Shown: piece after piece, positions 1 to 64,000 of the stretch
How the letters are laid out: each line of letters opens with the position of its first letter
Position numbering within the stretch: position 1 is the first letter of the stretch
Origin: an uncultured Gemmatimonadaceae bacterium
GTDB lineage: Bacteria; Gemmatimonadota; Gemmatimonadetes; Gemmatimonadales; Gemmatimonadaceae
Direction of reading: 5' to 3'
Length of the DNA stretch: 64,000 nucleotides
NCBI GenBank assembly: GCA_963781585.1
Contig: CAWAGQ010000016.1
Span: 21,708 to 85,707, forward strand
Notes under the pieces: generated by a model
The model's input: only the letters and a program-made list of their open reading frames with translations
The model's database searches: none
Told to the model about the DNA's origin: nothing
Made by a program: the position numbers and the translations under genes

Positions 1-528
1 ATCGCCCGGCGGCTGGGTCTCCTGAGCGAGGTCACGCCGCACTGGAACCGGATCCGGATCCACGGCGACTACCATCTCGGGCAGGTCCTCCGGGTCGCGA
101 ACGAGTTCGTAGTCATCGATTTCGAGGGCGAACCGGCCCGTCCCCTGTCGCAGCGACGCGCCAAACAGAGTGCCCTCAAGGACGTCGCCGGGATGCTGCG
201 CTCCTTCAGCTACGCCGCCCAGTTCGCGCTGGTGGCCCACGTCTCCCGACGGCCAGCCGGCGAAGAGCGCCTGCAGCCCTGGCAGCGGCTCTGGGAGCGC
301 TCGGTGCACGCGGCCTTCCTGCGGGCCTACCGGCAGACCGCCGGAGCGCCATCATACCTGCCGGCCGACCAGGCAGAGTTCGAATCGCTGCTCGAGGCGT
401 TGCTGTTCGACAAGGCGCTCTACGAGCTGCGGTACGAGCTGGACAACCGGCCGTCGTGGGTGCGCGTGCCGCTGGCGGGGATACTGGACCTCGAGTTCGG
501 CCAGCATGCCGAAGAAGAAGTGGGCTGA
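1..528 (+). CDS. Maltokinase (Mak/Pep2)-type kinase domain, C-terminal part, possibly TreS-fused; 5' truncated by window
   Basis: Frame 1 open from base 1: RIHGDYHLGQVL...IDFEGEP...DVAGMLRSFSYA...DKALYELRYELDNRPSW, the maltokinase motifs. Confidence 0.85.
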   Translation: MARRLGLLSEVTPHWNRIRIHGDYHLGQVLRVANEFVVIDFEGEPARPLSQRRAKQSALKDVAGMLRSFSYAAQFALVAHVSRRPAGEERLQPWQRLWERSVHAAFLRAYRQTAGAPSYLPADQAEFESLLEALLFDKALYELRYELDNRPSWVRVPLAGILDLEFGQHAEEEVG

Positions 529-687
529 GGGCGTCCGGCGGGTGTGACGCCGGAGATCGCCGGGGATGGGCATCGCCAACAGCGCCGCGCTCTCCGACCG
601 CGCGAAACCTTTCGCCACGCGACCCGGTTTGTCTGCCGCGCATCCGCGGTGCAGAATGTGCGACCAACCCCAGACGCCGAGTCTCCC

Positions 688-1797
688 ATGACCGCCGCTT
701 CCCCCGACTGGCACGATCTTGGCGCCGACGACGACTTCCGTCGGAGCCCCGTCACCGCCGCACACATCGGCCGCCTCCGACTCGCCGTGACGTGCCGGGA
801 TGGCGAATTCGGCGTCATCTCCGGCGTGTGCAACCACAAGGGCGGCCCGTTAGGCGAGGGACGGTTGATCGGCGACTACGTGAACTGCCCGTGGCACAAC
901 TACAAGTACCATCGGACAACCGGTCTCGGCGAACCGGGCTACGAGGGGGACGCGGCGCCGGCCTACCAGGTGAAGGTCGAGAGCGGACGGTTGCTGGTGG
1001 ACCTGGCGTCGGGCACCAAACGCACCCACCTCCACCACGATCCGCATCCGCTCTCCCGCCCGATCGAGCGCGCCCCCGGCCGCGTGCGCGTGGCCGGCAT
1101 TTCGACCACCAACATGGACGTCGCCAATCCGCGGTACTCCACGTCCGACGCCCTGCTCGACGTTGCGCTCGACTACGCCGGCCGGGAACTGGACGTCGAG
1201 ACCCGCCTGGTCCGGCTCGCCACCCTCCAGTTCCGCCAGTGCGAGGGCTACTACTCCAAGAGCGCGCACGCCTGCACCTGGCCCTGCTCCATCACGGAGA
1301 TGGATCCCGCCGACCAGATGGCCGAGGTGTACGAGGCGGTCGTGCACTGGGCGGATGTCATTCTGGTCGCGACGCCCATCCGGTGGGGAAATGCGTCAGC
1401 GCTCTACTACAAGATGGTCGAGCGGATGAACTGCGTGCAGAATCAGGTCACGATCAACAATCGCGTCCTGGTGCGGAACAAGGTCGCGTCGTTCATCATC
1501 ACCGGCGGTCAGGACAACGTGCAGATGGTCGCCGGCCAGATGCTCATGTTCTTCTCGGAAATCGGCTGCCACTTTCCGCAGTTTCCGTTCATCGCGCATT
1601 CGCGGGGGTGGAGCGCCGAGGACATGGAACACAACATCGACTTCGTGATGATGAGCGATGATCTGCGCGAAGGGGCGCGGATGCTGGTCGCCCGCGCGGT
1701 CGATATGGCGCACCTGCTGCTCGAGCACGAGAAGGCGCCCCATGTGGTGGCGCGCGGCGGACGGAAGGCGCACCAGTTGACGCTGACGGGTGGGTGA
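688..1797 (+). CDS. Rieske [2Fe-2S] domain fused to flavodoxin-like FMN reductase / iron-sulfur flavoprotein domain
   Basis: CNH...CPWH Rieske ligands; C-terminal WADVILVATPIRWG flavodoxin-fold motif with Cys cluster CEGYYSKSAHACTWPC. Confidence 0.8.
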   Translation: MTAASPDWHDLGADDDFRRSPVTAAHIGRLRLAVTCRDGEFGVISGVCNHKGGPLGEGRLIGDYVNCPWHNYKYHRTTGLGEPGYEGDAAPAYQVKVESGRLLVDLASGTKRTHLHHDPHPLSRPIERAPGRVRVAGISTTNMDVANPRYSTSDALLDVALDYAGRELDVETRLVRLATLQFRQCEGYYSKSAHACTWPCSITEMDPADQMAEVYEAVVHWADVILVATPIRWGNASALYYKMVERMNCVQNQVTINNRVLVRNKVASFIITGGQDNVQMVAGQMLMFFSEIGCHFPQFPFIAHSRGWSAEDMEHNIDFVMMSDDLREGARMLVARAVDMAHLLLEHEKAPHVVARGGRKAHQLTLTGG

Positions 1798-1803
1798 GGT
1801 GCG

Positions 1804-2673
1804 CTACACGGCCGTCAGCACTCTCCGGCACGACTCCATCGCCGCCTCCACGTAGGCCGTCACGGGCGCCCGCTGCCCGGCGTCCGGCGCCAACGTCACG
1901 AGCTCGGTGAGCGTCAGGACACCGCCCACCCAGCCGGTGGTGTGCCAGTGCCCCAGTGGGAGCGGGCCCAGCGTGGCGGGGTCGGGATGCGGATACGGCC
2001 CCACGTAGAAGTACGGCTCCTGATAGGAATCGTCGCCCGGCGACAGCCCCACGCCGATGGTCCGTCCCGAACCGTCGGAGGCCGGCGGCAAGGTGACCAG
2101 CGTGGCCAGGTCGAAATGGTGTGGCCAGCACCGCGTGGGCGACGCGCCCGGGGTGCGCGACTCGATCGCCGACGCCACCAGCCAGGCGTCGTGGTAGGCG
2201 CCTGCCAGGACTTCGAACGCGGCAGCGTCGCCGCGCTGCCAGGGAGCGCCGGTGGCCACCGCATGGGCCGGTATCTCGTAGTGCTTCTTCGTCGTTAGGC
2301 GCACGGGATCGAGCCCCTGACGCTTCAGCTCACTCGACAGCCACTGGAGCGCCTGCGGCAGCGCCTTCCCGTCCAGCGGGAACGAGGACCGCACCACGTC
2401 GCCCGCCAGCGACAGGAGTGTGAGATCGTGCACCCGGAGCGCAAAACGGAGACCGACCGCATCGGCGATGACGTTGGTAGCCAGCGCCCGCCACTGCGGA
2501 AGCCACTCCATGTTGGTGTGGCTGTCATCGGCCCTGGCCGGCAGGTACGAGATCGCCGCCGACACGTTGATCTGGGCGGCGTGGTGCAGCTGCAGCCGCG
2601 CGTCCGTCAGCCGCGCGGCAGCGATCACCGTCAGCGTGCGCCAGTCGTCGCCGCGCGTACGCAATTCCGACAT
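1804..2673 (-). CDS. Conserved hypothetical protein (DUF5996-like)
   Basis: ATG 2673 preceded by GAGGAG RBS; motifs CWPHHFDLA, GLSPGD..EPYFYV, GHWH. Confidence 0.6.
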   Translation of the reverse strand: MSELRTRGDDWRTLTVIAAARLTDARLQLHHAAQINVSAAISYLPARADDSHTNMEWLPQWRALATNVIADAVGLRFALRVHDLTLLSLAGDVVRSSFPLDGKALPQALQWLSSELKRQGLDPVRLTTKKHYEIPAHAVATGAPWQRGDAAAFEVLAGAYHDAWLVASAIESRTPGASPTRCWPHHFDLATLVTLPPASDGSGRTIGVGLSPGDDSYQEPYFYVGPYPHPDPATLGPLPLGHWHTTGWVGGVLTLTELVTLAPDAGQRAPVTAYVEAAMESCRRVLTAV

Positions 2674-2919
2674 GCTCCTCCCGTGTGCGAGTGAGCCCGC
2701 GGCCGAACGAACCGTGCTCGACCCCGGCTGGTTCCCGCCAACTCCCGCCCCGGTTCGCTGCGTGGAACCTTGCTCTATCGTCCCGGGTTTCCTGCAGTGC
2801 GCGCTGGCGGAGCGTCGCCATTCCGGCTGGCGTATCGGCGCAGCGGCCACCATAGTTGCCGTCCGCTTCGCGCCCGTCCGCTCGCCTCTTCCACGCCTCC
2901 CCTTCCGACTCAGTCCGGG

Positions 2920-4230
2920 ATGAGCATTTCTGCGCCCTCGACCACGCAGGCGCTCCTCGCGTTGCTCGACGAGGCGCGCCGGCGTACGCTCGAGCTCATC
3001 ACGCCGCTCTCCGATGAGGATCTGCGCCTTCAGCACGATCCGTTGATGAGTCCGGTGCTGTGGGATCTGGGGCACATCGCGCACTTCGAGGAGCTGTGGC
3101 TCACGCAGAACCTCGACGGCGCGATCCGTTTTGCCGAGATGCCGGGGATGTACAATCCGTTCGAGCATCCGCGACGGGTGCGGGATCAGCTGGTCTACCC
3201 CACGCGCGACGAGTGCGTCGCCCTGATGGCCGGGATACGCGACCGCGTGCTCGCGAAGCTCGACCACGTGGATTTCGACTCCGATCACCCGCTGCTCCGC
3301 GATGGCTACGTGGTACGGATGGTGGCGCAGCACGAATACCAGCACGGCGAGACCATCCTGCAGACGCTCCAGCTCAAGCAGGGCGCGCCGTACCGGCCGG
3401 CGGCGCGCCGCCCCGAGCCCGAGGCGCAGCTCCACGTCCCGTTAGGCGCCATGGTCCGCTTTCCCGGCGGGCCGGTGACCATCGGCACCGACGATCGCAG
3501 CGCGGCGTATGACAACGAGCGGCCACGCCATGCGGTGGACGTGCCGCCATTCCTGATCGACGTCGCCCCGGTGCGGAACGCGGAATACCTGGCGTTCGTG
3601 AACGACCGGGGATATCGCCGCCGGGACCTGTGGACCGAGGCCGGATGGCAATGGCGTGTAGCCTCCGGCGCCGAGTCGCCGCAATACTGGTTCCGCCGCG
3701 ACGACGGGTGGCAGACCCGGGTGCTGGATCGCACCGGTCCCGTGCCCCCCGATCATCCGGTATGTCACGTCTGCTATCACGAGGCCGAGGCGTATGCCCG
3801 GTGGGCGGGCAAGCGCCTGCCCACGGAGCGGGAATGGGAGACCGCCGCCTCGTGGAGCCCCGACACCGGCATCGCACGCCGCTTCCCCTGGGGCGACGAG
3901 GACCCGGATCCGGAGCTCGCCGCGATCGACCAGCTCGGCTTCGGCACCGCCCCGGTGGGCGCGTTTCCGCGGAACGTCTCCCCGTTAGGCTGCTACGGCA
4001 TGATCGGCGACGTGTGGGAATGGACCGCCACCGACTTCCACGGTTATCCGGGCTTCGCGGCCTTCCCGTATCCGGAGTATTCGGAGGTGTTCTTCGGCAG
4101 CGAGTACAAGGTGCTGCGAGGCGGATCGTGGGCCACCCGACCCGGCGCGATCCGCAACACGTTCCGCAACTGGGACTACCCCATCCGCCGCCAGATCTTC
4201 AGCGGGTTTCGCTGCGCGCGCGATGACTAG
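2920..4230 (+). CDS. egtB: Ergothioneine biosynthesis sulfoxide synthase EgtB (DinB-like + FGE-sulfatase domains)
   Basis: QHDPLMSPVLWDLGH, HEYQH iron ligands, RLPTEREWE, GDVWEW, RNWDYPIRRQIFSGFR; adjacent egtD. Confidence 0.9.
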   Translation: MSISAPSTTQALLALLDEARRRTLELITPLSDEDLRLQHDPLMSPVLWDLGHIAHFEELWLTQNLDGAIRFAEMPGMYNPFEHPRRVRDQLVYPTRDECVALMAGIRDRVLAKLDHVDFDSDHPLLRDGYVVRMVAQHEYQHGETILQTLQLKQGAPYRPAARRPEPEAQLHVPLGAMVRFPGGPVTIGTDDRSAAYDNERPRHAVDVPPFLIDVAPVRNAEYLAFVNDRGYRRRDLWTEAGWQWRVASGAESPQYWFRRDDGWQTRVLDRTGPVPPDHPVCHVCYHEAEAYARWAGKRLPTEREWETAASWSPDTGIARRFPWGDEDPDPELAAIDQLGFGTAPVGAFPRNVSPLGCYGMIGDVWEWTATDFHGYPGFAAFPYPEYSEVFFGSEYKVLRGGSWATRPGAIRNTFRNWDYPIRRQIFSGFRCARDD

Positions 4231-5203
4231 TCTCAGCCTGCCGTCGCTCGCCGGCGAGAGCGAGCTTCTTCGCGACGTGCGGCGCGGCCTCACCAGACCG
4301 CAGAAGGAGTTGCCACCCAAGTACTTCTATGACCACCGCGGGTCGATGCTCTTCGAGGCCATCACCCGGCTCCCCGAATACTACCTGACCCGCGTGGAAC
4401 GCCGGCTGCTGCGGCAGTGGATGCCCGCGTTCATGCGCCGCCTGCGGCCGGCGGCGCTGGTGGAGCTGGGCGCCGGCAGCGGCGAGAAAACGCGCATCAT
4501 CCTCCGCGCCATGCGCGACACCGGACGGGGATGCACGTACCTCCCGATCGACGTCAGCGCCGAATACCTCGACGCCAGCGCGGCGCGGCTGCGATCGGAA
4601 CTTCCCGGCCTCGACATCCGCCCGGTGATCGCCGATTTCACCGGCGACCTCGCGCATCTGCTGCCGCCGTTCCGGCGCGAGCCGCACGTGTTCGCCTTCC
4701 TCGGCAGCACCATCGGCAACTTCGATCGCGCCGCCGCCGTCAACGTCCTCGGCACCGTGCGCCGGGCGATGCATGCCGATGATCGGATGCTCCTCGGCGC
4801 CGATCTCCGGACCAAGCCGGTTGAACGGATCGAGCGCGCCTACAACGACGCGGTCGGGATCACCGCCGAGTTCAACCTCAACATGCTCCGCGTCCTGAAC
4901 CGCGAACTCGGGGCCGACTTCGACGAGACGCGCTTTCGCCACAAAGCCTTCTGGTCGTGGTCCTGCCACCGCATCGAGATGCACCTCGAGGCGACCGAGG
5001 CGCAGGTCGCCGCGATCCCGGGGCTGGGGAGCGTCCGCGTGCGGAAGGGCGAGACGATCCGCACCGAGATCTGCTGCAAATACGACCGTCCCGAACTCGA
5101 TGGGATGCTGCGTGACGCCGGACTCGCCGCGGAATCGTGGTGGGTCGATCCGGTGGATCAGTACGCCCTCCTCGTCGCCGCCGCGCAAGGTGGTGAACCA
5201 TGA
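4223..5203 (+). CDS. egtD: L-histidine N-alpha-methyltransferase EgtD
   Basis: KELPPKYFYD, LPEYYLTR, ELGAGSGEKT, FLGSTIGN, AYND..GITAEFNLN, RIEMHL, IRTEI. Confidence 0.92.
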   Translation: MTSLSLPSLAGESELLRDVRRGLTRPQKELPPKYFYDHRGSMLFEAITRLPEYYLTRVERRLLRQWMPAFMRRLRPAALVELGAGSGEKTRIILRAMRDTGRGCTYLPIDVSAEYLDASAARLRSELPGLDIRPVIADFTGDLAHLLPPFRREPHVFAFLGSTIGNFDRAAAVNVLGTVRRAMHADDRMLLGADLRTKPVERIERAYNDAVGITAEFNLNMLRVLNRELGADFDETRFRHKAFWSWSCHRIEMHLEATEAQVAAIPGLGSVRVRKGETIRTEICCKYDRPELDGMLRDAGLAAESWWVDPVDQYALLVAAAQGGEP

Positions 5204-6456
5204 TCGACGACGCCCTGCTGCGACCCTTCGTCGAGCAGCTCCGGCGTGAGGCGTTTGCCCTCGATGGCTGGCGCAGGGGCCCCGAACTGGTGGGCGCCGA
5301 GGTGGAATTCATTCCGGTGCATGACGAGTCGGGGCGAATTGCCGCGATCGACTCGCCAGACGAACCGTCCACGCTGCCGGTGCTGCGCACCCTGGCGCCG
5401 CGTTTCGGATGGAGCGAGCACCGATCGGCGAAGGCCGGGGTGCCCGAACTCCGGACACCGAATGGCGGACGTCTCACGTTCGAGCCGGGTGGCCAGCTGG
5501 AGTACGCCGCCGCGCCGCGTGCCTCGGTGAGCGCGCTCCTCGGCGATCTGCGTGACGTCGCGGCCGCACTCCGGGAATGGTGCGCGCGCTCCGGAATCAC
5601 CCTGCTGAGTTGCGGCATCGATCCCCTGAACGACATCGGCGATGTCCCGATGCAGCTCCACGCCGGGCGGTACCGTCGCATGGACCGTCATTTCGCGTCC
5701 ATCGGACCGGACGGCGCGCGCATGATGCGGCAGACCGCATCCATTCAGATTTCGCTCGACGCCGGAGCGCGGCCGCTGGAACGCTGGCGACTGCTCAACG
5801 CCCTGGCCCCATACCTCGTCGCCATGTTCGGCAACTCACCGGTCTACGCCGGGGAGTCGACCGGACATCAGAGCGAGCGCCGACGGGTGTGGGGCGCGCT
5901 CGACCCCGATCGCACCGGGTTGGCGTTCGACGAGGCAGCGCCGGTGACGGCCTACGCGCGGTTCGCGATGCGCGCCGGAGCGATCCTGCTCGGCGACGAG
6001 TCGGAGCCGAGCCGCCCGTTCGCCGATCACGTGCGACGCGCGGGAGCCGGGATCGCCGAGTGGCGCGCCCATCTCACCACGCTGTTTCCCGAAGTGCGCC
6101 CACGCGGCTACTTCGAGATCCGGTCGACCGATGCCCTCGACCCGGCGTGGTACGCGGCACCGCTCGTTCTGCTCGCCGGGCTTGCGCAGGATCCGGAGGC
6201 GGCAGGCACGGCCGCCGAGATCGCGGGCGCGCCCGATCCGGAGCTGCTGGAGCGCGCCGGGCGTTGGGGGCTGGGCGATCCGCACCTCGCCGGGGGCGCC
6301 GCCCGTCTCGCCAGGCTCGCGCTCACGGCGGGCGCGGCGTTAGGCGACGGGGTCATCCAGGTCGCCGACCTCGAGACGGCGCGCGCGTTCTTCGAACGCT
6401 ACACCTGGCGGGGGCGGTCGCCGGCCGGCGATTTGCCCGCTCACGCGGTGGTGTGA
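5200..6456 (+). CDS. egtA: Glutamate--cysteine ligase (GCS2 family), EgtA-like
   Basis: VGAEVE, TFEPGGQLE, MMRQTASIQ, HLTTLFPEVRPRGYFEIR; ATGA overlap with egtD. Confidence 0.85.
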   Translation: MIDDALLRPFVEQLRREAFALDGWRRGPELVGAEVEFIPVHDESGRIAAIDSPDEPSTLPVLRTLAPRFGWSEHRSAKAGVPELRTPNGGRLTFEPGGQLEYAAAPRASVSALLGDLRDVAAALREWCARSGITLLSCGIDPLNDIGDVPMQLHAGRYRRMDRHFASIGPDGARMMRQTASIQISLDAGARPLERWRLLNALAPYLVAMFGNSPVYAGESTGHQSERRRVWGALDPDRTGLAFDEAAPVTAYARFAMRAGAILLGDESEPSRPFADHVRRAGAGIAEWRAHLTTLFPEVRPRGYFEIRSTDALDPAWYAAPLVLLAGLAQDPEAAGTAAEIAGAPDPELLERAGRWGLGDPHLAGGAARLARLALTAGAALGDGVIQVADLETARAFFERYTWRGRSPAGDLPAHAVV

Positions 6457-7205
6457 GCCAGCCGGATATCGTCCTCCGCGCCGACGCGGTGGGCAAGCGT
6501 TACGCGGGAATCACGGCACTCGACGGCGCGTCGGTGTCGGTCCGGCGCGGAGCGTGTTTGGCTCTGGTTGGCGAAAGTGGCTCCGGGAAGACCACGCTGC
6601 TTCGCTGCTTCAACGGCATGGTCGTCCCCGATAACGGCGACGTGCTGGTCGACGGCGCACTGGTTCGACGGCTTGACGGTGTGATGCTCCGACGGCGGGT
6701 GGGCTACGTGCCGCAGGACGGCGGCCTGATGCCCCACTGGCGCGTCCTGCGCAACGTGGCGCTGGTGCCCTGGCTGCGGGATGCCTCCGACCCGCGTGCC
6801 CAGGGGCGCGACGCGCTCCGCCTGGTGGGGCTCGATCCCGACCGCTTCGCGCGGCGGTGGCCGGGAGAGCTGTCCGGGGGGCAGCGCCAGCGCGTCGCAC
6901 TCGCCCGGGCGCTCGCCGCCCGTCCGGATGTCGTGCTGCTCGACGAGCCGTTTGGCGCGCTCGACGCCATTACCCGAAGCGACCTCCAGCATGCGTTCCA
7001 CGCCCTGCGCCGGGAGCTGGGACTCACGGCCATGCTCGTCACCCACGACCTCCGCGAAGCGCTGCTGCTGGCCGACGAGATCGCGGTGATGCGCGCCGGT
7101 CGCGTGGAGCAGATCGCCGGGCCGGACGAGCTTCTGGAGTACCCGGCCACGGCCTACGTGGCGCGACTGCTGCGGAGGGCTGACGTAGTGGCCCCGGGGA
7201 GATAG
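6453..7205 (+). CDS. ABC transporter ATP-binding protein, osmoprotectant/ergothioneine (OpuA/EgtV-like) type
   Basis: GTG start overlapping egtA stop; Walker A GESGSGKT, LSGGQRQR, LLDEPFGALD, VTHD. Confidence 0.9.
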   Translation: MSQPDIVLRADAVGKRYAGITALDGASVSVRRGACLALVGESGSGKTTLLRCFNGMVVPDNGDVLVDGALVRRLDGVMLRRRVGYVPQDGGLMPHWRVLRNVALVPWLRDASDPRAQGRDALRLVGLDPDRFARRWPGELSGGQRQRVALARALAARPDVVLLDEPFGALDAITRSDLQHAFHALRRELGLTAMLVTHDLREALLLADEIAVMRAGRVEQIAGPDELLEYPATAYVARLLRRADVVAPGR

Positions 7206-7207
7206 CG

Positions 7208-8803
7208 ATGACCCGGTGCGCCAGGTTCCTCGCCCCGCCGCTGGCCGCCGGGCTGCTCGGATTCAGCGGTCTGCCCGTGGCGGCAGCGGGTCAGGGAGCG
7301 ATCCTCCCCGGCTCCGAGAGCCGGTCGCCGATCATCGTATCGTCCAAACCATTCGGCGAATCGTATCTGCTGGCGGAAATGTTCGCGCAACTGCTCGAGG
7401 CACGTGGGTTCACCGTGGACCGGCGACCCGGACTGGGCGCCACCGAGATCGCGTTCGGCGCGCTCCGTTCCGGCGACATCGACGTCTATCCCGAGTACAC
7501 CGGGACCGGACTGCTGGCGATTCTCGGTGAGAGCGCGGTGGGTGACGCCGAGACCGTGTATCAGCGCGTGTCCGCCGAATTCCGCCGCCGGTTCGGCGTG
7601 CGCTGGCTGCCGCCCCTGGGTTTCGAGAACACCTACGCGATCGCGGTCCGCCATGAGACCGCCGACTCGTTAGGCATCCGCACCCTGAGCGATCTGGCGC
7701 GGGTGAGCGCGCGGCTCCGGGCCGGCTTCACCCCCGACTTCATCGGCCGGCCCGACGGCCTCCCCGGACTGGAACGGACGTACGGCATCCGGCTCGCCGG
7801 CGTGCGATCGCTCCTCCCCGCGGTCAAGTATCAGGCGCTGGCGGGAGGCGAGGTCGATGTCATCGACGGCTACTCGACCGACGGCTTCCTCGCCCGGTAC
7901 GATCTGGTCGTTCTCACGGACGACCGTCACTTCTTCCCGCCGTACCAGGCGGCCGCGCTGGTCGGTCCGCGCCTGCAGGAGCGCGCCCCCGCCGCGCTCG
8001 CCGCACTCACGGAGCTCAGCGGACGGCTCGACCCCGCCCGCATGCGCGCCCTGAACGAGCGGGTCGAGATGGCCGGTGAGCCCATTCCCGCGGTTGCCCG
8101 GAGCGCCCTCGACGATCTGGGACTCACCTCGGCCCCGGCCGGAGCTTCGGGACCGGTCGCCCGCGGTGGGGCGCCGTCGCTCGTTCGCTACCTGCTGGAT
8201 CGCCGCGGCGACATTGCCGCCATGACCGGACGCCACCTGTTGCTGGTGGGCATCTCGCTGCTCGCGGCGATCGCGCTGGCGGTGCCGGCCGGACTGTTGC
8301 TCGTCCGCGTGCCCCGCGCCGCGGAAGGGGTGATCCGCGCAGCCGGGGTCATCCAGACCCTGCCGGGCATCGCCCTGCTCGCCTTCATGCTTCCCGTGCT
8401 CGGGATCGGGGTTGTGCCCGCACTGACCGCGCTCTTCCTCTACTCGGTCTATCCGATCCTGCGAAACACCTATACCGGCGTCCGGGACGCCGACCGGTCG
8501 GCCGTCGGTGCCGCCACCGCGTTAGGCATGACGCGCGGACAGGTCTTGCGCTACGTGCGCTTTCCGCTGGCCGCGCCCGTGATCATGGCCGGGATTCGGA
8601 CGGCGGCGGTGATCAATGTCGGCACCGCGACGCTGGCGGCGTTCATCGGCGCCGGCGGCCTCGGGGACCCGATCGTCGCCGGCCTCGCCCTGTCGGACAC
8701 CCGGATGATCCTGTCCGGCGCGATCCCTGCGGCCGCCCTCGCCCTCGTGATCGACGGCGTGCTGGCTCTGGGCGAGCGCGTCCTCGTCCCGGGGCACCAA
8801 TGA
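7208..8803 (+). CDS. Fused substrate-binding protein + permease, glycine betaine/ergothioneine ABC family
   Basis: DIDVYPEYTGT, GFENTY, YSTDG, FFPPY binding-protein motifs; C-terminal TM domain with PVIMAGIRTAAVINVGTATLAAFIGAGGLG. Confidence 0.88.
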   Translation: MTRCARFLAPPLAAGLLGFSGLPVAAAGQGAILPGSESRSPIIVSSKPFGESYLLAEMFAQLLEARGFTVDRRPGLGATEIAFGALRSGDIDVYPEYTGTGLLAILGESAVGDAETVYQRVSAEFRRRFGVRWLPPLGFENTYAIAVRHETADSLGIRTLSDLARVSARLRAGFTPDFIGRPDGLPGLERTYGIRLAGVRSLLPAVKYQALAGGEVDVIDGYSTDGFLARYDLVVLTDDRHFFPPYQAAALVGPRLQERAPAALAALTELSGRLDPARMRALNERVEMAGEPIPAVARSALDDLGLTSAPAGASGPVARGGAPSLVRYLLDRRGDIAAMTGRHLLLVGISLLAAIALAVPAGLLLVRVPRAAEGVIRAAGVIQTLPGIALLAFMLPVLGIGVVPALTALFLYSVYPILRNTYTGVRDADRSAVGAATALGMTRGQVLRYVRFPLAAPVIMAGIRTAAVINVGTATLAAFIGAGGLGDPIVAGLALSDTRMILSGAIPAAALALVIDGVLALGERVLVPGHQ

Positions 8804-8853
8804 GGAATCGCGGCGAGGCCAGGTCACCAGTCGCCCTGCCCCGGCGCCACCCC

Positions 8854-8859
8854 TAGAAT
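8854..8859 (+). promoter_or_regulatory. Probable -10 element (TAGAAT) 6 nt upstream of the aspA ATG; leaderless promoter
   Basis: TAGAAT-tctgcc-ATG, no SD sequence. Confidence 0.55.
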
Positions 8860-8865
8860 TCTGCC

Positions 8866-10719
8866 ATGACCACGGCCGCCATTCGCGAGCAGTTGCGCAC
8901 CACGAGGTTCCTCGACGGGCTCACCGACACCGCGATCCACCAGCTGGCGCGCCTTGTTTCCCACGCCCGGTACGAGAGTGATCAACTCCTCTTCGAAGAG
9001 GGCGGCCCACGCCAGTTCGCTGCCATTCTGGTCTCCGGCGCCGTGGCGGTGGAGAAGCGCGTCAACGGACGCCCGGTGCGCCTGGTCACCCTCGGCGCCG
9101 GCGAAGCGGTGGGTGAGGGGCTGCTCCTCGACGCCTCGGCCCACGGCACCAGCGCGCGGACACTGCAGCCAACCGAGGCGTACGTGCTGACCGTGGAACG
9201 GGTGCAGGAAATCGTCAAGGACTTTCCGGTGCTCTACGCGGCGCTCGTGGGGCGCGCGGCACGCGCCATCTCCCGGCGGCTCGCCGCCACCGATGCCACG
9301 ATCGTTGGGCGCGGTCGAGCGCTGGGATTCGGCGGCGCGCGCACCCGCACTGAACACGACCTCATCGGCGACCGGGACGTTCCCGACGACGCGCTGTACG
9401 GCGTCCAGACGCTCCGCGCCCTCGAGAACTTTCCCATCACCGGCGTCGCGCTTCGCGAGTTTCCGGCGCTGATCGACGCGCTGGCCGCGGTGAAGGAGGC
9501 GGCCGCCCTCGCCAACGCGGAACTGGGACTGCTGGACGCTGAGCGCTGCGACGCCATCGTGCGTGCGGCCCGCGAGGTACGCGCCGGGCGCCATCACGAA
9601 CACTTCCTGGTGGACATGATCCAAGGGGGCGCCGGCACGTCCACCAACATGAACGGCAACGAGGTGATCGCCAATCGCGCGCTGGAGCTGTTGGGCGACC
9701 GGCGAGGCAACTACCAGCGCATCCACCCCAACAATCATGTCAATCTCAGCCAGTCCACCAACGACGTCTATCCAACCGCGGTGCGCATCGCGCTGCACGG
9801 AGAGATCGAGCGCCTTCGCGTGCCGATGCGCGAGCTCGCGGAGGCGTTCATACACAAGGGACGCGACTTTTCATCCTTCCTGAAGTTGGGGCGCACCCAG
9901 CTTCAGGATGCGGTGCCCATGACGCTGGGTCAGGAGTTCGCCGCGTTCGGACATACCATTCTCGAAGACGTCGAGCGCCTCGGCGAATCCCTCGCCCTCA
10001 TTCGCGAGATCAACATGGGGGCCACGGCCATCGGAACGGGGATCACCGCTGCGCCGGGCTACACCGAACTCGTGCGCAAGAAGCTGTCGGAGATCTGTGG
10101 CCTGGACCTGGTCACGTCGCCCGATCTGATCGAGGCGACGTCCGATACCGGCGTCTTTGTGCAATTGTCCGGGGTGCTCAAGCGGTGCGCGGTCAAGCTC
10201 TCGAAGATCTGCAATGACATTCGCCTGCTGAGCTCGGGACCGCGCGCCGGATTCGGTGAGATCAACCTTCCCGCTGTGCAACCCGGGTCGTCGATCATGC
10301 CCGGGAAGGTCAACCCCGTCATTCCCGAAGTGGTGAACCAGGTCTGCTTCGACGTGATCGGCGGCGACGTCACGGTGACCCTCGCCGCCGAGGCAGGCCA
10401 GCTCCAGCTCAACGCGTTCGAGCCGGTGATCGCGTACCGCCTCCTTCGCAGTATCGATTCGTTGTGCAATGCGTGTGCTGTACTGCGGACCAGATGCGTG
10501 GAGGGCATCACGCCCAATGCCGACCGGATGCGGCAGACGGTGGAACATTCGATCGGCATCGTGACCGCGCTTGTTCCCGAAATCGGGTACACCAGGGCCA
10601 CGGAGATCGCGCGCGAGGCACTCGAGACCGGTCGAGGCGTGTTCGAGATCGTCCTGAAGAAGAAGATCCTGACCCGTGAGCGGCTGGACGAACTCCTGAA
10701 TCCGTCGTCGATGGTGTAG
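8866..10719 (+). CDS. aspA: Aspartate ammonia-lyase with N-terminal cyclic-nucleotide-binding (CRP-like) domain
   Basis: YGVQTLRALENF, GGAGTSTNMN, QSTNDVYPT, GRTQLQDAVP, SSIMPGKVNPVIPE; first ~140 aa cNMP fold (LFEEG...LVSGAV...GEAVGE). Confidence 0.88.
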   Translation: MTTAAIREQLRTTRFLDGLTDTAIHQLARLVSHARYESDQLLFEEGGPRQFAAILVSGAVAVEKRVNGRPVRLVTLGAGEAVGEGLLLDASAHGTSARTLQPTEAYVLTVERVQEIVKDFPVLYAALVGRAARAISRRLAATDATIVGRGRALGFGGARTRTEHDLIGDRDVPDDALYGVQTLRALENFPITGVALREFPALIDALAAVKEAAALANAELGLLDAERCDAIVRAAREVRAGRHHEHFLVDMIQGGAGTSTNMNGNEVIANRALELLGDRRGNYQRIHPNNHVNLSQSTNDVYPTAVRIALHGEIERLRVPMRELAEAFIHKGRDFSSFLKLGRTQLQDAVPMTLGQEFAAFGHTILEDVERLGESLALIREINMGATAIGTGITAAPGYTELVRKKLSEICGLDLVTSPDLIEATSDTGVFVQLSGVLKRCAVKLSKICNDIRLLSSGPRAGFGEINLPAVQPGSSIMPGKVNPVIPEVVNQVCFDVIGGDVTVTLAAEAGQLQLNAFEPVIAYRLLRSIDSLCNACAVLRTRCVEGITPNADRMRQTVEHSIGIVTALVPEIGYTRATEIAREALETGRGVFEIVLKKKILTRERLDELLNPSSMV

Positions 10720-10862
10720 AGGGAGAAGCTCATCGCTATTGCTCACGGATCGCGGCCATGACGAACAGCTCATGACCAGCGGTCCCGAGCCACGGCCCGC
10801 AGGTTGGCCATGACCTGTCAGCGCCGACCCATGAACTCGATTCCGATCTCGCAAGCGCACAC

Positions 10863-11219
10863 ATGCCTCCCCATCTCGACGGCGCCGGACAAGCCAAGCT
10901 CCACACCCTCGATGACGCGCTCAATCAGCTGCAGCGGGTGAACACGATCGTGGAGCGGATGGCAGTGGCGGCGCGTGCCCAGGAGAACACCGGTATGCAT
11001 CGCCAGCAGATCCACCGTGCGGTGAGTCCGATGGTGACGTTGCTCAAGCCACAGTTCGGCGTGCTCAGCGATCAGCTCGCGCACCTGAATCTGGTGGCCT
11101 CTCGCGGTGGAACCGATAACGCGAAGGTACGCGGCCTGCGCGAGGCCGTGGCGCAGATCCGGGCCCAGATCGAGGTCACCATGGCCAAGGTGCGGGAACA
11201 GCACACCACAACGGAGTGA
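10863..11219 (+). CDS. Hypothetical helical protein
   Basis: 118-aa ORF, amphipathic helical composition, fills the gap between aspA and coxB. Confidence 0.6.
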   Translation: MPPHLDGAGQAKLHTLDDALNQLQRVNTIVERMAVAARAQENTGMHRQQIHRAVSPMVTLLKPQFGVLSDQLAHLNLVASRGGTDNAKVRGLREAVAQIRAQIEVTMAKVREQHTTTE

Positions 11220-11425
11220 GGGGCCGGCCGCAAGGCGGCGTTGCCACGACTCCGGTCCGATCGGTCGCCGTGACGGCCAGAGCGCGGCTAAGTTCTTGCG
11301 CTGTCGACGAAAACTGTTTGCGTGCGAAGCTTGATTAGGCCCTGCAGCACGGGTAGTTTTTCCGCCGTCTCTCGCCCCGCCACGACGGGCGTCCCTGTTC
11401 CGACGACATCCACCCGAACACCCGC

Positions 11426-12703
11426 ATGACACGGAATTCCCGCCCGCGTCAGGTTGTGGTTGCCGCTTGCTGCCTCGTCGTGCTGGCTATACTGGCCGCC
11501 TGCTCGGGCGCATACCCCAATTCCACGTTCAGCCACCACACGGATTTCGCCCGCGCGCTGACCGATCTGTGGTGGCGGTCGCTGATGTTCTGGGGAACGC
11601 TCGTGTTCGTGATCGTCGAGGGGATCCTCATCGTGGCGATCGTGCGGTTTCGACGGCGGCCAGGGTCGCCCGAACCCGAACACGTGCACGGCAATACCGT
11701 GCTCGAGCTCACTTGGACCCTCGCGCCGGCCCTGATTCTGGCGCTGATCGCCGTACCGACCATCCGCACCATCTTCAAGACGCAGGCGCCCGCCCCAGCG
11801 GGCTCGCTCGAGGTGCAGGTGACCGGGCACCAGTGGTGGTGGGAGTTCAGCTATCCTGAGCTTGGCGTGACCACGGCGAACGAGCTGTATCTCCCGACCG
11901 GCCGCAGCGTGGATTTCACTCTGCGGACCAACGATGTCATCCACTCATTCTGGATCCCCCAACTCGGTGGAAAGCGCGACGCGGTCAGCAACCGGACGAA
12001 CCACATGTGGTTCACCACGGACTCCACCGGCATCGCGGCATACAATGGCAGCTGCAACGAATACTGCGGCGCGTCGCACGCAAACATGCGCTTCCGCGTG
12101 TTCACCGTGTCGCCCGAGGACTTCGAACGATGGGTAGCGCATCAAAAAGCGCCGGCGGCGTTCGGCGCCGCGACAACCCAGCCCGTGGCAGCGACACCGG
12201 GATCCGTTCCCGGTGCCGGCGGGAATGTGGCTGGTGCGCCCTCGCCGCAGGTCGCCGCCGCCAGTGAACCGTATGCCTTTCCGCGCGATCAGGTCCCCGA
12301 CTTCGTCATGCCCAGGACGCCGATCCCCGCGGGTCTCACCTTCCCCGACACCCTGCTCGCCGCGGGGGACCCGCAGCGGGGCATGCAGCTCTACAGCCGG
12401 AGTATCTGCATCGGCTGCCACCGCATTCGCGGCAATCCGATGTCGGTGGGTGTTATCGGACCCGACCTCACGCATGTGGCGTCACGGCTGACCATCGCCG
12501 CCGGTATCTACCCCAATGACGCGAAGCACTTGGCCCTCTGGATCAAGAATGCCCGGCGCATGAAGCCGCTGTCGGCGCTGAGCATGCCCACCCTCGGCGT
12601 GGGCGAGACAGATCCGATCACCAGGATGCGGATCACCCGCCAAACCGGCCTCACCGACCAGCAGATCGCCGACGTGGTAGCGTATCTGCGGTCGCTCAAG
12701 TAG
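11426..12703 (+). CDS. coxB: Cytochrome c oxidase subunit II with fused cytochrome c (caa3-type)
   Basis: Lipobox LAAC; GHQWWW; CuA ligands DVIHSFW, CNEYCGASHANM; C-terminal CIGCH heme motif. Confidence 0.95.
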   Translation: MTRNSRPRQVVVAACCLVVLAILAACSGAYPNSTFSHHTDFARALTDLWWRSLMFWGTLVFVIVEGILIVAIVRFRRRPGSPEPEHVHGNTVLELTWTLAPALILALIAVPTIRTIFKTQAPAPAGSLEVQVTGHQWWWEFSYPELGVTTANELYLPTGRSVDFTLRTNDVIHSFWIPQLGGKRDAVSNRTNHMWFTTDSTGIAAYNGSCNEYCGASHANMRFRVFTVSPEDFERWVAHQKAPAAFGAATTQPVAATPGSVPGAGGNVAGAPSPQVAAASEPYAFPRDQVPDFVMPRTPIPAGLTFPDTLLAAGDPQRGMQLYSRSICIGCHRIRGNPMSVGVIGPDLTHVASRLTIAAGIYPNDAKHLALWIKNARRMKPLSALSMPTLGVGETDPITRMRITRQTGLTDQQIADVVAYLRSLK

Positions 12704-12794
12704 GCAGGGCCGAGATGATCGCGTGCCACCCGGGTTTCGTCAGGCGTCCTGAATCTCCGCTTCCTCATTCACCGCTTCGGGTTCCCAGTCTCTG

Positions 12795-14756
12795 ATGGCC
12801 ACCATCGCTGCAGCCCCGACGTACGCCGGCGCGGAGCGCACCGGACGATCCGCGTTCATGGTGTGGCTCACGACCGTCGATCACAAGAAGATCGGTACCC
12901 TGTACCTGCACACCGCGCTGGCGTTCTTCGTGCTCGGCGGCATCGAAGCCGTCATCATGCGCTACCAGCTGATGCGGCCCAACATGCAGGCGGTGTCGGC
13001 GGAGACGTTCAATCAGCTGTTCACGATGCACGGCACGACGATGGTGTTTCTCGTCATCATGCCGCTGTCGGCTGCCTTCTTCAACTTCCTCATTCCCCTG
13101 CAGATCGGGGCGCGTGACGTCGCCTTCCCGCGGCTGAATGCCTTCAGCTACTGGGTGTACCTTCTGGGCGGACTGTTCATCTCGATCCCGATCCTGTTCA
13201 ACGCGGCGCCGGACGGCGGCTGGTTCGCGTACGCTCCGCTCACCACCAAGACGTACTCGGTGGGTCAGAACATGAACTTCTGGGTGCTGGGCATCCAGAT
13301 TCTCGGCATCTCTTCGCTGGCCGCCGCGTTCAACTTCGTCACTACCATCATCAATCTGCGTGCGCCAGGCATGAATCTGATGCGCATGCCGATGTTCACC
13401 TGGATGTCGTTCGTGGTGCAATGGCTGATCATCCTCGCCTTTCCGGTGATCACCATCGCGTTGTTCTTCCTCCAGTTCGATCGCTTCTTCGGAACGAATT
13501 TCTACACGGTCACGGCGGGCGCCGACCCGCTGCTCTGGCAGCACCTGTTCTGGATCTTCGGGCATCCGGAGGTCTACATCCTCGTGCTGCCCGCGTTCGG
13601 CCTGGTCTCCGAGGTCCTGCCGACGCACTCGCGCAAGCCGCTCTTCGGCTATCCGGTGATGGCGTATTCCGGGATTCTCATCGGCTTCCTGGGGTTCGGC
13701 GTGTGGGCGCACCACATGTTCGCGGTCGGGATGGGACCGATTCCGGATGCGGTCTTCGCCCTGACCACCATGCTGATCGCGATTCCCACCGGCGTGAAGA
13801 TCTTCAACTGGATCTTCACCATGTGGGGCGGATCCATCCGCTTCACCACCTCGATGAAGTTCGCCATCGCGCTGATCGCGATGTTCACCATCGGCGGCAT
13901 CTCGGGGATATCGCACGCCTCACCGCCGTCGGACCTCCAGCAAACCGACACGTACTACATCGTCGCCCATTTCCACTATGTGCTCTACGGCGGCGCCATC
14001 ATGGGGATCTTCGCCGGCATTTACCACTACTTCCCGAAGATGTACGGTCGGTTGATGAGCGAGAAGCTCGGCAGCTGGCACTTCTGGCTCAACTTCATCG
14101 CGTTCAATCTCACGTTCTTCCCGATGCACTTCTCGGGCATGCTGGGCATGCCACGCCGCATCTACACGTACGACGCCGGCCAGGGATGGGAAGTGTTCAA
14201 CCTGCTTTCGTCGCTCGGCGCATTCCTCTTCGTGCCGTCGTTCCTGGTCTTCTTCTGGAATTTCTTCCGCTCCAAACGCCACGGTGAAGTCTGCGGCGCC
14301 AACCCCTGGGATGCGGCCACGCTCGAGTGGTCGATTCCCTCGCCACCGCCGGAGTACAACTTCGCCCAGATTCCGATGGTGAAATCGCGCTATCCGCTCT
14401 GGGACCTCACCCATCCGGAACGGATGGTGGAGATTCCCCACTCGGAGACAGGATGGGACGAGGCCCGCCATCGCACCGGTGAGCATGTCACCAGAGGCGG
14501 CGCGCACGAAGCCGACGTGGCGCCCATGCACATCGAAGCGGAGCCGAAATCCGCGGCGGAACTCGGCATTCCGATGCCCACCCCGACCATCCGACCCCTG
14601 TTCGTCGCCGTCGGCATTCTCGTGCTGCTCTCGGGCCTGCCGTTCCTGTACGCGCAGAAGAAGCCGATCGCCTTCACGTGCATCGCGGTGGGCGCGCTCG
14701 TTCTCGTCACCTCACTCTACGACTGGTTGACCACACCGCTGGAGGACGAACACTGA
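12795..14756 (+). CDS. ctaD: Cytochrome c oxidase subunit I (type A1), with C-terminal two-helix extension
   Basis: DHKKIG, MHGTTM, WIFGHPEVY, WAHHMF, AHFHY, GMPRR. Confidence 0.97.
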   Translation: MATIAAAPTYAGAERTGRSAFMVWLTTVDHKKIGTLYLHTALAFFVLGGIEAVIMRYQLMRPNMQAVSAETFNQLFTMHGTTMVFLVIMPLSAAFFNFLIPLQIGARDVAFPRLNAFSYWVYLLGGLFISIPILFNAAPDGGWFAYAPLTTKTYSVGQNMNFWVLGIQILGISSLAAAFNFVTTIINLRAPGMNLMRMPMFTWMSFVVQWLIILAFPVITIALFFLQFDRFFGTNFYTVTAGADPLLWQHLFWIFGHPEVYILVLPAFGLVSEVLPTHSRKPLFGYPVMAYSGILIGFLGFGVWAHHMFAVGMGPIPDAVFALTTMLIAIPTGVKIFNWIFTMWGGSIRFTTSMKFAIALIAMFTIGGISGISHASPPSDLQQTDTYYIVAHFHYVLYGGAIMGIFAGIYHYFPKMYGRLMSEKLGSWHFWLNFIAFNLTFFPMHFSGMLGMPRRIYTYDAGQGWEVFNLLSSLGAFLFVPSFLVFFWNFFRSKRHGEVCGANPWDAATLEWSIPSPPPEYNFAQIPMVKSRYPLWDLTHPERMVEIPHSETGWDEARHRTGEHVTRGGAHEADVAPMHIEAEPKSAAELGIPMPTPTIRPLFVAVGILVLLSGLPFLYAQKKPIAFTCIAVGALVLVTSLYDWLTTPLEDEH

Positions 14757-14850
14757 GGCCACCGGGGCCGCGGGAGACGGCAGTCCTCCGGAGCCCCCAC
14801 CCTGCGCCGCCCAATTCCTCGCCGACACACGCTTCTGGAGACCAACCCTC

Positions 14851-15537
14851 TTGGCTACAGCCGCCGTTCCTGACGCCCACGCGCACCAGCATCACTACAC
14901 CTCCACAGGCCTCGACAGCCGGAAGGTCGCCATTTGGACCTTCATCGGGTCGGAGTGCATGCTGTTCGCTTCGCTCATCTCGACCTACCTGATCTACAAG
15001 GGACGGAGCGTGATCGGGCCGTTCCCGCACCAGGCGTGGACCGACCCGCAGACCGGCCAGGCGTACAAGGCAATCCTGAACATTCCCGTGACGTCGATCT
15101 CCACCTTCGTGCTTCTCATGTCGTCCCTGGCGATGGTACTCGCCCTGGCCGCCGTCGAGAATCGCAACAAGCCACTGCCACCGAATGCAGGCTGGTGGCA
15201 CCGGAAGGTGCTCACGTCCTCGCGCTTCTGGCTGCTCATGACGTGCCTGCTGGGCGCCACCTTCCTTGGCTTCCAGTCCTACGAGTTCACGTCGTTCGTG
15301 CACGAAGGTCTCTCGATCCGGCGCAACCTGTTCGGATCGTCATTCTTCACGCTGACCGGGTTCCACGGCGCACACGTGACCGCGGGCGTGATCTGGCTCG
15401 GCACCCTCCTTGCGATCGATATGAAGCGCGGCCTCCAGCCCAAGGACTCGCTCCTGGTCGACATCGCCGCGCTGTACTGGCACTTCGTCGACGTGGTCTG
15501 GATCGCGATCTTCACGCTCGTCTACCTCATTCGCTAA
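14851..15537 (+). CDS. ctaE: Cytochrome c oxidase subunit III
   Basis: TTG start after GGAG; FIGSE, FFTLTGFHGAHV, YWHFVDVVW. Confidence 0.92.
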   Translation: MATAAVPDAHAHQHHYTSTGLDSRKVAIWTFIGSECMLFASLISTYLIYKGRSVIGPFPHQAWTDPQTGQAYKAILNIPVTSISTFVLLMSSLAMVLALAAVENRNKPLPPNAGWWHRKVLTSSRFWLLMTCLLGATFLGFQSYEFTSFVHEGLSIRRNLFGSSFFTLTGFHGAHVTAGVIWLGTLLAIDMKRGLQPKDSLLVDIAALYWHFVDVVWIAIFTLVYLIR

Positions 15538-15548
15538 TCGGAGCCGGC

Positions 15549-15881
15549 ATGGCACACGACCACGCTGAAGCAATCAGCCCCGATCACGTTCACGAGCATC
15601 CCACCTGGCACCAGTACAAGTGGGTGGCGTTCATCCTCACGGTCATCACGATGCTCGAGGTGTGGGCGTACTACATGCCCATTCTCGTGGCCTCGAAATT
15701 CTTCGTGCCTCTTCTGCTCGTCATGTCGGCTACAAAGTTCGCGATCGTGGTGATGTTCTACATGCACCTCAAGTACGACCACAAGCTGTTCCGGGCGCTG
15801 TTCACGGGCCCCCTCACCATCGCGATGGTAACGTTGATCGGGCTGATGTTCCTGTTCGCCAAGTTCGCGTCGGGCGCGTAG
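15549..15881 (+). CDS. ctaF: Cytochrome c oxidase subunit IV (caa3 CtaF family)
   Basis: GGAG RBS; three TM segments, KFAIVVMFYMHLKYD motif; operon position. Confidence 0.8.
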   Translation: MAHDHAEAISPDHVHEHPTWHQYKWVAFILTVITMLEVWAYYMPILVASKFFVPLLLVMSATKFAIVVMFYMHLKYDHKLFRALFTGPLTIAMVTLIGLMFLFAKFASGA

Positions 15882-15883
15882 GA

Positions 15884-15953
15884 ATCAGCGGACAGGGGTC
15901 AGCTATCAGCGACACGCGATCGCCTTTTTCTGTGGCCTGTGGCCTGTGGCCTG
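15884..15953. repeat. Heptamer repeat tract in a convergent intergenic gap
   Basis: ATCAGC/GTCAGC/TATCAGC units followed by (CTGTGGC)x3 at 15930-15950. Confidence 0.7.
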
Positions 15954-15957
15954 CTTC

Positions 15958-16461
15958 TTACCCGGACCCCAGCCTTCCGTCCTTGAGGGCCGCATCCAGC
16001 CGGGGGATGACCTCCGGATGCTCGTGCACCAGATACCGCCCCATCAGGAACGCCGCGACGATATTCGCCGCGCCGATCTGATACCAGGCGATGCTTCCCA
16101 GCAACGAGCGCTGCAGCAGGACGATGAACCAGTAGAATCCCAGCTCGAACGCAACGAAAAGGATGAGGAAGCCGGCAAGAATCGACGGCTCGCGGTCCGA
16201 CGCCCGGATCAGCGCCGCGGCGATGATACCGAAAACGAAGAACGCCGCGTAGTGGAAAGCCGTGTACAGCATCACATGCTCCAGCGGCCCCTCTCCACGG
16301 TTCGGACCCAAAACGTTCATCAGGGACTCTCCCAGCACCGAGGGAGTGTAGAGCGGGCGCCCACCCACGAGGTCAACGAAGAAAAACCAGACGGCTACCG
16401 ACGTAGCACCCACCACCCCCGCAACGACCCCCTCCCGCAGCACTCTGTTTTTCTCGGTCAT
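15958..16461 (-). CDS. Hypothetical four-TM membrane protein
   Basis: ATG 16461 with GGAGG RBS; hydrophobic helices (REGVVAG...PLYTPSVLG...YTAFHY). Confidence 0.75.
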   Translation of the reverse strand: MTEKNRVLREGVVAGVVGATSVAVWFFFVDLVGGRPLYTPSVLGESLMNVLGPNRGEGPLEHVMLYTAFHYAAFFVFGIIAAALIRASDREPSILAGFLILFVAFELGFYWFIVLLQRSLLGSIAWYQIGAANIVAAFLMGRYLVHEHPEVIPRLDAALKDGRLGSG

Positions 16462-16737
16462 GGCGACCTCCCGGATCGTACAGGAAGGGTGGACCTGTCT
16501 GCACCGGCACGCAAGCCGCGAGGTACAAGCCAATGTGACGACGCTGGCGAACACAGCCGACGCGGCCCTCTTCGCCCGGTGACCAGGTGAGTGTCCGTAC
16601 AGGAATCCCGAGACGCGAGCGTTGTGATTCCCGTCGCATGGCACCGTTGCTGGGTCGCCGCACTTTCGTCCTCGTACAGGCAGGCATACCTTCCGAAGAA
16701 CGATGTGGAACTCCGCTTCTCTGGTGCACATGGGCAA

Positions 16738-18378
16738 ATGCTGGTAAGCGCCGACACGGCGCGTGAGATCCGTGGGCGATGGAAGGGTCGTCGGACTCGC
16801 TCAGCCATCATCGTGCGAAGTTGGGCCGCTGCGGTGTTTTCGATGGCCGCACTTCTCACGATCGGTGCGAAGCGATCCTTTGCGCAGCCCGGCGACCCCG
16901 ATGAGCGCGCCCGCGAGGTCCCCGGAGGGACCTCCACGAGAGCGGTCGCCGCGACTACCGTCAGTGGGCGACTCCGCTTCACCGCCCCGAACGGCGGAGA
17001 TTCCCTGGCTGATGACCTCGCGGCATTCCTCCACGCGAAGGTGCGCAGCGGAGACTGGGGTGCGATGGTGGTCTCGCTGACACGCGGTGATACGCTGTTC
17101 GCGTACGGCGCCGGGAAGAGCCTGCTCCCCGCCTCGACCATGAAGCTCTTCACCAGCGCGCTCGCGCTCGAGCGCCTGGGACCCTCGTACCACTTCTCCA
17201 CCGACATCTATCGGACGGGAAGTCTCGGTGCGGATGGTACGCTCCACGGCGATCTCGTCATTCGAGGTGGCGGAGATCCCGCTCTCTCCAGCCGCTTCAT
17301 TCCCGGCGACCCCAATGCACCGATGCGCGCACTCGCCAGGCAGGTGTTGGCTGCCGGCATTCATCGGCTTGACGGGGACGTGATCGGCGACCCCGGAGCC
17401 TTCGAGACGAAGGACGTCCCGGACGGTTGGCTCACGCGCTATCTGCAGGCCAGCTATGCCTCGCGCGTCTCGGCGCTCTCCCTCAACCAAAACCTGCTCC
17501 ACGTCGTGATCGCGCCGGGGAAGGATGGCGGGCCTGGCGTCGTGACGCTCCAGCCGCGAACCACCGCCTACGCCGTGTTGAACAGCACGTACACGGTGGC
17601 GGGGAGCAGAAGCGCGAAGCTCACCGTGGGTCGCACCAGCACCGGCGCCATCGCGGTCCGTGGGTCCATCGGTGCCCACGCCGAGCCCCATGTCTACGTG
17701 GTGGTGGTCGACGACCCGGCCAACTTCGTCACCGGCGCCTTCGCGTCGGCCCTGACTGACGTAGGCATCGACGTCGCCGGCAGGATTCGCGTGGGCCCGA
17801 CCCCGGCTGACGCCGTGCGACTCACGTCGCTCGAGTCACCCCCGCTGGCCGAACTCACTGACGTCATGAACCGCGAAAGCATCAACCACTTCGCCGAACT
17901 CATCTTCCGGAACGTCGCCCGTCAGGGTGACCCGGAGGGTGTGGGATCGGCTGTCATGGGCAACGCGTTGCTGCGTGACTTTCTGCTGCTTCGCGTCGGC
18001 GCGAGCCCGGATGATGTTTTTGCCGCCGATGGCAGCGGCCTGTCCACGCTGGACCGGGTCACCGCGCGCTCCGAGGTGCAGCTGTTGTCCTACGCGCACC
18101 ATTCGTCGTGGTCCCGGGAATTCCACGAGTCGCTGCCGGTAGCAGGCGCAAGGGCGAAGGACGAGACCCTCCGGCTCCGGATGCGCTCTACGCCGGCGCA
18201 GGGGAATCTGCACGCGAAGACCGGAACCACCAACGACGTCGTCGCCCTGAGCGGATACGTGTCGGCGAAGGATGGGGAGATGCTCGCGTTCTCGTTCCTG
18301 TACAACGGGAAGGATCGCGCCAACGCACGCGCGACCATTGATGCGATGGGCGCGACGTTGGCCAGCTTCTCCAGATAG
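16738..18378 (+). CDS. dacB: D-alanyl-D-alanine carboxypeptidase/endopeptidase PBP4 (peptidase S13); start uncertain
   Basis: PASTMK (SxxK), GGGDP, ESIN (SxN), DGSGLS, AKTGT (KTG). Confidence 0.9.
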   Translation: MLVSADTAREIRGRWKGRRTRSAIIVRSWAAAVFSMAALLTIGAKRSFAQPGDPDERAREVPGGTSTRAVAATTVSGRLRFTAPNGGDSLADDLAAFLHAKVRSGDWGAMVVSLTRGDTLFAYGAGKSLLPASTMKLFTSALALERLGPSYHFSTDIYRTGSLGADGTLHGDLVIRGGGDPALSSRFIPGDPNAPMRALARQVLAAGIHRLDGDVIGDPGAFETKDVPDGWLTRYLQASYASRVSALSLNQNLLHVVIAPGKDGGPGVVTLQPRTTAYAVLNSTYTVAGSRSAKLTVGRTSTGAIAVRGSIGAHAEPHVYVVVVDDPANFVTGAFASALTDVGIDVAGRIRVGPTPADAVRLTSLESPPLAELTDVMNRESINHFAELIFRNVARQGDPEGVGSAVMGNALLRDFLLLRVGASPDDVFAADGSGLSTLDRVTARSEVQLLSYAHHSSWSREFHESLPVAGARAKDETLRLRMRSTPAQGNLHAKTGTTNDVVALSGYVSAKDGEMLAFSFLYNGKDRANARATIDAMGATLASFSR

Positions 18379-18465
18379 TCCGCACGCAGCCGGCTCGAAG
18401 ACCGCCAGGTCCGCTTCCGCACTTCGGTAGGGCCGCTTCGGCGGGTCGTGCACACGCGCGAACGC

Positions 18466-19623
18466 TCAGCGCCGCGTGTCTCCCTCCCCCGGCTCGATTC
18501 TCACCCCGCGCGTCGCGAGTTCTCGCACGTACGCCTCCGCTGGCACCACTTCATCGGGGGTGTGCACTCCGGGCCGAGCAATGACTCCACTGCCCAGCAT
18601 CCACCCCGTGATCGCCAGCGAGAATCCGGTCGTGCGCATCATCGCGCTGATGCCGTGCCCGGCATCGTGATGGTCCACCAGGTGCCGGGCGAACAGGGCC
18701 GGCTTCCCGCCCCTGGTCCCGGTCACCGTCACACGCACGGCCACGAGATCGGGCGCGTCGCTGGTCAGTCGCGGGGTCATGACGGCAACCGCGACCTGCC
18801 GCGGCGCGACGCGCTGCCCGTCGACGACTACCGGTTCCTGCTCGAAGAAGCCGAGGTCGCGAATCGCGCGCATGATCGACGCATGCCCCGGGTAGCGAAG
18901 GGTCTTGTACTCCATGGTAGGTACACGCCCCTCGTACCGGAATGCCATCGTGGACAGGCCGCCCGCCGTGTGAAACGCCTCCAGCGCGCCGAGCGGTTTG
19001 TCAAACTGCACGGTTTCTACCTCGCTCAGTGCGGCGATCTGCGTCCGCTTGCCGTCTCGCAGGATCCAGGACTGTGTGGTGTAGTAGTCCAGCACTCCCT
19101 CGAGGGAGTACACGATCTGATAGCCAAGGGGTGGTTCGGGATGCAGTGGGAGCCCGCCAACGTAGATGCGCACGGCGTCCACGCGATCCATTCCGGCGAT
19201 GCCCTGCTGCGCGAGAATGTTGACCATGCCCGGCGCGAGGCCGCAGTCCGGGATCACACTCACGCCCCGTGACTGCGCGTGCGCGGCGAGTTCCTTCTGC
19301 TCGAAGACGATCCCGGTGTTGCCGCCGAGATCGCAGAACGGGACGCCGGCGTCGATCGCCAGCCGCGTCATCTCGAGATTGAAGTAGTACGGGAGGGCAC
19401 ACGTGACCGCGTCGCTGTCGCGCATGAGCGCGCGCACCGCGTCGTGGTCCCGTACATCCAACGGTGTGGGAAGGAGCCGCGTTCCGCTGAACGGCTTCAG
19501 AAACGCCGGCAGATGGTGCAGCCCCAGACCGGCCAGCCGGACCTCGGAGACGTCGTCTCGCTGAAGAAGGTCGTAGGCGCAGGCGCTGCCCTGCAGGCCC
19601 GCGCCGAGAACCAGCATGCGCAT
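18466..19623 (-). CDS. Saccharopine dehydrogenase / lysine 6-dehydrogenase family protein
   Basis: VLGAGLQG Rossmann motif, DLGG, DCGLAPG, VGGLP, YKTLRYPGH, MMRTTG. Confidence 0.85.
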   Translation of the reverse strand: MRMLVLGAGLQGSACAYDLLQRDDVSEVRLAGLGLHHLPAFLKPFSGTRLLPTPLDVRDHDAVRALMRDSDAVTCALPYYFNLEMTRLAIDAGVPFCDLGGNTGIVFEQKELAAHAQSRGVSVIPDCGLAPGMVNILAQQGIAGMDRVDAVRIYVGGLPLHPEPPLGYQIVYSLEGVLDYYTTQSWILRDGKRTQIAALSEVETVQFDKPLGALEAFHTAGGLSTMAFRYEGRVPTMEYKTLRYPGHASIMRAIRDLGFFEQEPVVVDGQRVAPRQVAVAVMTPRLTSDAPDLVAVRVTVTGTRGGKPALFARHLVDHHDAGHGISAMMRTTGFSLAITGWMLGSGVIARPGVHTPDEVVPAEAYVRELATRGVRIEPGEGDTRR

Positions 19624-19734
19624 GGTGGTGTCTTGCTCCGTGCTGAAGGCGGAAGGGCGCAGAAATCTAAGGACGGCCGCGCGCGCCTGTCATGCGGGGT
19701 GGCGCCGCTTCACGCCGCCGTTTCACTATTCCGC

Positions 19735-20244
19735 ATGGCGAACGGGAACGACGACGCGTGGCGCTCCCATCTTGTCGTGTCCGACGACGAGATCGGCGCG
19801 CTCCTGACCCGCACGCACCGCATCGCTGTCCTGGGCATCAAGCCCGAGACCCGCGCCGAGCGTCCCGCGTTCTTCGTTCCCGAATACGTCCAGCGCGCCG
19901 GTTTCGAAATCGTCCCCGTGCCGGTCTACTATCCCGAGGCGATGCAGATTCTTGGCCGATCGGTCTATCGCCGCCTCGTGGACGTGCCCGGGCCGATCGA
20001 TCTCGTGAACGTGTTTCGCCGACCGCAGGACATCCCGGCGCACCTGGATGACATTCTTGGCGCCGCCCCGCGCGCAGTGTGGCTCCAGTCCGGCATTCGC
20101 AATGACGCCGTGGCGGTGCACCTCGCCCGCGCCGGCATCGACGTGGTTCAGGACCGATGCCTCATGGTCGAGCTCTCGCGGCGAGGCATCGTTGCCCGCT
20201 CGCGGCTGTCCGCCGATTGCCGAGAGCTCCCCGCTGATCGCTGA
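19735..20244 (+). CDS. CoA-binding protein (YccU-like)
   Basis: RIAVLG, IDLVNVFRR, VWLQSGI, VVQDRCLMVE. Confidence 0.88.
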   Translation: MANGNDDAWRSHLVVSDDEIGALLTRTHRIAVLGIKPETRAERPAFFVPEYVQRAGFEIVPVPVYYPEAMQILGRSVYRRLVDVPGPIDLVNVFRRPQDIPAHLDDILGAAPRAVWLQSGIRNDAVAVHLARAGIDVVQDRCLMVELSRRGIVARSRLSADCRELPADR

Positions 20245-20293
20245 AAGCTGCCCGCCGATCCCTGATAGCAGCCCGCTGATAGCTGACAGCCGT
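20210..20293. repeat. 4 x 21-bp imperfect tandem repeat built from heptamers (CCGCYGATHGCYGANAGC...)
   Basis: Units start at 20210, 20231, 20252 and 20273; spans the CoA-binding protein stop and the convergent gap. Confidence 0.8.
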
Positions 20294-21424
20294 TCACTTC
20301 CACACCCGATAGATCTGCCCGGCCGCATCGTCCGAAACCAGAACCGAGCCATCCTTGTAGACCATCACGTCCACCGGCCGTCCCCACCGCACGCCGTTCT
20401 CGTCCTGCCACCCGACGATGAAGTCCTCGTATCCCACCGGTCTTCCGTTCTGCACGCGAATGCGCACGACCTTGGCGCCCGTCGGCACGTTGCGATTCCA
20501 GGACCCGTGAAACGCCACCAGGGCGTCTCCACGATACTCCGCCGGCAATCGTGTGGCCCGATCCAGGAACGTGATACCTAACGGCGCTGAATGTGCCTGC
20601 ATCTTCAGCGCCGGCGCCACCGTGCGCGCACATTTGGCGGAGTCGTTGTATTCGGGATTGGGAACCCGGTCACCGTAGCAGTAGGGCCAACCGTAGCTGG
20701 CGCCGTCCCGGAGAATGTTGATCTCCTCGGGCGGCAGATTCTGGTGGTCGGGCGGCAGGTCGTCCCGCTCGTTCTGCGCCGCCCAGATCGCCCCGGTGGT
20801 GGGGTTTACCGCCAACCCGACCGCGTTGCGCAGGCCGCTGGCGAATATCCGGCCGCCCGAGCCGTTCGCGTCGTATCGCATCACCGTCGCCCGGTCCGGC
20901 GCGCGCTCGTCGCACACGTTGCACGTGGATCCGATCGACACGTACATCGCGCTGTCGTGGCCGAAGATGACGGTACGCGACCAGTGATTCCCTCCCGCCG
21001 AGTAGGTGTTCAGCCGCTCCGGCATTCCCCTGGCCACACCACTCGCGTCGAGCTGCACGCGGAATACGCCGTCGCCAGCAGCGATGTAGAGCCACCCCCC
21101 GTGAAACGCCAACCCGTGCGGGCGGTTCATGCCGCTCACCGCCACCGTCTGTGACTCGGCGGTCCCGTCTCCATCCGCGTCCAGCAGCCTGATCACCTGC
21201 CCCTCGCGCGGCTGGCTTGCGTAAACGGCGCCGTCGGGGCCGAGAGCCATCAATCGCACGCCCGGGACCTTCGCGAACAATTCAACCTGGAATCCCTCGG
21301 GCACTTTCAGCCTGCCATCGAACGCCGCCTGGGGAAGGTTCACCGGCGTCGGGCCGTAGTCCGACTGGGCCGCAGCGGCAGCCGACGTTGACAGCAGGCC
21401 AAGCAGGACGGCAAAGAAGCGCAT
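20294..21424 (-). CDS. Glucose/sorbosone dehydrogenase family (PQQ-dependent sugar dehydrogenase-like), secreted
   Basis: Signal peptide MRFFAVLL..; PHGLAF, SIGSTCNVC, GLRNAVG, YGWPYC, AHSAPLG, HGSWNR, GRPVDV. Confidence 0.85.
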   Translation of the reverse strand: MRFFAVLLGLLSTSAAAAAQSDYGPTPVNLPQAAFDGRLKVPEGFQVELFAKVPGVRLMALGPDGAVYASQPREGQVIRLLDADGDGTAESQTVAVSGMNRPHGLAFHGGWLYIAAGDGVFRVQLDASGVARGMPERLNTYSAGGNHWSRTVIFGHDSAMYVSIGSTCNVCDERAPDRATVMRYDANGSGGRIFASGLRNAVGLAVNPTTGAIWAAQNERDDLPPDHQNLPPEEINILRDGASYGWPYCYGDRVPNPEYNDSAKCARTVAPALKMQAHSAPLGITFLDRATRLPAEYRGDALVAFHGSWNRNVPTGAKVVRIRVQNGRPVGYEDFIVGWQDENGVRWGRPVDVMVYKDGSVLVSDDAAGQIYRVWK

Positions 21425-21610
21425 GATCGAGCTCCAGGTGCAGTTCGTCGGATGGGGGGTCTGGAAGTCGCGCCCGTGTGCGGCGCCAGGCGAAGTCGGA
21501 TCGTAATGGGTGGCCGTTCGCCCGCCAATGTCAGGGCACCGGTACAAACTGTACCAGTGCCAATGTCAGGGTCCGCGCCGGGTCACGCGCCCGGGGCCGC
21601 CGGCGCTGGT

Positions 21611-23083
21611 CTACGCGCGCACGCGATTCCGCCCCTCGGCCTTGGCACGGTACAGTGCCTGGTCGGACGCCGCGAACAGATCGTCCACCGATTCCACACC
21701 GAATCCGGGGAACGACGCGACGCCGATGCTGGTGGTGAGGCGCAGCGGCTCGGCTCGCGCCTCGAGAAAGGCGTGCGACTCGATCAACTCGCGCAGGCGT
21801 TCGGCGAACGAGGATGCGCCCGCCGGACCGGTCTCTGGCAACAGCACGACAAACTCCTCTCCGCCATAGCGCGCCACCACGTCCACGGCGCGGATCCCGC
21901 GCTGCAGCACGGCCGCCACTTCGCTGAGCACGGCGTCCCCGGCCAGATGCCCGTACGTGTCGTTGATCGACTTGAAGTGGTCGAGGTCGATGAGCAGCAC
22001 AGACAGCATGGAATCGTATCGACGAACACGCTCCATCTCCGCCGCCAACCGATCCGTCAGAGCGCGGCGGTTGAGCACCTTGGTGAGTGGATCGGTCTGC
22101 GCGAGCAACTCGAGGCGACGATTGTCCGCCATCGTCAATTCCATCAGCTTCGCGCGCTCGACCGCGGTGACCGCTGCGTGGATCACCGTTTGCGCGAACT
22201 CAACATCGGCTTGCGTGAGCGGGGGTTCATCGATGCTCCGGCGCAGGAAGAAGATCCCCGCCTGCTGCGCCTCCAGAGCGAACGGGATCGCAATCACGGA
22301 CCGCGTCGTGACCCGGGTTCCGGTGCTCTCCCACGTCCGGCGCGCTTCCTCGTAGAGCGGGTGCGTCTTCACATCTTCCACCAGCACCGGCCGACCCGAC
22401 TCGAGCGCGGCGCGCAGTTCCGGGTATCGGCTCAGCTGGAGCACGAAGTCGTTACCGATCCCCGTCTCGTACGCCGTGGCAACCACCCGCGGTGTCTCGC
22501 CCTCCCGCGCCAGAATCACGCTGCAGTGCGTGAGCTCCAGCGCTCGCGCCACGCGCCGGGCCAGCAGATGGTAGATCTCGTCGGATGACAGATCATCCGT
22601 CACATCGTGGAGAATGTCGACCAGCTCCCGTCCATGGTCAGCCTCCTCCCGGACCCGATGGAGCGCCTCCTGCGTCTCGCGCAGAGACTCGTTCGCGGAG
22701 CGCAGGATTGCCCGCATGCGCAGCTGAGCCTGAATGCGGGCCAGGAGTTCGCGCACCCGGAACGGTTTCCGCACATAGTCGGCGGCCCCCAACCCGAGCG
22801 TGCGCACCGCTCCCTCCTCGGGCGGGAGGGACGAGATCATCAACACCGGAATGTCCCGCCACCGTTCTTCCGCCTTGATGCCTTCGAGGATCTCGTTCCC
22901 ATCGGTGTCGGGGAACATCACGTCCAGCAGGACGATGTCCGGCGTCCGCTCGGCCATCAACGGAATGACCTGACGTCCCTCGTGGGTCGCCGTGACGTCG
23001 TATCCGTGCTCCCGGAGCACCCACGTCATGGTCTGGACGAGGGCGGCATCGTCGTCGGCGATGAGGATATGCGCGCTACGCAT
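21611..23083 (-). CDS. Diguanylate cyclase, REC-GAF-GGDEF
   Basis: ILIADDD, PDIVLLD, KPF receiver; central GAF-like region; DLDHFK, RAVD I-site, ARYGGEEF. Confidence 0.92.
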   Translation of the reverse strand: MRSAHILIADDDAALVQTMTWVLREHGYDVTATHEGRQVIPLMAERTPDIVLLDVMFPDTDGNEILEGIKAEERWRDIPVLMISSLPPEEGAVRTLGLGAADYVRKPFRVRELLARIQAQLRMRAILRSANESLRETQEALHRVREEADHGRELVDILHDVTDDLSSDEIYHLLARRVARALELTHCSVILAREGETPRVVATAYETGIGNDFVLQLSRYPELRAALESGRPVLVEDVKTHPLYEEARRTWESTGTRVTTRSVIAIPFALEAQQAGIFFLRRSIDEPPLTQADVEFAQTVIHAAVTAVERAKLMELTMADNRRLELLAQTDPLTKVLNRRALTDRLAAEMERVRRYDSMLSVLLIDLDHFKSINDTYGHLAGDAVLSEVAAVLQRGIRAVDVVARYGGEEFVVLLPETGPAGASSFAERLRELIESHAFLEARAEPLRLTTSIGVASFPGFGVESVDDLFAASDQALYRAKAEGRNRVRA

Positions 23084-24083
23084 GCAGCAACTCGACGAGT
23101 CCTGTCCACTCGACGTTTCCGCCACTGAGAATCGCCACCGTCTCGCCGGTCGGATGAATCGCGCCGGCCAGCAGGGCCGCCACCGTGATCGCGCCGCTCG
23201 GTTCGGCCACCAGCTTCGACCGATCCAGCAGGAAACGCATCGCGTCGATGATGGCGTCGTCGCTCACCGTGACCACATCGTCGAGAAACGCGCCGTGATG
23301 CGCGAATGGGATGGTCCCGATTCTGATGGACAACAGCCCGTCGGCAATGCTCGATGTCCGGTCGAGGGTCACCGGCCCCGCCGCCTTGCGAGCGGCGCTG
23401 AGTTTCGCTGCGCCGACCGGTTCCACTCCGATCACGCGCGCCGTTGGACGAAGGCGCTTGACCGCTGTCGCCACGCCCGCACTGAGGCCGCCACCGCCTA
23501 CCTGAACGACCACCGTGTCGACGTTCGGGGCATCCTCGACGATCTCCAGGCCCACGGTTCCCTGCCCGGCGATGATGGTTGGGTCATCGAACGGCGGCAC
23601 GAGGGTCAATCCTTCCTCCGACACCAACTCCAGTGCCCGATCCATCCGGTCCCGGGTGGTGGTCCCGGCCAGGACCACACGCGCGCCGAGTCGCTCGGCG
23701 CCGGCGCGCTTGGCCGCCGTCACCGTCGTGGGCATCACGGCCGTCGCCGGCACACCAAAGATCCTGGCGGCGAGCGCCACGGCCTGCGCGTGATTCCCCG
23801 AACTCGGCGCGATGACCCCGCGGGCCCGCGCCTCGGCTGACAACCGCGAGAGAAACGTGAACGCACCGCGAAACTTGAACGCGCCGCCGCGCTGCAGCAT
23901 CTCCGGCTTGAGCAGGACCGTCGTCCCGACTTGGTCGGACAACGGATCCGAGCGCAGCAGCGGGGTGCGCACCGCCACTCCCTTCAGCCCTGCTGCGGCA
24001 GCCCGAATCGCCTCCAGCGACACCAGTGGCGTCGCGGAAACTGCTGTACCGGGCTGCACGACTGGCGGCGATTCGAGGGTCAT
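23076..24083 (-). CDS. PLP-dependent threonine/serine dehydratase family protein without ACT domain
   Basis: RTPL, QRGGAFKFRGA, SSGNHAQAVA, GQGT, VGGGGL, EPSGA, LSGGN. Confidence 0.9.
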   Translation of the reverse strand: MTLESPPVVQPGTAVSATPLVSLEAIRAAAAGLKGVAVRTPLLRSDPLSDQVGTTVLLKPEMLQRGGAFKFRGAFTFLSRLSAEARARGVIAPSSGNHAQAVALAARIFGVPATAVMPTTVTAAKRAGAERLGARVVLAGTTTRDRMDRALELVSEEGLTLVPPFDDPTIIAGQGTVGLEIVEDAPNVDTVVVQVGGGGLSAGVATAVKRLRPTARVIGVEPVGAAKLSAARKAAGPVTLDRTSSIADGLLSIRIGTIPFAHHGAFLDDVVTVSDDAIIDAMRFLLDRSKLVAEPSGAITVAALLAGAIHPTGETVAILSGGNVEWTGLVELLHA

Positions 24084-24513
24084 GTGGTAGCGAACGCAGG
24101 TGAGCAGGACACCGTGATGTACGGCTGAATCGGCAGCCACCGGAGGGAAACGACGCGCGCCGTACCACCAGAAACCAGAGGACAAGGCGCTCCGCCTGGG
24201 CGCCCCTCCGGCTGAAATCTAGCCCGGGCGGAACTCCGCAGACTACCCATGAGAGCGCCTGGGGAACCGCGCGACAGCGCCAGCTGGTTCGCTCCGCCAC
24301 ACACGTCACGGGTCTGCCGTGACAGATCTCTCCAGGACGGATAACGCGTTGCTGGTATGGGCCTTATCTCACACCGGGCGCCACCCGGCTTCGTTCCGCC
24401 GGGACGCCAGAGAAAGCGCGCAGATCGCCCACGGTCGAACGCAGGACCACCGGTCTCCAGACGACCCGGCGTGCCCCCTCAACCCGATTGCGAGCTGTCG
24501 TCTCGCCTCGACC

Positions 24514-27039
24514 CTACGATTCCTCCTCCAGCGCCAGCTCCGGCGCATCGGGTGAATCCGTGCCCTCATCGTCTGCTCCCACGCCCTTGTCGTCTTCGGG
24601 CACCACACGGGCCACGGCCATCACCATGTCGGACGGATCGAGGTTCACCAGGCGTACACCCTGCGTGTTGCGACCCGCCACGCGCACCTGCGACACCGGC
24701 GACCTGATGATCATCCCCATTCTCGTGATGATCATGATTTCGTCTTCCGGGAGGACTTCCATCAGGCCGACCACATCGCCGGTCTTGTCCGTGCGATTCA
24801 CGGTGAGGATGCCCTTCCCGCCGCGCCGCTGCACGCGGTACTCGTCGATGTGCGTGCACTTGCCCAGTCCCTTTTCCGTCACGCAGAGCAGTGTCGCTTC
24901 GCGGACGATCACCACCATCCCGACCACGTGATCCCCCTTTCCCAGCTCGATCCCCTTCACGCCGGTGGTATCCCGTCCCATTTCGCGTGCGTCGCTTTCG
25001 TGGAAGCGGATGCTCAATCCATGCCGGGTCGCCAGCACGATGTCGTTCGTTCCATGCGTCACCGCCACTTCGATCAGTTCGTCGCCCTCCTCGATCTTGA
25101 TCGCCTTGATACCGGTCGACCGCGGATTCGAGTATTCCGAGAGTCGCGTCTTCTTCACGGTGCCGTTGCGGGTGCAGAACAGGAGGAACTCGTCCTCCTT
25201 GAACTGCCGCACGAAGACCATGGCGTGGATCTTCGTGTCGGCCGAGACGTTGAGGAGGTTGACGATCGGCTTCCCCTTGGTGGCGCGGCCGGCCTGCGGA
25301 ATTTCGTAGACCTTGAGCCAGTAACACCGCCCGTCGTCCGTGAACACGAGGATGTAGTCGTGGGTGGATCCGATGTAGAGTCGCTCGATGAAGTCCTCTT
25401 CGCGCAACTCGGCACCGGTGAGGCCCTTGCCGCCTCGGCGCTGGCGGCGATACGTGGTGATCGAGGTCCGCTTGATGTACCCGGAATGCGAGACGGTCAC
25501 GACCATGTCTTCTTCCGCGATCAGGTCTTCGACCGTGAACTCGTCCTGGTCGCTGGTGATCTCGGTCCGTCGCTCATCGCCGTACTTGGCGGCTATGGCG
25601 CCAAGTTCCTCCTTCACCAGCGCCATGCGTTTCGGCTTCGATTCGAGCAGCGCGCGCAGCTTCTTGATGGAGGTCCGCAGTTCCTTCAGCTCCTCTTCGA
25701 GCTTGTCGATTTCGAGCGCGGTCAGGCGCGCCAGACGCATGTTGAGAATCGCCTCGGCCTGCTTTTCACTGAGCTTGAATCGCTTCTGCAGCTGCAGACT
25801 GGCCTTGGGCGCGTCCTCCGCCTTGCGGATGACCTTGATCACCTCGTCGATGTTGTCGACGGCGATCTTGAGTCCCTCGAGGATGTGCTCGCGTTCCAGC
25901 GCCTTGTCGAGATCGAACTGCGTGCGCCGGACGATCACCTCGTGGCGGTGGGCGATGTAGTGCTCGAGGCATTCCTTGATCCCCATGACCTTCGGCACGA
26001 GCTGCCGCGTGTTCGGGTCGGGCACCAGCGCCAGCATGATCACCCCGAACGTCGTCTGCATCGCGGTGTGCTTGTACAGCTGATTCAGCACCACCCGCGG
26101 AATCGCATCGCGTTTGAGTTCCACCACGATGCGCGTCGAGTCGCTCGATTCGTGTCGGAGGTCGCTGATGCCCTCGAGCTTCTTGTCCTTCACCAGCTCG
26201 GCGATGTGCTTCACCAGTTCATCGCGATTCACCTGGTACGGGACCTCGGTGATCACGATCTGCGATCGACCCGACGACTCCTTCTCCTCGATGACTGCGC
26301 GCGCGCGCATGACGATTCGGCCGCGACCGGTCTCCTGATAGTCCTTGATGCCCTGCCGGCCGAAGATGAACGCGCCGGTCGGAAAATCAGGGCCCTTCAC
26401 GAACTTGCGCAGGTCGGCCGCCGTCAGCTCCGGGGCGTCGATGAGCGCGATCGTGGCGGCGATGATCTCCTGAAGGTTGTGCGGGGGAATGTTGGTGGCC
26501 ATTCCCACTGCGATGCCTGACGACCCGTTCACCAGCAGATTGGGCAGCGCCGCCGGGAGCACCCGCGGCTCCGAAAGCCGGTCGTCGAAGTTCGGCGCGA
26601 AGTCGACCGTGTTGCGGTCGATGTCGGCCAGCATTTCGATCGCGACCGGCGTCAGGCGCGCCTCAGTGTATCGGTAGGCGGCCGCCGCATCGCCGTCCTG
26701 CGTGCCGAAGTTGCCCTGCCCATCCACCAGCGGGTACCGCAGCGAGAACTCCTGTACCATCCGCACCAGCGCGTCGTAGACCGCGCTGTCCCCGTGCGGG
26801 TGATACTTGCCCAGCACGTCACCCACCACCGTCGCCGACTTCTTGTGGGGACGTCCCGGTACCAGACCGAGCTCGTTCATCGCGTACAGGATTCGCCGGT
26901 GTACCGGCTTCAATCCGTCGCGCACGTCGGGAAGCGCACGCGAGACGATCACGCTCATCGAGTAGTTGATGAACGACTCTTTGATCTCCTCGTCGATGAG
27001 CCGCGGGAGGATCCGCTCGCGCTGATTGGGAGCTGTCAT
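24514..27039 (-). CDS. gyrA: DNA gyrase subunit A
   Basis: [32 protein letters not shown] catalytic Tyr, GyrA-box QRRGGKG, acidic tail. Confidence 0.97.
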
Positions 27040-27415
27040 GAGGCTGCTCGTGGGGAGTGATTTGTCGCCCCGGCGCGACCGCGAAAAATACCCGAAGCAC
27101 ACACGAAAATCAATGTGTTACTGGCCTCCTAAGTCATTTACTTCCAGACTTTTATCGACTCATGGACGCCGCCGGCCCCGATCGCGGCCCGGCGCCAAAG
27201 CCGTGGCCTGACTTCGGCGTCTGTTCGGGTGCCTACCGGACCACCCTCTTCCACCCTCGCGCCACCCATTCCGCCCTCGCTCGTTAGGCCCGGATGGCGT
27301 GCAATTCCCCTCCACCCCGCGCCAGACCGCCGGCCTCGGCGCTCGCGTCGCAGCACCTGGGTCTTTCGTCAGTGCGCGGATGCGATACTTTCGGACAGCC
27401 CTTCCAGGAGATCGA

Positions 27416-28600
27416 ATGCCAGTCAGCCGGCGGTCGTTCCTCAGAGCGCTGGGCGCGGGAAGCGCGGGCGCCTTCGTCCCCTTCGTCACCGCGCGCGGGA
27501 GCGAGGCGCGCGCCGGCCTGGGCCTGTTCGACGCGTTCCACGACCCGGGGATTCTCTCCGCCAGCGAGGCCGCGAACGTCATCCGGCTCAGCAGCAACGA
27601 GAATCCGAATGGCCCCTCACCGGTCGCGATCGAGGCGCTGAAGGCCGCGCTCACCGAGGCAAACCGATACCCCGACGATCCGCAGGACATGCTTCGAGAA
27701 GCGATCGCCAACGTGCACGGGGTATCTCCCGCGCACGTCATCCTCGGTTGCGGCTCCGGGGAATTGCTCAAGATCATCACCCAGGCGTACACGTCCCGGG
27801 AACGGGCACTCGTCACCGCCGCACCCACGTTCGAGAACCCGACCAAGGATGCGAAGCTCATCGGCGCGCCTGTTCGCGAGGTGAAGGTCGACGACCGGCT
27901 CCGGCTTGACCTCGAGGGAATGGTGAGCGAATGCGCCGGCGCCGGGCTCGTCTTCTTCTGCAATCCCAACAACCCCACCGGAACGGTCTACGGCGACGCC
28001 GATGCGCGCGCCTTCATCACCCGCGTGCACGCCAGGTCCCCCGCAACCACGATTCTCGTGGATGAAGCGTACTTCGAGTACGTCGACGATCCCGCGTATC
28101 GCACCATGATCCCGGTCGCGCTGCAGGATCCGCGCGTCATCGTCTCGCGCACGTTCTCCAAGGTCTATGGAATGGCGGGACTCCGCGTCGGGTACGCCGT
28201 GGCGCACGTCGACACCATTGCCAGACTCGAACCGATGCGGCTCGGCAGCGGCGTGAATGTGCTCGCGGCCGCGGCGGCGCTGGCATCGCTTCCGCTCACC
28301 GATCACGTCGCCCGTGAGCAGTCGCTCAACCGGGACGCGCGCGACTATACCGTGCGGTCCATCAACGAAATGGGCTATTCCTGCGCGCCGACCAACACGA
28401 ACTTCGTGATTTTCGACATCAAGCGCGATTCGAAGGCGTTTCAGGCGCAGTGCCTCGAACGGGGCGTGGCCATCGGGCGGCAGTTTCCGCCTCTGCTGAC
28501 GCACGCCCGTATCTCGATCGGCACCATGGACGAGATGCAGCGCGCGCTTCCGGTCCTGCGCGACGTGTTGCGCGCCTCGCGCGCGGACAGACGCGGATGA
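27416..28600 (+). CDS. Tat-signal HisC-like (class I/II) aminotransferase
   Basis: AGGAG RBS; SRRSFL twin-arginine motif; LSSNENP, CNPNNPTG, DEAY, SRTFSKVYGMAGLRVGY. Confidence 0.85.
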   Translation: MPVSRRSFLRALGAGSAGAFVPFVTARGSEARAGLGLFDAFHDPGILSASEAANVIRLSSNENPNGPSPVAIEALKAALTEANRYPDDPQDMLREAIANVHGVSPAHVILGCGSGELLKIITQAYTSRERALVTAAPTFENPTKDAKLIGAPVREVKVDDRLRLDLEGMVSECAGAGLVFFCNPNNPTGTVYGDADARAFITRVHARSPATTILVDEAYFEYVDDPAYRTMIPVALQDPRVIVSRTFSKVYGMAGLRVGYAVAHVDTIARLEPMRLGSGVNVLAAAAALASLPLTDHVAREQSLNRDARDYTVRSINEMGYSCAPTNTNFVIFDIKRDSKAFQAQCLERGVAIGRQFPPLLTHARISIGTMDEMQRALPVLRDVLRASRADRRG

Positions 28601-30177
28601 CCGCGCGAGCGGGCGACCCGGCAGCGGTTCTCGCGGGCCCGCCCGCCGGCGCCGCCACCGTCGCACCCTCCCCCCACACGACGCGCGAGATCGCGCACTT
28701 CATCGGCGGCAGCGCCACCGGTGGGTCGAACGATCGCGCCGGTCCGGTCTTCGACCCGTCCACCGGCAACGTCACCGCACACGTGCGCTTCGCCTCAGCC
28801 GGCGACGTGGCCGCCGCGGTCGACAGTGCCCGGCACGCGTATGAGGAGTGGAGCGCGCTGTCTCCGCTGAAACGGGCGCAGGTGATGTTTCGCTTCCGGG
28901 AGCTCATCCAACAGGATGCCGATCACCTTGCGCACCTCATCTCCTCGGAACACGGCAAGGTACTCTCCGACGCGCGCGGTGAGCTTCAGCGCGGCGTCGA
29001 GGTCGTGGAGTTTGCCTGCGGCATTCCACACCTCCTCAAGGGCGAATTCTCCGCCGGCGTGTCCCGCGGCGTGGACATGTACTCGCTGCGCCAGCCGCTG
29101 GGAGTGGTGGCGGGTATCACGCCATTCAACTTTCCGGCGATGGTTCCGCTCTGGATGCTCGCGCCGGCCATCGCTTGCGGAAACACCTGCCTCCTCAAGC
29201 CCTCGGAAAAGGACCCCAGCTGTCCGGTGCGCCTCGCCGAGCTCCTTGTGGAGGCTGGAGCGCCGCCGGGCGTGCTCAACGTCGTGCATGGAGACCGCGA
29301 AGCGGTAAACGCGCTGATCGAACATCCCGCCGTGGTGGCGGTGAGCTTCGTCGGATCCACGCCGATTGCCCGACACGTGTACGCCACGGCGGCGGCGCAT
29401 GGCAAACGGGTCCAGGCGATGGGAGGTGCCAAGAATCATCTGGTGGTTTTGCCCGATGCCGACCTCGAACAGGCGGCCGATGCACTGATCGGCGCCGCCT
29501 TCGGCTCCGCCGGCGAGCGTTGCATGGCGGTCTCGGTGGCGGTGCCCGTGGGCGACGCCACGGCCGACGCGCTACGCCGATTGCTCGTGGACCGACTGGA
29601 GAACCTGGTGGTGGGCCCCTCTTCCGACCCGCGAGTCGACATGGGGCCCCTGGTCACCGCCGAGCACCGGGCACGGGTCGCGGAGTCCGTTGCCTCGGGC
29701 GCGCGCGAGGGTGCCGAGCTGGTCGTGGACGGACGGTCTGTCCGCGTGAGCGGTCACGAAAATGGCTTCTTTCTCGGCCCCTGTCTGTTCGATCACGTCA
29801 CCCGCCGGATGGGCATCTACGCCGAGGAGATCTTCGGGCCCGTGCTGTCGATCGTACGCGCTGGCGACTTCGATGACGCCATCGGGCTGGCCAGCGATCA
29901 TCGCTATGGCAACGGCGTCTCCGTGTTCACCCGCAGCGGCGCGGCAGCGCGTGATTTCGTCGATCGCGTCGAGGCCGGCATGGTGGGTGTCAACGTTCCC
30001 ATTCCGGTGCCGCTGGCCTTCTACTCGTTCGGCGGATGGAAGGAGTCGATGTTCGGCGATCACAACCAGCACGGCATGGACGGCGTCCGATTCTTCACGA
30101 AGGTCAAGACCGTCACCTCGCGCTGGCCGGCGGCGGCGCCCGGTGGATCGGACTTCTCGATGCCGACGCTGCGTTAG
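28597..30177 (+). CDS. mmsA: CoA-acylating (methyl)malonate-semialdehyde dehydrogenase
   Basis: ITPFNFPAMVP, LKPSEKDP, FVGST, MGGAKNH, GSAGERCMA, EEIFGP, GVNVPIPVP. Confidence 0.92.
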   Translation: MTARAGDPAAVLAGPPAGAATVAPSPHTTREIAHFIGGSATGGSNDRAGPVFDPSTGNVTAHVRFASAGDVAAAVDSARHAYEEWSALSPLKRAQVMFRFRELIQQDADHLAHLISSEHGKVLSDARGELQRGVEVVEFACGIPHLLKGEFSAGVSRGVDMYSLRQPLGVVAGITPFNFPAMVPLWMLAPAIACGNTCLLKPSEKDPSCPVRLAELLVEAGAPPGVLNVVHGDREAVNALIEHPAVVAVSFVGSTPIARHVYATAAAHGKRVQAMGGAKNHLVVLPDADLEQAADALIGAAFGSAGERCMAVSVAVPVGDATADALRRLLVDRLENLVVGPSSDPRVDMGPLVTAEHRARVAESVASGAREGAELVVDGRSVRVSGHENGFFLGPCLFDHVTRRMGIYAEEIFGPVLSIVRAGDFDDAIGLASDHRYGNGVSVFTRSGAAARDFVDRVEAGMVGVNVPIPVPLAFYSFGGWKESMFGDHNQHGMDGVRFFTKVKTVTSRWPAAAPGGSDFSMPTLR

Positions 30178-30250
30178 GCGGTCCTCAACACCTCCGGAAT
30201 CCGCTCATCGCACGGTCGCGCGAACCACGCCGCCCCAGGGGTGGCGACCG

Positions 30251-31597
30251 CTACTCGACGCGACCGAGGCTGGTCCGCACGATGTCCATGAGCTGGTCGA
30301 TCTGGGGACGGTCGATGATCAGCGGAGGGGAGAGCGCGATGATGTCTCCCGTGACGCGGATCAGCGCCCCTCGATTGAAGCAGTCGATGTGACAGTCGAG
30401 CGCCCGCGCCCCGGGCTTCCCGGGACGTGATTCGAGCTCGATGCCCGCCACCATGCCGACGTTCCGGATGTCCACGACGTGTGGCGCGCCGTGCAGGGAA
30501 TGCACGGCTTCCTCCCAGTACGGCGCCAGCGAGGCCGCGCGGGCGAACAGGTCCTCTTCACGGTACAGCGCGAGGGTGGCCAGCCCGGCGGCGCACGCCA
30601 GGGGATGACCCGTATACGTGTACCCGTGAAAGAACTCGATCCCCGATTCCACCGCATTCACCACCGTGTCGTAGATCTCGCCGCGGACGAACACGGCTCC
30701 GAGCGGCACGGCGCCGTTGGTGATCCCCTTGGCCGCCGTCATCAGGTCGGGACGGACGCCGAAGTACTGGGCACCGAATGCCGCGCCCAGACGCCCGAAT
30801 CCCGTGATCACCTCATCGAAGATCAGCAGGATGCCGTGGCGGTCGCAGATCTCGCGCAACCGCTCCAGATAGCCGAGCGGCGGCACCAGGACTCCGGTGG
30901 ATCCTGCCACCGGCTCGACGATCACGGCGGCGATCGTCTGCGCGCCGCGCTGCTCCACGATCTCCTCCAGCGCATCCGCCAGCACCGCGCCCTGGGCCGG
31001 CTGGCCTTTGGCGAACCGATTCCCGGCGATCCCATGGGTGTGCGGCAGGTGGTCCACCAGCGGAAGCAGCTGCGCCGCGAACGCCTTCTGGTTCGTCGCG
31101 ATCCCGCCGACCGAGATCCCGCCGAATCCCACGCCATGGTATCCCCGCTGACGGCCGACGAATCGCACGCGATCGGGCTCGCCCCGCGCCTGCCAGTACG
31201 CGAGGGCGATCTTGAGCGCCGAGTCCACAGCCTCCGATCCCGAATTGGCGAAAAAGACATGGTCGATACCGGGTGGAAGCATCTCGACCAGCTCGTGTGC
31301 CAGCTGGAAGCTGAGCGGATGGCCGAGCTGAAAGCTCGGCGCGAAGTCGAGCGTTGCCGCCGACTGCCGGATCGCTTCCACCACGCGATCGGGCGAGTGC
31401 CCCGCATTCACGCACCACAGCCCCGCCGTGCCGTCGAGGATCGCGCGTCCATCGGCCGACTGGTAGTACATGCCCCTCGCGGAAGCGAGAAGACGGGGCG
31501 CACGCTTGAACGCCCGATTCGCGGTGAACGGCATCCAGAGCTCTTCCAGCGAGAGCGCCGCGGTGGCGCGTTCCTGGGAGGCAAGAGTGGTCGGCAC
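30251..31597 (-). CDS. Omega-amino acid (beta-alanine)--pyruvate aminotransferase, class III
   Basis: WMPFTANRAFK, DGTAGLWC, YHGVGFGG, EPVAGSTGV, FDEVITGFGRLG, AKGITNG, HGYTY; GTG start after GGAG. Confidence 0.88.
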   Translation of the reverse strand: MPTTLASQERATAALSLEELWMPFTANRAFKRAPRLLASARGMYYQSADGRAILDGTAGLWCVNAGHSPDRVVEAIRQSAATLDFAPSFQLGHPLSFQLAHELVEMLPPGIDHVFFANSGSEAVDSALKIALAYWQARGEPDRVRFVGRQRGYHGVGFGGISVGGIATNQKAFAAQLLPLVDHLPHTHGIAGNRFAKGQPAQGAVLADALEEIVEQRGAQTIAAVIVEPVAGSTGVLVPPLGYLERLREICDRHGILLIFDEVITGFGRLGAAFGAQYFGVRPDLMTAAKGITNGAVPLGAVFVRGEIYDTVVNAVESGIEFFHGYTYTGHPLACAAGLATLALYREEDLFARAASLAPYWEEAVHSLHGAPHVVDIRNVGMVAGIELESRPGKPGARALDCHIDCFNRGALIRVTGDIIALSPPLIIDRPQIDQLMDIVRTSLGRVE

Positions 31598-31700
31598 GGG
31601 ACGGATCTCCGGCGAACGCGTTGACGAATGGACGAACGGCCTGATCAAACGCGATTATGGCGCCCGACGCCGCTGGGCGCCAGCGCCTAACGACTCCTGG

Positions 31701-32498
31701 TCAGGGCGGTGGCGCCCCGACCGCCTGGGGCGCCCCCCGATCCCGCAACCCGATGCGTTCCCGCACTCCGCGGTCGTCCCCGCTCTCGAGCCGCGTCTCC
31801 TCCTCGTGCTCCCGCTCGGCGACCCCGCGTTCGATGGCTTCCCGTTCCGCCCGGTACCGCTGGTACCACTCGCGGGTCACCTGACCGGCCAGCTCACGGT
31901 TCCCCAGACCGAACGCCAACGCCAGGCCAAACGCCACCGCCCCGAACAGGATGGCGAAGGCCGTGGTCACGATATCGGTGGCGATCCCCAGCTCCTGCAG
32001 CGCCATGAAAATCGACAGCATCACCACCCCCCACCGCCCAACTCGCGCCAGCGTGGGTGCGCCCTGCACCGCTCCGGCCGACGCCATGATCAGCCCACCC
32101 ACGAATCGCCCCAGCACGATTCCCACGATCATGATCACCACCGCCGACATCAGGCTCGGCAGGTACCCCACCAGCTCGCCGAAAACCCCCGCCAGCGACT
32201 CCATACCCAGCGTGTTCGCAGCCACAATGATCACCGCGAACATCACGATCCAGAACAGGGTTTTCCCGATGACGCGCGTCGCGTTGAAGTGCGCCCCACC
32301 GCGTTCCACCGCCTCCATCACCCCGCCGCGCTCCAGCAGGTCGTTCAGTCGGAGGCGGTGCAGCACCCGTTCGGCGCCTTTCTCCATCAGCTTGGCCAGC
32401 AGGTATCCGGCGAACAGGATGATGAGCGCGCCCAGCAGCGCCGGAATGACGTCGGCGAGCTGGGCGAAACTTCCCTGCAGGCGCTCGAGGAAGGACAC
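31701..32498 (-). CDS. Mechanosensitive-channel-associated TM-helix protein (CmpX-like)
   Basis: Repeated TM-helix units (IPALLGALIIL; YLPSLMSAVVI), ALAFGLG motif. Confidence 0.7.
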   Translation of the reverse strand: MSFLERLQGSFAQLADVIPALLGALIILFAGYLLAKLMEKGAERVLHRLRLNDLLERGGVMEAVERGGAHFNATRVIGKTLFWIVMFAVIIVAANTLGMESLAGVFGELVGYLPSLMSAVVIMIVGIVLGRFVGGLIMASAGAVQGAPTLARVGRWGVVMLSIFMALQELGIATDIVTTAFAILFGAVAFGLALAFGLGNRELAGQVTREWYQRYRAEREAIERGVAEREHEEETRLESGDDRGVRERIGLRDRGAPQAVGAPPP

Positions 32499-32547
32499 GG
32501 TCGGGCCTCGGTGGGGGTTCGGACAACCTGAAATCTATGAGGTCCGT

Positions 32548-32772
32548 TCAGTTTCGCGTGCCGCGCTTGCGGTCGAACAGCACACTGCGTCGGCACCGGG
32601 GGCAGATGAGCCACTCGCGCCGCCTGGCGTAGCCCAGTCCGAACGACCCCCCTCCGACGGCGCGCGTCGACAGCCGAACGTCGCACCGTGGACACCGGGT
32701 CCGTTCGCCCCGGCCGGCCGCTTCGCGGATGGCACGCTCCTCCTCGGCCGTGTACGCCACCGCATCCGTCAC
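32548..32772 (-). CDS. Small zinc-ribbon protein
   Basis: Two CPRC motifs in 74 aa; start overlaps thioesterase stop. Confidence 0.65.
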   Translation of the reverse strand: MTDAVAYTAEEERAIREAAGRGERTRCPRCDVRLSTRAVGGGSFGLGYARRREWLICPRCRRSVLFDRKRGTRN

Positions 32773-33155
32773 GCCCGAGCGCTCTCCAGCAGCCCGCGCA
32801 CGTCGTCCGGAATGGCCCGCGCCTGGCGAGCCGCGTAGTCGTAGTAGACCTGCACCGTCTTCCCTTCGGCGACCAGCCGTCCGTCACGGGTGTCGCGGAC
32901 GATGAACTTCCACACCCAGGCCTTGGTCCGGATCTCGTCGGTGATGATGTCGATCTCCAGCGGGTCACCGATCCGCGCCGGGCTGGCGAATCGAACGCTC
33001 GCTTCGGCCACCACGAATGGCGGATCGGGATCGCGTTTCCAGACTCCCGTCCACAGCAGGTGCTTGGCCGCCTCGAAGTAGGTCAGGTAGACGGCGTTGT
33101 TCACGTGCCCCTTGCTGTCGTAATCCGAGTATCGGGTGGTGACCGGAAACCGCAT
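32769..33155 (-). CDS. Acyl-CoA thioesterase (4HBT/YbgC hot-dog family)
   Basis: RYSDYDSKGHVNNAVYLTYFE motif. Confidence 0.88.
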   Translation of the reverse strand: MRFPVTTRYSDYDSKGHVNNAVYLTYFEAAKHLLWTGVWKRDPDPPFVVAEASVRFASPARIGDPLEIDIITDEIRTKAWVWKFIVRDTRDGRLVAEGKTVQVYYDYAARQARAIPDDVRGLLESARA

Positions 33156-33195
33156 CACGGGATCCTCACGATTGCGCTGTCGGAATGGTTGTCCA

Positions 33196-34236
33196 TCAGG
33201 AGATCCTCACCACCACCTTGCCGAACTGATTCCCCGACTCCAGGCGACCGAGCGCATCACGCCCCCGATCGAGGGAGTATACGGAATCGACGACCGGCGC
33301 CAGGCGCCCGGCCAGGAATTCCCTCGTGATCGCGTCGAATTCAGCGTTCGTCCCCATTGTCGACCCCATGATCGTCCATTGATTCCAGAACACCCGGCGC
33401 ACGTCCATCGTGACTACCGGCCCCGAGGTCGCCCCGCAGGTCACCAGGCGCCCCCGCCGCCCCAGTGCACCTAACGACTGACTCCAGGTGGCCTCGCCCA
33501 CGTTGTCGATGACCACGTCCACCCCGCGCTTGCCCGTGCGTGCACGAATTGCCTTGCCGAGATCCACGTCCGGTCCGTGGCGAAGTGTCTCGTCCGCCCC
33601 GATCGCCCTCGCCCGCGAGAGCTTCTCCTCGCTGTGCGACGTGACCCAGACGTGCGCGCCCATCGCCTTGCAGATCCGGAGCGCGGCCAGCGCCACGCCA
33701 CCGCCGATGCCCCAGATCAGCACCGTATCGCCGGCGCGAACGCGGGCGCGCGTCACGCACATCCGCCACGCCGTGAGGGTCGCCAGCGGAAACGCGGCCG
33801 CCGCCTCCATCGGGCTGTCCGGTGGAATGACGCGAACGTTTCCTTCCGGCACCACCACGTAGTCAGCGAGCGTGCCCGGCAGATGTTCGCCGAGGATGCG
33901 GAATTTCAGGCACAGGGGAGCCTCATCCGCCAGGCAGTACTCGCACCGGCCGCAGCCGATGCCGGGATTGATGATCACCGCGTCGCCCGGTCGCACCCGC
34001 TGCACCTCGCTCCCCACCACGTCGATCACGCCAGCACCGTCGCTGCCCAGCGTCCAGGGCGCCGAGAGCACGACGCCCGGCACACCGTGCAGCGTCCACA
34101 GATCCACGTGGTTGAGCGCCGCGGCTCGCAGGCGCACGCGAACCTCGTTCGGCTGCGTAATGGCTGGTGTCGGCAGGTCGTCACGCAGGCGAACCTGCTC
34201 CAGACCGCCGTGCCCGTCGATGGTGAGCGCTCGCAC
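33196..34236 (-). CDS. Zinc-binding MDR alcohol dehydrogenase / quinone reductase family
   Basis: ALNHVD, GSDGAG, CGRCEYC...C structural Zn site, GIGGGVA, CGATSG, FGKVV. Confidence 0.88.
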   Translation of the reverse strand: MRALTIDGHGGLEQVRLRDDLPTPAITQPNEVRVRLRAAALNHVDLWTLHGVPGVVLSAPWTLGSDGAGVIDVVGSEVQRVRPGDAVIINPGIGCGRCEYCLADEAPLCLKFRILGEHLPGTLADYVVVPEGNVRVIPPDSPMEAAAAFPLATLTAWRMCVTRARVRAGDTVLIWGIGGGVALAALRICKAMGAHVWVTSHSEEKLSRARAIGADETLRHGPDVDLGKAIRARTGKRGVDVVIDNVGEATWSQSLGALGRRGRLVTCGATSGPVVTMDVRRVFWNQWTIMGSTMGTNAEFDAITREFLAGRLAPVVDSVYSLDRGRDALGRLESGNQFGKVVVRIS

Positions 34237-34320
34237 CCGGTTCTTCTGCCGTTATATTGACCGTCGCCGGCGGCGCCACCGCCCGTGCGCGCGACCGCTC
34301 ACGCCCCCGCAACGCCCCGC

Positions 34321-35658
34321 ATGATCTCGATCAAAGTGCCCCCGCTCGGCGAGTCGATCGTCGAGGCAACGGTCTCCCGCTGGCTGAAGGAAGAGGGGGA
34401 CGCTGTGGCGCCCGGGGAGACGCTGGTCGAACTCGACACCGATAAGGTAACCGTCGAGGTCCCGGCCGCAAAAGCCGGTGTGCTCGTCAGGCGCTTGCAT
34501 CAGGAAGGCGACGTGGTCAAGGTCGAGGATCTCCTCGCTGAGGTCGATGACGCGGCGGCACCGGCGTCGATCGCCAGCCGCAGCAGCTCCGACGCCGCGG
34601 CACCCCCTGCCGTGACTGGAGAATCGCCGGGCCACGGTGACAGGGCCGGCGAGCCGCCCGCCGCCCGCCGCCAACCGGAAGCCGTTGCGGCAGTGAATGC
34701 CGCCGTGCGTGCCTCGCCGGGCGCGCGCCGCGCGGCCGCGGCCGCGGCGGTCGATCTCGCCGCGGTACCGGGGACCGGACGTGGCGGCGTGGTCAGCAAG
34801 CCGGATCTCGTCGACTACCTCCGGGCCGCGAAGTCCGCGGAGCCGGCGCCCGCAGGCGCACCACCCTCCCGGGGAGCACCGGACGTCGAGGTCGTGCGCC
34901 CGGAGCCGCCGAGGGCATTCCCGTCCATCATCGGGGTCCCGTACGCCGCCGGGGAGGGGGGCGATCGTGAGACACGCGAGCGAATGTCCACCCGCCGCAA
35001 GCGGATCGCCGAGCACCTCCTGGAAGCGCAGCACGCCACCGCCCACCTCACGACGTTCAACGAGATCGACATGTCAGCGGTGGAATTGCTGCGCAAGCGG
35101 GTCCGGGAGCGCATCGAGCAGGAGCACGGCGTACGGCTCACGTTCATGCCGTTCTTCGTGCGCGCCGCCTGCCTGGCGCTGCGCCAGTACCCGATGCTGA
35201 ACGCGCTGGTGGATGGCGATGAGATCGTGTACCGGCACTACGTCAACATGGGGATCGCGGTCGCGGCCGATGGCGGCCTGGTCGTACCGAACGTAAAGGA
35301 CGCCGACCGGAAGGGACTGCTGCAGATCGGTCAGGAGATCGCCGATCTGGCGGCCCGGGCTCGCGACGCCAAGCTCACCATGGACGACCTCACTGCGGGG
35401 ACGTTCACCATCACCAACGGCGGCGTCTTCGGCTCGCTGGTTTCGACGCCGATCCTCAACTACCCGCAGGTCGCCATCCTCGGCCTCCACAAGATCCAGG
35501 ATCGACCGGTCGCAATCGCGGGCAAGGTCGAGATCCGGCCCATGATGTACGTCGCGCTGTCGTACGACCACCGGATCATCGACGGCCAGTACGCAGTGCT
35601 CTTTCTCGTTAGGGTGAAGGAGCTCCTCGAGGACCCGGCCCTGATGGTCGTCGACTGA
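34321..35658 (+). CDS. sucB: Dihydrolipoamide succinyltransferase (2-oxoglutarate dehydrogenase E2)
   Basis: Lipoyl [13 protein letters not shown]3-binding [32 protein letters not shown]. Confidence 0.9.
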
Positions 35659-35993
35659 GCGCAGTGTCACGCTGTGGCCCCGGTGGACTCGCGTCGGTCG
35701 CGTCGCCCCGGGATTTCCAGCGCCCGCGGGATTCCCGCGCGACGCTCCCGCCCCCCAGCCAGTCCATTGGCGGCTGACACGCGCGGCGGATTAACGCGGC
35801 CGCACGCCGTGCGTCCAATCCGCTGCCCAATGGCGTGACCGAAACGTGACGACCGGTCACGCCGAGGACGAGTAAACCCTTTCCTCGCGTCAGGCATCCA
35901 AAGGTCGTGAAGGTGGGTGAGTCCGGCTGCTGGATGATGCGCTCGCTGACACTTTCCGGAAGTGCCGCCGTAGGGCGGTCATCGGAGCCTCAC

Positions 35994-36431
35994 ATGTCTG
36001 CCAAGTTCGCCTTTACGCCCATCCCCCCTGCTCGCAACGAGACGGCCCGGCACCCGGCCGCGGTCGACGCGCTCTCCGGAACCTGGCGGGGCCGGTTCAT
36101 CGATGACCAGAACGCGACCGAAACGTTCACCCTGCTTCGCGACAGATCGGTCGATGCGGCGGTCGCGGGACGCTTTCTCTTCTTCGCCACGCCTCGCATC
36201 GCCCCAACGGGGGTGAAGCTGCTTGAAGCCAATGACCGAGCCTTCGTCGCGCTCATCGGTCCGTATTTCGATCCGAAGGAGAATGCCGACGTGGTCACGG
36301 TGCTCGAGGGCCTGCGTCAGGACGCAACGATCGAGGGCACGTTCTACACGCGTCTGCACAGCTGGCGCGAGACCATCCGCACAGGACGCTTCGTAGCCAC
36401 GCGAGCCGATACGGCGCACCGCGCGGCATAA
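35994..36431 (+). CDS. Hypothetical beta-rich protein
   Basis: GGAG RBS; LSGTWRG...IGPYFDP; lies between sucB and lpdA. Confidence 0.65.
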   Translation: MSAKFAFTPIPPARNETARHPAAVDALSGTWRGRFIDDQNATETFTLLRDRSVDAAVAGRFLFFATPRIAPTGVKLLEANDRAFVALIGPYFDPKENADVVTVLEGLRQDATIEGTFYTRLHSWRETIRTGRFVATRADTAHRAA

Positions 36432-36543
36432 CACCAGGAGGGGCACCGCGTTCCTACGCGGTGGGGGAGCGGGTGTGGTCGCCAAGCGCGATCACACCCG
36501 CTAGTTTTTCCGGCCCGGTCGGTTCCCTCTTCCCCGCTCTGCA

Positions 36544-37953
36544 TTGCCTCCCGATTCTCTGCCGGCTGATGTCGTCATTCTCGGCGGCGGGCCCGGCGGA
36601 TACGTAGCCGCCATCCGGGCAGCCCAGCTCGGCTTGCAGACGGTCTGCGTGGAGATGGACCGTACCCTCGGCGGCACCTGCGTCAATGTCGGCTGCATTC
36701 CATCCAAGGCTCTGCTCCAGTCATCGGAGCACTACGAGTTCGCAGTGCTCCACGCGCTCGAGCACGGCATCGATTACGAGGCCGCCCGCCTGAATCTGGG
36801 ACAGATGCAGAAGCGCAAGGATCAGGTGGTGGCGCAGAACACCCGGGGCATCGAGTATCTGTTCCGGAAGAACCGGATCACCTGGGCGAACGGCCAGGGA
36901 ACGCTTCACCCCGGCAACATGGTCGAGGTTCACGGTGTGGACGGCACGACCACCCGCTATCAGGCGCGACACGTGATTCTCGCCACCGGGTCGGTTCCGG
37001 TCGAGCTCCCGTTCCTGCCCGTCGACGAAGAGCATGTGGTGTCGAACATCGGCGCGCTCCGGTTTGCGGCGGTGCCGAGGCACCTTGTCGTCATCGGAGC
37101 CGGCGCGGTCGGCCTCGAACTTGGCTCGGTCTGGCGCCGGCTGGGCGCGAAGGTCACGGTGGTCGAGTTCATGCCGACGATCCTGCCGGGCAACGATGAT
37201 GAGATCGTGCGTGAAGCGCAGCGCGTGTTTCACCGGCAGGGTCTCGAGATCCACGGCGCCGCGCGGGTGACCGGCGCCGAGTTCGATGCCGAGCGGATCG
37301 TCGTGCATGTCGAAGAGGAGGGCGCGGCCCGTACGTTCGACGCCGATCGCGTGCTCGTTGCGGTGGGCCGGCGGCCGGCCCTCACCGGCGTCGATGCGGT
37401 TTCCCTCGGGCTCGCCCTCGGGCCGGGTGGGGAGATCGTCGTCGACGACCGCATGCGCACCAACCTGCCTAACGTTTTCGCTATCGGTGACGTGGTCGGG
37501 GGCAGGCTCCTGGCCCACAAGGCGGAGGAGGAGGGCGTGGTGGCCGCGGAAGTCATTGCCGGCCTGCCCTCGCGCATGCACTACCACTCCATTCCCAATA
37601 TCGTCTACACCTGGCCCGAGATCGCGACCGTCGGCCTCACCGACCGCGAAGCGCGTGACGCCGGGCGCAAGGTTCGGGTTGGTCGCTTTCCGTTCTCCGC
37701 CAATAGCCGCGCCCGCACCATGGGAGAGTCGAGCGGATTCGTGAAACTCATCGCCGATGCGGACACCGACGAGCTCCTGGGGTGCCACATGATCGGCCCC
37801 AACGTGTCGGAGCTGATCGCCGAGATCGTGCTGGCGTTCGAGTATCGCGGCGCGGCGGAAGATGTCGGCCTCACCGTGCACGCGCATCCCACCCTGTCGG
37901 AGGCAACCAGGGAGGCCGCGCTGGCCGTGCTGGGGAGAGCCGTGCACATCTGA
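36544..37953 (+). CDS. lpdA: Dihydrolipoyl dehydrogenase (E3)
   Basis: GGGPGGY, GGTCVNVGCIPSK, LAHKA, HAHPTLSE; TTG start. Confidence 0.95.
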   Translation: MPPDSLPADVVILGGGPGGYVAAIRAAQLGLQTVCVEMDRTLGGTCVNVGCIPSKALLQSSEHYEFAVLHALEHGIDYEAARLNLGQMQKRKDQVVAQNTRGIEYLFRKNRITWANGQGTLHPGNMVEVHGVDGTTTRYQARHVILATGSVPVELPFLPVDEEHVVSNIGALRFAAVPRHLVVIGAGAVGLELGSVWRRLGAKVTVVEFMPTILPGNDDEIVREAQRVFHRQGLEIHGAARVTGAEFDAERIVVHVEEEGAARTFDADRVLVAVGRRPALTGVDAVSLGLALGPGGEIVVDDRMRTNLPNVFAIGDVVGGRLLAHKAEEEGVVAAEVIAGLPSRMHYHSIPNIVYTWPEIATVGLTDREARDAGRKVRVGRFPFSANSRARTMGESSGFVKLIADADTDELLGCHMIGPNVSELIAEIVLAFEYRGAAEDVGLTVHAHPTLSEATREAALAVLGRAVHI

Positions 37954-38026
37954 CCGCCGTTGCCGCGCCCCGCGCGGTGATCTGCTCCGCCCGCCTCGTT
38001 TCGGCTCTACCCGTCCTCCACCAACC

Positions 38027-38782
38027 GTGACCGCACCCTTCGCCTCCGTTCTCTTCGACTGCGATTCCACCCTCTCCACCATCGAGGGCATCGAGGAGCT
38101 GGCGGTCACGCATCGCGACGAGGTCAGCGCCCTCACACACGCGGTCATGGACGGGCGCGTTCCGCTCCAGGATGCCTACGGACGGCGGCTCGCGCTGATC
38201 CGTCCCACCCGCGCCGATCTCGATCGCCTCGCGCGCCAATACGTGGAATCCCTCGTCGACGACGCGCGCGCCGTGGTGGCCGGTCTGCAGGCACTGGGCG
38301 TCTCCGTGCGGATCATCTCGGGAGGGCTCCGGCCGGCTGTCCTCGCGGTCGCCCACGCGTTAGGTGTGGCGCCGCGCGACGTCGCCGCGGTCGATATCCG
38401 GTTCGATGACGCCGGCGCGTATGCCGGGTTCGACACGACGTCCCCCCTTGCGCGCGCCGGGGGAAAGCGCGACCTCATTGTGGCGTGGCAGGGATTGGAG
38501 CGGCCGGCCATGCTGGTCGGGGACGGGGCGACGGACCTCGAAGCGCGCGACGCGGTCGACTGCTTCGTGGCCTACGCCGGAGTGGCCGCCCGACCGGCCG
38601 TGGTCGCCGGCGCGGATGTCGTGGTCCGTTCCCGGTCCCTGGCACCGGTCTTCGCGCTTGCCCTCGGCGAGCAGAGACCTAACGATCCTCACTTCAACGA
38701 TCTCTACGATCGGGGCGTACGGCTCCTGCACGGCGCCGTCTCCGCTCCGGCCCGTCCGTCACCTTCTCGATCGCCTTCATGA
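38027..38782 (+). CDS. serB: HAD-IB phosphatase, phosphoserine phosphatase-like
   Basis: FDCDSTL, ISGG, GGK, VGDGATDLE; clustered with serA. Confidence 0.78.
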   Translation: MTAPFASVLFDCDSTLSTIEGIEELAVTHRDEVSALTHAVMDGRVPLQDAYGRRLALIRPTRADLDRLARQYVESLVDDARAVVAGLQALGVSVRIISGGLRPAVLAVAHALGVAPRDVAAVDIRFDDAGAYAGFDTTSPLARAGGKRDLIVAWQGLERPAMLVGDGATDLEARDAVDCFVAYAGVAARPAVVAGADVVVRSRSLAPVFALALGEQRPNDPHFNDLYDRGVRLLHGAVSAPARPSPSRSPS

Positions 38783-39909
38783 CCACCACCGTCGGTACGC
38801 GATCCCGCAGCGACGCCGTCGCCGGGACGTTCGGTCGCTTCTTCCTCCCGGGCCCCACCGAGGTTCGCCCGGAAATCCTCGCGGCAATGACCCGGCAGAT
38901 GATCGGCCACCGTGGCGCCGACATCGAGTCCCTGCTGGAGCGCATCGCGCCCCGGCTGCAGCAGGTGTTCCGCACGGCACAACCGGTGTTTACCGCAACC
39001 TCGTCGGCCACCGGGCTGATGGAAGCCGGCGTACGCAACGCCGTGCGCTCGCGCCTCCTGTGTCTGGTGAACGGCGCCTTCAGCGCGCGCTTCTACAAGG
39101 CGGCCGTCAACTCCGGCGTCGCCGTGGACAAGCTCGAGGTCGAGCCGGGCCGCATGCACACGCCCGACCTGCTCACCGACGCGCTGCGTCGCGGCACATA
39201 CGACGCGGTGACGGTCGTGCATTCCGAAACCTCCACCGGGGTCCTCAACCCGATTCGGGAGCTCACCGACGCTGCCCACGCTGCCGGCGACGTCGCCGTC
39301 ATCATCGACACCGTGTCGAGCATGGCCGCGGCCCCGGTCGAAGTGGATGCGTGGGACCTCGACTACGTGCTCACCGGATCGCAGAAGGCACTCGCCCTTC
39401 CCCCCGGACTGGCGTTCTGCACCGCCAACGAGCGCGTGTTCGAGCGCGCGCGCGCCAGCGGCAACCGCGGCCTGTACTTCGACCTCCTCGAGTTCCACGA
39501 CTACTGGAAGAAGAACCAGACCCCGAACACGCCGGCCGTGTCCCTGCTCTACGCCCTCGACGCCCAGCTCGATCATATCCTGGCGGAAGGTGTGGAGGCG
39601 CGATGGGCGAGGCACGCCGAGATGGCGCGGCGCACGTGGTCGTGGGTGGACGGGCAGCGCGCAGCCGGGCGCGACATCCATGTGCTGGCGCCCGAGGGAT
39701 ACCGCTCTCCCGCGGTCACCTGTGTCTCGGCGCCGCCCGGTAAGACCGGATCGCAGATCGCCGCCGCCATGAAGGCCCGCGGTTACGTGATCTCCACCGG
39801 CTACGGCCCGATGAAGGATGCGATGGTGCGGGTGGGCCACATGGGCGACCACACCGTCGACGAACTCAACGCCCTGCTCGACACGTTAGGCGGAGTGCTG
39901 GCGGCATGA
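38779..39909 (+). CDS. Class V aminotransferase (alanine-glyoxylate/serine-pyruvate type), probable phosphoserine aminotransferase substitute
   Basis: PGPTEV, HSETSTG, DTVSS, GSQKALALPPGL, TPNTP, RVGHMG. Confidence 0.85.
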   Translation: MTTTVGTRSRSDAVAGTFGRFFLPGPTEVRPEILAAMTRQMIGHRGADIESLLERIAPRLQQVFRTAQPVFTATSSATGLMEAGVRNAVRSRLLCLVNGAFSARFYKAAVNSGVAVDKLEVEPGRMHTPDLLTDALRRGTYDAVTVVHSETSTGVLNPIRELTDAAHAAGDVAVIIDTVSSMAAAPVEVDAWDLDYVLTGSQKALALPPGLAFCTANERVFERARASGNRGLYFDLLEFHDYWKKNQTPNTPAVSLLYALDAQLDHILAEGVEARWARHAEMARRTWSWVDGQRAAGRDIHVLAPEGYRSPAVTCVSAPPGKTGSQIAAAMKARGYVISTGYGPMKDAMVRVGHMGDHTVDELNALLDTLGGVLAA

Positions 39910-41501
39910 GCGGCACCTATTCGGTGCTGGTCGCCGACGCGATCGCCGTCGACGGCCTGGCTCCGCTGCGCGACGATCCCCGCTTCGAGCTGGTCGTCCG
40001 GCCAGGCCTCAAAGGCGAGGAGCTCGCCGATGCCATCGCCGGGGCCGACGCGGTGCTGGTGCGGAGCGCCACCCGCATCACGCGCGAATCACTGGCCCGC
40101 GCGAACCGGCTCAAGGCCATTGGTCGGGCCGGCGTCGGCGTCGATACCATCGACGTCGACGCGGCCACCGAGCGCGGCATCCCCGTGCTCACGGCGCCCG
40201 CCGGCAATACGACCTCGGCCGCCGAGCTCACCTTCGCCCTCCTGCTGGCCCTCGCCCGACGAGTGGCCGCCGCCGACCGGTCAATGAAATCGGGCGAGTG
40301 GGACAAGAAGTCCTTCACCGGGATCGAACTGTACGGCAAGACGCTGGGTTTGATCGGCGCCGGTCGGATCGGCGGCGAAGTGGCGCGTCGCGCCCGCGCC
40401 TTCGGCATGCGGGTGGTGGCGTATGATCCGTTTCTCAACGCTGAACGCGCTCGCGTGCTCGACGTGGAAGTAGGATCGCTCAACGAGGTCTTCGAGCGGT
40501 CGGATGTGGTATCCGTACACGTCCCGCTCACGGAGGTGACCAGAAACCTCGTCGGCCCCGCTGAGATCGCGAAGATGAAGACCGGCGCCCTGCTCCTCAA
40601 CGTGGCTCGCGGTGGTGTGATCGACGAAGACGCCCTCGTGGACGCCCTGCGGTCGCGCAAGCTGGGCGGCGCCGCGCTCGACGTGTTCGCGACCGAGCCG
40701 CTCCCACCCGACCATCCGCTCCGCACCCTTCCCAACGTCGTACTCACGCCCCACCTGGGCGCCTCCACCGCCGAGGCGCAGCATAACGTGGCGATCGAGA
40801 TCTCCGAAGCGGTACGCGCCGCCCTCGTGGATGGCGACCTGTCCCGCGCCGTGAACGCACCGGCGGTGGGTGGCGAGGAGATGCGCCGGCTTCGGCCGGT
40901 CCTCGCGCTGGCGGAGCGACTCGGGGTGCTCGGCGCGGCCCTGGCCGGCGGGCCGCTTACCCGCATCGCCGTACACTACGCGGGCGCGTCGTCATCCGGG
41001 CTCCACCTGATCGCTGCGTCGGCGGTGGCGGGTGCCCTCTCGCGCGTCTCCGGCGGTGCCGTGAATCTCGTGAACGCCCGGAGGCTCGCGCAGTCACGTG
41101 GCATTCGTGTCGAGGAGGCGCATGAACCGGCGATCGCGCCGTACGCCGAATCCGTGGATCTGGAGGTGGCCAGCGATGCCGGACACGCCCGCATCACCGG
41201 TGCCGTGCTGGGGGAATCACACGAGCGCATCGTGCGCGTCGACGAATTTCATGTCGACATCGCACCGCGCGGCACGATCCTTGTGCTCCGGAACCGCGAC
41301 GTCCCGGGTGTCATTGGCCAGGTCGGCACCGCGCTCGGACACGCCGGGATCAACATCGCGGAGTACCACCAGGCGCGTCAGGGAGCCGGCGGTGATGCGC
41401 TCGCCCTCGTGAGCGTCGATGGTGCGGTGGCCGATGAGCAACTCACCGCCCTCCGGTCGCTCCCGGACGTGCGCCACGTGCAGCAGATAGAGCTGCGTTG
41501 A
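39906..41501 (+). CDS. serA: D-3-phosphoglycerate dehydrogenase (long form with ACT domain)
   Basis: GRAGVGVD, GAGRIG, NVARG, LDVF, TPHLGASTAEAQ, DVPGVIG..INIA. Confidence 0.95.
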   Translation: MSGTYSVLVADAIAVDGLAPLRDDPRFELVVRPGLKGEELADAIAGADAVLVRSATRITRESLARANRLKAIGRAGVGVDTIDVDAATERGIPVLTAPAGNTTSAAELTFALLLALARRVAAADRSMKSGEWDKKSFTGIELYGKTLGLIGAGRIGGEVARRARAFGMRVVAYDPFLNAERARVLDVEVGSLNEVFERSDVVSVHVPLTEVTRNLVGPAEIAKMKTGALLLNVARGGVIDEDALVDALRSRKLGGAALDVFATEPLPPDHPLRTLPNVVLTPHLGASTAEAQHNVAIEISEAVRAALVDGDLSRAVNAPAVGGEEMRRLRPVLALAERLGVLGAALAGGPLTRIAVHYAGASSSGLHLIAASAVAGALSRVSGGAVNLVNARRLAQSRGIRVEEAHEPAIAPYAESVDLEVASDAGHARITGAVLGESHERIVRVDEFHVDIAPRGTILVLRNRDVPGVIGQVGTALGHAGINIAEYHQARQGAGGDALALVSVDGAVADEQLTALRSLPDVRHVQQIELR

Positions 41502-41581
41502 CCCGCGGCCCTGCCGACAGCCCGTGGCGCAGGGCCGGGGCGGGCCGCATTGTGATTGAACAATCGTGCTTGCGGTCCCGC

Positions 41582-43696
41582 CTAACGAGTGCCGGCCGGA
41601 GCGTGCCGGAGTCGTGCCTCCACGAACAGCTGCCGACCCGTGAACGCCGGCCAGTCGGCACCGACCTGGCGGTTCAGCAGGTTCGTCATCCCCGCGACGA
41701 GGTCCACGCCGAGGGGCATGTCGCGCTCCACTCGGGCGTCGAGGCGAAGGAACCCGCCCCGCTCCCGGGAAATCGTCCCATCGGGGTCACGCGTCACCGC
41801 CGTGCGCCCGGTGTAGACCGCGTTCAGACCGCCCTGCACGCCAAGCGCCGCCGGACCCGACAGGCCGAGGCGCGCGGTGACGCCGGGCCGCCCCAGCAGC
41901 GGCGTGCCCGTTGACGCGTCCCTCGTGCGCAGGAGCTCCGAGGTGGCGTCGATACGCCAGGTGCCGGCCAGGATCCCGCCTTCCAGATCGACTCCCCGCG
42001 TGGAGCCGCGCGCGATGTTGTCGTAGGTGTAGGTGAAGCTCGCGTCAGGCGCGCCCGTCTCGATGAAGTCGCGGTAGCCGTTCCAGAAGGCCGTCGCCCG
42101 TCCGTAGAGCCGGGCCGCGGTCCACTCCGCACCGAACGAGGTCGTCAACGAGCGTTCGGGCCGGAGCGCCGGATTGCCGATCACCGAATATCCCACCGCA
42201 TCATTCACGAAATGCAGGTAGAGTTCCTTGAAATCGGGGGCGCGGAATCCGCGCCCGACCGACGCCCGCAACGCGAGCGCGCTGGCAGGGCGATACAGCG
42301 CCGCCAACCGCGGGGCCACGAACCGTCCCCAGCGATCGCTCCACGTCACCCGAACGCCTGGTGTGAGGTTCACGCCGCGCCACGAGAACGTCAGCTGCCC
42401 GAACGGTTCGGCGGTGGTCAGCCCTCGGCTGGGCGCGACAACCCGGTCGGCGTCGATCGACTCATGGCGCATGGTGTAACCCACGTCGGCCAGCACGGCA
42501 CCCACCAGCCCATTCCACACCGCTTCCCCCTGGATCAGCCGCTGGCGATCCCGCGCCCCGCTGTCGGAGACCGGCTCGCTCAACGTACTGGCGCGGGAAA
42601 GATGGTCGAACGACGACAGCGAGACGGTCGCCGACACTCTCTGGAGGCCGATCCGGCTCGCCGCGCTCACGCGGCCGTCGAGCTGCGTGTTGTCGGCAAA
42701 GTAAAAGAGCTGGCCGGCACGAAATCGCTGGTGCTCCCCGACCGCCAGCATGGCGCCCTCGAGCCAGTGCCGAGAATCCGGCTCGTAGCGCACTTTCGCC
42801 TGTCCGTTCCAGCGATGCGCGAACGTGCCGTCGTCGCCCGCCACACCGGGCGCCAGCGAGATGCGCCGAACGCCGGCGTCGAGGGTGGCGCCCACCCCAC
42901 CGGTACGCCATCCGCCGCTCGCGCTTGCCTCACGCCGGCCCTGCGACCCAAGCAGCGTCGACAGATCGGCTTCGCCGCCGGTGGCCGGCGCCTGGCGCGT
43001 AATCACGTTGATCACGCCGCCCATCGCATCGCTCCCGTACAGGGTGCTCTGCGGGCCCCGCACGATCTCCACACGGTCCACACCCGCCAGCGGCAGACGG
43101 GAGAGATCGAAGTTGCCGTTGATGCGACCCGCCATCGGCTGTCCGTCTACCAGCACCAGAATCCGGCGCGAGTCGAATCCGCGCATCTGTACCCCGGAAC
43201 CGGCCGGCACGCCGCCGTCGAGCTGCACACCGGCCCGATCGATCAGGGCCGACGCCAGATCCGTCGCCCCGCCTCGCGCCAGTTCGTCGCGCGTATACAG
43301 CTCCGTGGTCACCACCGCGTCGGCCAACTGCTGCTCGCGCCTGGCCGCCGTGACCACCACGGCGCCTAACGGCACGATCGCGGGGACGAGCCGGATGTCA
43401 AGCGGTGTGGCGGCGCCGTCCGGGAGATCGACCGTGCGCGCCTGCGGTCGATAGCCGACCAGCCGCACCACCACCCGGTTCTCCCCGGCCGGCACCCGTC
43501 CGCGCCACATCCCGGTCGAGTCGGTGATGCCACGGGCCGCATCCTCATCCACCAGCACGGTCGCACCAGTCAGCGGACGCGACGACCCGGCCTCCAGCAC
43601 GTGCACTTCCAGCAGTCCCGACGCCTGCCCTCCAGCCGTACGGGCGACGCCGGCCAGCAGGACCAGCGCGCGGAGCGACCGCAGCGCCGACCGCAT
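41582..43696 (-). CDS. TonB-dependent receptor, heme-receptor-like, with N-terminal carboxypeptidase-regulatory-like domain
   Basis: RVEIVRGPQSTLYGSDAMGGVINVIT plug motif; FRAP...H...GNPALRPE; start overlaps hmuY stop. Confidence 0.88.
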   Translation of the reverse strand: MRSALRSLRALVLLAGVARTAGGQASGLLEVHVLEAGSSRPLTGATVLVDEDAARGITDSTGMWRGRVPAGENRVVVRLVGYRPQARTVDLPDGAATPLDIRLVPAIVPLGAVVVTAARREQQLADAVVTTELYTRDELARGGATDLASALIDRAGVQLDGGVPAGSGVQMRGFDSRRILVLVDGQPMAGRINGNFDLSRLPLAGVDRVEIVRGPQSTLYGSDAMGGVINVITRQAPATGGEADLSTLLGSQGRREASASGGWRTGGVGATLDAGVRRISLAPGVAGDDGTFAHRWNGQAKVRYEPDSRHWLEGAMLAVGEHQRFRAGQLFYFADNTQLDGRVSAASRIGLQRVSATVSLSSFDHLSRASTLSEPVSDSGARDRQRLIQGEAVWNGLVGAVLADVGYTMRHESIDADRVVAPSRGLTTAEPFGQLTFSWRGVNLTPGVRVTWSDRWGRFVAPRLAALYRPASALALRASVGRGFRAPDFKELYLHFVNDAVGYSVIGNPALRPERSLTTSFGAEWTAARLYGRATAFWNGYRDFIETGAPDASFTYTYDNIARGSTRGVDLEGGILAGTWRIDATSELLRTRDASTGTPLLGRPGVTARLGLSGPAALGVQGGLNAVYTGRTAVTRDPDGTISRERGGFLRLDARVERDMPLGVDLVAGMTNLLNRQVGADWPAFTGRQLFVEARLRHAPAGTR

Positions 43697-44748
43697 CAGC
43701 GCAGGCGCGCGTACTTCATGGTGATCTGGCGCGACGCTCCGGCGGTGCCATAGTAGCTGGTGAGCTGCACCTTGAAGACTTCGCTTCCGCGCTTCACCAG
43801 GTACACGTTGAACGTGGGCCAGATCTGATTGTCGGTCCCGGTGATGTTGTACCGGTACCACGGCGACGCCGCGAACACCCCGGAATACGCGTCGGCGCGA
43901 TACGCCTGCGGTGGCGCCGTGGATGCGTACGCCGCGTCGATCTGCGCATAGGGCGTGCTGTTGTCGACCACCGCGCTCACGCTCCCCGAGCCGCTCACGC
44001 CACCGTTCACCAGAATGTCGTAGCCGGTGAATCGGAGGTCCCAGTCCGCCCCGGTCGTCACCGCGCCTGACGAGAGGTTGTACGACACGGCGCCGGCGTG
44101 AACGTCCACGGTGGCGGACTGCGTGGGACCGAATGGCGCCGCCGCCGACGGCTGAACCGCGTACTCGAAGGTGACCGAGCCGGCATCGGTGGCTGTCGCG
44201 CCGGACAGATTGGTCACGTGGAACTTGGCGAGGATGACGTCGGTGTCTCCCTTGCGCACGATCCACGCACGGCCCGGATTCGCGGCGGCGACGCCCGGCG
44301 ACCCCGTGTACCACCCGGAGATCGCCGGCAGCAGCGCGTCCGCCGCGAAGGACGCGTCGGCCGGCACCTCGCTCTCAGTCACGCCGTCGAACGCCGGGGC
44401 CTGGTTCTCGGCGGTCATGCCCGCGACCTCGCCGTCGGTCGCCGACGCGTTCTGGCAGACACAATAGGCAGTGACATCACCGGGCCCGGCCGCGCCCCCG
44501 TTCAGTCCCACCGTGGTAGCGAAGAACGACATGTCCCAGACGGTCGACGTCGTGGCATCGCTCACCGACACTTCGGTGGCCGGGTCGCCGAGCGCCACAT
44601 ACGCGGTCGGCTGCGAGGCGTCGACCACGATCGATTTCGCAGTCGGGAGCGTCGATGGACTGGTGGAGGAATCGGAGCAGGCGGCAAGGCCGAACGCGGC
44701 GGCCAGCACCAGCCTAACGACCGATGGCGTACTGCGGTTGCGATGCAT
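43696..44748 (-). CDS. HmuY-family lipoprotein, apparently two HmuY-like domains
   Basis: Lipobox LAAC; two WD(M/L)xF...NGG..GxG units; KVQLTSYY terminus; upstream of the TonB receptor. Confidence 0.75.
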   Translation of the reverse strand: MHRNRSTPSVVRLVLAAAFGLAACSDSSTSPSTLPTAKSIVVDASQPTAYVALGDPATEVSVSDATTSTVWDMSFFATTVGLNGGAAGPGDVTAYCVCQNASATDGEVAGMTAENQAPAFDGVTESEVPADASFAADALLPAISGWYTGSPGVAAANPGRAWIVRKGDTDVILAKFHVTNLSGATATDAGSVTFEYAVQPSAAAPFGPTQSATVDVHAGAVSYNLSSGAVTTGADWDLRFTGYDILVNGGVSGSGSVSAVVDNSTPYAQIDAAYASTAPPQAYRADAYSGVFAASPWYRYNITGTDNQIWPTFNVYLVKRGSEVFKVQLTSYYGTAGASRQITMKYARLR

Positions 44749-45451
44749 GAATCGTGACCTCGGCTGCGGCGGGACCGCGAACGGCCAGGCGGTACCCCAG
44801 GTAGATCAGGATGATGCCGACGAACTCGGTGACGTAGAGAACCTCGGTGTAGCCGAACCGCGTGAAGCTCCCGCCAATGCCTGGAAGGAGCGCACCAACC
44901 GCGATCAGCGCGTTCGCCAGCGCGCGGTAGTGGGTCTCACGACGACGCGCGAACTGCACCGCCGACCGCACCGCCCCACCCACCAGAAACACGAAGGCGT
45001 AGAGGTTGATGAACGGGCTGAACCCGCGAACCCAGGGCCAGGCCATCACGCGTCCCGTGAGCCGATGGGCCTCCACCAGATCGAACCGGATCGGAACCAC
45101 CAGCACGAACGCCGCAGCGACGGACACGGCGGCGACGAGCGCGATCGACAGGCGATCAGCCGTGCGCCGTGAGAGGTGGAGATACACCGCCCCCTGAGCC
45201 AGGGGCGCTCCGCCCAGCAGCGCGCCGAAGATGTACCACAGGCGGAACAGCGCCTCGTGCCACCCGAGCAGCGTGACGGCAGCCTCGACCGAGGTGCCGA
45301 GCGCATAGGTGAGGGTCCCAATCGCCCACCAGAGCAGATGCGTTCCACCTCCCTTGCGACGGTACCGGCTCACCAGCGCGGCGGTGAACGATAGTGCGAT
45401 CAGCGTGGTCGCGATCGGGAGGTAGTGCACGAAGGAACTCACGCCGCACAT
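44714..45451 (-). CDS. Hypothetical multi-pass (~7 TM) membrane protein
   Basis: Hydrophobic helices; 3' end overlaps hmuY start by 35 bp. Confidence 0.75.
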   Translation of the reverse strand: MCGVSSFVHYLPIATTLIALSFTAALVSRYRRKGGGTHLLWWAIGTLTYALGTSVEAAVTLLGWHEALFRLWYIFGALLGGAPLAQGAVYLHLSRRTADRLSIALVAAVSVAAAFVLVVPIRFDLVEAHRLTGRVMAWPWVRGFSPFINLYAFVFLVGGAVRSAVQFARRRETHYRALANALIAVGALLPGIGGSFTRFGYTEVLYVTEFVGIILIYLGYRLAVRGPAAAEVTIHASQPQYAIGR

Positions 45452-45501
45452 TGTTGCCTGCCGCGCACCCCTTCCCCATTCGGTCTTCTACGGTGGGACG
45501 A

Positions 45502-46191
45502 CTACGGAGCGGGTGTCGGGGATTCCCCCTCATCGGGGAGGAGACCCGCTTCGAGGGCGAAACGCGTGAGCGCCGCCACGCTCCGACGCTGGAGCTTTCG
45601 CATCAACGAGTCGCGATGCGACTCGACCGTGCGCACACTGATCCCGAGCTCGCCGGCGATCTCCTTGTTCAGGCGACCCTGCGCGATGCGCACCAGAACT
45701 TCCCGCTCTCGAATGGTGAGCGTGTCCAGTTCAGCCTGTGCCGCGCCATTCTGCGCGGGAAGCTCGTCACGCAGCACCTCGGTGAGCCGGCGGGCCACCG
45801 GAGGACTGAAGAACGCGTCGCCCGCGTGAACCGCCTTGATCGCCGCCCGCAGATCCGCTGGCGTGGTGTCCTTCCTCAGAAAACCGTGTGCCCCGATGCG
45901 CACGCTTTCGCGAACGAATTCGCGATCATCGTGCACGCTGAGAATCAGCACACGCACACTCGGCGACCGTTCACGCAGCCGCGCCGCGACCTCCAGCCCG
46001 GAGCCGTCCGGCAGGTTGATGTCGAGCAGCATGACGTCGGGACGCGTCCGTTCCGCAAGCTCGAGCGCCCCCAGCGAGGTGTCTGCTTCCCCCACGACCT
46101 CGAACTCCTCCGCACTCTGCAGCACCAGGCGCAGACCGGCGCGCACGATGGCGTGGTCATCGACCACCGCAATGCGGATCGGCGCGGTCAT
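45502..46191 (-). CDS. NarL/LuxR family response regulator
   Basis: VDDHAIVRAG, PDVMLLDI, LTIREREVL..NKEIA..ISVRTVESHR. Confidence 0.95.
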   Translation of the reverse strand: MTAPIRIAVVDDHAIVRAGLRLVLQSAEEFEVVGEADTSLGALELAERTRPDVMLLDINLPDGSGLEVAARLRERSPSVRVLILSVHDDREFVRESVRIGAHGFLRKDTTPADLRAAIKAVHAGDAFFSPPVARRLTEVLRDELPAQNGAAQAELDTLTIREREVLVRIAQGRLNKEIAGELGISVRTVESHRDSLMRKLQRRSVAALTRFALEAGLLPDEGESPTPAP

Positions 46192-47960
46192 GCCGTAACC
46201 TCCGTCGACACCGGCAGAGAAATCAGCACGACCGTTCCTCCCTCCTGGCCGCGCTCCAAAGCAAGGGCGCCCCCCAGAGCTTCCACCCGGTCCCGCATCC
46301 CCGCCAGGCCCATCCGCCCCGCGCGCTCGAGGCCGTCAAGCGTCACACTCGCGTTCATGCCTCGCCCATCGTCCTGCACGCGAAGCGTGATCCGTCCGGA
46401 GCGCTGCCCGAGCGCGACCGACACACGTCGCGCGCGAGCATGGCGGAGCACATTGGTCAGCGACTCCTGAAGTCCGCGGTAGAGGGCCAGCTCCACGTCG
46501 CCGTCGAGAGATGGCGCCTGTTCGGGCAGATCGGCCTCGACGCCCAGACCGCAGCGCTCCATGAAGTCGTCGATGATCGACCGCATGGCGGCGATCAACC
46601 CGAGCTCATCGAGCACTGCTGGACGGAGCGTCTCCGTCACATTGCGAATGCTGCGCATTCCCTCGTCCACCAACGACTGTGCGCGCTCCAGATCGCCGGC
46701 CGCCCCACGGCCGACGTCAGCCCGCTCGCCCAGCAGTCCGAGCTGGAGCTTCAGCGCCGAGAACACCTGCGCCGTCTCGTCATGAAGCTCGCGTGAGAGG
46801 CGACGACGCTCGTCCTCGTGATACTGAATCATCCGCGCCGAGAGACGCTTCAGCTCCGCGGTCCGGTCGCGCAGACGGCGCGTGAGCTCCGCACCGTCCA
46901 GCACCGCTCCAATCTGCGCTCCCAGCGCCAGGAGAAAGGTCTGGTCGAGCGCGGCGAACGGATCGCGTGCATCGCCGGTAACGATCAGCGCGCTCCAGGC
47001 GGTCGATTCACCGAGTATCGGGAGCATCGCCGTGAATGCATACCGCCTTCCGTCCGGCGCGCGCCAATCCGCCAGCACCAGGGGATGGCGGGCAGCGATG
47101 GCCGAAGCCAGGCGCTCCGCGGTGGCGGGCTGGAGTGCGGCTGCGCCCCATGAGGCGCAGTCACCCGCGCCACGCACGCACTCGAGCGCGCCGTTCCGGC
47201 GCGCAAACAAGGCCGCGCCCCTCGCCGCGGGCAGCGCGATCGCACGGTGCAGCAGCGCGTCGATCACATCGTCCTCCGTTCCGGCTCGCGCAGCCCCGGA
47301 GGACAGCGCGGTCAGCGCCGCAAACCCACGTCTCAGATCGTCCAGCACCAGGACGGTGATCCCAACGGCGGTACCCAGGAGAAAGGCGATGTCCAGGTAG
47401 TATCCCCAGGGTGCCCAGGCGCCGCGCGCGCGGAGAAACGGGTAGTCGAGATGGTGCACGGCCCAGAGCCCGAACGCCAACGCCAGCAGACCGGCGCCCG
47501 GAGCGCGCACCCGGCGCCAGTAGGCGAAGAAGATCCACCCCGTCCAGGCCGTGACGCCGCTCAGGAACAGTACCGCCGGACCGGCCGCGAACAGGAAATT
47601 GTCCAGCAGGTAGATCGCGACGAACGACCACGCGAGCGGGAACAGCAGCGCGACCAGATACCACGCGCGGAACGCGAGCTGGCGCGAGAACACAAGCGCC
47701 GCCCAGAGCAACGCAAGCGCCGTCCACCCGGTCACCACTTGATGCCAATAGAGCCACGCCTCGCCCCCAGACGCCAGAAAGGCGATGATCGCGCTCAGCC
47801 GCAAGAGGTACAGCAGCCACGCCAGCGAAAACCAGAAGAAATACGGTTTCCGGTAGCGACGGTGCAGAAACAGCGAGTAGAGAGCGATGCCGAGCGTGAT
47901 CGCGACCTGGAGCAGGGCCGCATTCAGTTCCGCGGACGTCGTCTCGAATGCCTGGATCAC
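46188..47960 (-). CDS. Membrane sensor histidine kinase (HisKA_3), ~7 TM + GAF-like region
   Basis: ERRRLSRELHDE, QESLTNVLRHA, DDGRG, GLAGMRDR. Confidence 0.92.
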   Translation of the reverse strand: MIQAFETTSAELNAALLQVAITLGIALYSLFLHRRYRKPYFFWFSLAWLLYLLRLSAIIAFLASGGEAWLYWHQVVTGWTALALLWAALVFSRQLAFRAWYLVALLFPLAWSFVAIYLLDNFLFAAGPAVLFLSGVTAWTGWIFFAYWRRVRAPGAGLLALAFGLWAVHHLDYPFLRARGAWAPWGYYLDIAFLLGTAVGITVLVLDDLRRGFAALTALSSGAARAGTEDDVIDALLHRAIALPAARGAALFARRNGALECVRGAGDCASWGAAALQPATAERLASAIAARHPLVLADWRAPDGRRYAFTAMLPILGESTAWSALIVTGDARDPFAALDQTFLLALGAQIGAVLDGAELTRRLRDRTAELKRLSARMIQYHEDERRRLSRELHDETAQVFSALKLQLGLLGERADVGRGAAGDLERAQSLVDEGMRSIRNVTETLRPAVLDELGLIAAMRSIIDDFMERCGLGVEADLPEQAPSLDGDVELALYRGLQESLTNVLRHARARRVSVALGQRSGRITLRVQDDGRGMNASVTLDGLERAGRMGLAGMRDRVEALGGALALERGQEGGTVVLISLPVSTEVTA

Positions 47961-47992
47961 GAAGCAAGATAAGCCTGTGCCAGGGTCTCAAA

Positions 47993-48030
47993 CGGTCAGA
48001 GCCGGCCCCGAGAGGAGCCGGCTCTGACCG
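47993..48030 (-). terminator. Probable intrinsic terminator after the ECF sigma/anti-sigma pair
   Basis: 14-bp perfect inverted repeat CGGTCAGAGCCGGC / GCCGGCTCTGACCG followed on the minus strand by TTT (short U tract). Confidence 0.6.
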
Positions 48031-48049
48031 CCGCGGTTGGCCGCGGGCG

Positions 48050-48478
48050 TTATCTCGAGGACAGAAGCTTCATCGCGAGCATACCGAGCGCGAATGCGCC
48101 GGCAAGAATCACAAGCACGCTGCCTGGGCTGACACGCAGGTCCTGCTTCCACCACGGCATGGCCGCCGGCGTCGCGTCGAGTGACGGCAGAGCGGCCATG
48201 ATGCGTTCCGGCAGATACGCCGGCGTCACCATGCGGCGCCTGCGAGACGTCTCGTCGGCGATCCGGTGCCAGAACTCCACCGCGCGCGCGGCGTCGGGGC
48301 GCGTCGCCGAGGGTTCCGGCAGCTCCCCATCGAGCCAGCGATGAACCACGTCGGATGTGGCGACAGGGGCCAAGGGTACCTCGCGATCCGCCATCGGACC
48401 CGGAACATCAGCGGGCCGGTCGGAGCGCTCGCGGAAACCCTCTCCACGGCCGTCGCCCTCAAAAAGGTCATCGTGCAT
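48050..48478 (-). CDS. Hypothetical protein with C-terminal TM helix, probable anti-sigma factor
   Basis: Coupled (TGATG) to ECF sigma; HRWLDGEL, C-terminal hydrophobic helix. Confidence 0.6.
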   Translation of the reverse strand: MHDDLFEGDGRGEGFRERSDRPADVPGPMADREVPLAPVATSDVVHRWLDGELPEPSATRPDAARAVEFWHRIADETSRRRRMVTPAYLPERIMAALPSLDATPAAMPWWKQDLRVSPGSVLVILAGAFALGMLAMKLLSSR

Positions 48479-49044
48479 CAGGCGTATTTCTCCTCTAAGA
48501 GTGCCTGGAGCGCTTCACGAGCGCGATGCACGCGCATCTTGAGTGCCCCTACCGTCGTACCCAGCAAGTCCGCCATTTCCTCGTACGACCGGCCTTCCAC
48601 GTGCTTCATGATGAACGCCTCTCGAAGCGACGGTGGCAGGCTCGCCAACGCGGTGTCCAGATCGTCACGCAACTCAGTGCGGTCCAGATCCTCTTCCGGA
48701 TTCGCGTACCCGGTCGGCTGATCGTCTTCGTCATAGCTGAGGTGCGTACGACGAATGTTCTTCAGCCAGTCCTTGCACCCGTTGGCAACAATCCGGAACA
48801 GCCACGCGTCGAACCGTCCCCGTACCTCGGCCAGATGCTGATAGGCCTTGATGAACGACATCTGCAAGATGTCTTCCGCGACGTCGGGACTGCCCGTCAT
48901 CCCCAGCGCATGTCGGTAGAGCGGATCGCTGTACCGCTGGATGAGAACGGAAAACCCCTCGCGCTCCCCTGTCAGGACGCGCGAGATGATCTCCTGATCC
49001 GCTTCCAGCTGGTCAATCTGGTCGGCAGGCACCGTTGATTTCAC
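48478..49044 (-). CDS. ECF RNA polymerase sigma factor
   Basis: AEDILQ..F, FDAWLFRI..N, REAFIMKHVEGRSYEEMA..GALKMRVHRAR; GTG start 6 nt after TATGCT. Confidence 0.92.
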   Translation of the reverse strand: MKSTVPADQIDQLEADQEIISRVLTGEREGFSVLIQRYSDPLYRHALGMTGSPDVAEDILQMSFIKAYQHLAEVRGRFDAWLFRIVANGCKDWLKNIRRTHLSYDEDDQPTGYANPEEDLDRTELRDDLDTALASLPPSLREAFIMKHVEGRSYEEMADLLGTTVGALKMRVHRAREALQALLEEKYA

Positions 49045-49176
49045 GGTGCTAGCATAACCGGTTTTCCGCTGGCTCGACAGCCCCGGTTGAGGCAGCTTGA
49101 GCACGGCCACTTGCATCACGTAGAGAGACGAATCGGCAGGTGCCGCGTAACACCGCGGTCACCCGTACCGCCGGGA

Positions 49177-50292
49177 TCATCCACGATGGCGGAAGGCCTC
49201 CCAACCCGAGCGGCGAATCGCCTCGCCGTGCTCGTCCAGACGTGGTGGCGGGAGGCGGACCGAACCTGGAATCGGCGGCGACACACCAGTTCGTGGCGAC
49301 GCCTCCACAGATTGCAGCGCATCGCGAACGTCACGCACCACACCGCACGGCACACCTGCTGAACGGAGTGCGCTCAGCCACGACGCCGCGGGACGCTCGG
49401 CAATACGTCGGGCGAACGCCGCCACGACGCGCGCGCGGCCCGCGACGCGACCGGCGTTCGTCCTCAGGGCGTGATCGTCGGCGAGCGCGCTCAGTTCGAG
49501 CGCACGGCAGGCTTTCAGCCATTGGGGATCATTCCCCACCGCGACCACGATCGGGCGATCGACGGCGTTGAAGAGCTGGTACGGGACAAGATTGGGATGC
49601 GCGTTTCCCCACCGCCGGCCCGCAGCGCCGGAGACAAGCACATTCTGCGCGACGTTTACCAGCGCCGAGGCAGCAGACTGCAGAAGAGAAATCCGGATGT
49701 GTCGAGCATCCACGCCGAGCGGCGTCTCAGCGCGATCGCGAGCAATAAGACCGGCGAGAATCGCGATGGCGGCGTCTTTCCCCGCAATGACGTCTGCCAG
49801 AGCAATCCCCACTTTCATCGGGGTCCCGTCAGGCTCACCGGTCACCGCCATCCAGCCACTCTCCGCCTGGATTACGAAGTCGTATCCGGGCCGCTCGCTC
49901 CCTGCACCGAAACCGGAGATGGTGCACCAGAGCAGTTGCTCACGTGCGCGAAGCAGCCCAGCAGACTCGATTCCGTGCCGCTCCAGGACCCCGGGGAGAA
50001 AATTCTCCACGACGACGTCCGCACCGAGAGCCAGGTGATTGACCAGCTTACGATCGTCCCCGCTGCTCAGGTCGAGTGCGATACCGAGCTTGTTGCGATT
50101 GACGCTCAGAAAGTAGGCGCTCTGGCCGTCGTCGGCGAACGGTGGGCCCCACCCGCGCGACTCGTCACCGGAGCCCGGCCGCTCGACTTTGATGACATCT
50201 GCCCCGAGGTCCCCGAGGATCATGGTGCAGAGTGGCCCCGCCAAGACCCTGGTCATGTCGAGAACGCGGATGTTATGTAGTGATACTGTCAT
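49177..50292 (-). CDS. CaiB/BaiF family CoA transferase (family III)
   Basis: IRVLDMTRVLAGP, GADVIKVERP, NRNK, ENF, PGYD. Confidence 0.92.
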   Translation of the reverse strand: MTVSLHNIRVLDMTRVLAGPLCTMILGDLGADVIKVERPGSGDESRGWGPPFADDGQSAYFLSVNRNKLGIALDLSSGDDRKLVNHLALGADVVVENFLPGVLERHGIESAGLLRAREQLLWCTISGFGAGSERPGYDFVIQAESGWMAVTGEPDGTPMKVGIALADVIAGKDAAIAILAGLIARDRAETPLGVDARHIRISLLQSAASALVNVAQNVLVSGAAGRRWGNAHPNLVPYQLFNAVDRPIVVAVGNDPQWLKACRALELSALADDHALRTNAGRVAGRARVVAAFARRIAERPAASWLSALRSAGVPCGVVRDVRDALQSVEASPRTGVSPPIPGSVRLPPPRLDEHGEAIRRSGWEAFRHRG

Positions 50293-50381
50293 GATACTGA
50301 TATTAAACTGTCTCTATATCTGAGATTGTTTCGGCGGATTTCCTCGCAAATGTCGCGTGCTCGGCTACGGATCGCCTCTCC

Positions 50382-50409
50382 TTGCGTATGCCACCAATCC
50401 TCATATACT
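50382..50409 (+). promoter_or_regulatory. Sigma70-like promoter for the 50518 gene
   Basis: TTGCGT-N16-TATACT in an AT-rich divergent intergenic region. Confidence 0.5.
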
Positions 50410-50517
50410 TACCGCCGCTGACCCCCTCCGCCGCGCACGGCTCGCCAGTATGAGGCGGCTACTTGAGTTCGAGAGACGCGCCTGGTCTCCCCCGCGAGCC
50501 TTTAGAACCGATCTTCA

Positions 50518-51027
50518 ATGACCGACCTGCCCCAAAGCACTGAGTCCGCTCCTCCGCCATCCGACGACGCGCCGTCGCCGCCCCCACCGCCTCCCAGGCG
50601 CAGTCCGGGACACCGCGGCCAGGACGTGCGCGACACCGTGGCCGAGCTTGCCGCCCGAGCCCACGAGATCAGCCTTGAAGCGGGCAGCAAGATGGCTTCT
50701 GCCCTCAAGGATGTCATCAATGCGGCCGCTGGGATAACCAACTTCGCGGTAGAGAGCGCGCGCGATCTGGTTCAGTACATGGTGCGCCGCGGTCAGATGA
50801 CGCAGGAAGAGGCAGACAAGCTGATCCGCGAGGCCGAAGAGGCCGCGCAGAAGCGGACAAAGGGCGCCGCAAAGTCAGATGGAGCCAGGAAGGCTCCCGC
50901 GGCCGCACCGGCGAGGTCGGCCGCGCCGGCGACGCGAGCGGCGCCCGTCAAGGCGAAGGCGGCCAAGAAACCCGCCGCCAGGAAGCCGGCGGCCAAGTCC
51001 GCAAAGAAGGCGACGAACAAGAAGTAG
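50518..51027 (+). CDS. Phasin-like protein with Lys/Ala-rich histone-H1-like tail
   Basis: YMVRRGQMTQEEADKLI phasin-like segment; tail KAKAAKKPAARKPAAKSAKK. Confidence 0.6.
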   Translation: MTDLPQSTESAPPPSDDAPSPPPPPPRRSPGHRGQDVRDTVAELAARAHEISLEAGSKMASALKDVINAAAGITNFAVESARDLVQYMVRRGQMTQEEADKLIREAEEAAQKRTKGAAKSDGARKAPAAAPARSAAPATRAAPVKAKAAKKPAARKPAAKSAKKATNKK

Positions 51028-51093
51028 GCGCGGGGCACGCCGCTACGGGACCGCCAGAGTGACGTCGGCGTCACCGTCCCGCATCTTGGTCTC

Positions 51094-52044
51094 ATGCCGC
51101 ACGTCACAGCGCGCGCCCCAGGGCGCATCGACTTCGGTGGTGGCTGGACCGACGTCCCCCCGTACAGTGAGGAGCAGGGAGGGTGCGTCTGCAACGTCGC
51201 CATCGCGCGGCATTGCGTCGTTAGGCTGTCTCCGGGGCGCGCGCCCGCGCCGCTCGCGGTCGCAAGTGATGGCTCCCTGCTTCAGGCGGCTCTCCGCCGT
51301 GCCGGGTCGCCCAACCTCTCCGTCGACCTCCACACCGAATTCCCGGTCGGAGCGGGGCTTGGCGGCTCATCCGCCGCTGGCGTCTCCCTGTGCGGCGCAC
51401 TCGCCACGTGGCGCGGCGAGCCGATCGACCGGCAGATGCTGGCGGAGAAGAGCCGGCAACTGGAGGTCGAGGACCTGGGAGTCGCCGGCGGCCGCCAGGA
51501 TCACTTCGCCGCCGCATTCGGAGGCGCTCTGGCACTGTCCTTCGGCACCGAGACCCGCGTTCGCCGCATCGCTCTCACCCCCACCGTCAGGGCCGCCCTC
51601 GAGCGCCGCTGCGTGGTCGTGTACACCGGCCAGTCCCGGATCTCGGGCGATACCATCAAGGCGGTGCTGGACGCCTATCGCGCTCGTCAACGCGGGGTGA
51701 TCGAATCGCTCGCCCGCATGAAACGACTGGCCGAAGAGATGTGCCTCGCGCTGTCTGCCGGAGACCTTGATGCCCTCGGAGTTCTGGTCGCCGAGCACTG
51801 GACGCATCAGCGGTCGCTCCATCCCGCCATTCCGACCCCGCTCATCGATACGGTCCTCGCGCGCGCCTCCGAAGCCGGCGCGCTCGGCGGCAAAGCGTTA
51901 GGCGCTTCCGGGGGCGGCTGTGTGATCGTCATCACTCGGGAAGACGCGGTGCAGCGCGTCCGAACGATCGTCGAAGCGCTCGCCCAGCCCCTTCCGTTCA
52001 CCGTCGACGAGCAGGGCTTCAGAGCGACGGTCGAGGACGAATGA
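51094..52044 (+). CDS. GHMP kinase, HddA/fucokinase-like sugar kinase
   Basis: APGRIDFGGGWTDVPPY, PVGAGLGGSS, GGRQD, GGKALGASGGG. Confidence 0.85.
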   Translation: MPHVTARAPGRIDFGGGWTDVPPYSEEQGGCVCNVAIARHCVVRLSPGRAPAPLAVASDGSLLQAALRRAGSPNLSVDLHTEFPVGAGLGGSSAAGVSLCGALATWRGEPIDRQMLAEKSRQLEVEDLGVAGGRQDHFAAAFGGALALSFGTETRVRRIALTPTVRAALERRCVVVYTGQSRISGDTIKAVLDAYRARQRGVIESLARMKRLAEEMCLALSAGDLDALGVLVAEHWTHQRSLHPAIPTPLIDTVLARASEAGALGGKALGASGGGCVIVITREDAVQRVRTIVEALAQPLPFTVDEQGFRATVEDE

Positions 52045-52075
52045 GTTGGCGTCGATGCGACAGGAGACTGGCAGC

Positions 52076-53236
52076 ATGACGGTCCCCGCAGGGAACGTCG
52101 TCGAGCTCACTCGCGCTCTGGTGCGGGTCGATTCGCGCAATCCGCAGCTGGTGCGTGAGGCACCGGGCGAAACCGGGGTGGCGCGGCGGCTCGCCGACGT
52201 CCTGCGGGATTGGGGTTTTCGCGTAACCATGCAGGAGGCCGCTCCAGACCGGCCGAACGTCATCGCCCGGGTCGGTGAGGCGCGACCCGGCGCCGCGGTC
52301 CTCATGTTCAACGGCCATCTCGATGTCGTCGGCGTTGACGGCATGATCCACGACCCGTTCACTGCCGAGAGTCGAAATGGCCGGATCTATGGCCGCGGTG
52401 CCACCGACATGAAGGGCGGTGTGGCGGCGATGTGCGCCGCAGCCTGGCGCGCGGCGCGGGCGGGCCTGGCCGGCGAGATCATCGTCGCCGCCGTGGTGGA
52501 CGAGGAGTTCGAAAGCATCGGCACGCGCGCCCTCATCGGCGGCGGCGTGCGCGCCGACGCGGCGATCGTCACGGAACCCACACGACTGGCGATCGCCCCT
52601 GCTCATCGGGGATTCACCTGGGTAGAAGTGGCGGTACGAGGCCGTGCCGCGCACGGAAGCCGGTACGACGTCGGCGTGGACGCCATCCGCCACGCTGGCC
52701 GCCTGCTGTTCGAACTCGACCGCCTTGAATCGACCGATCTGGCGAACCGCACCCACCCCTTGCTCGGGCACGCCTCCTTACATGCCGCTACGATCGCGGG
52801 CGGACTCGGGTGGTCCACGTATCCGGAGTCGTGCGTGCTGCGCATCGAGCGACGCACGCTCCCGGGAGAGCAGCCGGAAGGAGCGGTGCGCGAGGTCGTT
52901 GAGGCCTGCGCGCGCGTCAAGGAGAGCGTGCCCGGATTCGAGGCCACCGTCCAGCATGTCCTTTCCCGGCGCGCCAGCGACGTCGCACTGGACGCTCCGA
53001 TCGTCCGCGCCCTGGAAACGGCCCTTGGAGACGCGGGAGAACCCGCGTGCATCGAGGGCCTCTCGGCCTGGACGGATGCCGCATTGCTCAATGAGGCCGG
53101 CGTTCCCGCGATCTGCTTCGGTCCCGGAGACATCGCCATGGCACATTCCGCGGAAGAGTGGGTCGCCGAGGATGAGCTGGAGCGATCGGCCAGCGTCCTC
53201 GCGCGCCTCGCGATTGCGTGGTGCGGTGCCAGCTGA
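52076..53236 (+). CDS. ArgE/DapE family M20 deacylase
   Basis: AGGAG RBS; NGHLDVV, GRGATDMKGG, DEE, TEP, AH..EE. Confidence 0.9.
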   Translation: MTVPAGNVVELTRALVRVDSRNPQLVREAPGETGVARRLADVLRDWGFRVTMQEAAPDRPNVIARVGEARPGAAVLMFNGHLDVVGVDGMIHDPFTAESRNGRIYGRGATDMKGGVAAMCAAAWRAARAGLAGEIIVAAVVDEEFESIGTRALIGGGVRADAAIVTEPTRLAIAPAHRGFTWVEVAVRGRAAHGSRYDVGVDAIRHAGRLLFELDRLESTDLANRTHPLLGHASLHAATIAGGLGWSTYPESCVLRIERRTLPGEQPEGAVREVVEACARVKESVPGFEATVQHVLSRRASDVALDAPIVRALETALGDAGEPACIEGLSAWTDAALLNEAGVPAICFGPGDIAMAHSAEEWVAEDELERSASVLARLAIAWCGAS

Positions 53237-53454
53237 TGGCACATCTGACCCCAGACCAGTTCGACCGCCTGGAGCGAGCGGTCGACGACGGACGACGGAT
53301 CTCCGTCGTCCGTCGGGGGCAAGAGCTTGTCGTGTTTCCGATCCGGCTCTTCGTCCGTGGCGGTCGTGAGATCATCGAGGCGCGCCATCCGACCACGGGT
53401 GACATCCTGTCCTTTCGTATCGACGACGTGGACAGCGTCGAAGTCGTATCGTGA
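53236..53454 (+). CDS. Small stand-alone WYL-like domain protein
   Basis: 72 aa, LERAVDDGRRISV...VVFPIRL...SFRIDDVDSVEV resembles the WYL pattern; start and stop overlap both neighbours. Confidence 0.55.
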   Translation: MAHLTPDQFDRLERAVDDGRRISVVRRGQELVVFPIRLFVRGGREIIEARHPTTGDILSFRIDDVDSVEVVS

Positions 53455-54107
53455 CGATCACGACGTCTCGGCTGGTGGCGGTGTTCGCCGACGAATCGTG
53501 CCTGGGGAACGGCCGCGAAGGCGAGAATCCTGGTGGCGCGGGCATTCTGGTCGAACAGGCGGCAGACGGCGGCGCGATCGTCCGCCACGACCTCTGGATC
53601 TCCGAACCGGCTACCACCAACAACCGGATGGCGCTGCGCTCGGTCATTGAGTCGATGCATGCGCTCTCGCGCGGCGGCCGGCGGCTCCGGGTCGTGTTCA
53701 CCACGGATTCCCGCTACATCGTGGACGGCATGACCCGATGGGTTCACGACTGGGCTCGCCGCTCATGGCGTCGGAAAGGGGGCGCTATCGAGAACCTGGA
53801 GCTCTGGCGGAAAGCGGTCGAATCGGCCTCCGTCCACGAGATTCGGTGGCGCTGGGTGCGCGGCCACGCAGGTCATGCACAGAACGAATACGCCAACCAC
53901 CTGGCCATGCACGCCGCGTCATCGCTGAGTGGCTCCGGTGTACTGGTGCCGTCGCGCTTCGCGGAGTGGATGTCGGAACATCCGGCGATGCGTCCCGAAG
54001 TGTTTCCCGACAGCGGGACGTTCGTCGCGTCGCCGCGGTTACCTGGTTCCGTCACGGCCAGTCCCTCATCAGGGCCTCTCTTCGACACAGACCTGGAGCC
54101 GGAATGA
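53451..54107 (+). CDS. rnhA: Ribonuclease HI family protein with atypical active site
   Basis: ADESCLGN..PGG, TTNNRMAL, TDSRY, NLELW, WVRGHAGH.QNE. Confidence 0.85.
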   Translation: MTITTSRLVAVFADESCLGNGREGENPGGAGILVEQAADGGAIVRHDLWISEPATTNNRMALRSVIESMHALSRGGRRLRVVFTTDSRYIVDGMTRWVHDWARRSWRRKGGAIENLELWRKAVESASVHEIRWRWVRGHAGHAQNEYANHLAMHAASSLSGSGVLVPSRFAEWMSEHPAMRPEVFPDSGTFVASPRLPGSVTASPSSGPLFDTDLEPE

Positions 54108-54286
54108 AGAAGACGATTCTCGTGCTTGCCATAGGGATCGCGATGGGCTACTTCGCAGGCTTCTCCGACGCACGAATTCACAAGGATGACATCGTTCAGC
54201 GCCTGGTCGCACGCGTTGGCGGTGCGAACCGGGACCACATGCCGAACGACGTGGATGCCACCATGGAGCGACTGGAGAAGCGGTGA
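54104..54286 (+). CDS. Small protein with N-terminal TM/signal helix
   Basis: MKKTILVLAIGIAMGYFAGF; GGAG RBS; ATGA and GTGA overlaps with neighbours. Confidence 0.65.
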   Translation: MKKTILVLAIGIAMGYFAGFSDARIHKDDIVQRLVARVGGANRDHMPNDVDATMERLEKR

Positions 54287-55029
54287 ACGCGGAACCCTTT
54301 GCAGCCGGCGCCGCCGCGGCGGCCGACGAACTCGATCGCATGTACCGCAGGCTGGTGCAGAACATCCGAGCTGGCTTCCCCGATCTGCTCACCCGCCCCT
54401 TTGAGGTGTCGCAGCTCTACCAGCACGTCATTCCCTATCGCCTGAATCGGCGAGAGCTGGGCATCGACTCCAACGAGGAATACGAACTCACGCTGCTGCG
54501 GTTGCTGAGCGGTACACGTGGACTGCTGACCGGCGATCCGGAAATGCAGCGCGCGTTGCGGGCCGAGCTCGAATCTCCCAATCCGGATCTGACGGCGTTC
54601 CGGGGATACGCAACGTCCACGGTGGCCCTCGATCCCGAGGCGCTTCGCGCGCACGACGCGCAACCGATGGTGCGGTCGCCCTCTCCCCTGGCAACCGCCG
54701 TCGCGCCACACCATCCGGAACCGGTCAGCCGTGCCGAAGTGGCATCCCGAGCGACGGAGGAGCTGGCCGTTGGTGCACGGACCGGCGCCCGCGCGGAGCC
54801 CTCGCGACCCCGCCGCGCACCGGGCGTCGCCGGACCAATGGCCGCGCCGGCGTCTCGCCCAACACCGGTCGGCTGTCGCTATTGCGGTGGCGAGTTGCCC
54901 GAGGCGCGCGAGATACGATTCTGCCCGCACTGCGGCCAGAACCTCACCGTGAAGCAGTGTCCGGCGTGCAGCACCGAGCTCGAGGTCGACTGGAGGTTCT
55001 GCGTAACGTGCGGCAGGCAGGTCGACTGA
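54283..55029 (+). CDS. Double zinc ribbon domain protein
   Basis: C-terminal CRYC, CPHC, CPAC, CVTC; helical N-terminal domain. Confidence 0.8.
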   Translation: MNAEPFAAGAAAAADELDRMYRRLVQNIRAGFPDLLTRPFEVSQLYQHVIPYRLNRRELGIDSNEEYELTLLRLLSGTRGLLTGDPEMQRALRAELESPNPDLTAFRGYATSTVALDPEALRAHDAQPMVRSPSPLATAVAPHHPEPVSRAEVASRATEELAVGARTGARAEPSRPRRAPGVAGPMAAPASRPTPVGCRYCGGELPEAREIRFCPHCGQNLTVKQCPACSTELEVDWRFCVTCGRQVD

Positions 55030-55139
55030 CGACGCGGTTTCCGCATCCGAACGTGCACGCGGCGCGCGTGTAGAAGCTGGGGCTCGGCAACGGACGCACC
55101 GCAGCGAGGGGGAGTCCGGCAACGCGGATTTTCGATCAG

Positions 55140-56297
55140 GTGCGAGCACCACTGACAAGTCATCGATCCAACTTTCCGGGCCAGCGAGAGGCCCATTCCG
55201 CCGCGACCGCTATTCTCGCGGCCTGGCTCGTCGCCTGCGCGCCGGGGATTTCTGTCGTATCGTCGGTGACCCCGGCTCCGGTGTCGTCGCCGCCCACGGT
55301 CATCGAAGCACACACCGCTCCGTGGACGATTCGCGTCCGCGAGCACCTCGACCTGTGGCTGCACGGGTTTGCGATGCTGCAGGTGGATTCCTCCCGCATT
55401 CCCTATTTTCGGCGCGGCTACCGGTCCGCGCTCGCCGACCAGCGGTCGCGCCTCCAGACGATGACGCTGCTGGACAGCAACGAGTCCACACTGCGGGCCC
55501 GGCTGGTGGCGAATCCGGCCCTGACCGCCGCGCAGTTCATCCCGCTGTACTTCACCTCGTGGGAGGACCTTCGGCAGGCGGCGGAGACATTTCTCCAGCT
55601 GAACGGTGATCCGCGCGCAGCAGGCGATCAGCGGACCGCGGAAAACGTCGCGACGTTCGCGGCCTACTTCGCCTCAGCAGCCGATCGCGATTGGCTGCGC
55701 CTGTTCCTCGAGTCGCTCGAAGACGAGCGGGTGAAGTTCTACGACGGGTACTGGCGGGAACGGCAGCGGGAACTCGGTCCGGTGTTCACCGCGGTCGACT
55801 CGCTCTGGCAATCGACGTACGCGACGCGATACGAGGCATTCCTCAGGAACTCCCAGCAGCGTGACGGGGAGGTGTTGCTGTCGCTGCCGCTCGCCGGCGA
55901 GGGGCGCACGCTTGCGGACGCGGTCCACCACACGACGATCGCGGTGGGGTTTCCGCCCGATACCGCAAGTGCCGACGCGATGGTATTCGTGTTCGCACAC
56001 GAGATCGTCGGGAAGGTGGCGAACGAGGTCGTGGCGGATCACACCTCCCCCGCCGAGCGTCGCACTGGAGCCAGCGATCGCTACTCGAGTCTGGCGGCGG
56101 TTCGCGGCGGAGCGATGCTGCTCGCGCGGATCGCTCCTGAGCTGGTCTCCGGATACATGCGATACTATCTCGAGCTGGCCGGCGTGGGCGACCGCGATGG
56201 CGACCGCGAGCAGACCTTCGCCGCGACCTTTCCCCTCCCCGACGAGCTGCGCGACGCCCTGCATCAGCAAATCGATATTATTCTGAGCGGGATCTGA
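55140..56297 (+). CDS. Hypothetical lipoprotein; start uncertain
   Basis: Hydrophobic stretch ending LVAC; long ORF with typical codon usage. Confidence 0.65.
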   Translation: MRAPLTSHRSNFPGQREAHSAATAILAAWLVACAPGISVVSSVTPAPVSSPPTVIEAHTAPWTIRVREHLDLWLHGFAMLQVDSSRIPYFRRGYRSALADQRSRLQTMTLLDSNESTLRARLVANPALTAAQFIPLYFTSWEDLRQAAETFLQLNGDPRAAGDQRTAENVATFAAYFASAADRDWLRLFLESLEDERVKFYDGYWRERQRELGPVFTAVDSLWQSTYATRYEAFLRNSQQRDGEVLLSLPLAGEGRTLADAVHHTTIAVGFPPDTASADAMVFVFAHEIVGKVANEVVADHTSPAERRTGASDRYSSLAAVRGGAMLLARIAPELVSGYMRYYLELAGVGDRDGDREQTFAATFPLPDELRDALHQQIDIILSGI

Positions 56298-56308
56298 AGC
56301 CGTAACGA

Positions 56309-57172
56309 ATGCCTGACGACCCTTCCACGCGGACATCCGCGCCGGTCGCCGTGCCGGCACCCACGGCCACCACGACGCCGCTCGACCGCGCCGGGCTCGA
56401 GCGGGTGTTGGCGCGTGCCTCGGAACTCCAGGCGCTGGACGCCGACGCACCAGAGGGATTGACCGAGTCCCAGATCCTGGAACTTGGAAGCGAAGTGGGG
56501 ATCTCCACGGAGCATCTGAAGCAGGCGTTGGCCGAGGAGCGTACGCGCGTGGCCGTACCCGCCGAGCACGGCGTGGTGGGCTCGTGGTTCGGTCCAACGG
56601 TGGCATCGGCGTCGCGGGTACTGAAGGGATCGGCGTCATCGACACTCGATCTGCTGGACCAATGGATGCAGCGCGAGGAACTGCTTCGTGTTCGCCGCCG
56701 CTACTCCGATCGTCTCACCTGGGACGCCCGACGAGATTTCATCGGTGGCATCCAGGCGAGCTTCAACATCGGTGGCCGGCCCTATGCGCTCACGCCCGCG
56801 GTCGAAGTCGGCGCCACGGTGGTCGCGGTCGACGCCGAGCGGGTGCTGGTGCGACTCGACGCGGACTTTGGCACCAGCCGGCGGCGCAGTGTGATATGGA
56901 GTGGAGTGCTGGCCGGAGGAGGGGTGGCAAGTGGCGCAGGCATCGTTGCACTGGCGTCGCTGATGCCGCAGGGCTCTCTACTCATCGGGTCCGTGATGGG
57001 GAGCGTGTGGACACTGCTCGGAGGCGTGGCGGCGGCCGGAGTGGCGGCCGCGCAGCGGCGACGCCTTGGACGCGGGCAACTCGCGCTGGAGCAGATCCTG
57101 GATCGCCTGGAGCACGGGGAGATGCGCCCTACACGCACCTCGCTGCTCCAGTTCCTCACCTCAGGCCGCTGA
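56309..57172 (+). CDS. Hypothetical membrane protein (two C-terminal TM helices)
   Basis: LERVLARASELQ..ELGSEVGI N-terminal domain; two Gly/Ala-rich TM segments. Confidence 0.7.
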   Translation: MPDDPSTRTSAPVAVPAPTATTTPLDRAGLERVLARASELQALDADAPEGLTESQILELGSEVGISTEHLKQALAEERTRVAVPAEHGVVGSWFGPTVASASRVLKGSASSTLDLLDQWMQREELLRVRRRYSDRLTWDARRDFIGGIQASFNIGGRPYALTPAVEVGATVVAVDAERVLVRLDADFGTSRRRSVIWSGVLAGGGVASGAGIVALASLMPQGSLLIGSVMGSVWTLLGGVAAAGVAAAQRRRLGRGQLALEQILDRLEHGEMRPTRTSLLQFLTSGR

Positions 57173-57199
57173 CGGAGGGCGGCCGGGTCTCGCGCTCGG

Positions 57200-58186
57200 A
57201 TGGCGCGTGCGATGGTGCTCGACACGCCGGGGACGCGTTTGCGCGTGGCCGAGGTTGCCGTCCCGGAGCCTGGCGAGGGTGACGCGAGGATACGAGTACA
57301 CGCATGCGCGGTGTGTCGGACGGATCTGCACGTGGTGGATGGAGAGCTTCCGGGTCCCAAGCTGCCTTTAGTGCCGGGGCACGAGATCGTCGGCACCGTG
57401 GAGGCGGTGGGACCCTCTGTCACCGGGCTGCGAGTGGGAGCCCGGGTGGGGGTACCCTGGCTCGGGTGGACGTGCGGCGTGTGCGAGTGGTGCACCACCG
57501 GTCGCGAGAATCTGTGTCCCGACGCGCGATTCACCGGCTATCAGATCGACGGCGGCTATGCCGAGTACACGGTCGCCGACGCGCGCTTCTGCTTAACGCT
57601 TCCGGCCGGGCATGGCGACGCGGAGGTGGCACCATTCCTCTGCGCGGGGCTGATCGGATACCGGGCGTACCGGATGACGGGAGATGGAGCGGCGCTCGGA
57701 CTCTACGGATTCGGCGCCGCCGCGCATCTCGTGGTGCAGGTGGCGGTAGCCGAGGGGCGTCGCGTGTATGCCTTCACGCGCCGCGGTGACGAGGCCGCAC
57801 AACAGTTCGCGCGCTCGCTGGGCGCCGTCTGGGCCGGTGGCTCGGACGAACGGCCGCCGGAGTCGCTTCACGGCGCGATCATCTTTGCGCCGGTGGGGGC
57901 GCTGGTACCGGCGGCGTTGCGGGCCACGCGACCGGCAGGCGTGGTGGTCTGTGCCGGGATACATATGAGCGACATTCCGGCTTTTCCCTACGAGATTCTG
58001 TGGGAGGAGCGGGTGGTGCGGTCGGTGGCCAACCTCACGCGACGCGACGGCGTCGATTTCATGGCGCTGGTCGATCGGCTCCGCCTGCACGCCGACGTCG
58101 TGGAGTATCCGCTCGAATCTGCGAACACGGCGCTGGACGATCTCCGGGGCGGTCGGATTCGCGGCGCGGCCGTGCTCCGGCCATAG
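57200..58186 (+). CDS. Zinc-dependent alcohol dehydrogenase (AdhP-like)
   Basis: CRTDLH, PGHEIVG, CGVCEWC..ENLC, CAGLIGYR, YGFGAAA. Confidence 0.92.
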   Translation: MARAMVLDTPGTRLRVAEVAVPEPGEGDARIRVHACAVCRTDLHVVDGELPGPKLPLVPGHEIVGTVEAVGPSVTGLRVGARVGVPWLGWTCGVCEWCTTGRENLCPDARFTGYQIDGGYAEYTVADARFCLTLPAGHGDAEVAPFLCAGLIGYRAYRMTGDGAALGLYGFGAAAHLVVQVAVAEGRRVYAFTRRGDEAAQQFARSLGAVWAGGSDERPPESLHGAIIFAPVGALVPAALRATRPAGVVVCAGIHMSDIPAFPYEILWEERVVRSVANLTRRDGVDFMALVDRLRLHADVVEYPLESANTALDDLRGGRIRGAAVLRP

Positions 58187-58295
58187 CAGCCGCGCCGCGT
58201 TGCGCGCCGGCGGTGCGCGTTAGGTGCCGCGTGTCGCTGCGGCCGGGCGGGCGCCTCTTGCCCGGGACCGTGATCGGTCGTTCCATTACCAGTCC

Positions 58296-59555
58296 ATGAT
58301 GGCATCGTCTTCCGCCGCGGCGGGCCCCCTCCCGCCCACCGATGCCGGTCCTGCCACCGGCCTGGCGGCCACGAGCGACTCCACCGCCCCGGAACTCCGG
58401 CCGCCTAACGAGCTGCCGGCTCTCATGCTTGGCGGCGGCGGAGCACGAGGCGCCTACCAGGCTGGCGTGCTGCGCGGCATCGCCCGCCGATTCCCCGAAG
58501 CCCGGTTCCCGATCCTCACCGGAATCTCGGCCGGCGCGGTCAACACGATTCATCTCGCCGCCCACCCGGGTCCGCTCGCCCGCGCCGCCGACGACCTGGT
58601 CGGCCTCTGGCTCACGCTCTCGCCCGACCAGGTGTACGACGTGCACGTACGGCCCCTGGTGCGGAACATGATCGCCTGGGGCGGCCGTCTGGTGTCTGGC
58701 GGCATGCGCAATCACAACCCGATGCGCGGTATGATGGAGACCCAGCCGCTGCGCGAATTCCTCGGGCGCGTCATTGAACAATCGCCCGATGGTACGATCC
58801 CGGGAATCGGGCGCAACATCAATCGCGGACTGTTGCACGCCGTGGCCCTGTCGGCCACCAGCTACACCACTGGACAGTCCGTGACCTGGGTCGAAGGAAA
58901 GGACGTCATGCTCTGGCAACGCCCACAACGCCGCAGCGAGTTCGCGCGCCTTACCGTGGAACACGTCATGGCGTCGAGCGCGCTGCCAATGCTCTTCCCC
59001 GCCGTCAAGATCGGGGCGGAGTGGTACGGCGACGGCGGGGTGCGACTCACCTCACCACTGTCGCCTGCCCTGCACCTCGGCGCCACGCGAATCCTCACCG
59101 TGTCAACTCGCTACCAGCGTACCCGGGCGGAGGCTGATCGCCCCCTGACGGACGGTTATCCGCCCCCGGCACAGGTATTGAGCGTGTTATACAATGCCAT
59201 CTTCCTCGACCTGATCGACGAGGACATTCTCCGACTTCAGAAAGTGAACAGGCTGCTCGCCGACCTGCCGCCCGGGGAACGCGAGGGGATGCGGGTGGTG
59301 GACATTCTCGTCATGCGTCCGTCGCGCGATCTGGGCAAGCTGGCACGGGAGTTCGAGCCGCGATTGCCACGGTTCTTCCGCTACCTCACGCGCGGGCTGG
59401 GAACGCAGAAGACGGCGAGCCCGGATATTCTGAGCCTCGTTCTGTTCCAGGCCGACTACCTGCGGCGCCTCGTGGAGCTGGGAGAATCAGACGCGGACGC
59501 ACAGGCCGGCAGAGTGGAGGATTTCCTCGTCCGGAGGACAGGCTCGACCTCCTGA
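58296..59555 (+). CDS. Patatin-like phospholipase
   Basis: GGGARG oxyanion motif, GISAG nucleophile, ASSALP, DGG. Confidence 0.9.
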   Translation: MMASSSAAAGPLPPTDAGPATGLAATSDSTAPELRPPNELPALMLGGGGARGAYQAGVLRGIARRFPEARFPILTGISAGAVNTIHLAAHPGPLARAADDLVGLWLTLSPDQVYDVHVRPLVRNMIAWGGRLVSGGMRNHNPMRGMMETQPLREFLGRVIEQSPDGTIPGIGRNINRGLLHAVALSATSYTTGQSVTWVEGKDVMLWQRPQRRSEFARLTVEHVMASSALPMLFPAVKIGAEWYGDGGVRLTSPLSPALHLGATRILTVSTRYQRTRAEADRPLTDGYPPPAQVLSVLYNAIFLDLIDEDILRLQKVNRLLADLPPGEREGMRVVDILVMRPSRDLGKLAREFEPRLPRFFRYLTRGLGTQKTASPDILSLVLFQADYLRRLVELGESDADAQAGRVEDFLVRRTGSTS

Positions 59556-60063
59556 GCGCACTTGTCTTACCCGGTCGGCAAGCTCTGCCGTAGCGATTCT
59601 GCCACGAGTCGTGCATTTGACGTCGGCGTCACGCGCCGTGCCAAGCCGGGTCGGTCAGGTCGCTGGAAGCCAGGAGCGCGACCTGGATGCAACAGCGCAA
59701 GTGTTTATTTCACAATGGAATGCGCCGTGGCTGATCGGGTTGTGTCGGCCCGCTGGCGGGCAGACTCTGCTGTGACGGCACAGAGGGTGCGAGTGTGACG
59801 CCCAGCACGCCGGCCCGGCTTAAGCATGCGGTGGCCCGCCCGCTCTCCGCATTGCGCCGGAGCAATCTGGGGCCGGGTTCGGCGGGCACAACTTGTGTGT
59901 CTGGTGCGACCCCCTTCCGCGCCAGGCGTGAACGGGCCGGGTGCAGATTTGCATCCGGCTCGTTCTTTTTGTGGACGCACCCGGGTGCGCCGCGTGCATT
60001 GGCGCGTCATATGTGCAAGTGGGTCCGCACCCACCGTCCGCCCTTCCACCGACTCACCGACCC

Positions 60064-60573
60064 ATGACACTTCCCCGACGGCCGCTGGACCCGGAGGAAG
60101 CGCTCGCCGCACCGATGTACGCAGTGGCCTTCCTGCTGGTCGCGTTTCCCCTGGTCGACTTCCTTCAGAGCATTCGTGGATTCCAGCCCGGCATCCTGCA
60201 GTGGCGCTTCGCCACCGTCGGGCTGCTTTCGGGCGTTCTTCTGACCCCGATCCTCGGGGTCGTCGTGGCGATGGTTGTGGCCGCGATTCGCGGCCATGCG
60301 CTGGTGCAGCGGTTGCTGGCGATACTGAATCTGCTGGCGGCCGTGGTGTTGCTGGTGTTGTTGATAGGGTTCGTGCTGGACGTGTTGCAGTTACGGAGCA
60401 TCGTTCCCGAGGCGGGGAGAGCGGAGTTTCGGAGCGCGTCGATGCGAGCCGTGGTCAAGCACCTCGCCGCCTCGCTTGTGCTATTCTTTCTGGGTTGGCG
60501 GGGCTGGCGGGTTTCCGGTTGGACGCTCGTGAGTCGGGAAGGACAGAATCCGGTGCGTATCGTCGCGACCTGA
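60064..60573 (+). CDS. Hypothetical four-TM membrane protein
   Basis: Four hydrophobic helices, WRFATVGLL. Confidence 0.7.
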   Translation: MTLPRRPLDPEEALAAPMYAVAFLLVAFPLVDFLQSIRGFQPGILQWRFATVGLLSGVLLTPILGVVVAMVVAAIRGHALVQRLLAILNLLAAVVLLVLLIGFVLDVLQLRSIVPEAGRAEFRSASMRAVVKHLAASLVLFFLGWRGWRVSGWTLVSREGQNPVRIVAT

Positions 60574-60711
60574 GGCCGCAGTCCGTTCGCCCCGCGTTTG
60601 TCGCGGCCGATCACGAGTCGTCCTGTCACGCCTTGATGCCCACCGGATTCAGCACGATACTGCAGTGGTGGCATGGCGCGGAAAGCGCCCGTGCCGCAGG
60701 GATCGGTCATC

Positions 60712-61443
60712 ATGTTTCGTCGCCTCATCGAGCTTCATTCGCGGTCGGCGGCGGCTAGAGCGTCGGCCCAGGGATATGCGGTAAGCCTGGTGGCGCATCT
60801 TGCCGTACTGGGGAGCGCGTTGCTGGGCGGACGGGGAACGCACGTTCAGTCGCCGCTGGACGAATCGTTTGCGCCGGTCCAGTACCTCATCCCGAAGGAG
60901 CGGATCGAGGAGTCTCGTCCTCAGCGCGAGCAGATCACCTGGATGTCGGTGGACACGAAACTTGCGCCCGGCTTCGAGCCGGCGAAGGACGCGCCGAAAG
61001 ATCCAGATCGCCTGAAGATCGTGGTCGCGAAAGGGGAGCAGGATGATGTCGAGCGCGGCGAGGCCGCACCGGCGCCCCAGCCACCCATTGCGTTAGGCGA
61101 CTCGATCATGACCGAGCTGGAAGTCGACAGCGCCGTGACACGATACGAGGACAGTGCGGCGCCCCCCTATCCGGAGGCGTTGCTTCGCAAGCACATCGAA
61201 GGGTTGGTGCTCGTGCAGTACGTGGTGGACACCCTTGGGCACGCCGACACGTCCACATTCCGGGTGCTTTCGGCTACCCACCCCGAATTCGCCAGGTCGG
61301 TGCGAACCACGCTGCCCCTGATGCGCTTCCGTCCTGCGGTCATGGCGAACCGGCACGTTCCGCAGTTGGTGCAACAGCCGTTCGTGTTCAAGATCCTCGA
61401 CACGGTCCGCGTGGCCCGCGACGCGGGGAAGCCGCCGCTGTAG
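60712..61443 (+). CDS. Energy transducer TonB family protein
   Basis: N-terminal TM SLVAH; C-terminal PYPE..IEG.VLVQYVVDTLG..FRPA..VPQLVQQPF. Confidence 0.82.
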   Translation: MFRRLIELHSRSAAARASAQGYAVSLVAHLAVLGSALLGGRGTHVQSPLDESFAPVQYLIPKERIEESRPQREQITWMSVDTKLAPGFEPAKDAPKDPDRLKIVVAKGEQDDVERGEAAPAPQPPIALGDSIMTELEVDSAVTRYEDSAAPPYPEALLRKHIEGLVLVQYVVDTLGHADTSTFRVLSATHPEFARSVRTTLPLMRFRPAVMANRHVPQLVQQPFVFKILDTVRVARDAGKPPL

Positions 61444-61486
61444 GCCACAATACCACGACTGTCGCGGGCGTCGGCGAGGACGTCCG

Positions 61487-62644
61487 TCAGCGGTTGCCCA
61501 GCGTGACGACATCCCAGTACGACGACCACTCTCCGTGCCGGAGGCGGTCCGCGAAGTCGTCGACGGTCTGCACGAGTTGCGTACTAATGTGGCCCTGCTG
61601 ATTCATCGGATGACGGTGGCCATATCCGCCCCCGAAGACACTCCGGATGATAACGGAACGACCGGTGCGCGGAAACCGGCTGACGCTCTCGGCGAACGCA
61701 TCGAAGCCACCATCGCGCCACAGGTACATCTCCACGTTCGAGACGTAGAGCGCAGCGAGGACCTCGCCTCGGGCCGCGATATCCCGACCGACCGACGGGA
61801 AGGCGACGCTGCCGCCCAGGTTGCCGACGACCGGGATGATCCGGTTCCGGGCTTCCAGGTCCTGAACGAACCGCCATCGCTCGGCCGAGGCGAGGTAGCT
61901 GGCCTGCCGGTTGTCCAGATCGTGTTCGAGGATGAGCTGACGCAGGGTGGGATAGTACGATCGCGGCGAGCGATTGGAACTCGTGAAGCGGATTTCGAGT
62001 CCCCCAGCCACGAATTCCTCGTGGAAACGGCGGATAGTCGCAGAGTCCTGCTGGGTCAGCGGAACGCCATACCGGCGGATGGTTGCGAGAATGCGGTCGA
62101 CTTCGGCCTTCGCGCCGGCTTCGCTGGGCGCGAGCTGATCCACCTCGTCCAGGATGGCTTCAATCGGATGATCGTCCCAAGCCGCCACGTCGTCCGGGAC
62201 CGGGCGTCCCAGCCAGCGACACAGGAATTCCAGGCGATTCCGTGACCGCTCGAAGAGCGCCTTGAACATCAGGTGCATGAGCAGATTGTCGCGCCGGATG
62301 TCGATCAGGAAGGCAACTGAAGGTCGGATCGCGGCGATGTAGGAGAAGTTCTGATCCGGACCGACGCCGACGTATGCGCCGCCGGTCACGCCGAGGCTTC
62401 GAAGGGTCGAGATCGCATGGAGATACGACGTCTCGTTCGAAATCAGATTGTCGGAGTCGAAGAACCCCGGGGCCTCGGACAGACGCGCGATCGTGCCCGC
62501 GAATGACGTGTCGACCGGCGCGCGTGCGGCCTGCGCCGCCCGGGTCGCGAGACCGCGCGTGAGTCCGGCGGTCGAAATCGCCAGCAGCACGAGGGCGACC
62601 GTGCTTCGTCGCACCGTGCCTAACGTCCAGCGTCTGTGCCCCAT
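61487..62644 (-). CDS. Conserved hypothetical exported protein
   Basis: GAGG RBS; signal-like N-terminus; DNLISNE, YVGVGPDQNFSYIA, DIRRDN, YVSNVE. Confidence 0.75.
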   Translation of the reverse strand: MGHRRWTLGTVRRSTVALVLLAISTAGLTRGLATRAAQAARAPVDTSFAGTIARLSEAPGFFDSDNLISNETSYLHAISTLRSLGVTGGAYVGVGPDQNFSYIAAIRPSVAFLIDIRRDNLLMHLMFKALFERSRNRLEFLCRWLGRPVPDDVAAWDDHPIEAILDEVDQLAPSEAGAKAEVDRILATIRRYGVPLTQQDSATIRRFHEEFVAGGLEIRFTSSNRSPRSYYPTLRQLILEHDLDNRQASYLASAERWRFVQDLEARNRIIPVVGNLGGSVAFPSVGRDIAARGEVLAALYVSNVEMYLWRDGGFDAFAESVSRFPRTGRSVIIRSVFGGGYGHRHPMNQQGHISTQLVQTVDDFADRLRHGEWSSYWDVVTLGNR

Positions 62645-62767
62645 CGTCCGTTCCTCGGCTCTGCCCCGCCGCGTGTCCTCGTTGGCACCGCACCAGCACC
62701 CTATCCCGCGGACGTCCGGGCGGCAAGGCGCACGGGTGCGGCAGCGCGCGGTGTGCTGGAGAACAAT

Positions 62768-62857
62768 CGCGTGGCGCCGTAGTTTTCGCCCGACAGCCGC
62801 GTGGCGCCGTAGGTTTCGCCCGCCAGCCGCGTGGCGCCGTAGCTTTCGACCCCTAGC
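62768..62857. repeat. 3 x 30-bp tandem repeat upstream of thyX
   Basis: CGCGTGGCGCCGTAG-NTTTCG..AGC units at 62768, 62798, 62828. Confidence 0.9.
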
Positions 62858-62888
62858 CACAACCCCCGTCTTTCCTGCACTCGAGCGC

Positions 62889-63638
62889 ATGTATTTCTAC
62901 GCCCCACGCGTGAGCGTCATCGCCCGTCCGGCGTTTTCGCCGCCGGAACACCTGCCGGTGCAGTGGATTGGCGACAGCACCGACGGTGAACGGTTGGCGG
63001 AGTTCGCCGGTCGCTTGTGCTACATGAGTCAGAAGAACCCCGCCCATCGCTCAACCGCCGAGTATCTCGAGAACATCAAGAAGCAGGCGCACGGCAGCGT
63101 GCTCGAGCACGCGACCTATTCCCTGCTCATCGAGGGCGTGAGCCGTTCCCTGACCCACGAGCTGGTGCGCCACCGCGCCGGCTTCGCCTATTCCCAGTTG
63201 AGTCAGCGTTACGTGGATGAATCGGCGGCGGATTTCGTGGTGCCCCCGGCGATCATCGGCGACCCGCCACTCGAAGACGCGTGGCGGGCTCAGATGGAGG
63301 ACGCCCAGCGGTGCTATGTCGCGCTGGTGGAGCGTCTGATGGAGCGCTACGCCTGGATCACCGACAAGGTGCACCGGCGGAAGATGGCCCGCGAGGCGGC
63401 TCGCGGCGTCCTGCCGAATTCCACCGAGACCAAGATCGTGGCCACCGCCAACGTGCGGGCCTGGCGCTCGACGCTCGAGCTGCGTGGGAGCGAAGGCGCC
63501 GAGGTCGAAATCCGGCGCCTGGCGGTCGAGATTCTGCGCGTGATGCAGCGCGAAGGCCCCGCGTTCTTCTCCGACTTCGACATCTACGTGGCGGAAGACT
63601 CCCGCGAAGCGGCTCGATCGACGTATCACAAAGTCTAG
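62889..63638 (+). CDS. thyX: FAD-dependent thymidylate synthase
   Basis: AGRLCY, HGSVLEH, THELVRHRAGFAYSQLSQRY ThyX motif, EAARGVLP, EIR. Confidence 0.95.
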   Translation: MYFYAPRVSVIARPAFSPPEHLPVQWIGDSTDGERLAEFAGRLCYMSQKNPAHRSTAEYLENIKKQAHGSVLEHATYSLLIEGVSRSLTHELVRHRAGFAYSQLSQRYVDESAADFVVPPAIIGDPPLEDAWRAQMEDAQRCYVALVERLMERYAWITDKVHRRKMAREAARGVLPNSTETKIVATANVRAWRSTLELRGSEGAEVEIRRLAVEILRVMQREGPAFFSDFDIYVAEDSREAARSTYHKV

Positions 63639-64000
63639 CGCTGTCCGGCGCGTCACGGTGGGGCGCGGTTCCCTTGCACCGTCCCGCGGGACATCATAGG
63701 CTAGAGTCGTGCGTTCGGTCTGGCCAGGTCTTTGGCTGGGGTTTCCGTTTCATCGCCGAGAAGGTCGCCACGCGAGGTCGCTATCCATGTTCCCGAGTCG
63801 TTTTCTGCGTCCGATTCACCCCTCACGACATCTGGCTGGATCAGTTGTCCTCTTCGCGCTTGCCATCGGCTGTGCCAGCGGTGGCGGGGCCCCTGCCACC
63901 AGCGCGAGTGCTGCGGCGAAGCCGGCCAGTCGGAGCCAGAACGTCATTACACATGAAGAACTTGCCAGCCAGGCCGCGGGATTGAACGCGTATGACGCCA

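Follow-up and report, generated by a model that had tools for sequence, protein, structure and literature searches.

The closest described systems with which a short, highly repeated genomic word may be compared are integrons, for which the general consensus is GTTRRRY at the core site and RYYYAAC at the inverse core, the uptake sequences of Neisseriaceae (DUS) and Pasteurellaceae (USS), and the cyanobacterial HIP1 element, a palindrome associated with methyltransferases. Known Chi sites point the same way as replication, the replication-oriented share being 75% for Chi and over 85–90% for KOPS, and VSP-type repair of T:G to C:G raises GC content and is unable to make TTA.

The window analyzed here, a whole stretch of 64,000 nt from a Gemmatimonadaceae genome, contains 26 copies of the heptamer CGTTAGG (hereafter the word), 16 on the plus and 10 on the minus strand, all exactly where an initial annotation of this DNA had placed them:

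848–854, plus: sense, Rieske/FMN-reductase gene; CCG-TTA-GGC (P-L-G)
2293–2299, plus: antisense to ORF 1804–3435 (minus), no Pfam; CGC-CTA-ACG (R-L-T)
3440–3446, plus: 3' end of putative ORF 3442–3780 (minus); GCC-TAA stop
3983–3989, plus: region without a called gene
6338–6344, plus: sense, GCS2 (EgtA-like) gene; GCG-TTA-GGC (A-L-G)
7668–7674, plus: sense, OpuAC/permease gene; TCG-TTA-GGC (S-L-G)
8520–8526, plus: sense, OpuAC/permease gene; GCG-TTA-GGC (A-L-G)
20577–20583, minus: sense, GSDH-type dehydrogenase gene (minus); CCG-TTA-GGT (P-L-G)
27282–27288, plus: intergenic, gyrA (minus)/aminotransferase gene (plus)
30172–30178, plus: CGT-TAG, stop of aldehyde dehydrogenase gene
31686–31692, minus: intergenic, class-III aminotransferase/MS-channel genes
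33470–33476, minus: sense, Zn-ADH gene (minus); TCG-TTA-GGT (S-L-G); in 0 of 12 aligned relatives
35607–35613, plus: sense, E2 acyltransferase gene; CTC-GTT-AGG (L-V-R); common to relative L005 only
37468–37474, minus: antisense, lipoamide dehydrogenase gene; CCT-AAC-G (P-N); also the word in relatives L004–L007
38358–38364, plus: sense, HAD hydrolase gene 37862–38782; GCG-TTA-GGT (A-L-G)
38678–38684, minus: antisense, HAD hydrolase gene; CCT-AAC-G (P-N)
39884–39890, plus: sense, class-V aminotransferase gene; ACG-TTA-GGC (T-L-G)
41581–41587, minus: CGT-TAG, stop of TonB-dependent receptor gene
43365–43371, minus: sense, TonB-dependent receptor gene; CCG-TTA-GGC (P-L-G)
44713–44719, minus: CGT-TAG, stop of ORF 44714–45451 (minus)
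51219–51225, plus: sense, GHMP kinase gene; GTC-GTT-AGG (V-V-R)
51896–51902, plus: sense, GHMP kinase gene; GCG-TTA-GGC (A-L-G)
58218–58224, plus: abuts the predicted GTG start of the patatin gene on its upstream side
58404–58410, minus: antisense, patatin gene; CCT-AAC-G (P-N)
61091–61097, plus: sense, TonB_C gene; GCG-TTA-GGC (A-L-G)
62619–62625, minus: sense, DUF7790 gene (minus); ACG-TTA-GGC (T-L-G)

The zero-order expectation of about 7 copies originally offered is arithmetically right for 67.5% GC, and the over-representation itself is borne out by every null model applied: the order-3 Markov expectation is 2.04, with CGTTAGG the top over-represented 7-mer of the window, and dinucleotide-preserving shuffles yield a mean of 2.67 (sd 1.69, maximum 8), 26 or more copies being reached in 0 of 100. 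Shuffling synonymous codons within genes, which keeps amino acids and codon usage, gives 1.35 ± 1.07 copies (maximum 5 in 500 shuffles) against the 17 that lie fully inside called genes. The base 3' of the heptamer is C in 20 copies, T in five and G in one, in accordance with the extension described at the outset, and the resulting CGTTAGGC is the top over-represented 8-mer (20 observed, 0.66 expected under order-3 Markov). The word is sharply bounded: all 26 occurrences of GTTAGG and all 26 of CGTTAG fall within it, as do 26 of the 35 TTAG/CTAA, which had been noticed to be few elsewhere, and its one-mismatch neighbours (n = 12; word positions 1, 2 and 7 from the 5' C) have no occurrence in the window.

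Classified by frame, the window copies comprise 12 xCG-TTA-GGy, two GTT-AGG, three antisense CCT-AAC, one antisense CTA-ACG, four stops and four intergenic copies, so that the varied frames and intergenic positions reported earlier were correctly recognized, together with the three genes whose stop is the CGT-TAG of the word (30172, 41581 and 44713). A fourth copy, at 3440, supplies the TAA stop of a putative ORF. Of the rare codons that the word was suggested to impose, 11 of the 18 TTA lie in it, but only one of the 21 CTA. In a pooled set of 139 copies (253,559 bp; the window plus 12 word-bearing loci), all four stop-free classes of frame and orientation are used (33, 20, 17 and 23), 14 more copies lie at the 3' ends of genes and 31 between genes, and the flanks show a preference only for T at -1 (63/139) and C at +1 (111/139) and are otherwise unconserved. 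The copies are solitary, pile up on stop codons and are built from rare synonymous codons; in the window they encode 18.6% of [S/P/T/A]-L-G and 14.3% of P-N-[VADEG] tripeptides.

Beyond the window, 12 related loci and the megaplasmids of Gemmatirosa kalamazoonensis, a cultured relative, are likewise enriched for the word, its frequency in the genes of some soil Gemmatimonadaceae being about ten times that expected by chance in any reading frame, with an overall density of 0.4–1.6 per kb (one per ~0.6–2.5 kb). Plasmid 1 of G. kalamazoonensis (1,106,233 bp) has 801 copies (416 plus, 385 minus), which account for 257 of its 334 TTA codons and encode 25% of [S/P/T/A]-L-G and 46% of P-N-[VADEG] tripeptides; 916 of its 1,084 TTAG/CTAA lie in GTTAGG. 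Since the density of the word is similar on two megaplasmids, the term chromosome signal used in the initial annotation is too narrow. The expected lineage specificity is confirmed, yet it is patchy within a single family: 14 other Gemmatimonadaceae loci have one copy in 221 kb, in one sister pair the count per 22 kb is 37 on one side and 0 on the other, where no substitute dialect is seen, and on the GyrA tree at least three state changes are needed, monophyly of the word-bearing taxa being rejected (p-AU 1e-5).

Conservation at orthologous sites had been proposed as a check and is strong: in L004–L007 (77–79% nucleotide identity), 88 of 120 word 7-mers (73%) are conserved, compared with 21.6% of 213,690 other 7-mers. 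In relatives without the word, the same residues have common codons, as at 37468, where these relatives show CCGAACG or CCGAATG, keeping Pro-Asn with CCG for proline, and the substitutions that produced the word include G-to-T and C-to-T/A. The word has been put into genes, stop codons and spacers as solitary 8-mers through neutral or synonymous substitutions, and is retained far longer than adjacent sequence. A DNA-level signal, independent of the encoded proteins and opposed to codon bias, was the central claim, and it is supported by the occupation of every stop-free frame in either orientation, by the codon-shuffle comparison, by the synonymous creation at orthologous sites and by the 73% versus 22% conservation. 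Of the more specific candidates for its nature, a KOPS-like or strongly polar Chi-like site was not upheld and m6A methylation is excluded in G. kalamazoonensis; an uptake-like or protein-bound site could still apply. Copies are also spaced more evenly than random, at about one per 1.5–2.5 kb: once the integron is set aside, the 691 remaining G. kalamazoonensis copies have a gap CV of 0.836 (simulated 0.998 ± 0.038), and 74 of their gaps are under 300 bp (simulated 126.8 ± 9.5), values that low occurring for neither quantity in any of 2000 simulations. Low-GC DNA makes up several of the longest gaps without the word.

The most telling fact, invisible from the window alone, came unexpectedly from this relative. 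G. kalamazoonensis carries a sedentary integron with an array of 83 attC sites (the covariance model matches 86 in all), adjoining an integron integrase (TIGR02249; 423 bits, cut-off 265) that is 52–57% identical to IntI1, IntI3 and environmental IntI. Letter for letter, the R box of these attC sites (core site and flanking C, together with the inverse core) is this 8-mer: the commonest R' box is CGTTAGGC (27/83), the commonest R'' box is GCCTAACG (26/83), and the consensus of 40 aligned sites reads GCCTAACG...GATTC-GTTAGGC, in which TAACG is invariant (40/40), as are the C, G and T opening CGTTAG, its second T and its G being present in at least 90%. The dispersed copies are nevertheless not attC sites. 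The covariance model found none in the window and none on the 1.1-Mb replicon outside the integron region, where only two inverted word pairs lie within 60 bp outside the array. Neither intI nor attC was found in the window or in 26 Gemmatimonadota loci (~20 kb per genome; 25 from the Gemmatimonadaceae clade and the outlier L028), a single weak attC match among the searched loci having no R boxes.

The best explanation, which we hold tentatively and with somewhat less than even confidence, combines a maintained recognition word, an integron-integrase-type reader and a kb-scale drive in a subset of Gemmatimonadaceae. The reader would be a tyrosine recombinase of the integron-integrase type (IntI or a close relative) recognising the word as duplex DNA, and the dispersed copies would be single half-sites, themselves neither attC nor attI. 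Copy number would be upheld by an advantage acting on kb-sized stretches of DNA, possibly a bias in transfer or mobilisation, or selection that favours one site per gene-length (molecular drive of the DUS/USS type), and probably not by mutation or repair biased at individual sites; the patchy distribution may be due to the reader having been gained and lost. Several observations weaken the integrase reading. We know of no physical process through which IntI might raise the number of its own sites, and perfect recombinogenic core sites in essential genes, such as gyrA of relatives, would be hazardous. The R boxes of the array are more varied than the dispersed word, CGTTAG being followed by G in 727 cases outside the main array and by A, C or T in only 25, whereas GAC and GCC variants make up 24 of the 83 R' boxes within it; and the boxes are solitary, without an L box or partner box. 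An integron is also not sufficient for the word, because in Aquabacterium olei pTB101 (IntI 54.6% identical) GTTAGGC marks the integron region, and 50 kb away from it contain no CGTTAGG and one GTTAGGC. Moreover, genomic IntI integration sites (attG) need only GWT, according to a preprint (10.1101/2022.09.11.507474).

The main rival, which we consider possible though less probable, is a self-DNA tag similar to DUS/USS, in which a receptor for uptake or another form of transfer, with no link to integrons, favours fragments with CGTTAGGC, biased uptake and homologous replacement push the word into each tolerant position, and the R-box match is coincidental. The density of the word fits the USS/DUS hallmark, and its non-polar use of both orientations and of every tolerated frame, weak additional flank preferences, over-even spacing with a deficit of close pairs, confinement to a lineage, strong conservation and absence from strain-variable DNA (low-GC gaps, and integron cassette bodies, with 3 copies where 25 are expected) would all be accommodated. 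Against it, we estimate at well below 1% the chance that an arbitrary word would fit the R box in register with a lineage-invariant flanking C; inverted terminator pairs are absent, the sister pair differs by presence and absence instead of by dialect, and a literature search on Gemmatimonas turned up no account of natural transformation.

A Chi-like site, regulating a RecBCD/AddAB-type helicase-nuclease and marking self DNA for repair over degradation, is unlikely: being short, asymmetric and the highest-ranked oligomer of its genome, as well as maintained, frequent, evenly spread and lineage-specific, the word would suit it, but with GC-skew-defined replichores on the 1.1-Mb G. kalamazoonensis replicon the putative leading strand has ~54% of the copies and there is no replication polarity, orientations are mixed over short distances in the window, the word opposes codon usage instead of riding on it, and the R-box identity is left unexplained. 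Just as improbable is an architectural site bound at regular intervals by a nucleoid-associated or chromosome-organising protein unrelated to IntI. Regular spacing, conservation, lack of polarity and presence on both chromosome-like and megaplasmid replicons agree with it, yet selection per site would be very weak relative to codon and GC pressure while up to 46% of accessible sites are filled, the R-box identity and the absence from cassettes are unaccounted for, and no nucleoid protein with such 8-bp specificity is known to us.

Slightly less credible still is a methylation- or repair-driven process of the HIP1 or VSP kind, in which a 5mC methyltransferase and a mismatch endonuclease turn near-cognates into the word site by site. 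The patchy, mobile-gene-like distribution and the sharply defined word with neighbours not enriched are in its favour, and 5mC would have been missed by the published SMRT analysis of G. kalamazoonensis, whose only motifs are RGATCY, ATGCAC and CCAGN7TCA, all three m6A; the word is not among them, and its m6A methylation in this organism is excluded. However, a site-autonomous process predicts random or clustered gaps instead of a close-pair deficit and should act on integron cassettes as well, the substitutions at orthologous sites include G-to-T and C-to-T/A, and VSP-type repair would not yield TTA.

That the word is no signal, and only reflects amino-acid or codon usage, dispersed repeats of the REP/MITE kind or attC sites themselves, has practically no chance of being right: two frames do predominate in G. 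kalamazoonensis (257 xCG-TTA-GGC and 154 CCT-AAC-G of 691 copies), but the codon shuffle and the attC searches refute it, the flanks are unconserved and word-less relatives use common codons for the same residues.

Compared with known systems, the word resembles Chi and KOPS in being a short asymmetric word ranked top in its genome, and differs from them in its lack of replication-oriented skew. With HIP1 it shares the character of a hyper-abundant octamer, spread by substitution through coding DNA, patchy and possibly tied to a sequence-specific enzyme, but it is asymmetric and without m6A in G. kalamazoonensis. Like DUS and USS it is non-palindromic, with 8–9 informative bases, one per ~0.6–2.5 kb, in both orientations and all tolerated frames, evenly spaced, lineage-specific and contrary to codon bias; it differs in belonging to another phylum, for which our search found no competence report in Gemmatimonas, in having no terminator-forming inverted pairs, in being present or absent rather than in dialects, and in coinciding with a recombinase site. 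From published attG sites it differs in that these need only GWT. Genomic copies depart from integron attC in being solitary, without L box, partner box or attC fold, in having arisen by point substitutions inside conserved genes, and in being limited to one R-box variant at hundreds per Mb. Literature searches retrieved no report of this genome-wide word or of genome-wide core-site enrichment, and the match to the integron core site hints at a new genome-wide signal, the word being identical to the commonest R' and R'' boxes of G. kalamazoonensis, including the invariant flanking C.

The heptamer CGTTAGG (reverse complement CCTAACG, hereafter the word) occurs 26 times in the window, 16 times on the plus and 10 on the minus strand, and its coordinates and strands in the initial annotation proved exact. 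Dinucleotide shuffles of the window yielded 2.67 ± 1.69 copies (maximum 8, with 26 reached in 0 of 100 shuffles), an order-3 Markov model predicted 2.04, and permuting synonymous codons gene by gene left 1.35 ± 1.07 (maximum 5 in 500 shuffles) against 17 observed, these being the copies that lie wholly within called genes. In the order-3 Markov ranking it is the most over-represented 7-mer, and its extension CGTTAGGC is the top 8-mer (20 observed, 0.66 expected). All copies of GTTAGG and CGTTAG in the window fall within the word, as do 26 of the 35 TTAG/CTAA, while the 12 one-mismatch neighbours altered at the first, second or seventh base of the word, read from its 5' C, have 0 occurrences there. 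It had been conceded at the outset that the counts might not exceed Markov or codon-shuffled expectation, or that TTA and CTA codons might be equally common elsewhere; both came out negative, with 11 of 18 TTA codons, and only 1 of 21 CTA codons, lying inside the word.

The base following the 26 copies (+1) is C in 20, T in 5 and G in 1, the next (+2) is G in 15 and the preceding one (-1) is T in 11; since the flanks are not conserved further, the word is not a repeat element. A REP/MITE-type dispersed repeat was accordingly rejected, position-frequency tables showing conservation over at most one or two bases on either side. The longest word-free gap (8527-20576, 12 kb), which holds the fumarase and cox genes and the lowest-GC stretch of the window (0.626 at 12-16 kb), is not significant alone (about 0.2 by a Poisson estimate). 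Rfam gave no matches in the window at gathering score, and some other features were recorded there:

4223-6456: EgtD-like histidine methyltransferase gene adjoining a GCS2 ligase gene (ergothioneine-type pair)
12825-12920, minus strand: 96-nt tRNA-Lys called by ARAGORN within the cox1 coding region, probably a false positive
37862-41501: HAD hydrolase, class-V aminotransferase and PGDH genes, a serine-pathway-like cluster
62768-62848: 30-bp tandem repeat (2.7 copies, 94% matches) within a DUF7790 gene

The closest relatives of the window by GyrA are Gemmatimonadaceae (best identity 84%), and the word was counted in 77 loci found with this protein, at about 20 kb per relative. Twelve Gemmatimonadaceae loci (L001-L009, L011, L018 and L019) bear it at 1.7-16 copies per 10 kb, with 37 copies in the 22.5 kb of L018; 14 other Gemmatimonadota loci (13 of the Gemmatimonadaceae clade and the outlier L028) hold a single copy in 220,626 bp, and 51 outgroup loci hold 0-4 apiece. 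When k-mers were ranked in the ten longest sequences, that is the window and nine word-bearing loci of more than 9 kb, the word or its 8-mer was the top over-represented oligomer in seven (the window, L004-L008 and L018); it ranked high in L019 and not in L011. On the GyrA tree the word-bearing taxa form two clades with word-less taxa between them, the word-less L010 being the sister of L018, and at least three state changes are needed; monophyly of the word-bearing taxa was rejected (delta lnL 168, p-AU 1e-5) in a test based on a single gene and on a group named after the tree had been seen. At orthologous positions in word-less taxa (206 gap-free 7-mers out of 222 comparisons) mostly two or three mismatches are found, a pattern that fits both decay and a word that was never present. 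A protein search with the TonB receptor among plasmids returned no Gemmatimonadota records.

When k-mers were scanned in the Gemmatimonadaceae loci that lack the word, no replacement word or "dialect" emerged. The candidate GGTCCAGG in L010 was rejected as a local tandem repeat, and two repeats seen in these loci are as follows:

L010:5146-5773: tandem repeat region of about 8 units with GGGGTCCAGGG, not dispersed, which accounts for the top k-mers of L010
L012 and L016 (sister loci): common top 8-mer AGGCCGAG, present 9 and 10 times where about 1 copy is expected, dispersed and partly orthologous; it consists of common codons and may be a coding artefact

PLSDB holds two megaplasmids of Gemmatirosa kalamazoonensis KBS708, of which plasmid 1 (NZ_CP007129.1; 1,106,233 bp, 72.7% GC) was covered whole. 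It carries 801 CGTTAGG (416 plus, 385 minus), 892 GTTAGGC and 778 CGTTAGGC, and 916 of its 1,084 TTAG/CTAA fall in GTTAGG; plasmid 2 has 20 copies of the word in its first 50 kb. As both megaplasmids carry the word it is not limited to chromosomes, so that of the "chromosome signal" initially proposed the signal stands and the restriction to chromosomes does not. Repeats and clusters of copies were observed on plasmid 1 and in the relative's locus L018, where both mini-arrays lie in 3' spacers:

NZ_CP007129.1, about 9-35 kb and 62-88 kb (L078-L079): matches that recur identically at an offset of 53,060 bp, consistent with the 53-kb tandem repeat reported when the genome was announced, and that raise the counts slightly
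NZ_CP007129.1, 735,994-736,024 (L092): three word copies at 15-bp spacing
NZ_CP007129.1, 1,005,342-1,005,429 (L098): seven word copies spaced by 12-27 bp, with 12 bp in five of the six intervals
Plasmid 1, elsewhere: several isolated word pairs 12 bp apart
L018:6890-6965: four word copies 18-27 bp apart that follow a TGA stop
L018:12550-12680, directly after gyrA: 3.5 tandem 26-bp units, each with a word-bearing GACGCC-TAAC-GGCGTC hairpin, the first of which probably gives gyrA its TAA stop

Reading frames were assigned in the window from a gene list curated from Pfam hits (56 ORFs scanned), and in the loci and plasmids from GC3-based gene calls made in this analysis; for G. kalamazoonensis the 691 copies of plasmid 1 outside the integron region were used. 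The window copies are spread over sense, antisense, stop and intergenic classes, which bears out the earlier statement that the word appears in different reading frames and supplies the stop codon of three genes.

Reading frames and gene contexts of the word (window; G. kalamazoonensis plasmid 1)
xCG-TTA-GGy, X-Leu-Gly, sense (xCG-TTA-GGC on plasmid 1): 12 of 26; 257 of 691
GTT-AGG, sense: 2 of 26; 40 of 691
CCT-AAC-G, antisense, Pro-Asn: 3 of 26; 154 of 691
CTA-ACG, antisense: 1 of 26; 21 of 691
Stop codons: CGT-TAG 3 of 26 (aldehyde dehydrogenase, TonB-dependent receptor, ORF 44714-45451) and GCC-TAA of a putative ORF 1 of 26; all stop overlaps on plasmid 1, 61 of 691
Intergenic: 4 of 26; 158 of 691

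When the window was pooled with the 12 word-bearing loci (139 copies in 253,559 bp, with crude GC3-based gene calls), the four stop-free frame and orientation classes were all occupied (33, 20, 17 and 23), 14 copies stood at gene 3' ends (7 TAG, 7 TAA) and 31 were intergenic. In G. kalamazoonensis the word spells 25% of [S/P/T/A]-Leu-Gly and 46% of Pro-Asn-[VADEG] tripeptides (18.6% and 14.3% in the window) and contains 257 of 334 TTA codons; codon choice in this organism is under very strong pressure from the word. The excess of "sense" copies arises because the supply of X-Leu-Gly (1,028) exceeds that of Pro-Asn-X (336), and a transcription-linked cause is unnecessary. Within genes the density is flat at about 0.5 per kb except for a spike at stop codons: in a separate count over 701 genes outside the integron region, 72 copies extend beyond the end of the stop codon, roughly 20-fold the internal density, probably because TAG and TAA already provide the rare letters of the word at a place free of protein constraint. 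Copies per gene are weakly under-dispersed (351/221/129 observed, 372/196/134 expected).

Four syntenic word-bearing loci, L004-L007, have 77-79% nucleotide identity. Of the 120 word 7-mers aligned among them, counted as ordered pairs that are not independent, 88 are identical in the partner, against 21.6% of 213,690 comparison 7-mers and 22.7% of those with three A/T. Some word sites are common to both clades. The lipoamide dehydrogenase site at window position 37468 has the word in L004-L007 and CCGAACG or CCGAATG in word-less kin, and a gyrA site has it in seven relatives and reads CGTCAGG in the window. Many other sites are private; the copy at 33470 is present in 0 of 12 aligned relatives.

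The replication polarity typical of KOPS or Chi, which had been considered earlier, did not materialise: cumulative GC skew on plasmid 1 peaks near 300 kb and reaches its minimum near 1,000 kb, and about 54% of the copies lie on the putative leading strand, the replichores being drawn from a weak GC skew. In the window the skew stays below zero over 1-52 kb and turns positive beyond (cumulative minimum about 52000, with no replication genes seen near this position), and the few copies divide into 14 plus and 8 minus before ~52 kb and 2 plus and 2 minus after it. Spacing, on the other hand, is more regular than simulated for the 691 copies outside the integron, with a coefficient of variation (CV) of the gaps of 0.836 against 0.998 ± 0.038, 74 gaps below 300 bp against 126.8 ± 9.5 and 168 below 600 bp against 230.9 ± 10.3; not one simulation out of 2000 came down to any of these three values. 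For the window by itself the gap CV is 1.07, with n=26 only. That close pairs are under-represented speaks against a process acting site by site, and for a benefit or drive that acts on stretches of at least several hundred bases.

The k-mer tables of plasmid 1 also contained about 88 same-strand repeats at 810-856 kb, spaced every 0.32-1.3 kb and each ending in ...GCAAC-GATTC-GTTAG, and an integron integrase (IntI) gene adjoins this array (TIGR02249, 423 bits where the cut-off is 265; 856,827-857,786, minus strand). Forty aligned repeats gave the attC consensus nGCCTAACG-CTGGA-GTTCAGCTGC...GTCAGCTGCAAC-GATTC-GTTAGGC, in which TAACG is invariant at one end and, at the other, the C, G and first T of CGTTAG are invariant and its second T and G at least 90% conserved. 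A covariance model built from these 40 sites found 86 attC, every one of them at 797.8-881.8 kb, in the integron region, and had no match on the rest of the replicon. The integron is known from the IntegronFinder 2.0 paper, in which the 1.1-Mb G. kalamazoonensis replicon is said to bear one of the two largest "plasmid" integrons (PMC9024848). The region contains:

NZ_CP007129.1, 810,838-856,171 (L094:10838-L095:6171): sedentary integron with an array of 83 same-strand attC and 3 more nearby
L095:6827-7786, minus strand: intI at the far end of the array with its 3' end towards it, an unusual arrangement
L094:4521-6751, minus strand: two overlapping ORFs matching N- and C-terminal FtsH, a possible frameshift or ORF-picking artefact

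The commonest R' box of the 83 sites is C+GTTAGGC (CGTTAGGC, 27 of 83) and the commonest R'' is GCCTAAC+G (GCCTAACG, 26 of 83); the bare word is thus the integron R box of a related host. It also fits the general integron core-site consensus, GTTRRRY/RYYYAAC. The flanking base differs between hosts: a 50-kb segment of Aquabacterium olei pTB101 that includes an integron (10,001-60,000, L101) has 10 GTTAGGC, and in 6 of these the base in front is A in place of C.

The dispersed copies are nevertheless not attC sites, as follows from the absence of attC-model matches and of any enrichment of box pairs. An attC is an imperfect inverted repeat of ~60-140 nt (R''-L''...L'-R') that folds into a hairpin and is arrayed beside an integrase gene, whereas the window copies have no such structure and no such neighbour among the window ORFs: the covariance model, run on 474,185 bp made up of the window together with 26 Gemmatimonadota loci, found 0 credible matches, no R''-then-R' pairs lie within 150 nt in the window, and no tyrosine recombinase was detected among its 56 ORFs against Pfam. 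A single weak match, in L008, lacked R boxes and was rejected. On plasmid 1 outside the array, R''-then-R' pairs at attC-like distances number 7 and are not enriched, the other orientation classes having 2-10. The cassette bodies (36.9 kb) hold 3 word copies against 25 expected, two of which are degenerate attC ends and one of which abuts an attC. Outside the main array CGTTAG is followed by G in 727 cases and by another base in 25, so the dispersed word is narrower than the R-box spectrum of the array. In Aquabacterium pTB101, whose IntI is 54.6% identical, 50 kb away from the integron has 0 CGTTAGG and 1 GTTAGGC; an integron by itself does not cause dispersal.

The word is therefore a real, maintained, frame-independent, non-polar, evenly spaced and lineage-restricted DNA word identical to an integron R box, and we infer that it is read by a protein. 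Recognition by an IntI-type reader would be the best single explanation, one that we put forward tentatively and at somewhat less than even confidence. A causal link with integron-type recombinases, in whatever form, is on balance probable, because an arbitrary word would by chance only rarely line up with both the R box and its flanking C (well under 1% by our own estimate) and because the array was discovered unprompted, emerging from the k-mer analysis solely through the common word and not through a search of many known motifs. To our knowledge, known integrase chemistry does not explain multiplication of the word, and precise insertion followed by excision restores the target. According to one preprint, genomic integration sites require only GWT (10.1101/2022.09.11.507474).

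The main rival is a DUS/USS-like signal with an unrelated receptor, given that the word behaves in population-genetic terms as uptake sequences do; we consider it rather unlikely, if clearly ahead of the remaining alternatives. Like them, the word is over-represented in both orientations, shows no replication polarity and belongs to a defined lineage; its spacing in G. kalamazoonensis is more even than random, and its strength, evenness and absence from strain-variable cassettes match uptake sequences. Literature searches found no competence data for the family. The two readings may also be combined, since one study shows that cassettes carried on transformed single-stranded DNA are captured by chromosomal integrons (PMC12614218), so that integrase action and DNA uptake can be coupled. 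It is improbable, a little more so than the uptake signal, that an integrase core site has colonised the entire genome in some Gemmatimonadaceae; an IntI box would then stand in nearly every gene-length stretch, housekeeping genes included, spread by better transmission and leaving the whole genome open to integrase-mediated capture, mobilisation or cassette birth. Chi-like, architectural and 5mC- or repair-driven readings are weaker, the strand distribution lacking the co-orientation expected of the first.

Searches of openly accessible article texts for CGTTAGG or its 8-mer as a genome-wide word returned nothing relevant (bare-word matches were mostly primers), as did those for uptake sequences or transformation in Gemmatimonadota; those on the Gemmatirosa integron, on the core site and on attG found no genome-wide word reported, nor was the R box of these attC found described as such a word. 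As far as these searches show, this would be the first such word in the poorly studied, soil-abundant Gemmatimonadota, one strong enough to set the codons used at as many as 46% of the accessible sites, and it coincides with an integron core site. If the integrase link is causal, it bears on cassette birth and on the reach of integrases outside the integron; if not, uptake or self-recognition becomes a candidate function of the word, in a phylum without known transformation. Were the core site indeed to have colonised these genomes, it would be the first natural case in which the site of a site-specific recombinase behaves as uptake sequences do, and possibly a clue to the origin of gene cassettes. 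The question is directly testable in a culturable, fully sequenced word-bearing strain, G. kalamazoonensis KBS708, and in practice the word provides a sharp marker with which these genomes can be binned and foreign DNA in them detected.

Hyper-abundant words of known mechanism are few (DUS, USS, Chi, KOPS and HIP1), and each opened a field. KOPS and other architecture-imparting sequences have a strand skew of more than 85% that switches at ori and dif, and Chi is co-oriented with replication; the leading-strand share of the word shows no such skew and is weaker than that of Chi. HIP1 is a palindromic methyltransferase target, whereas the word is asymmetric, and the methylation suggested for it was not borne out as m6A: in the published SMRT methylome, m6A is assigned in KBS708 to three motifs, RGATCY, ATGCAC and CCAGN7TCA (PMC3974934), the word not being among them, by a method to which 5mC is invisible. 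The word thus belongs with the hyper-abundant genomic signal words, a known kind, and a recombinase core site acting like an uptake sequence could be something new among them.
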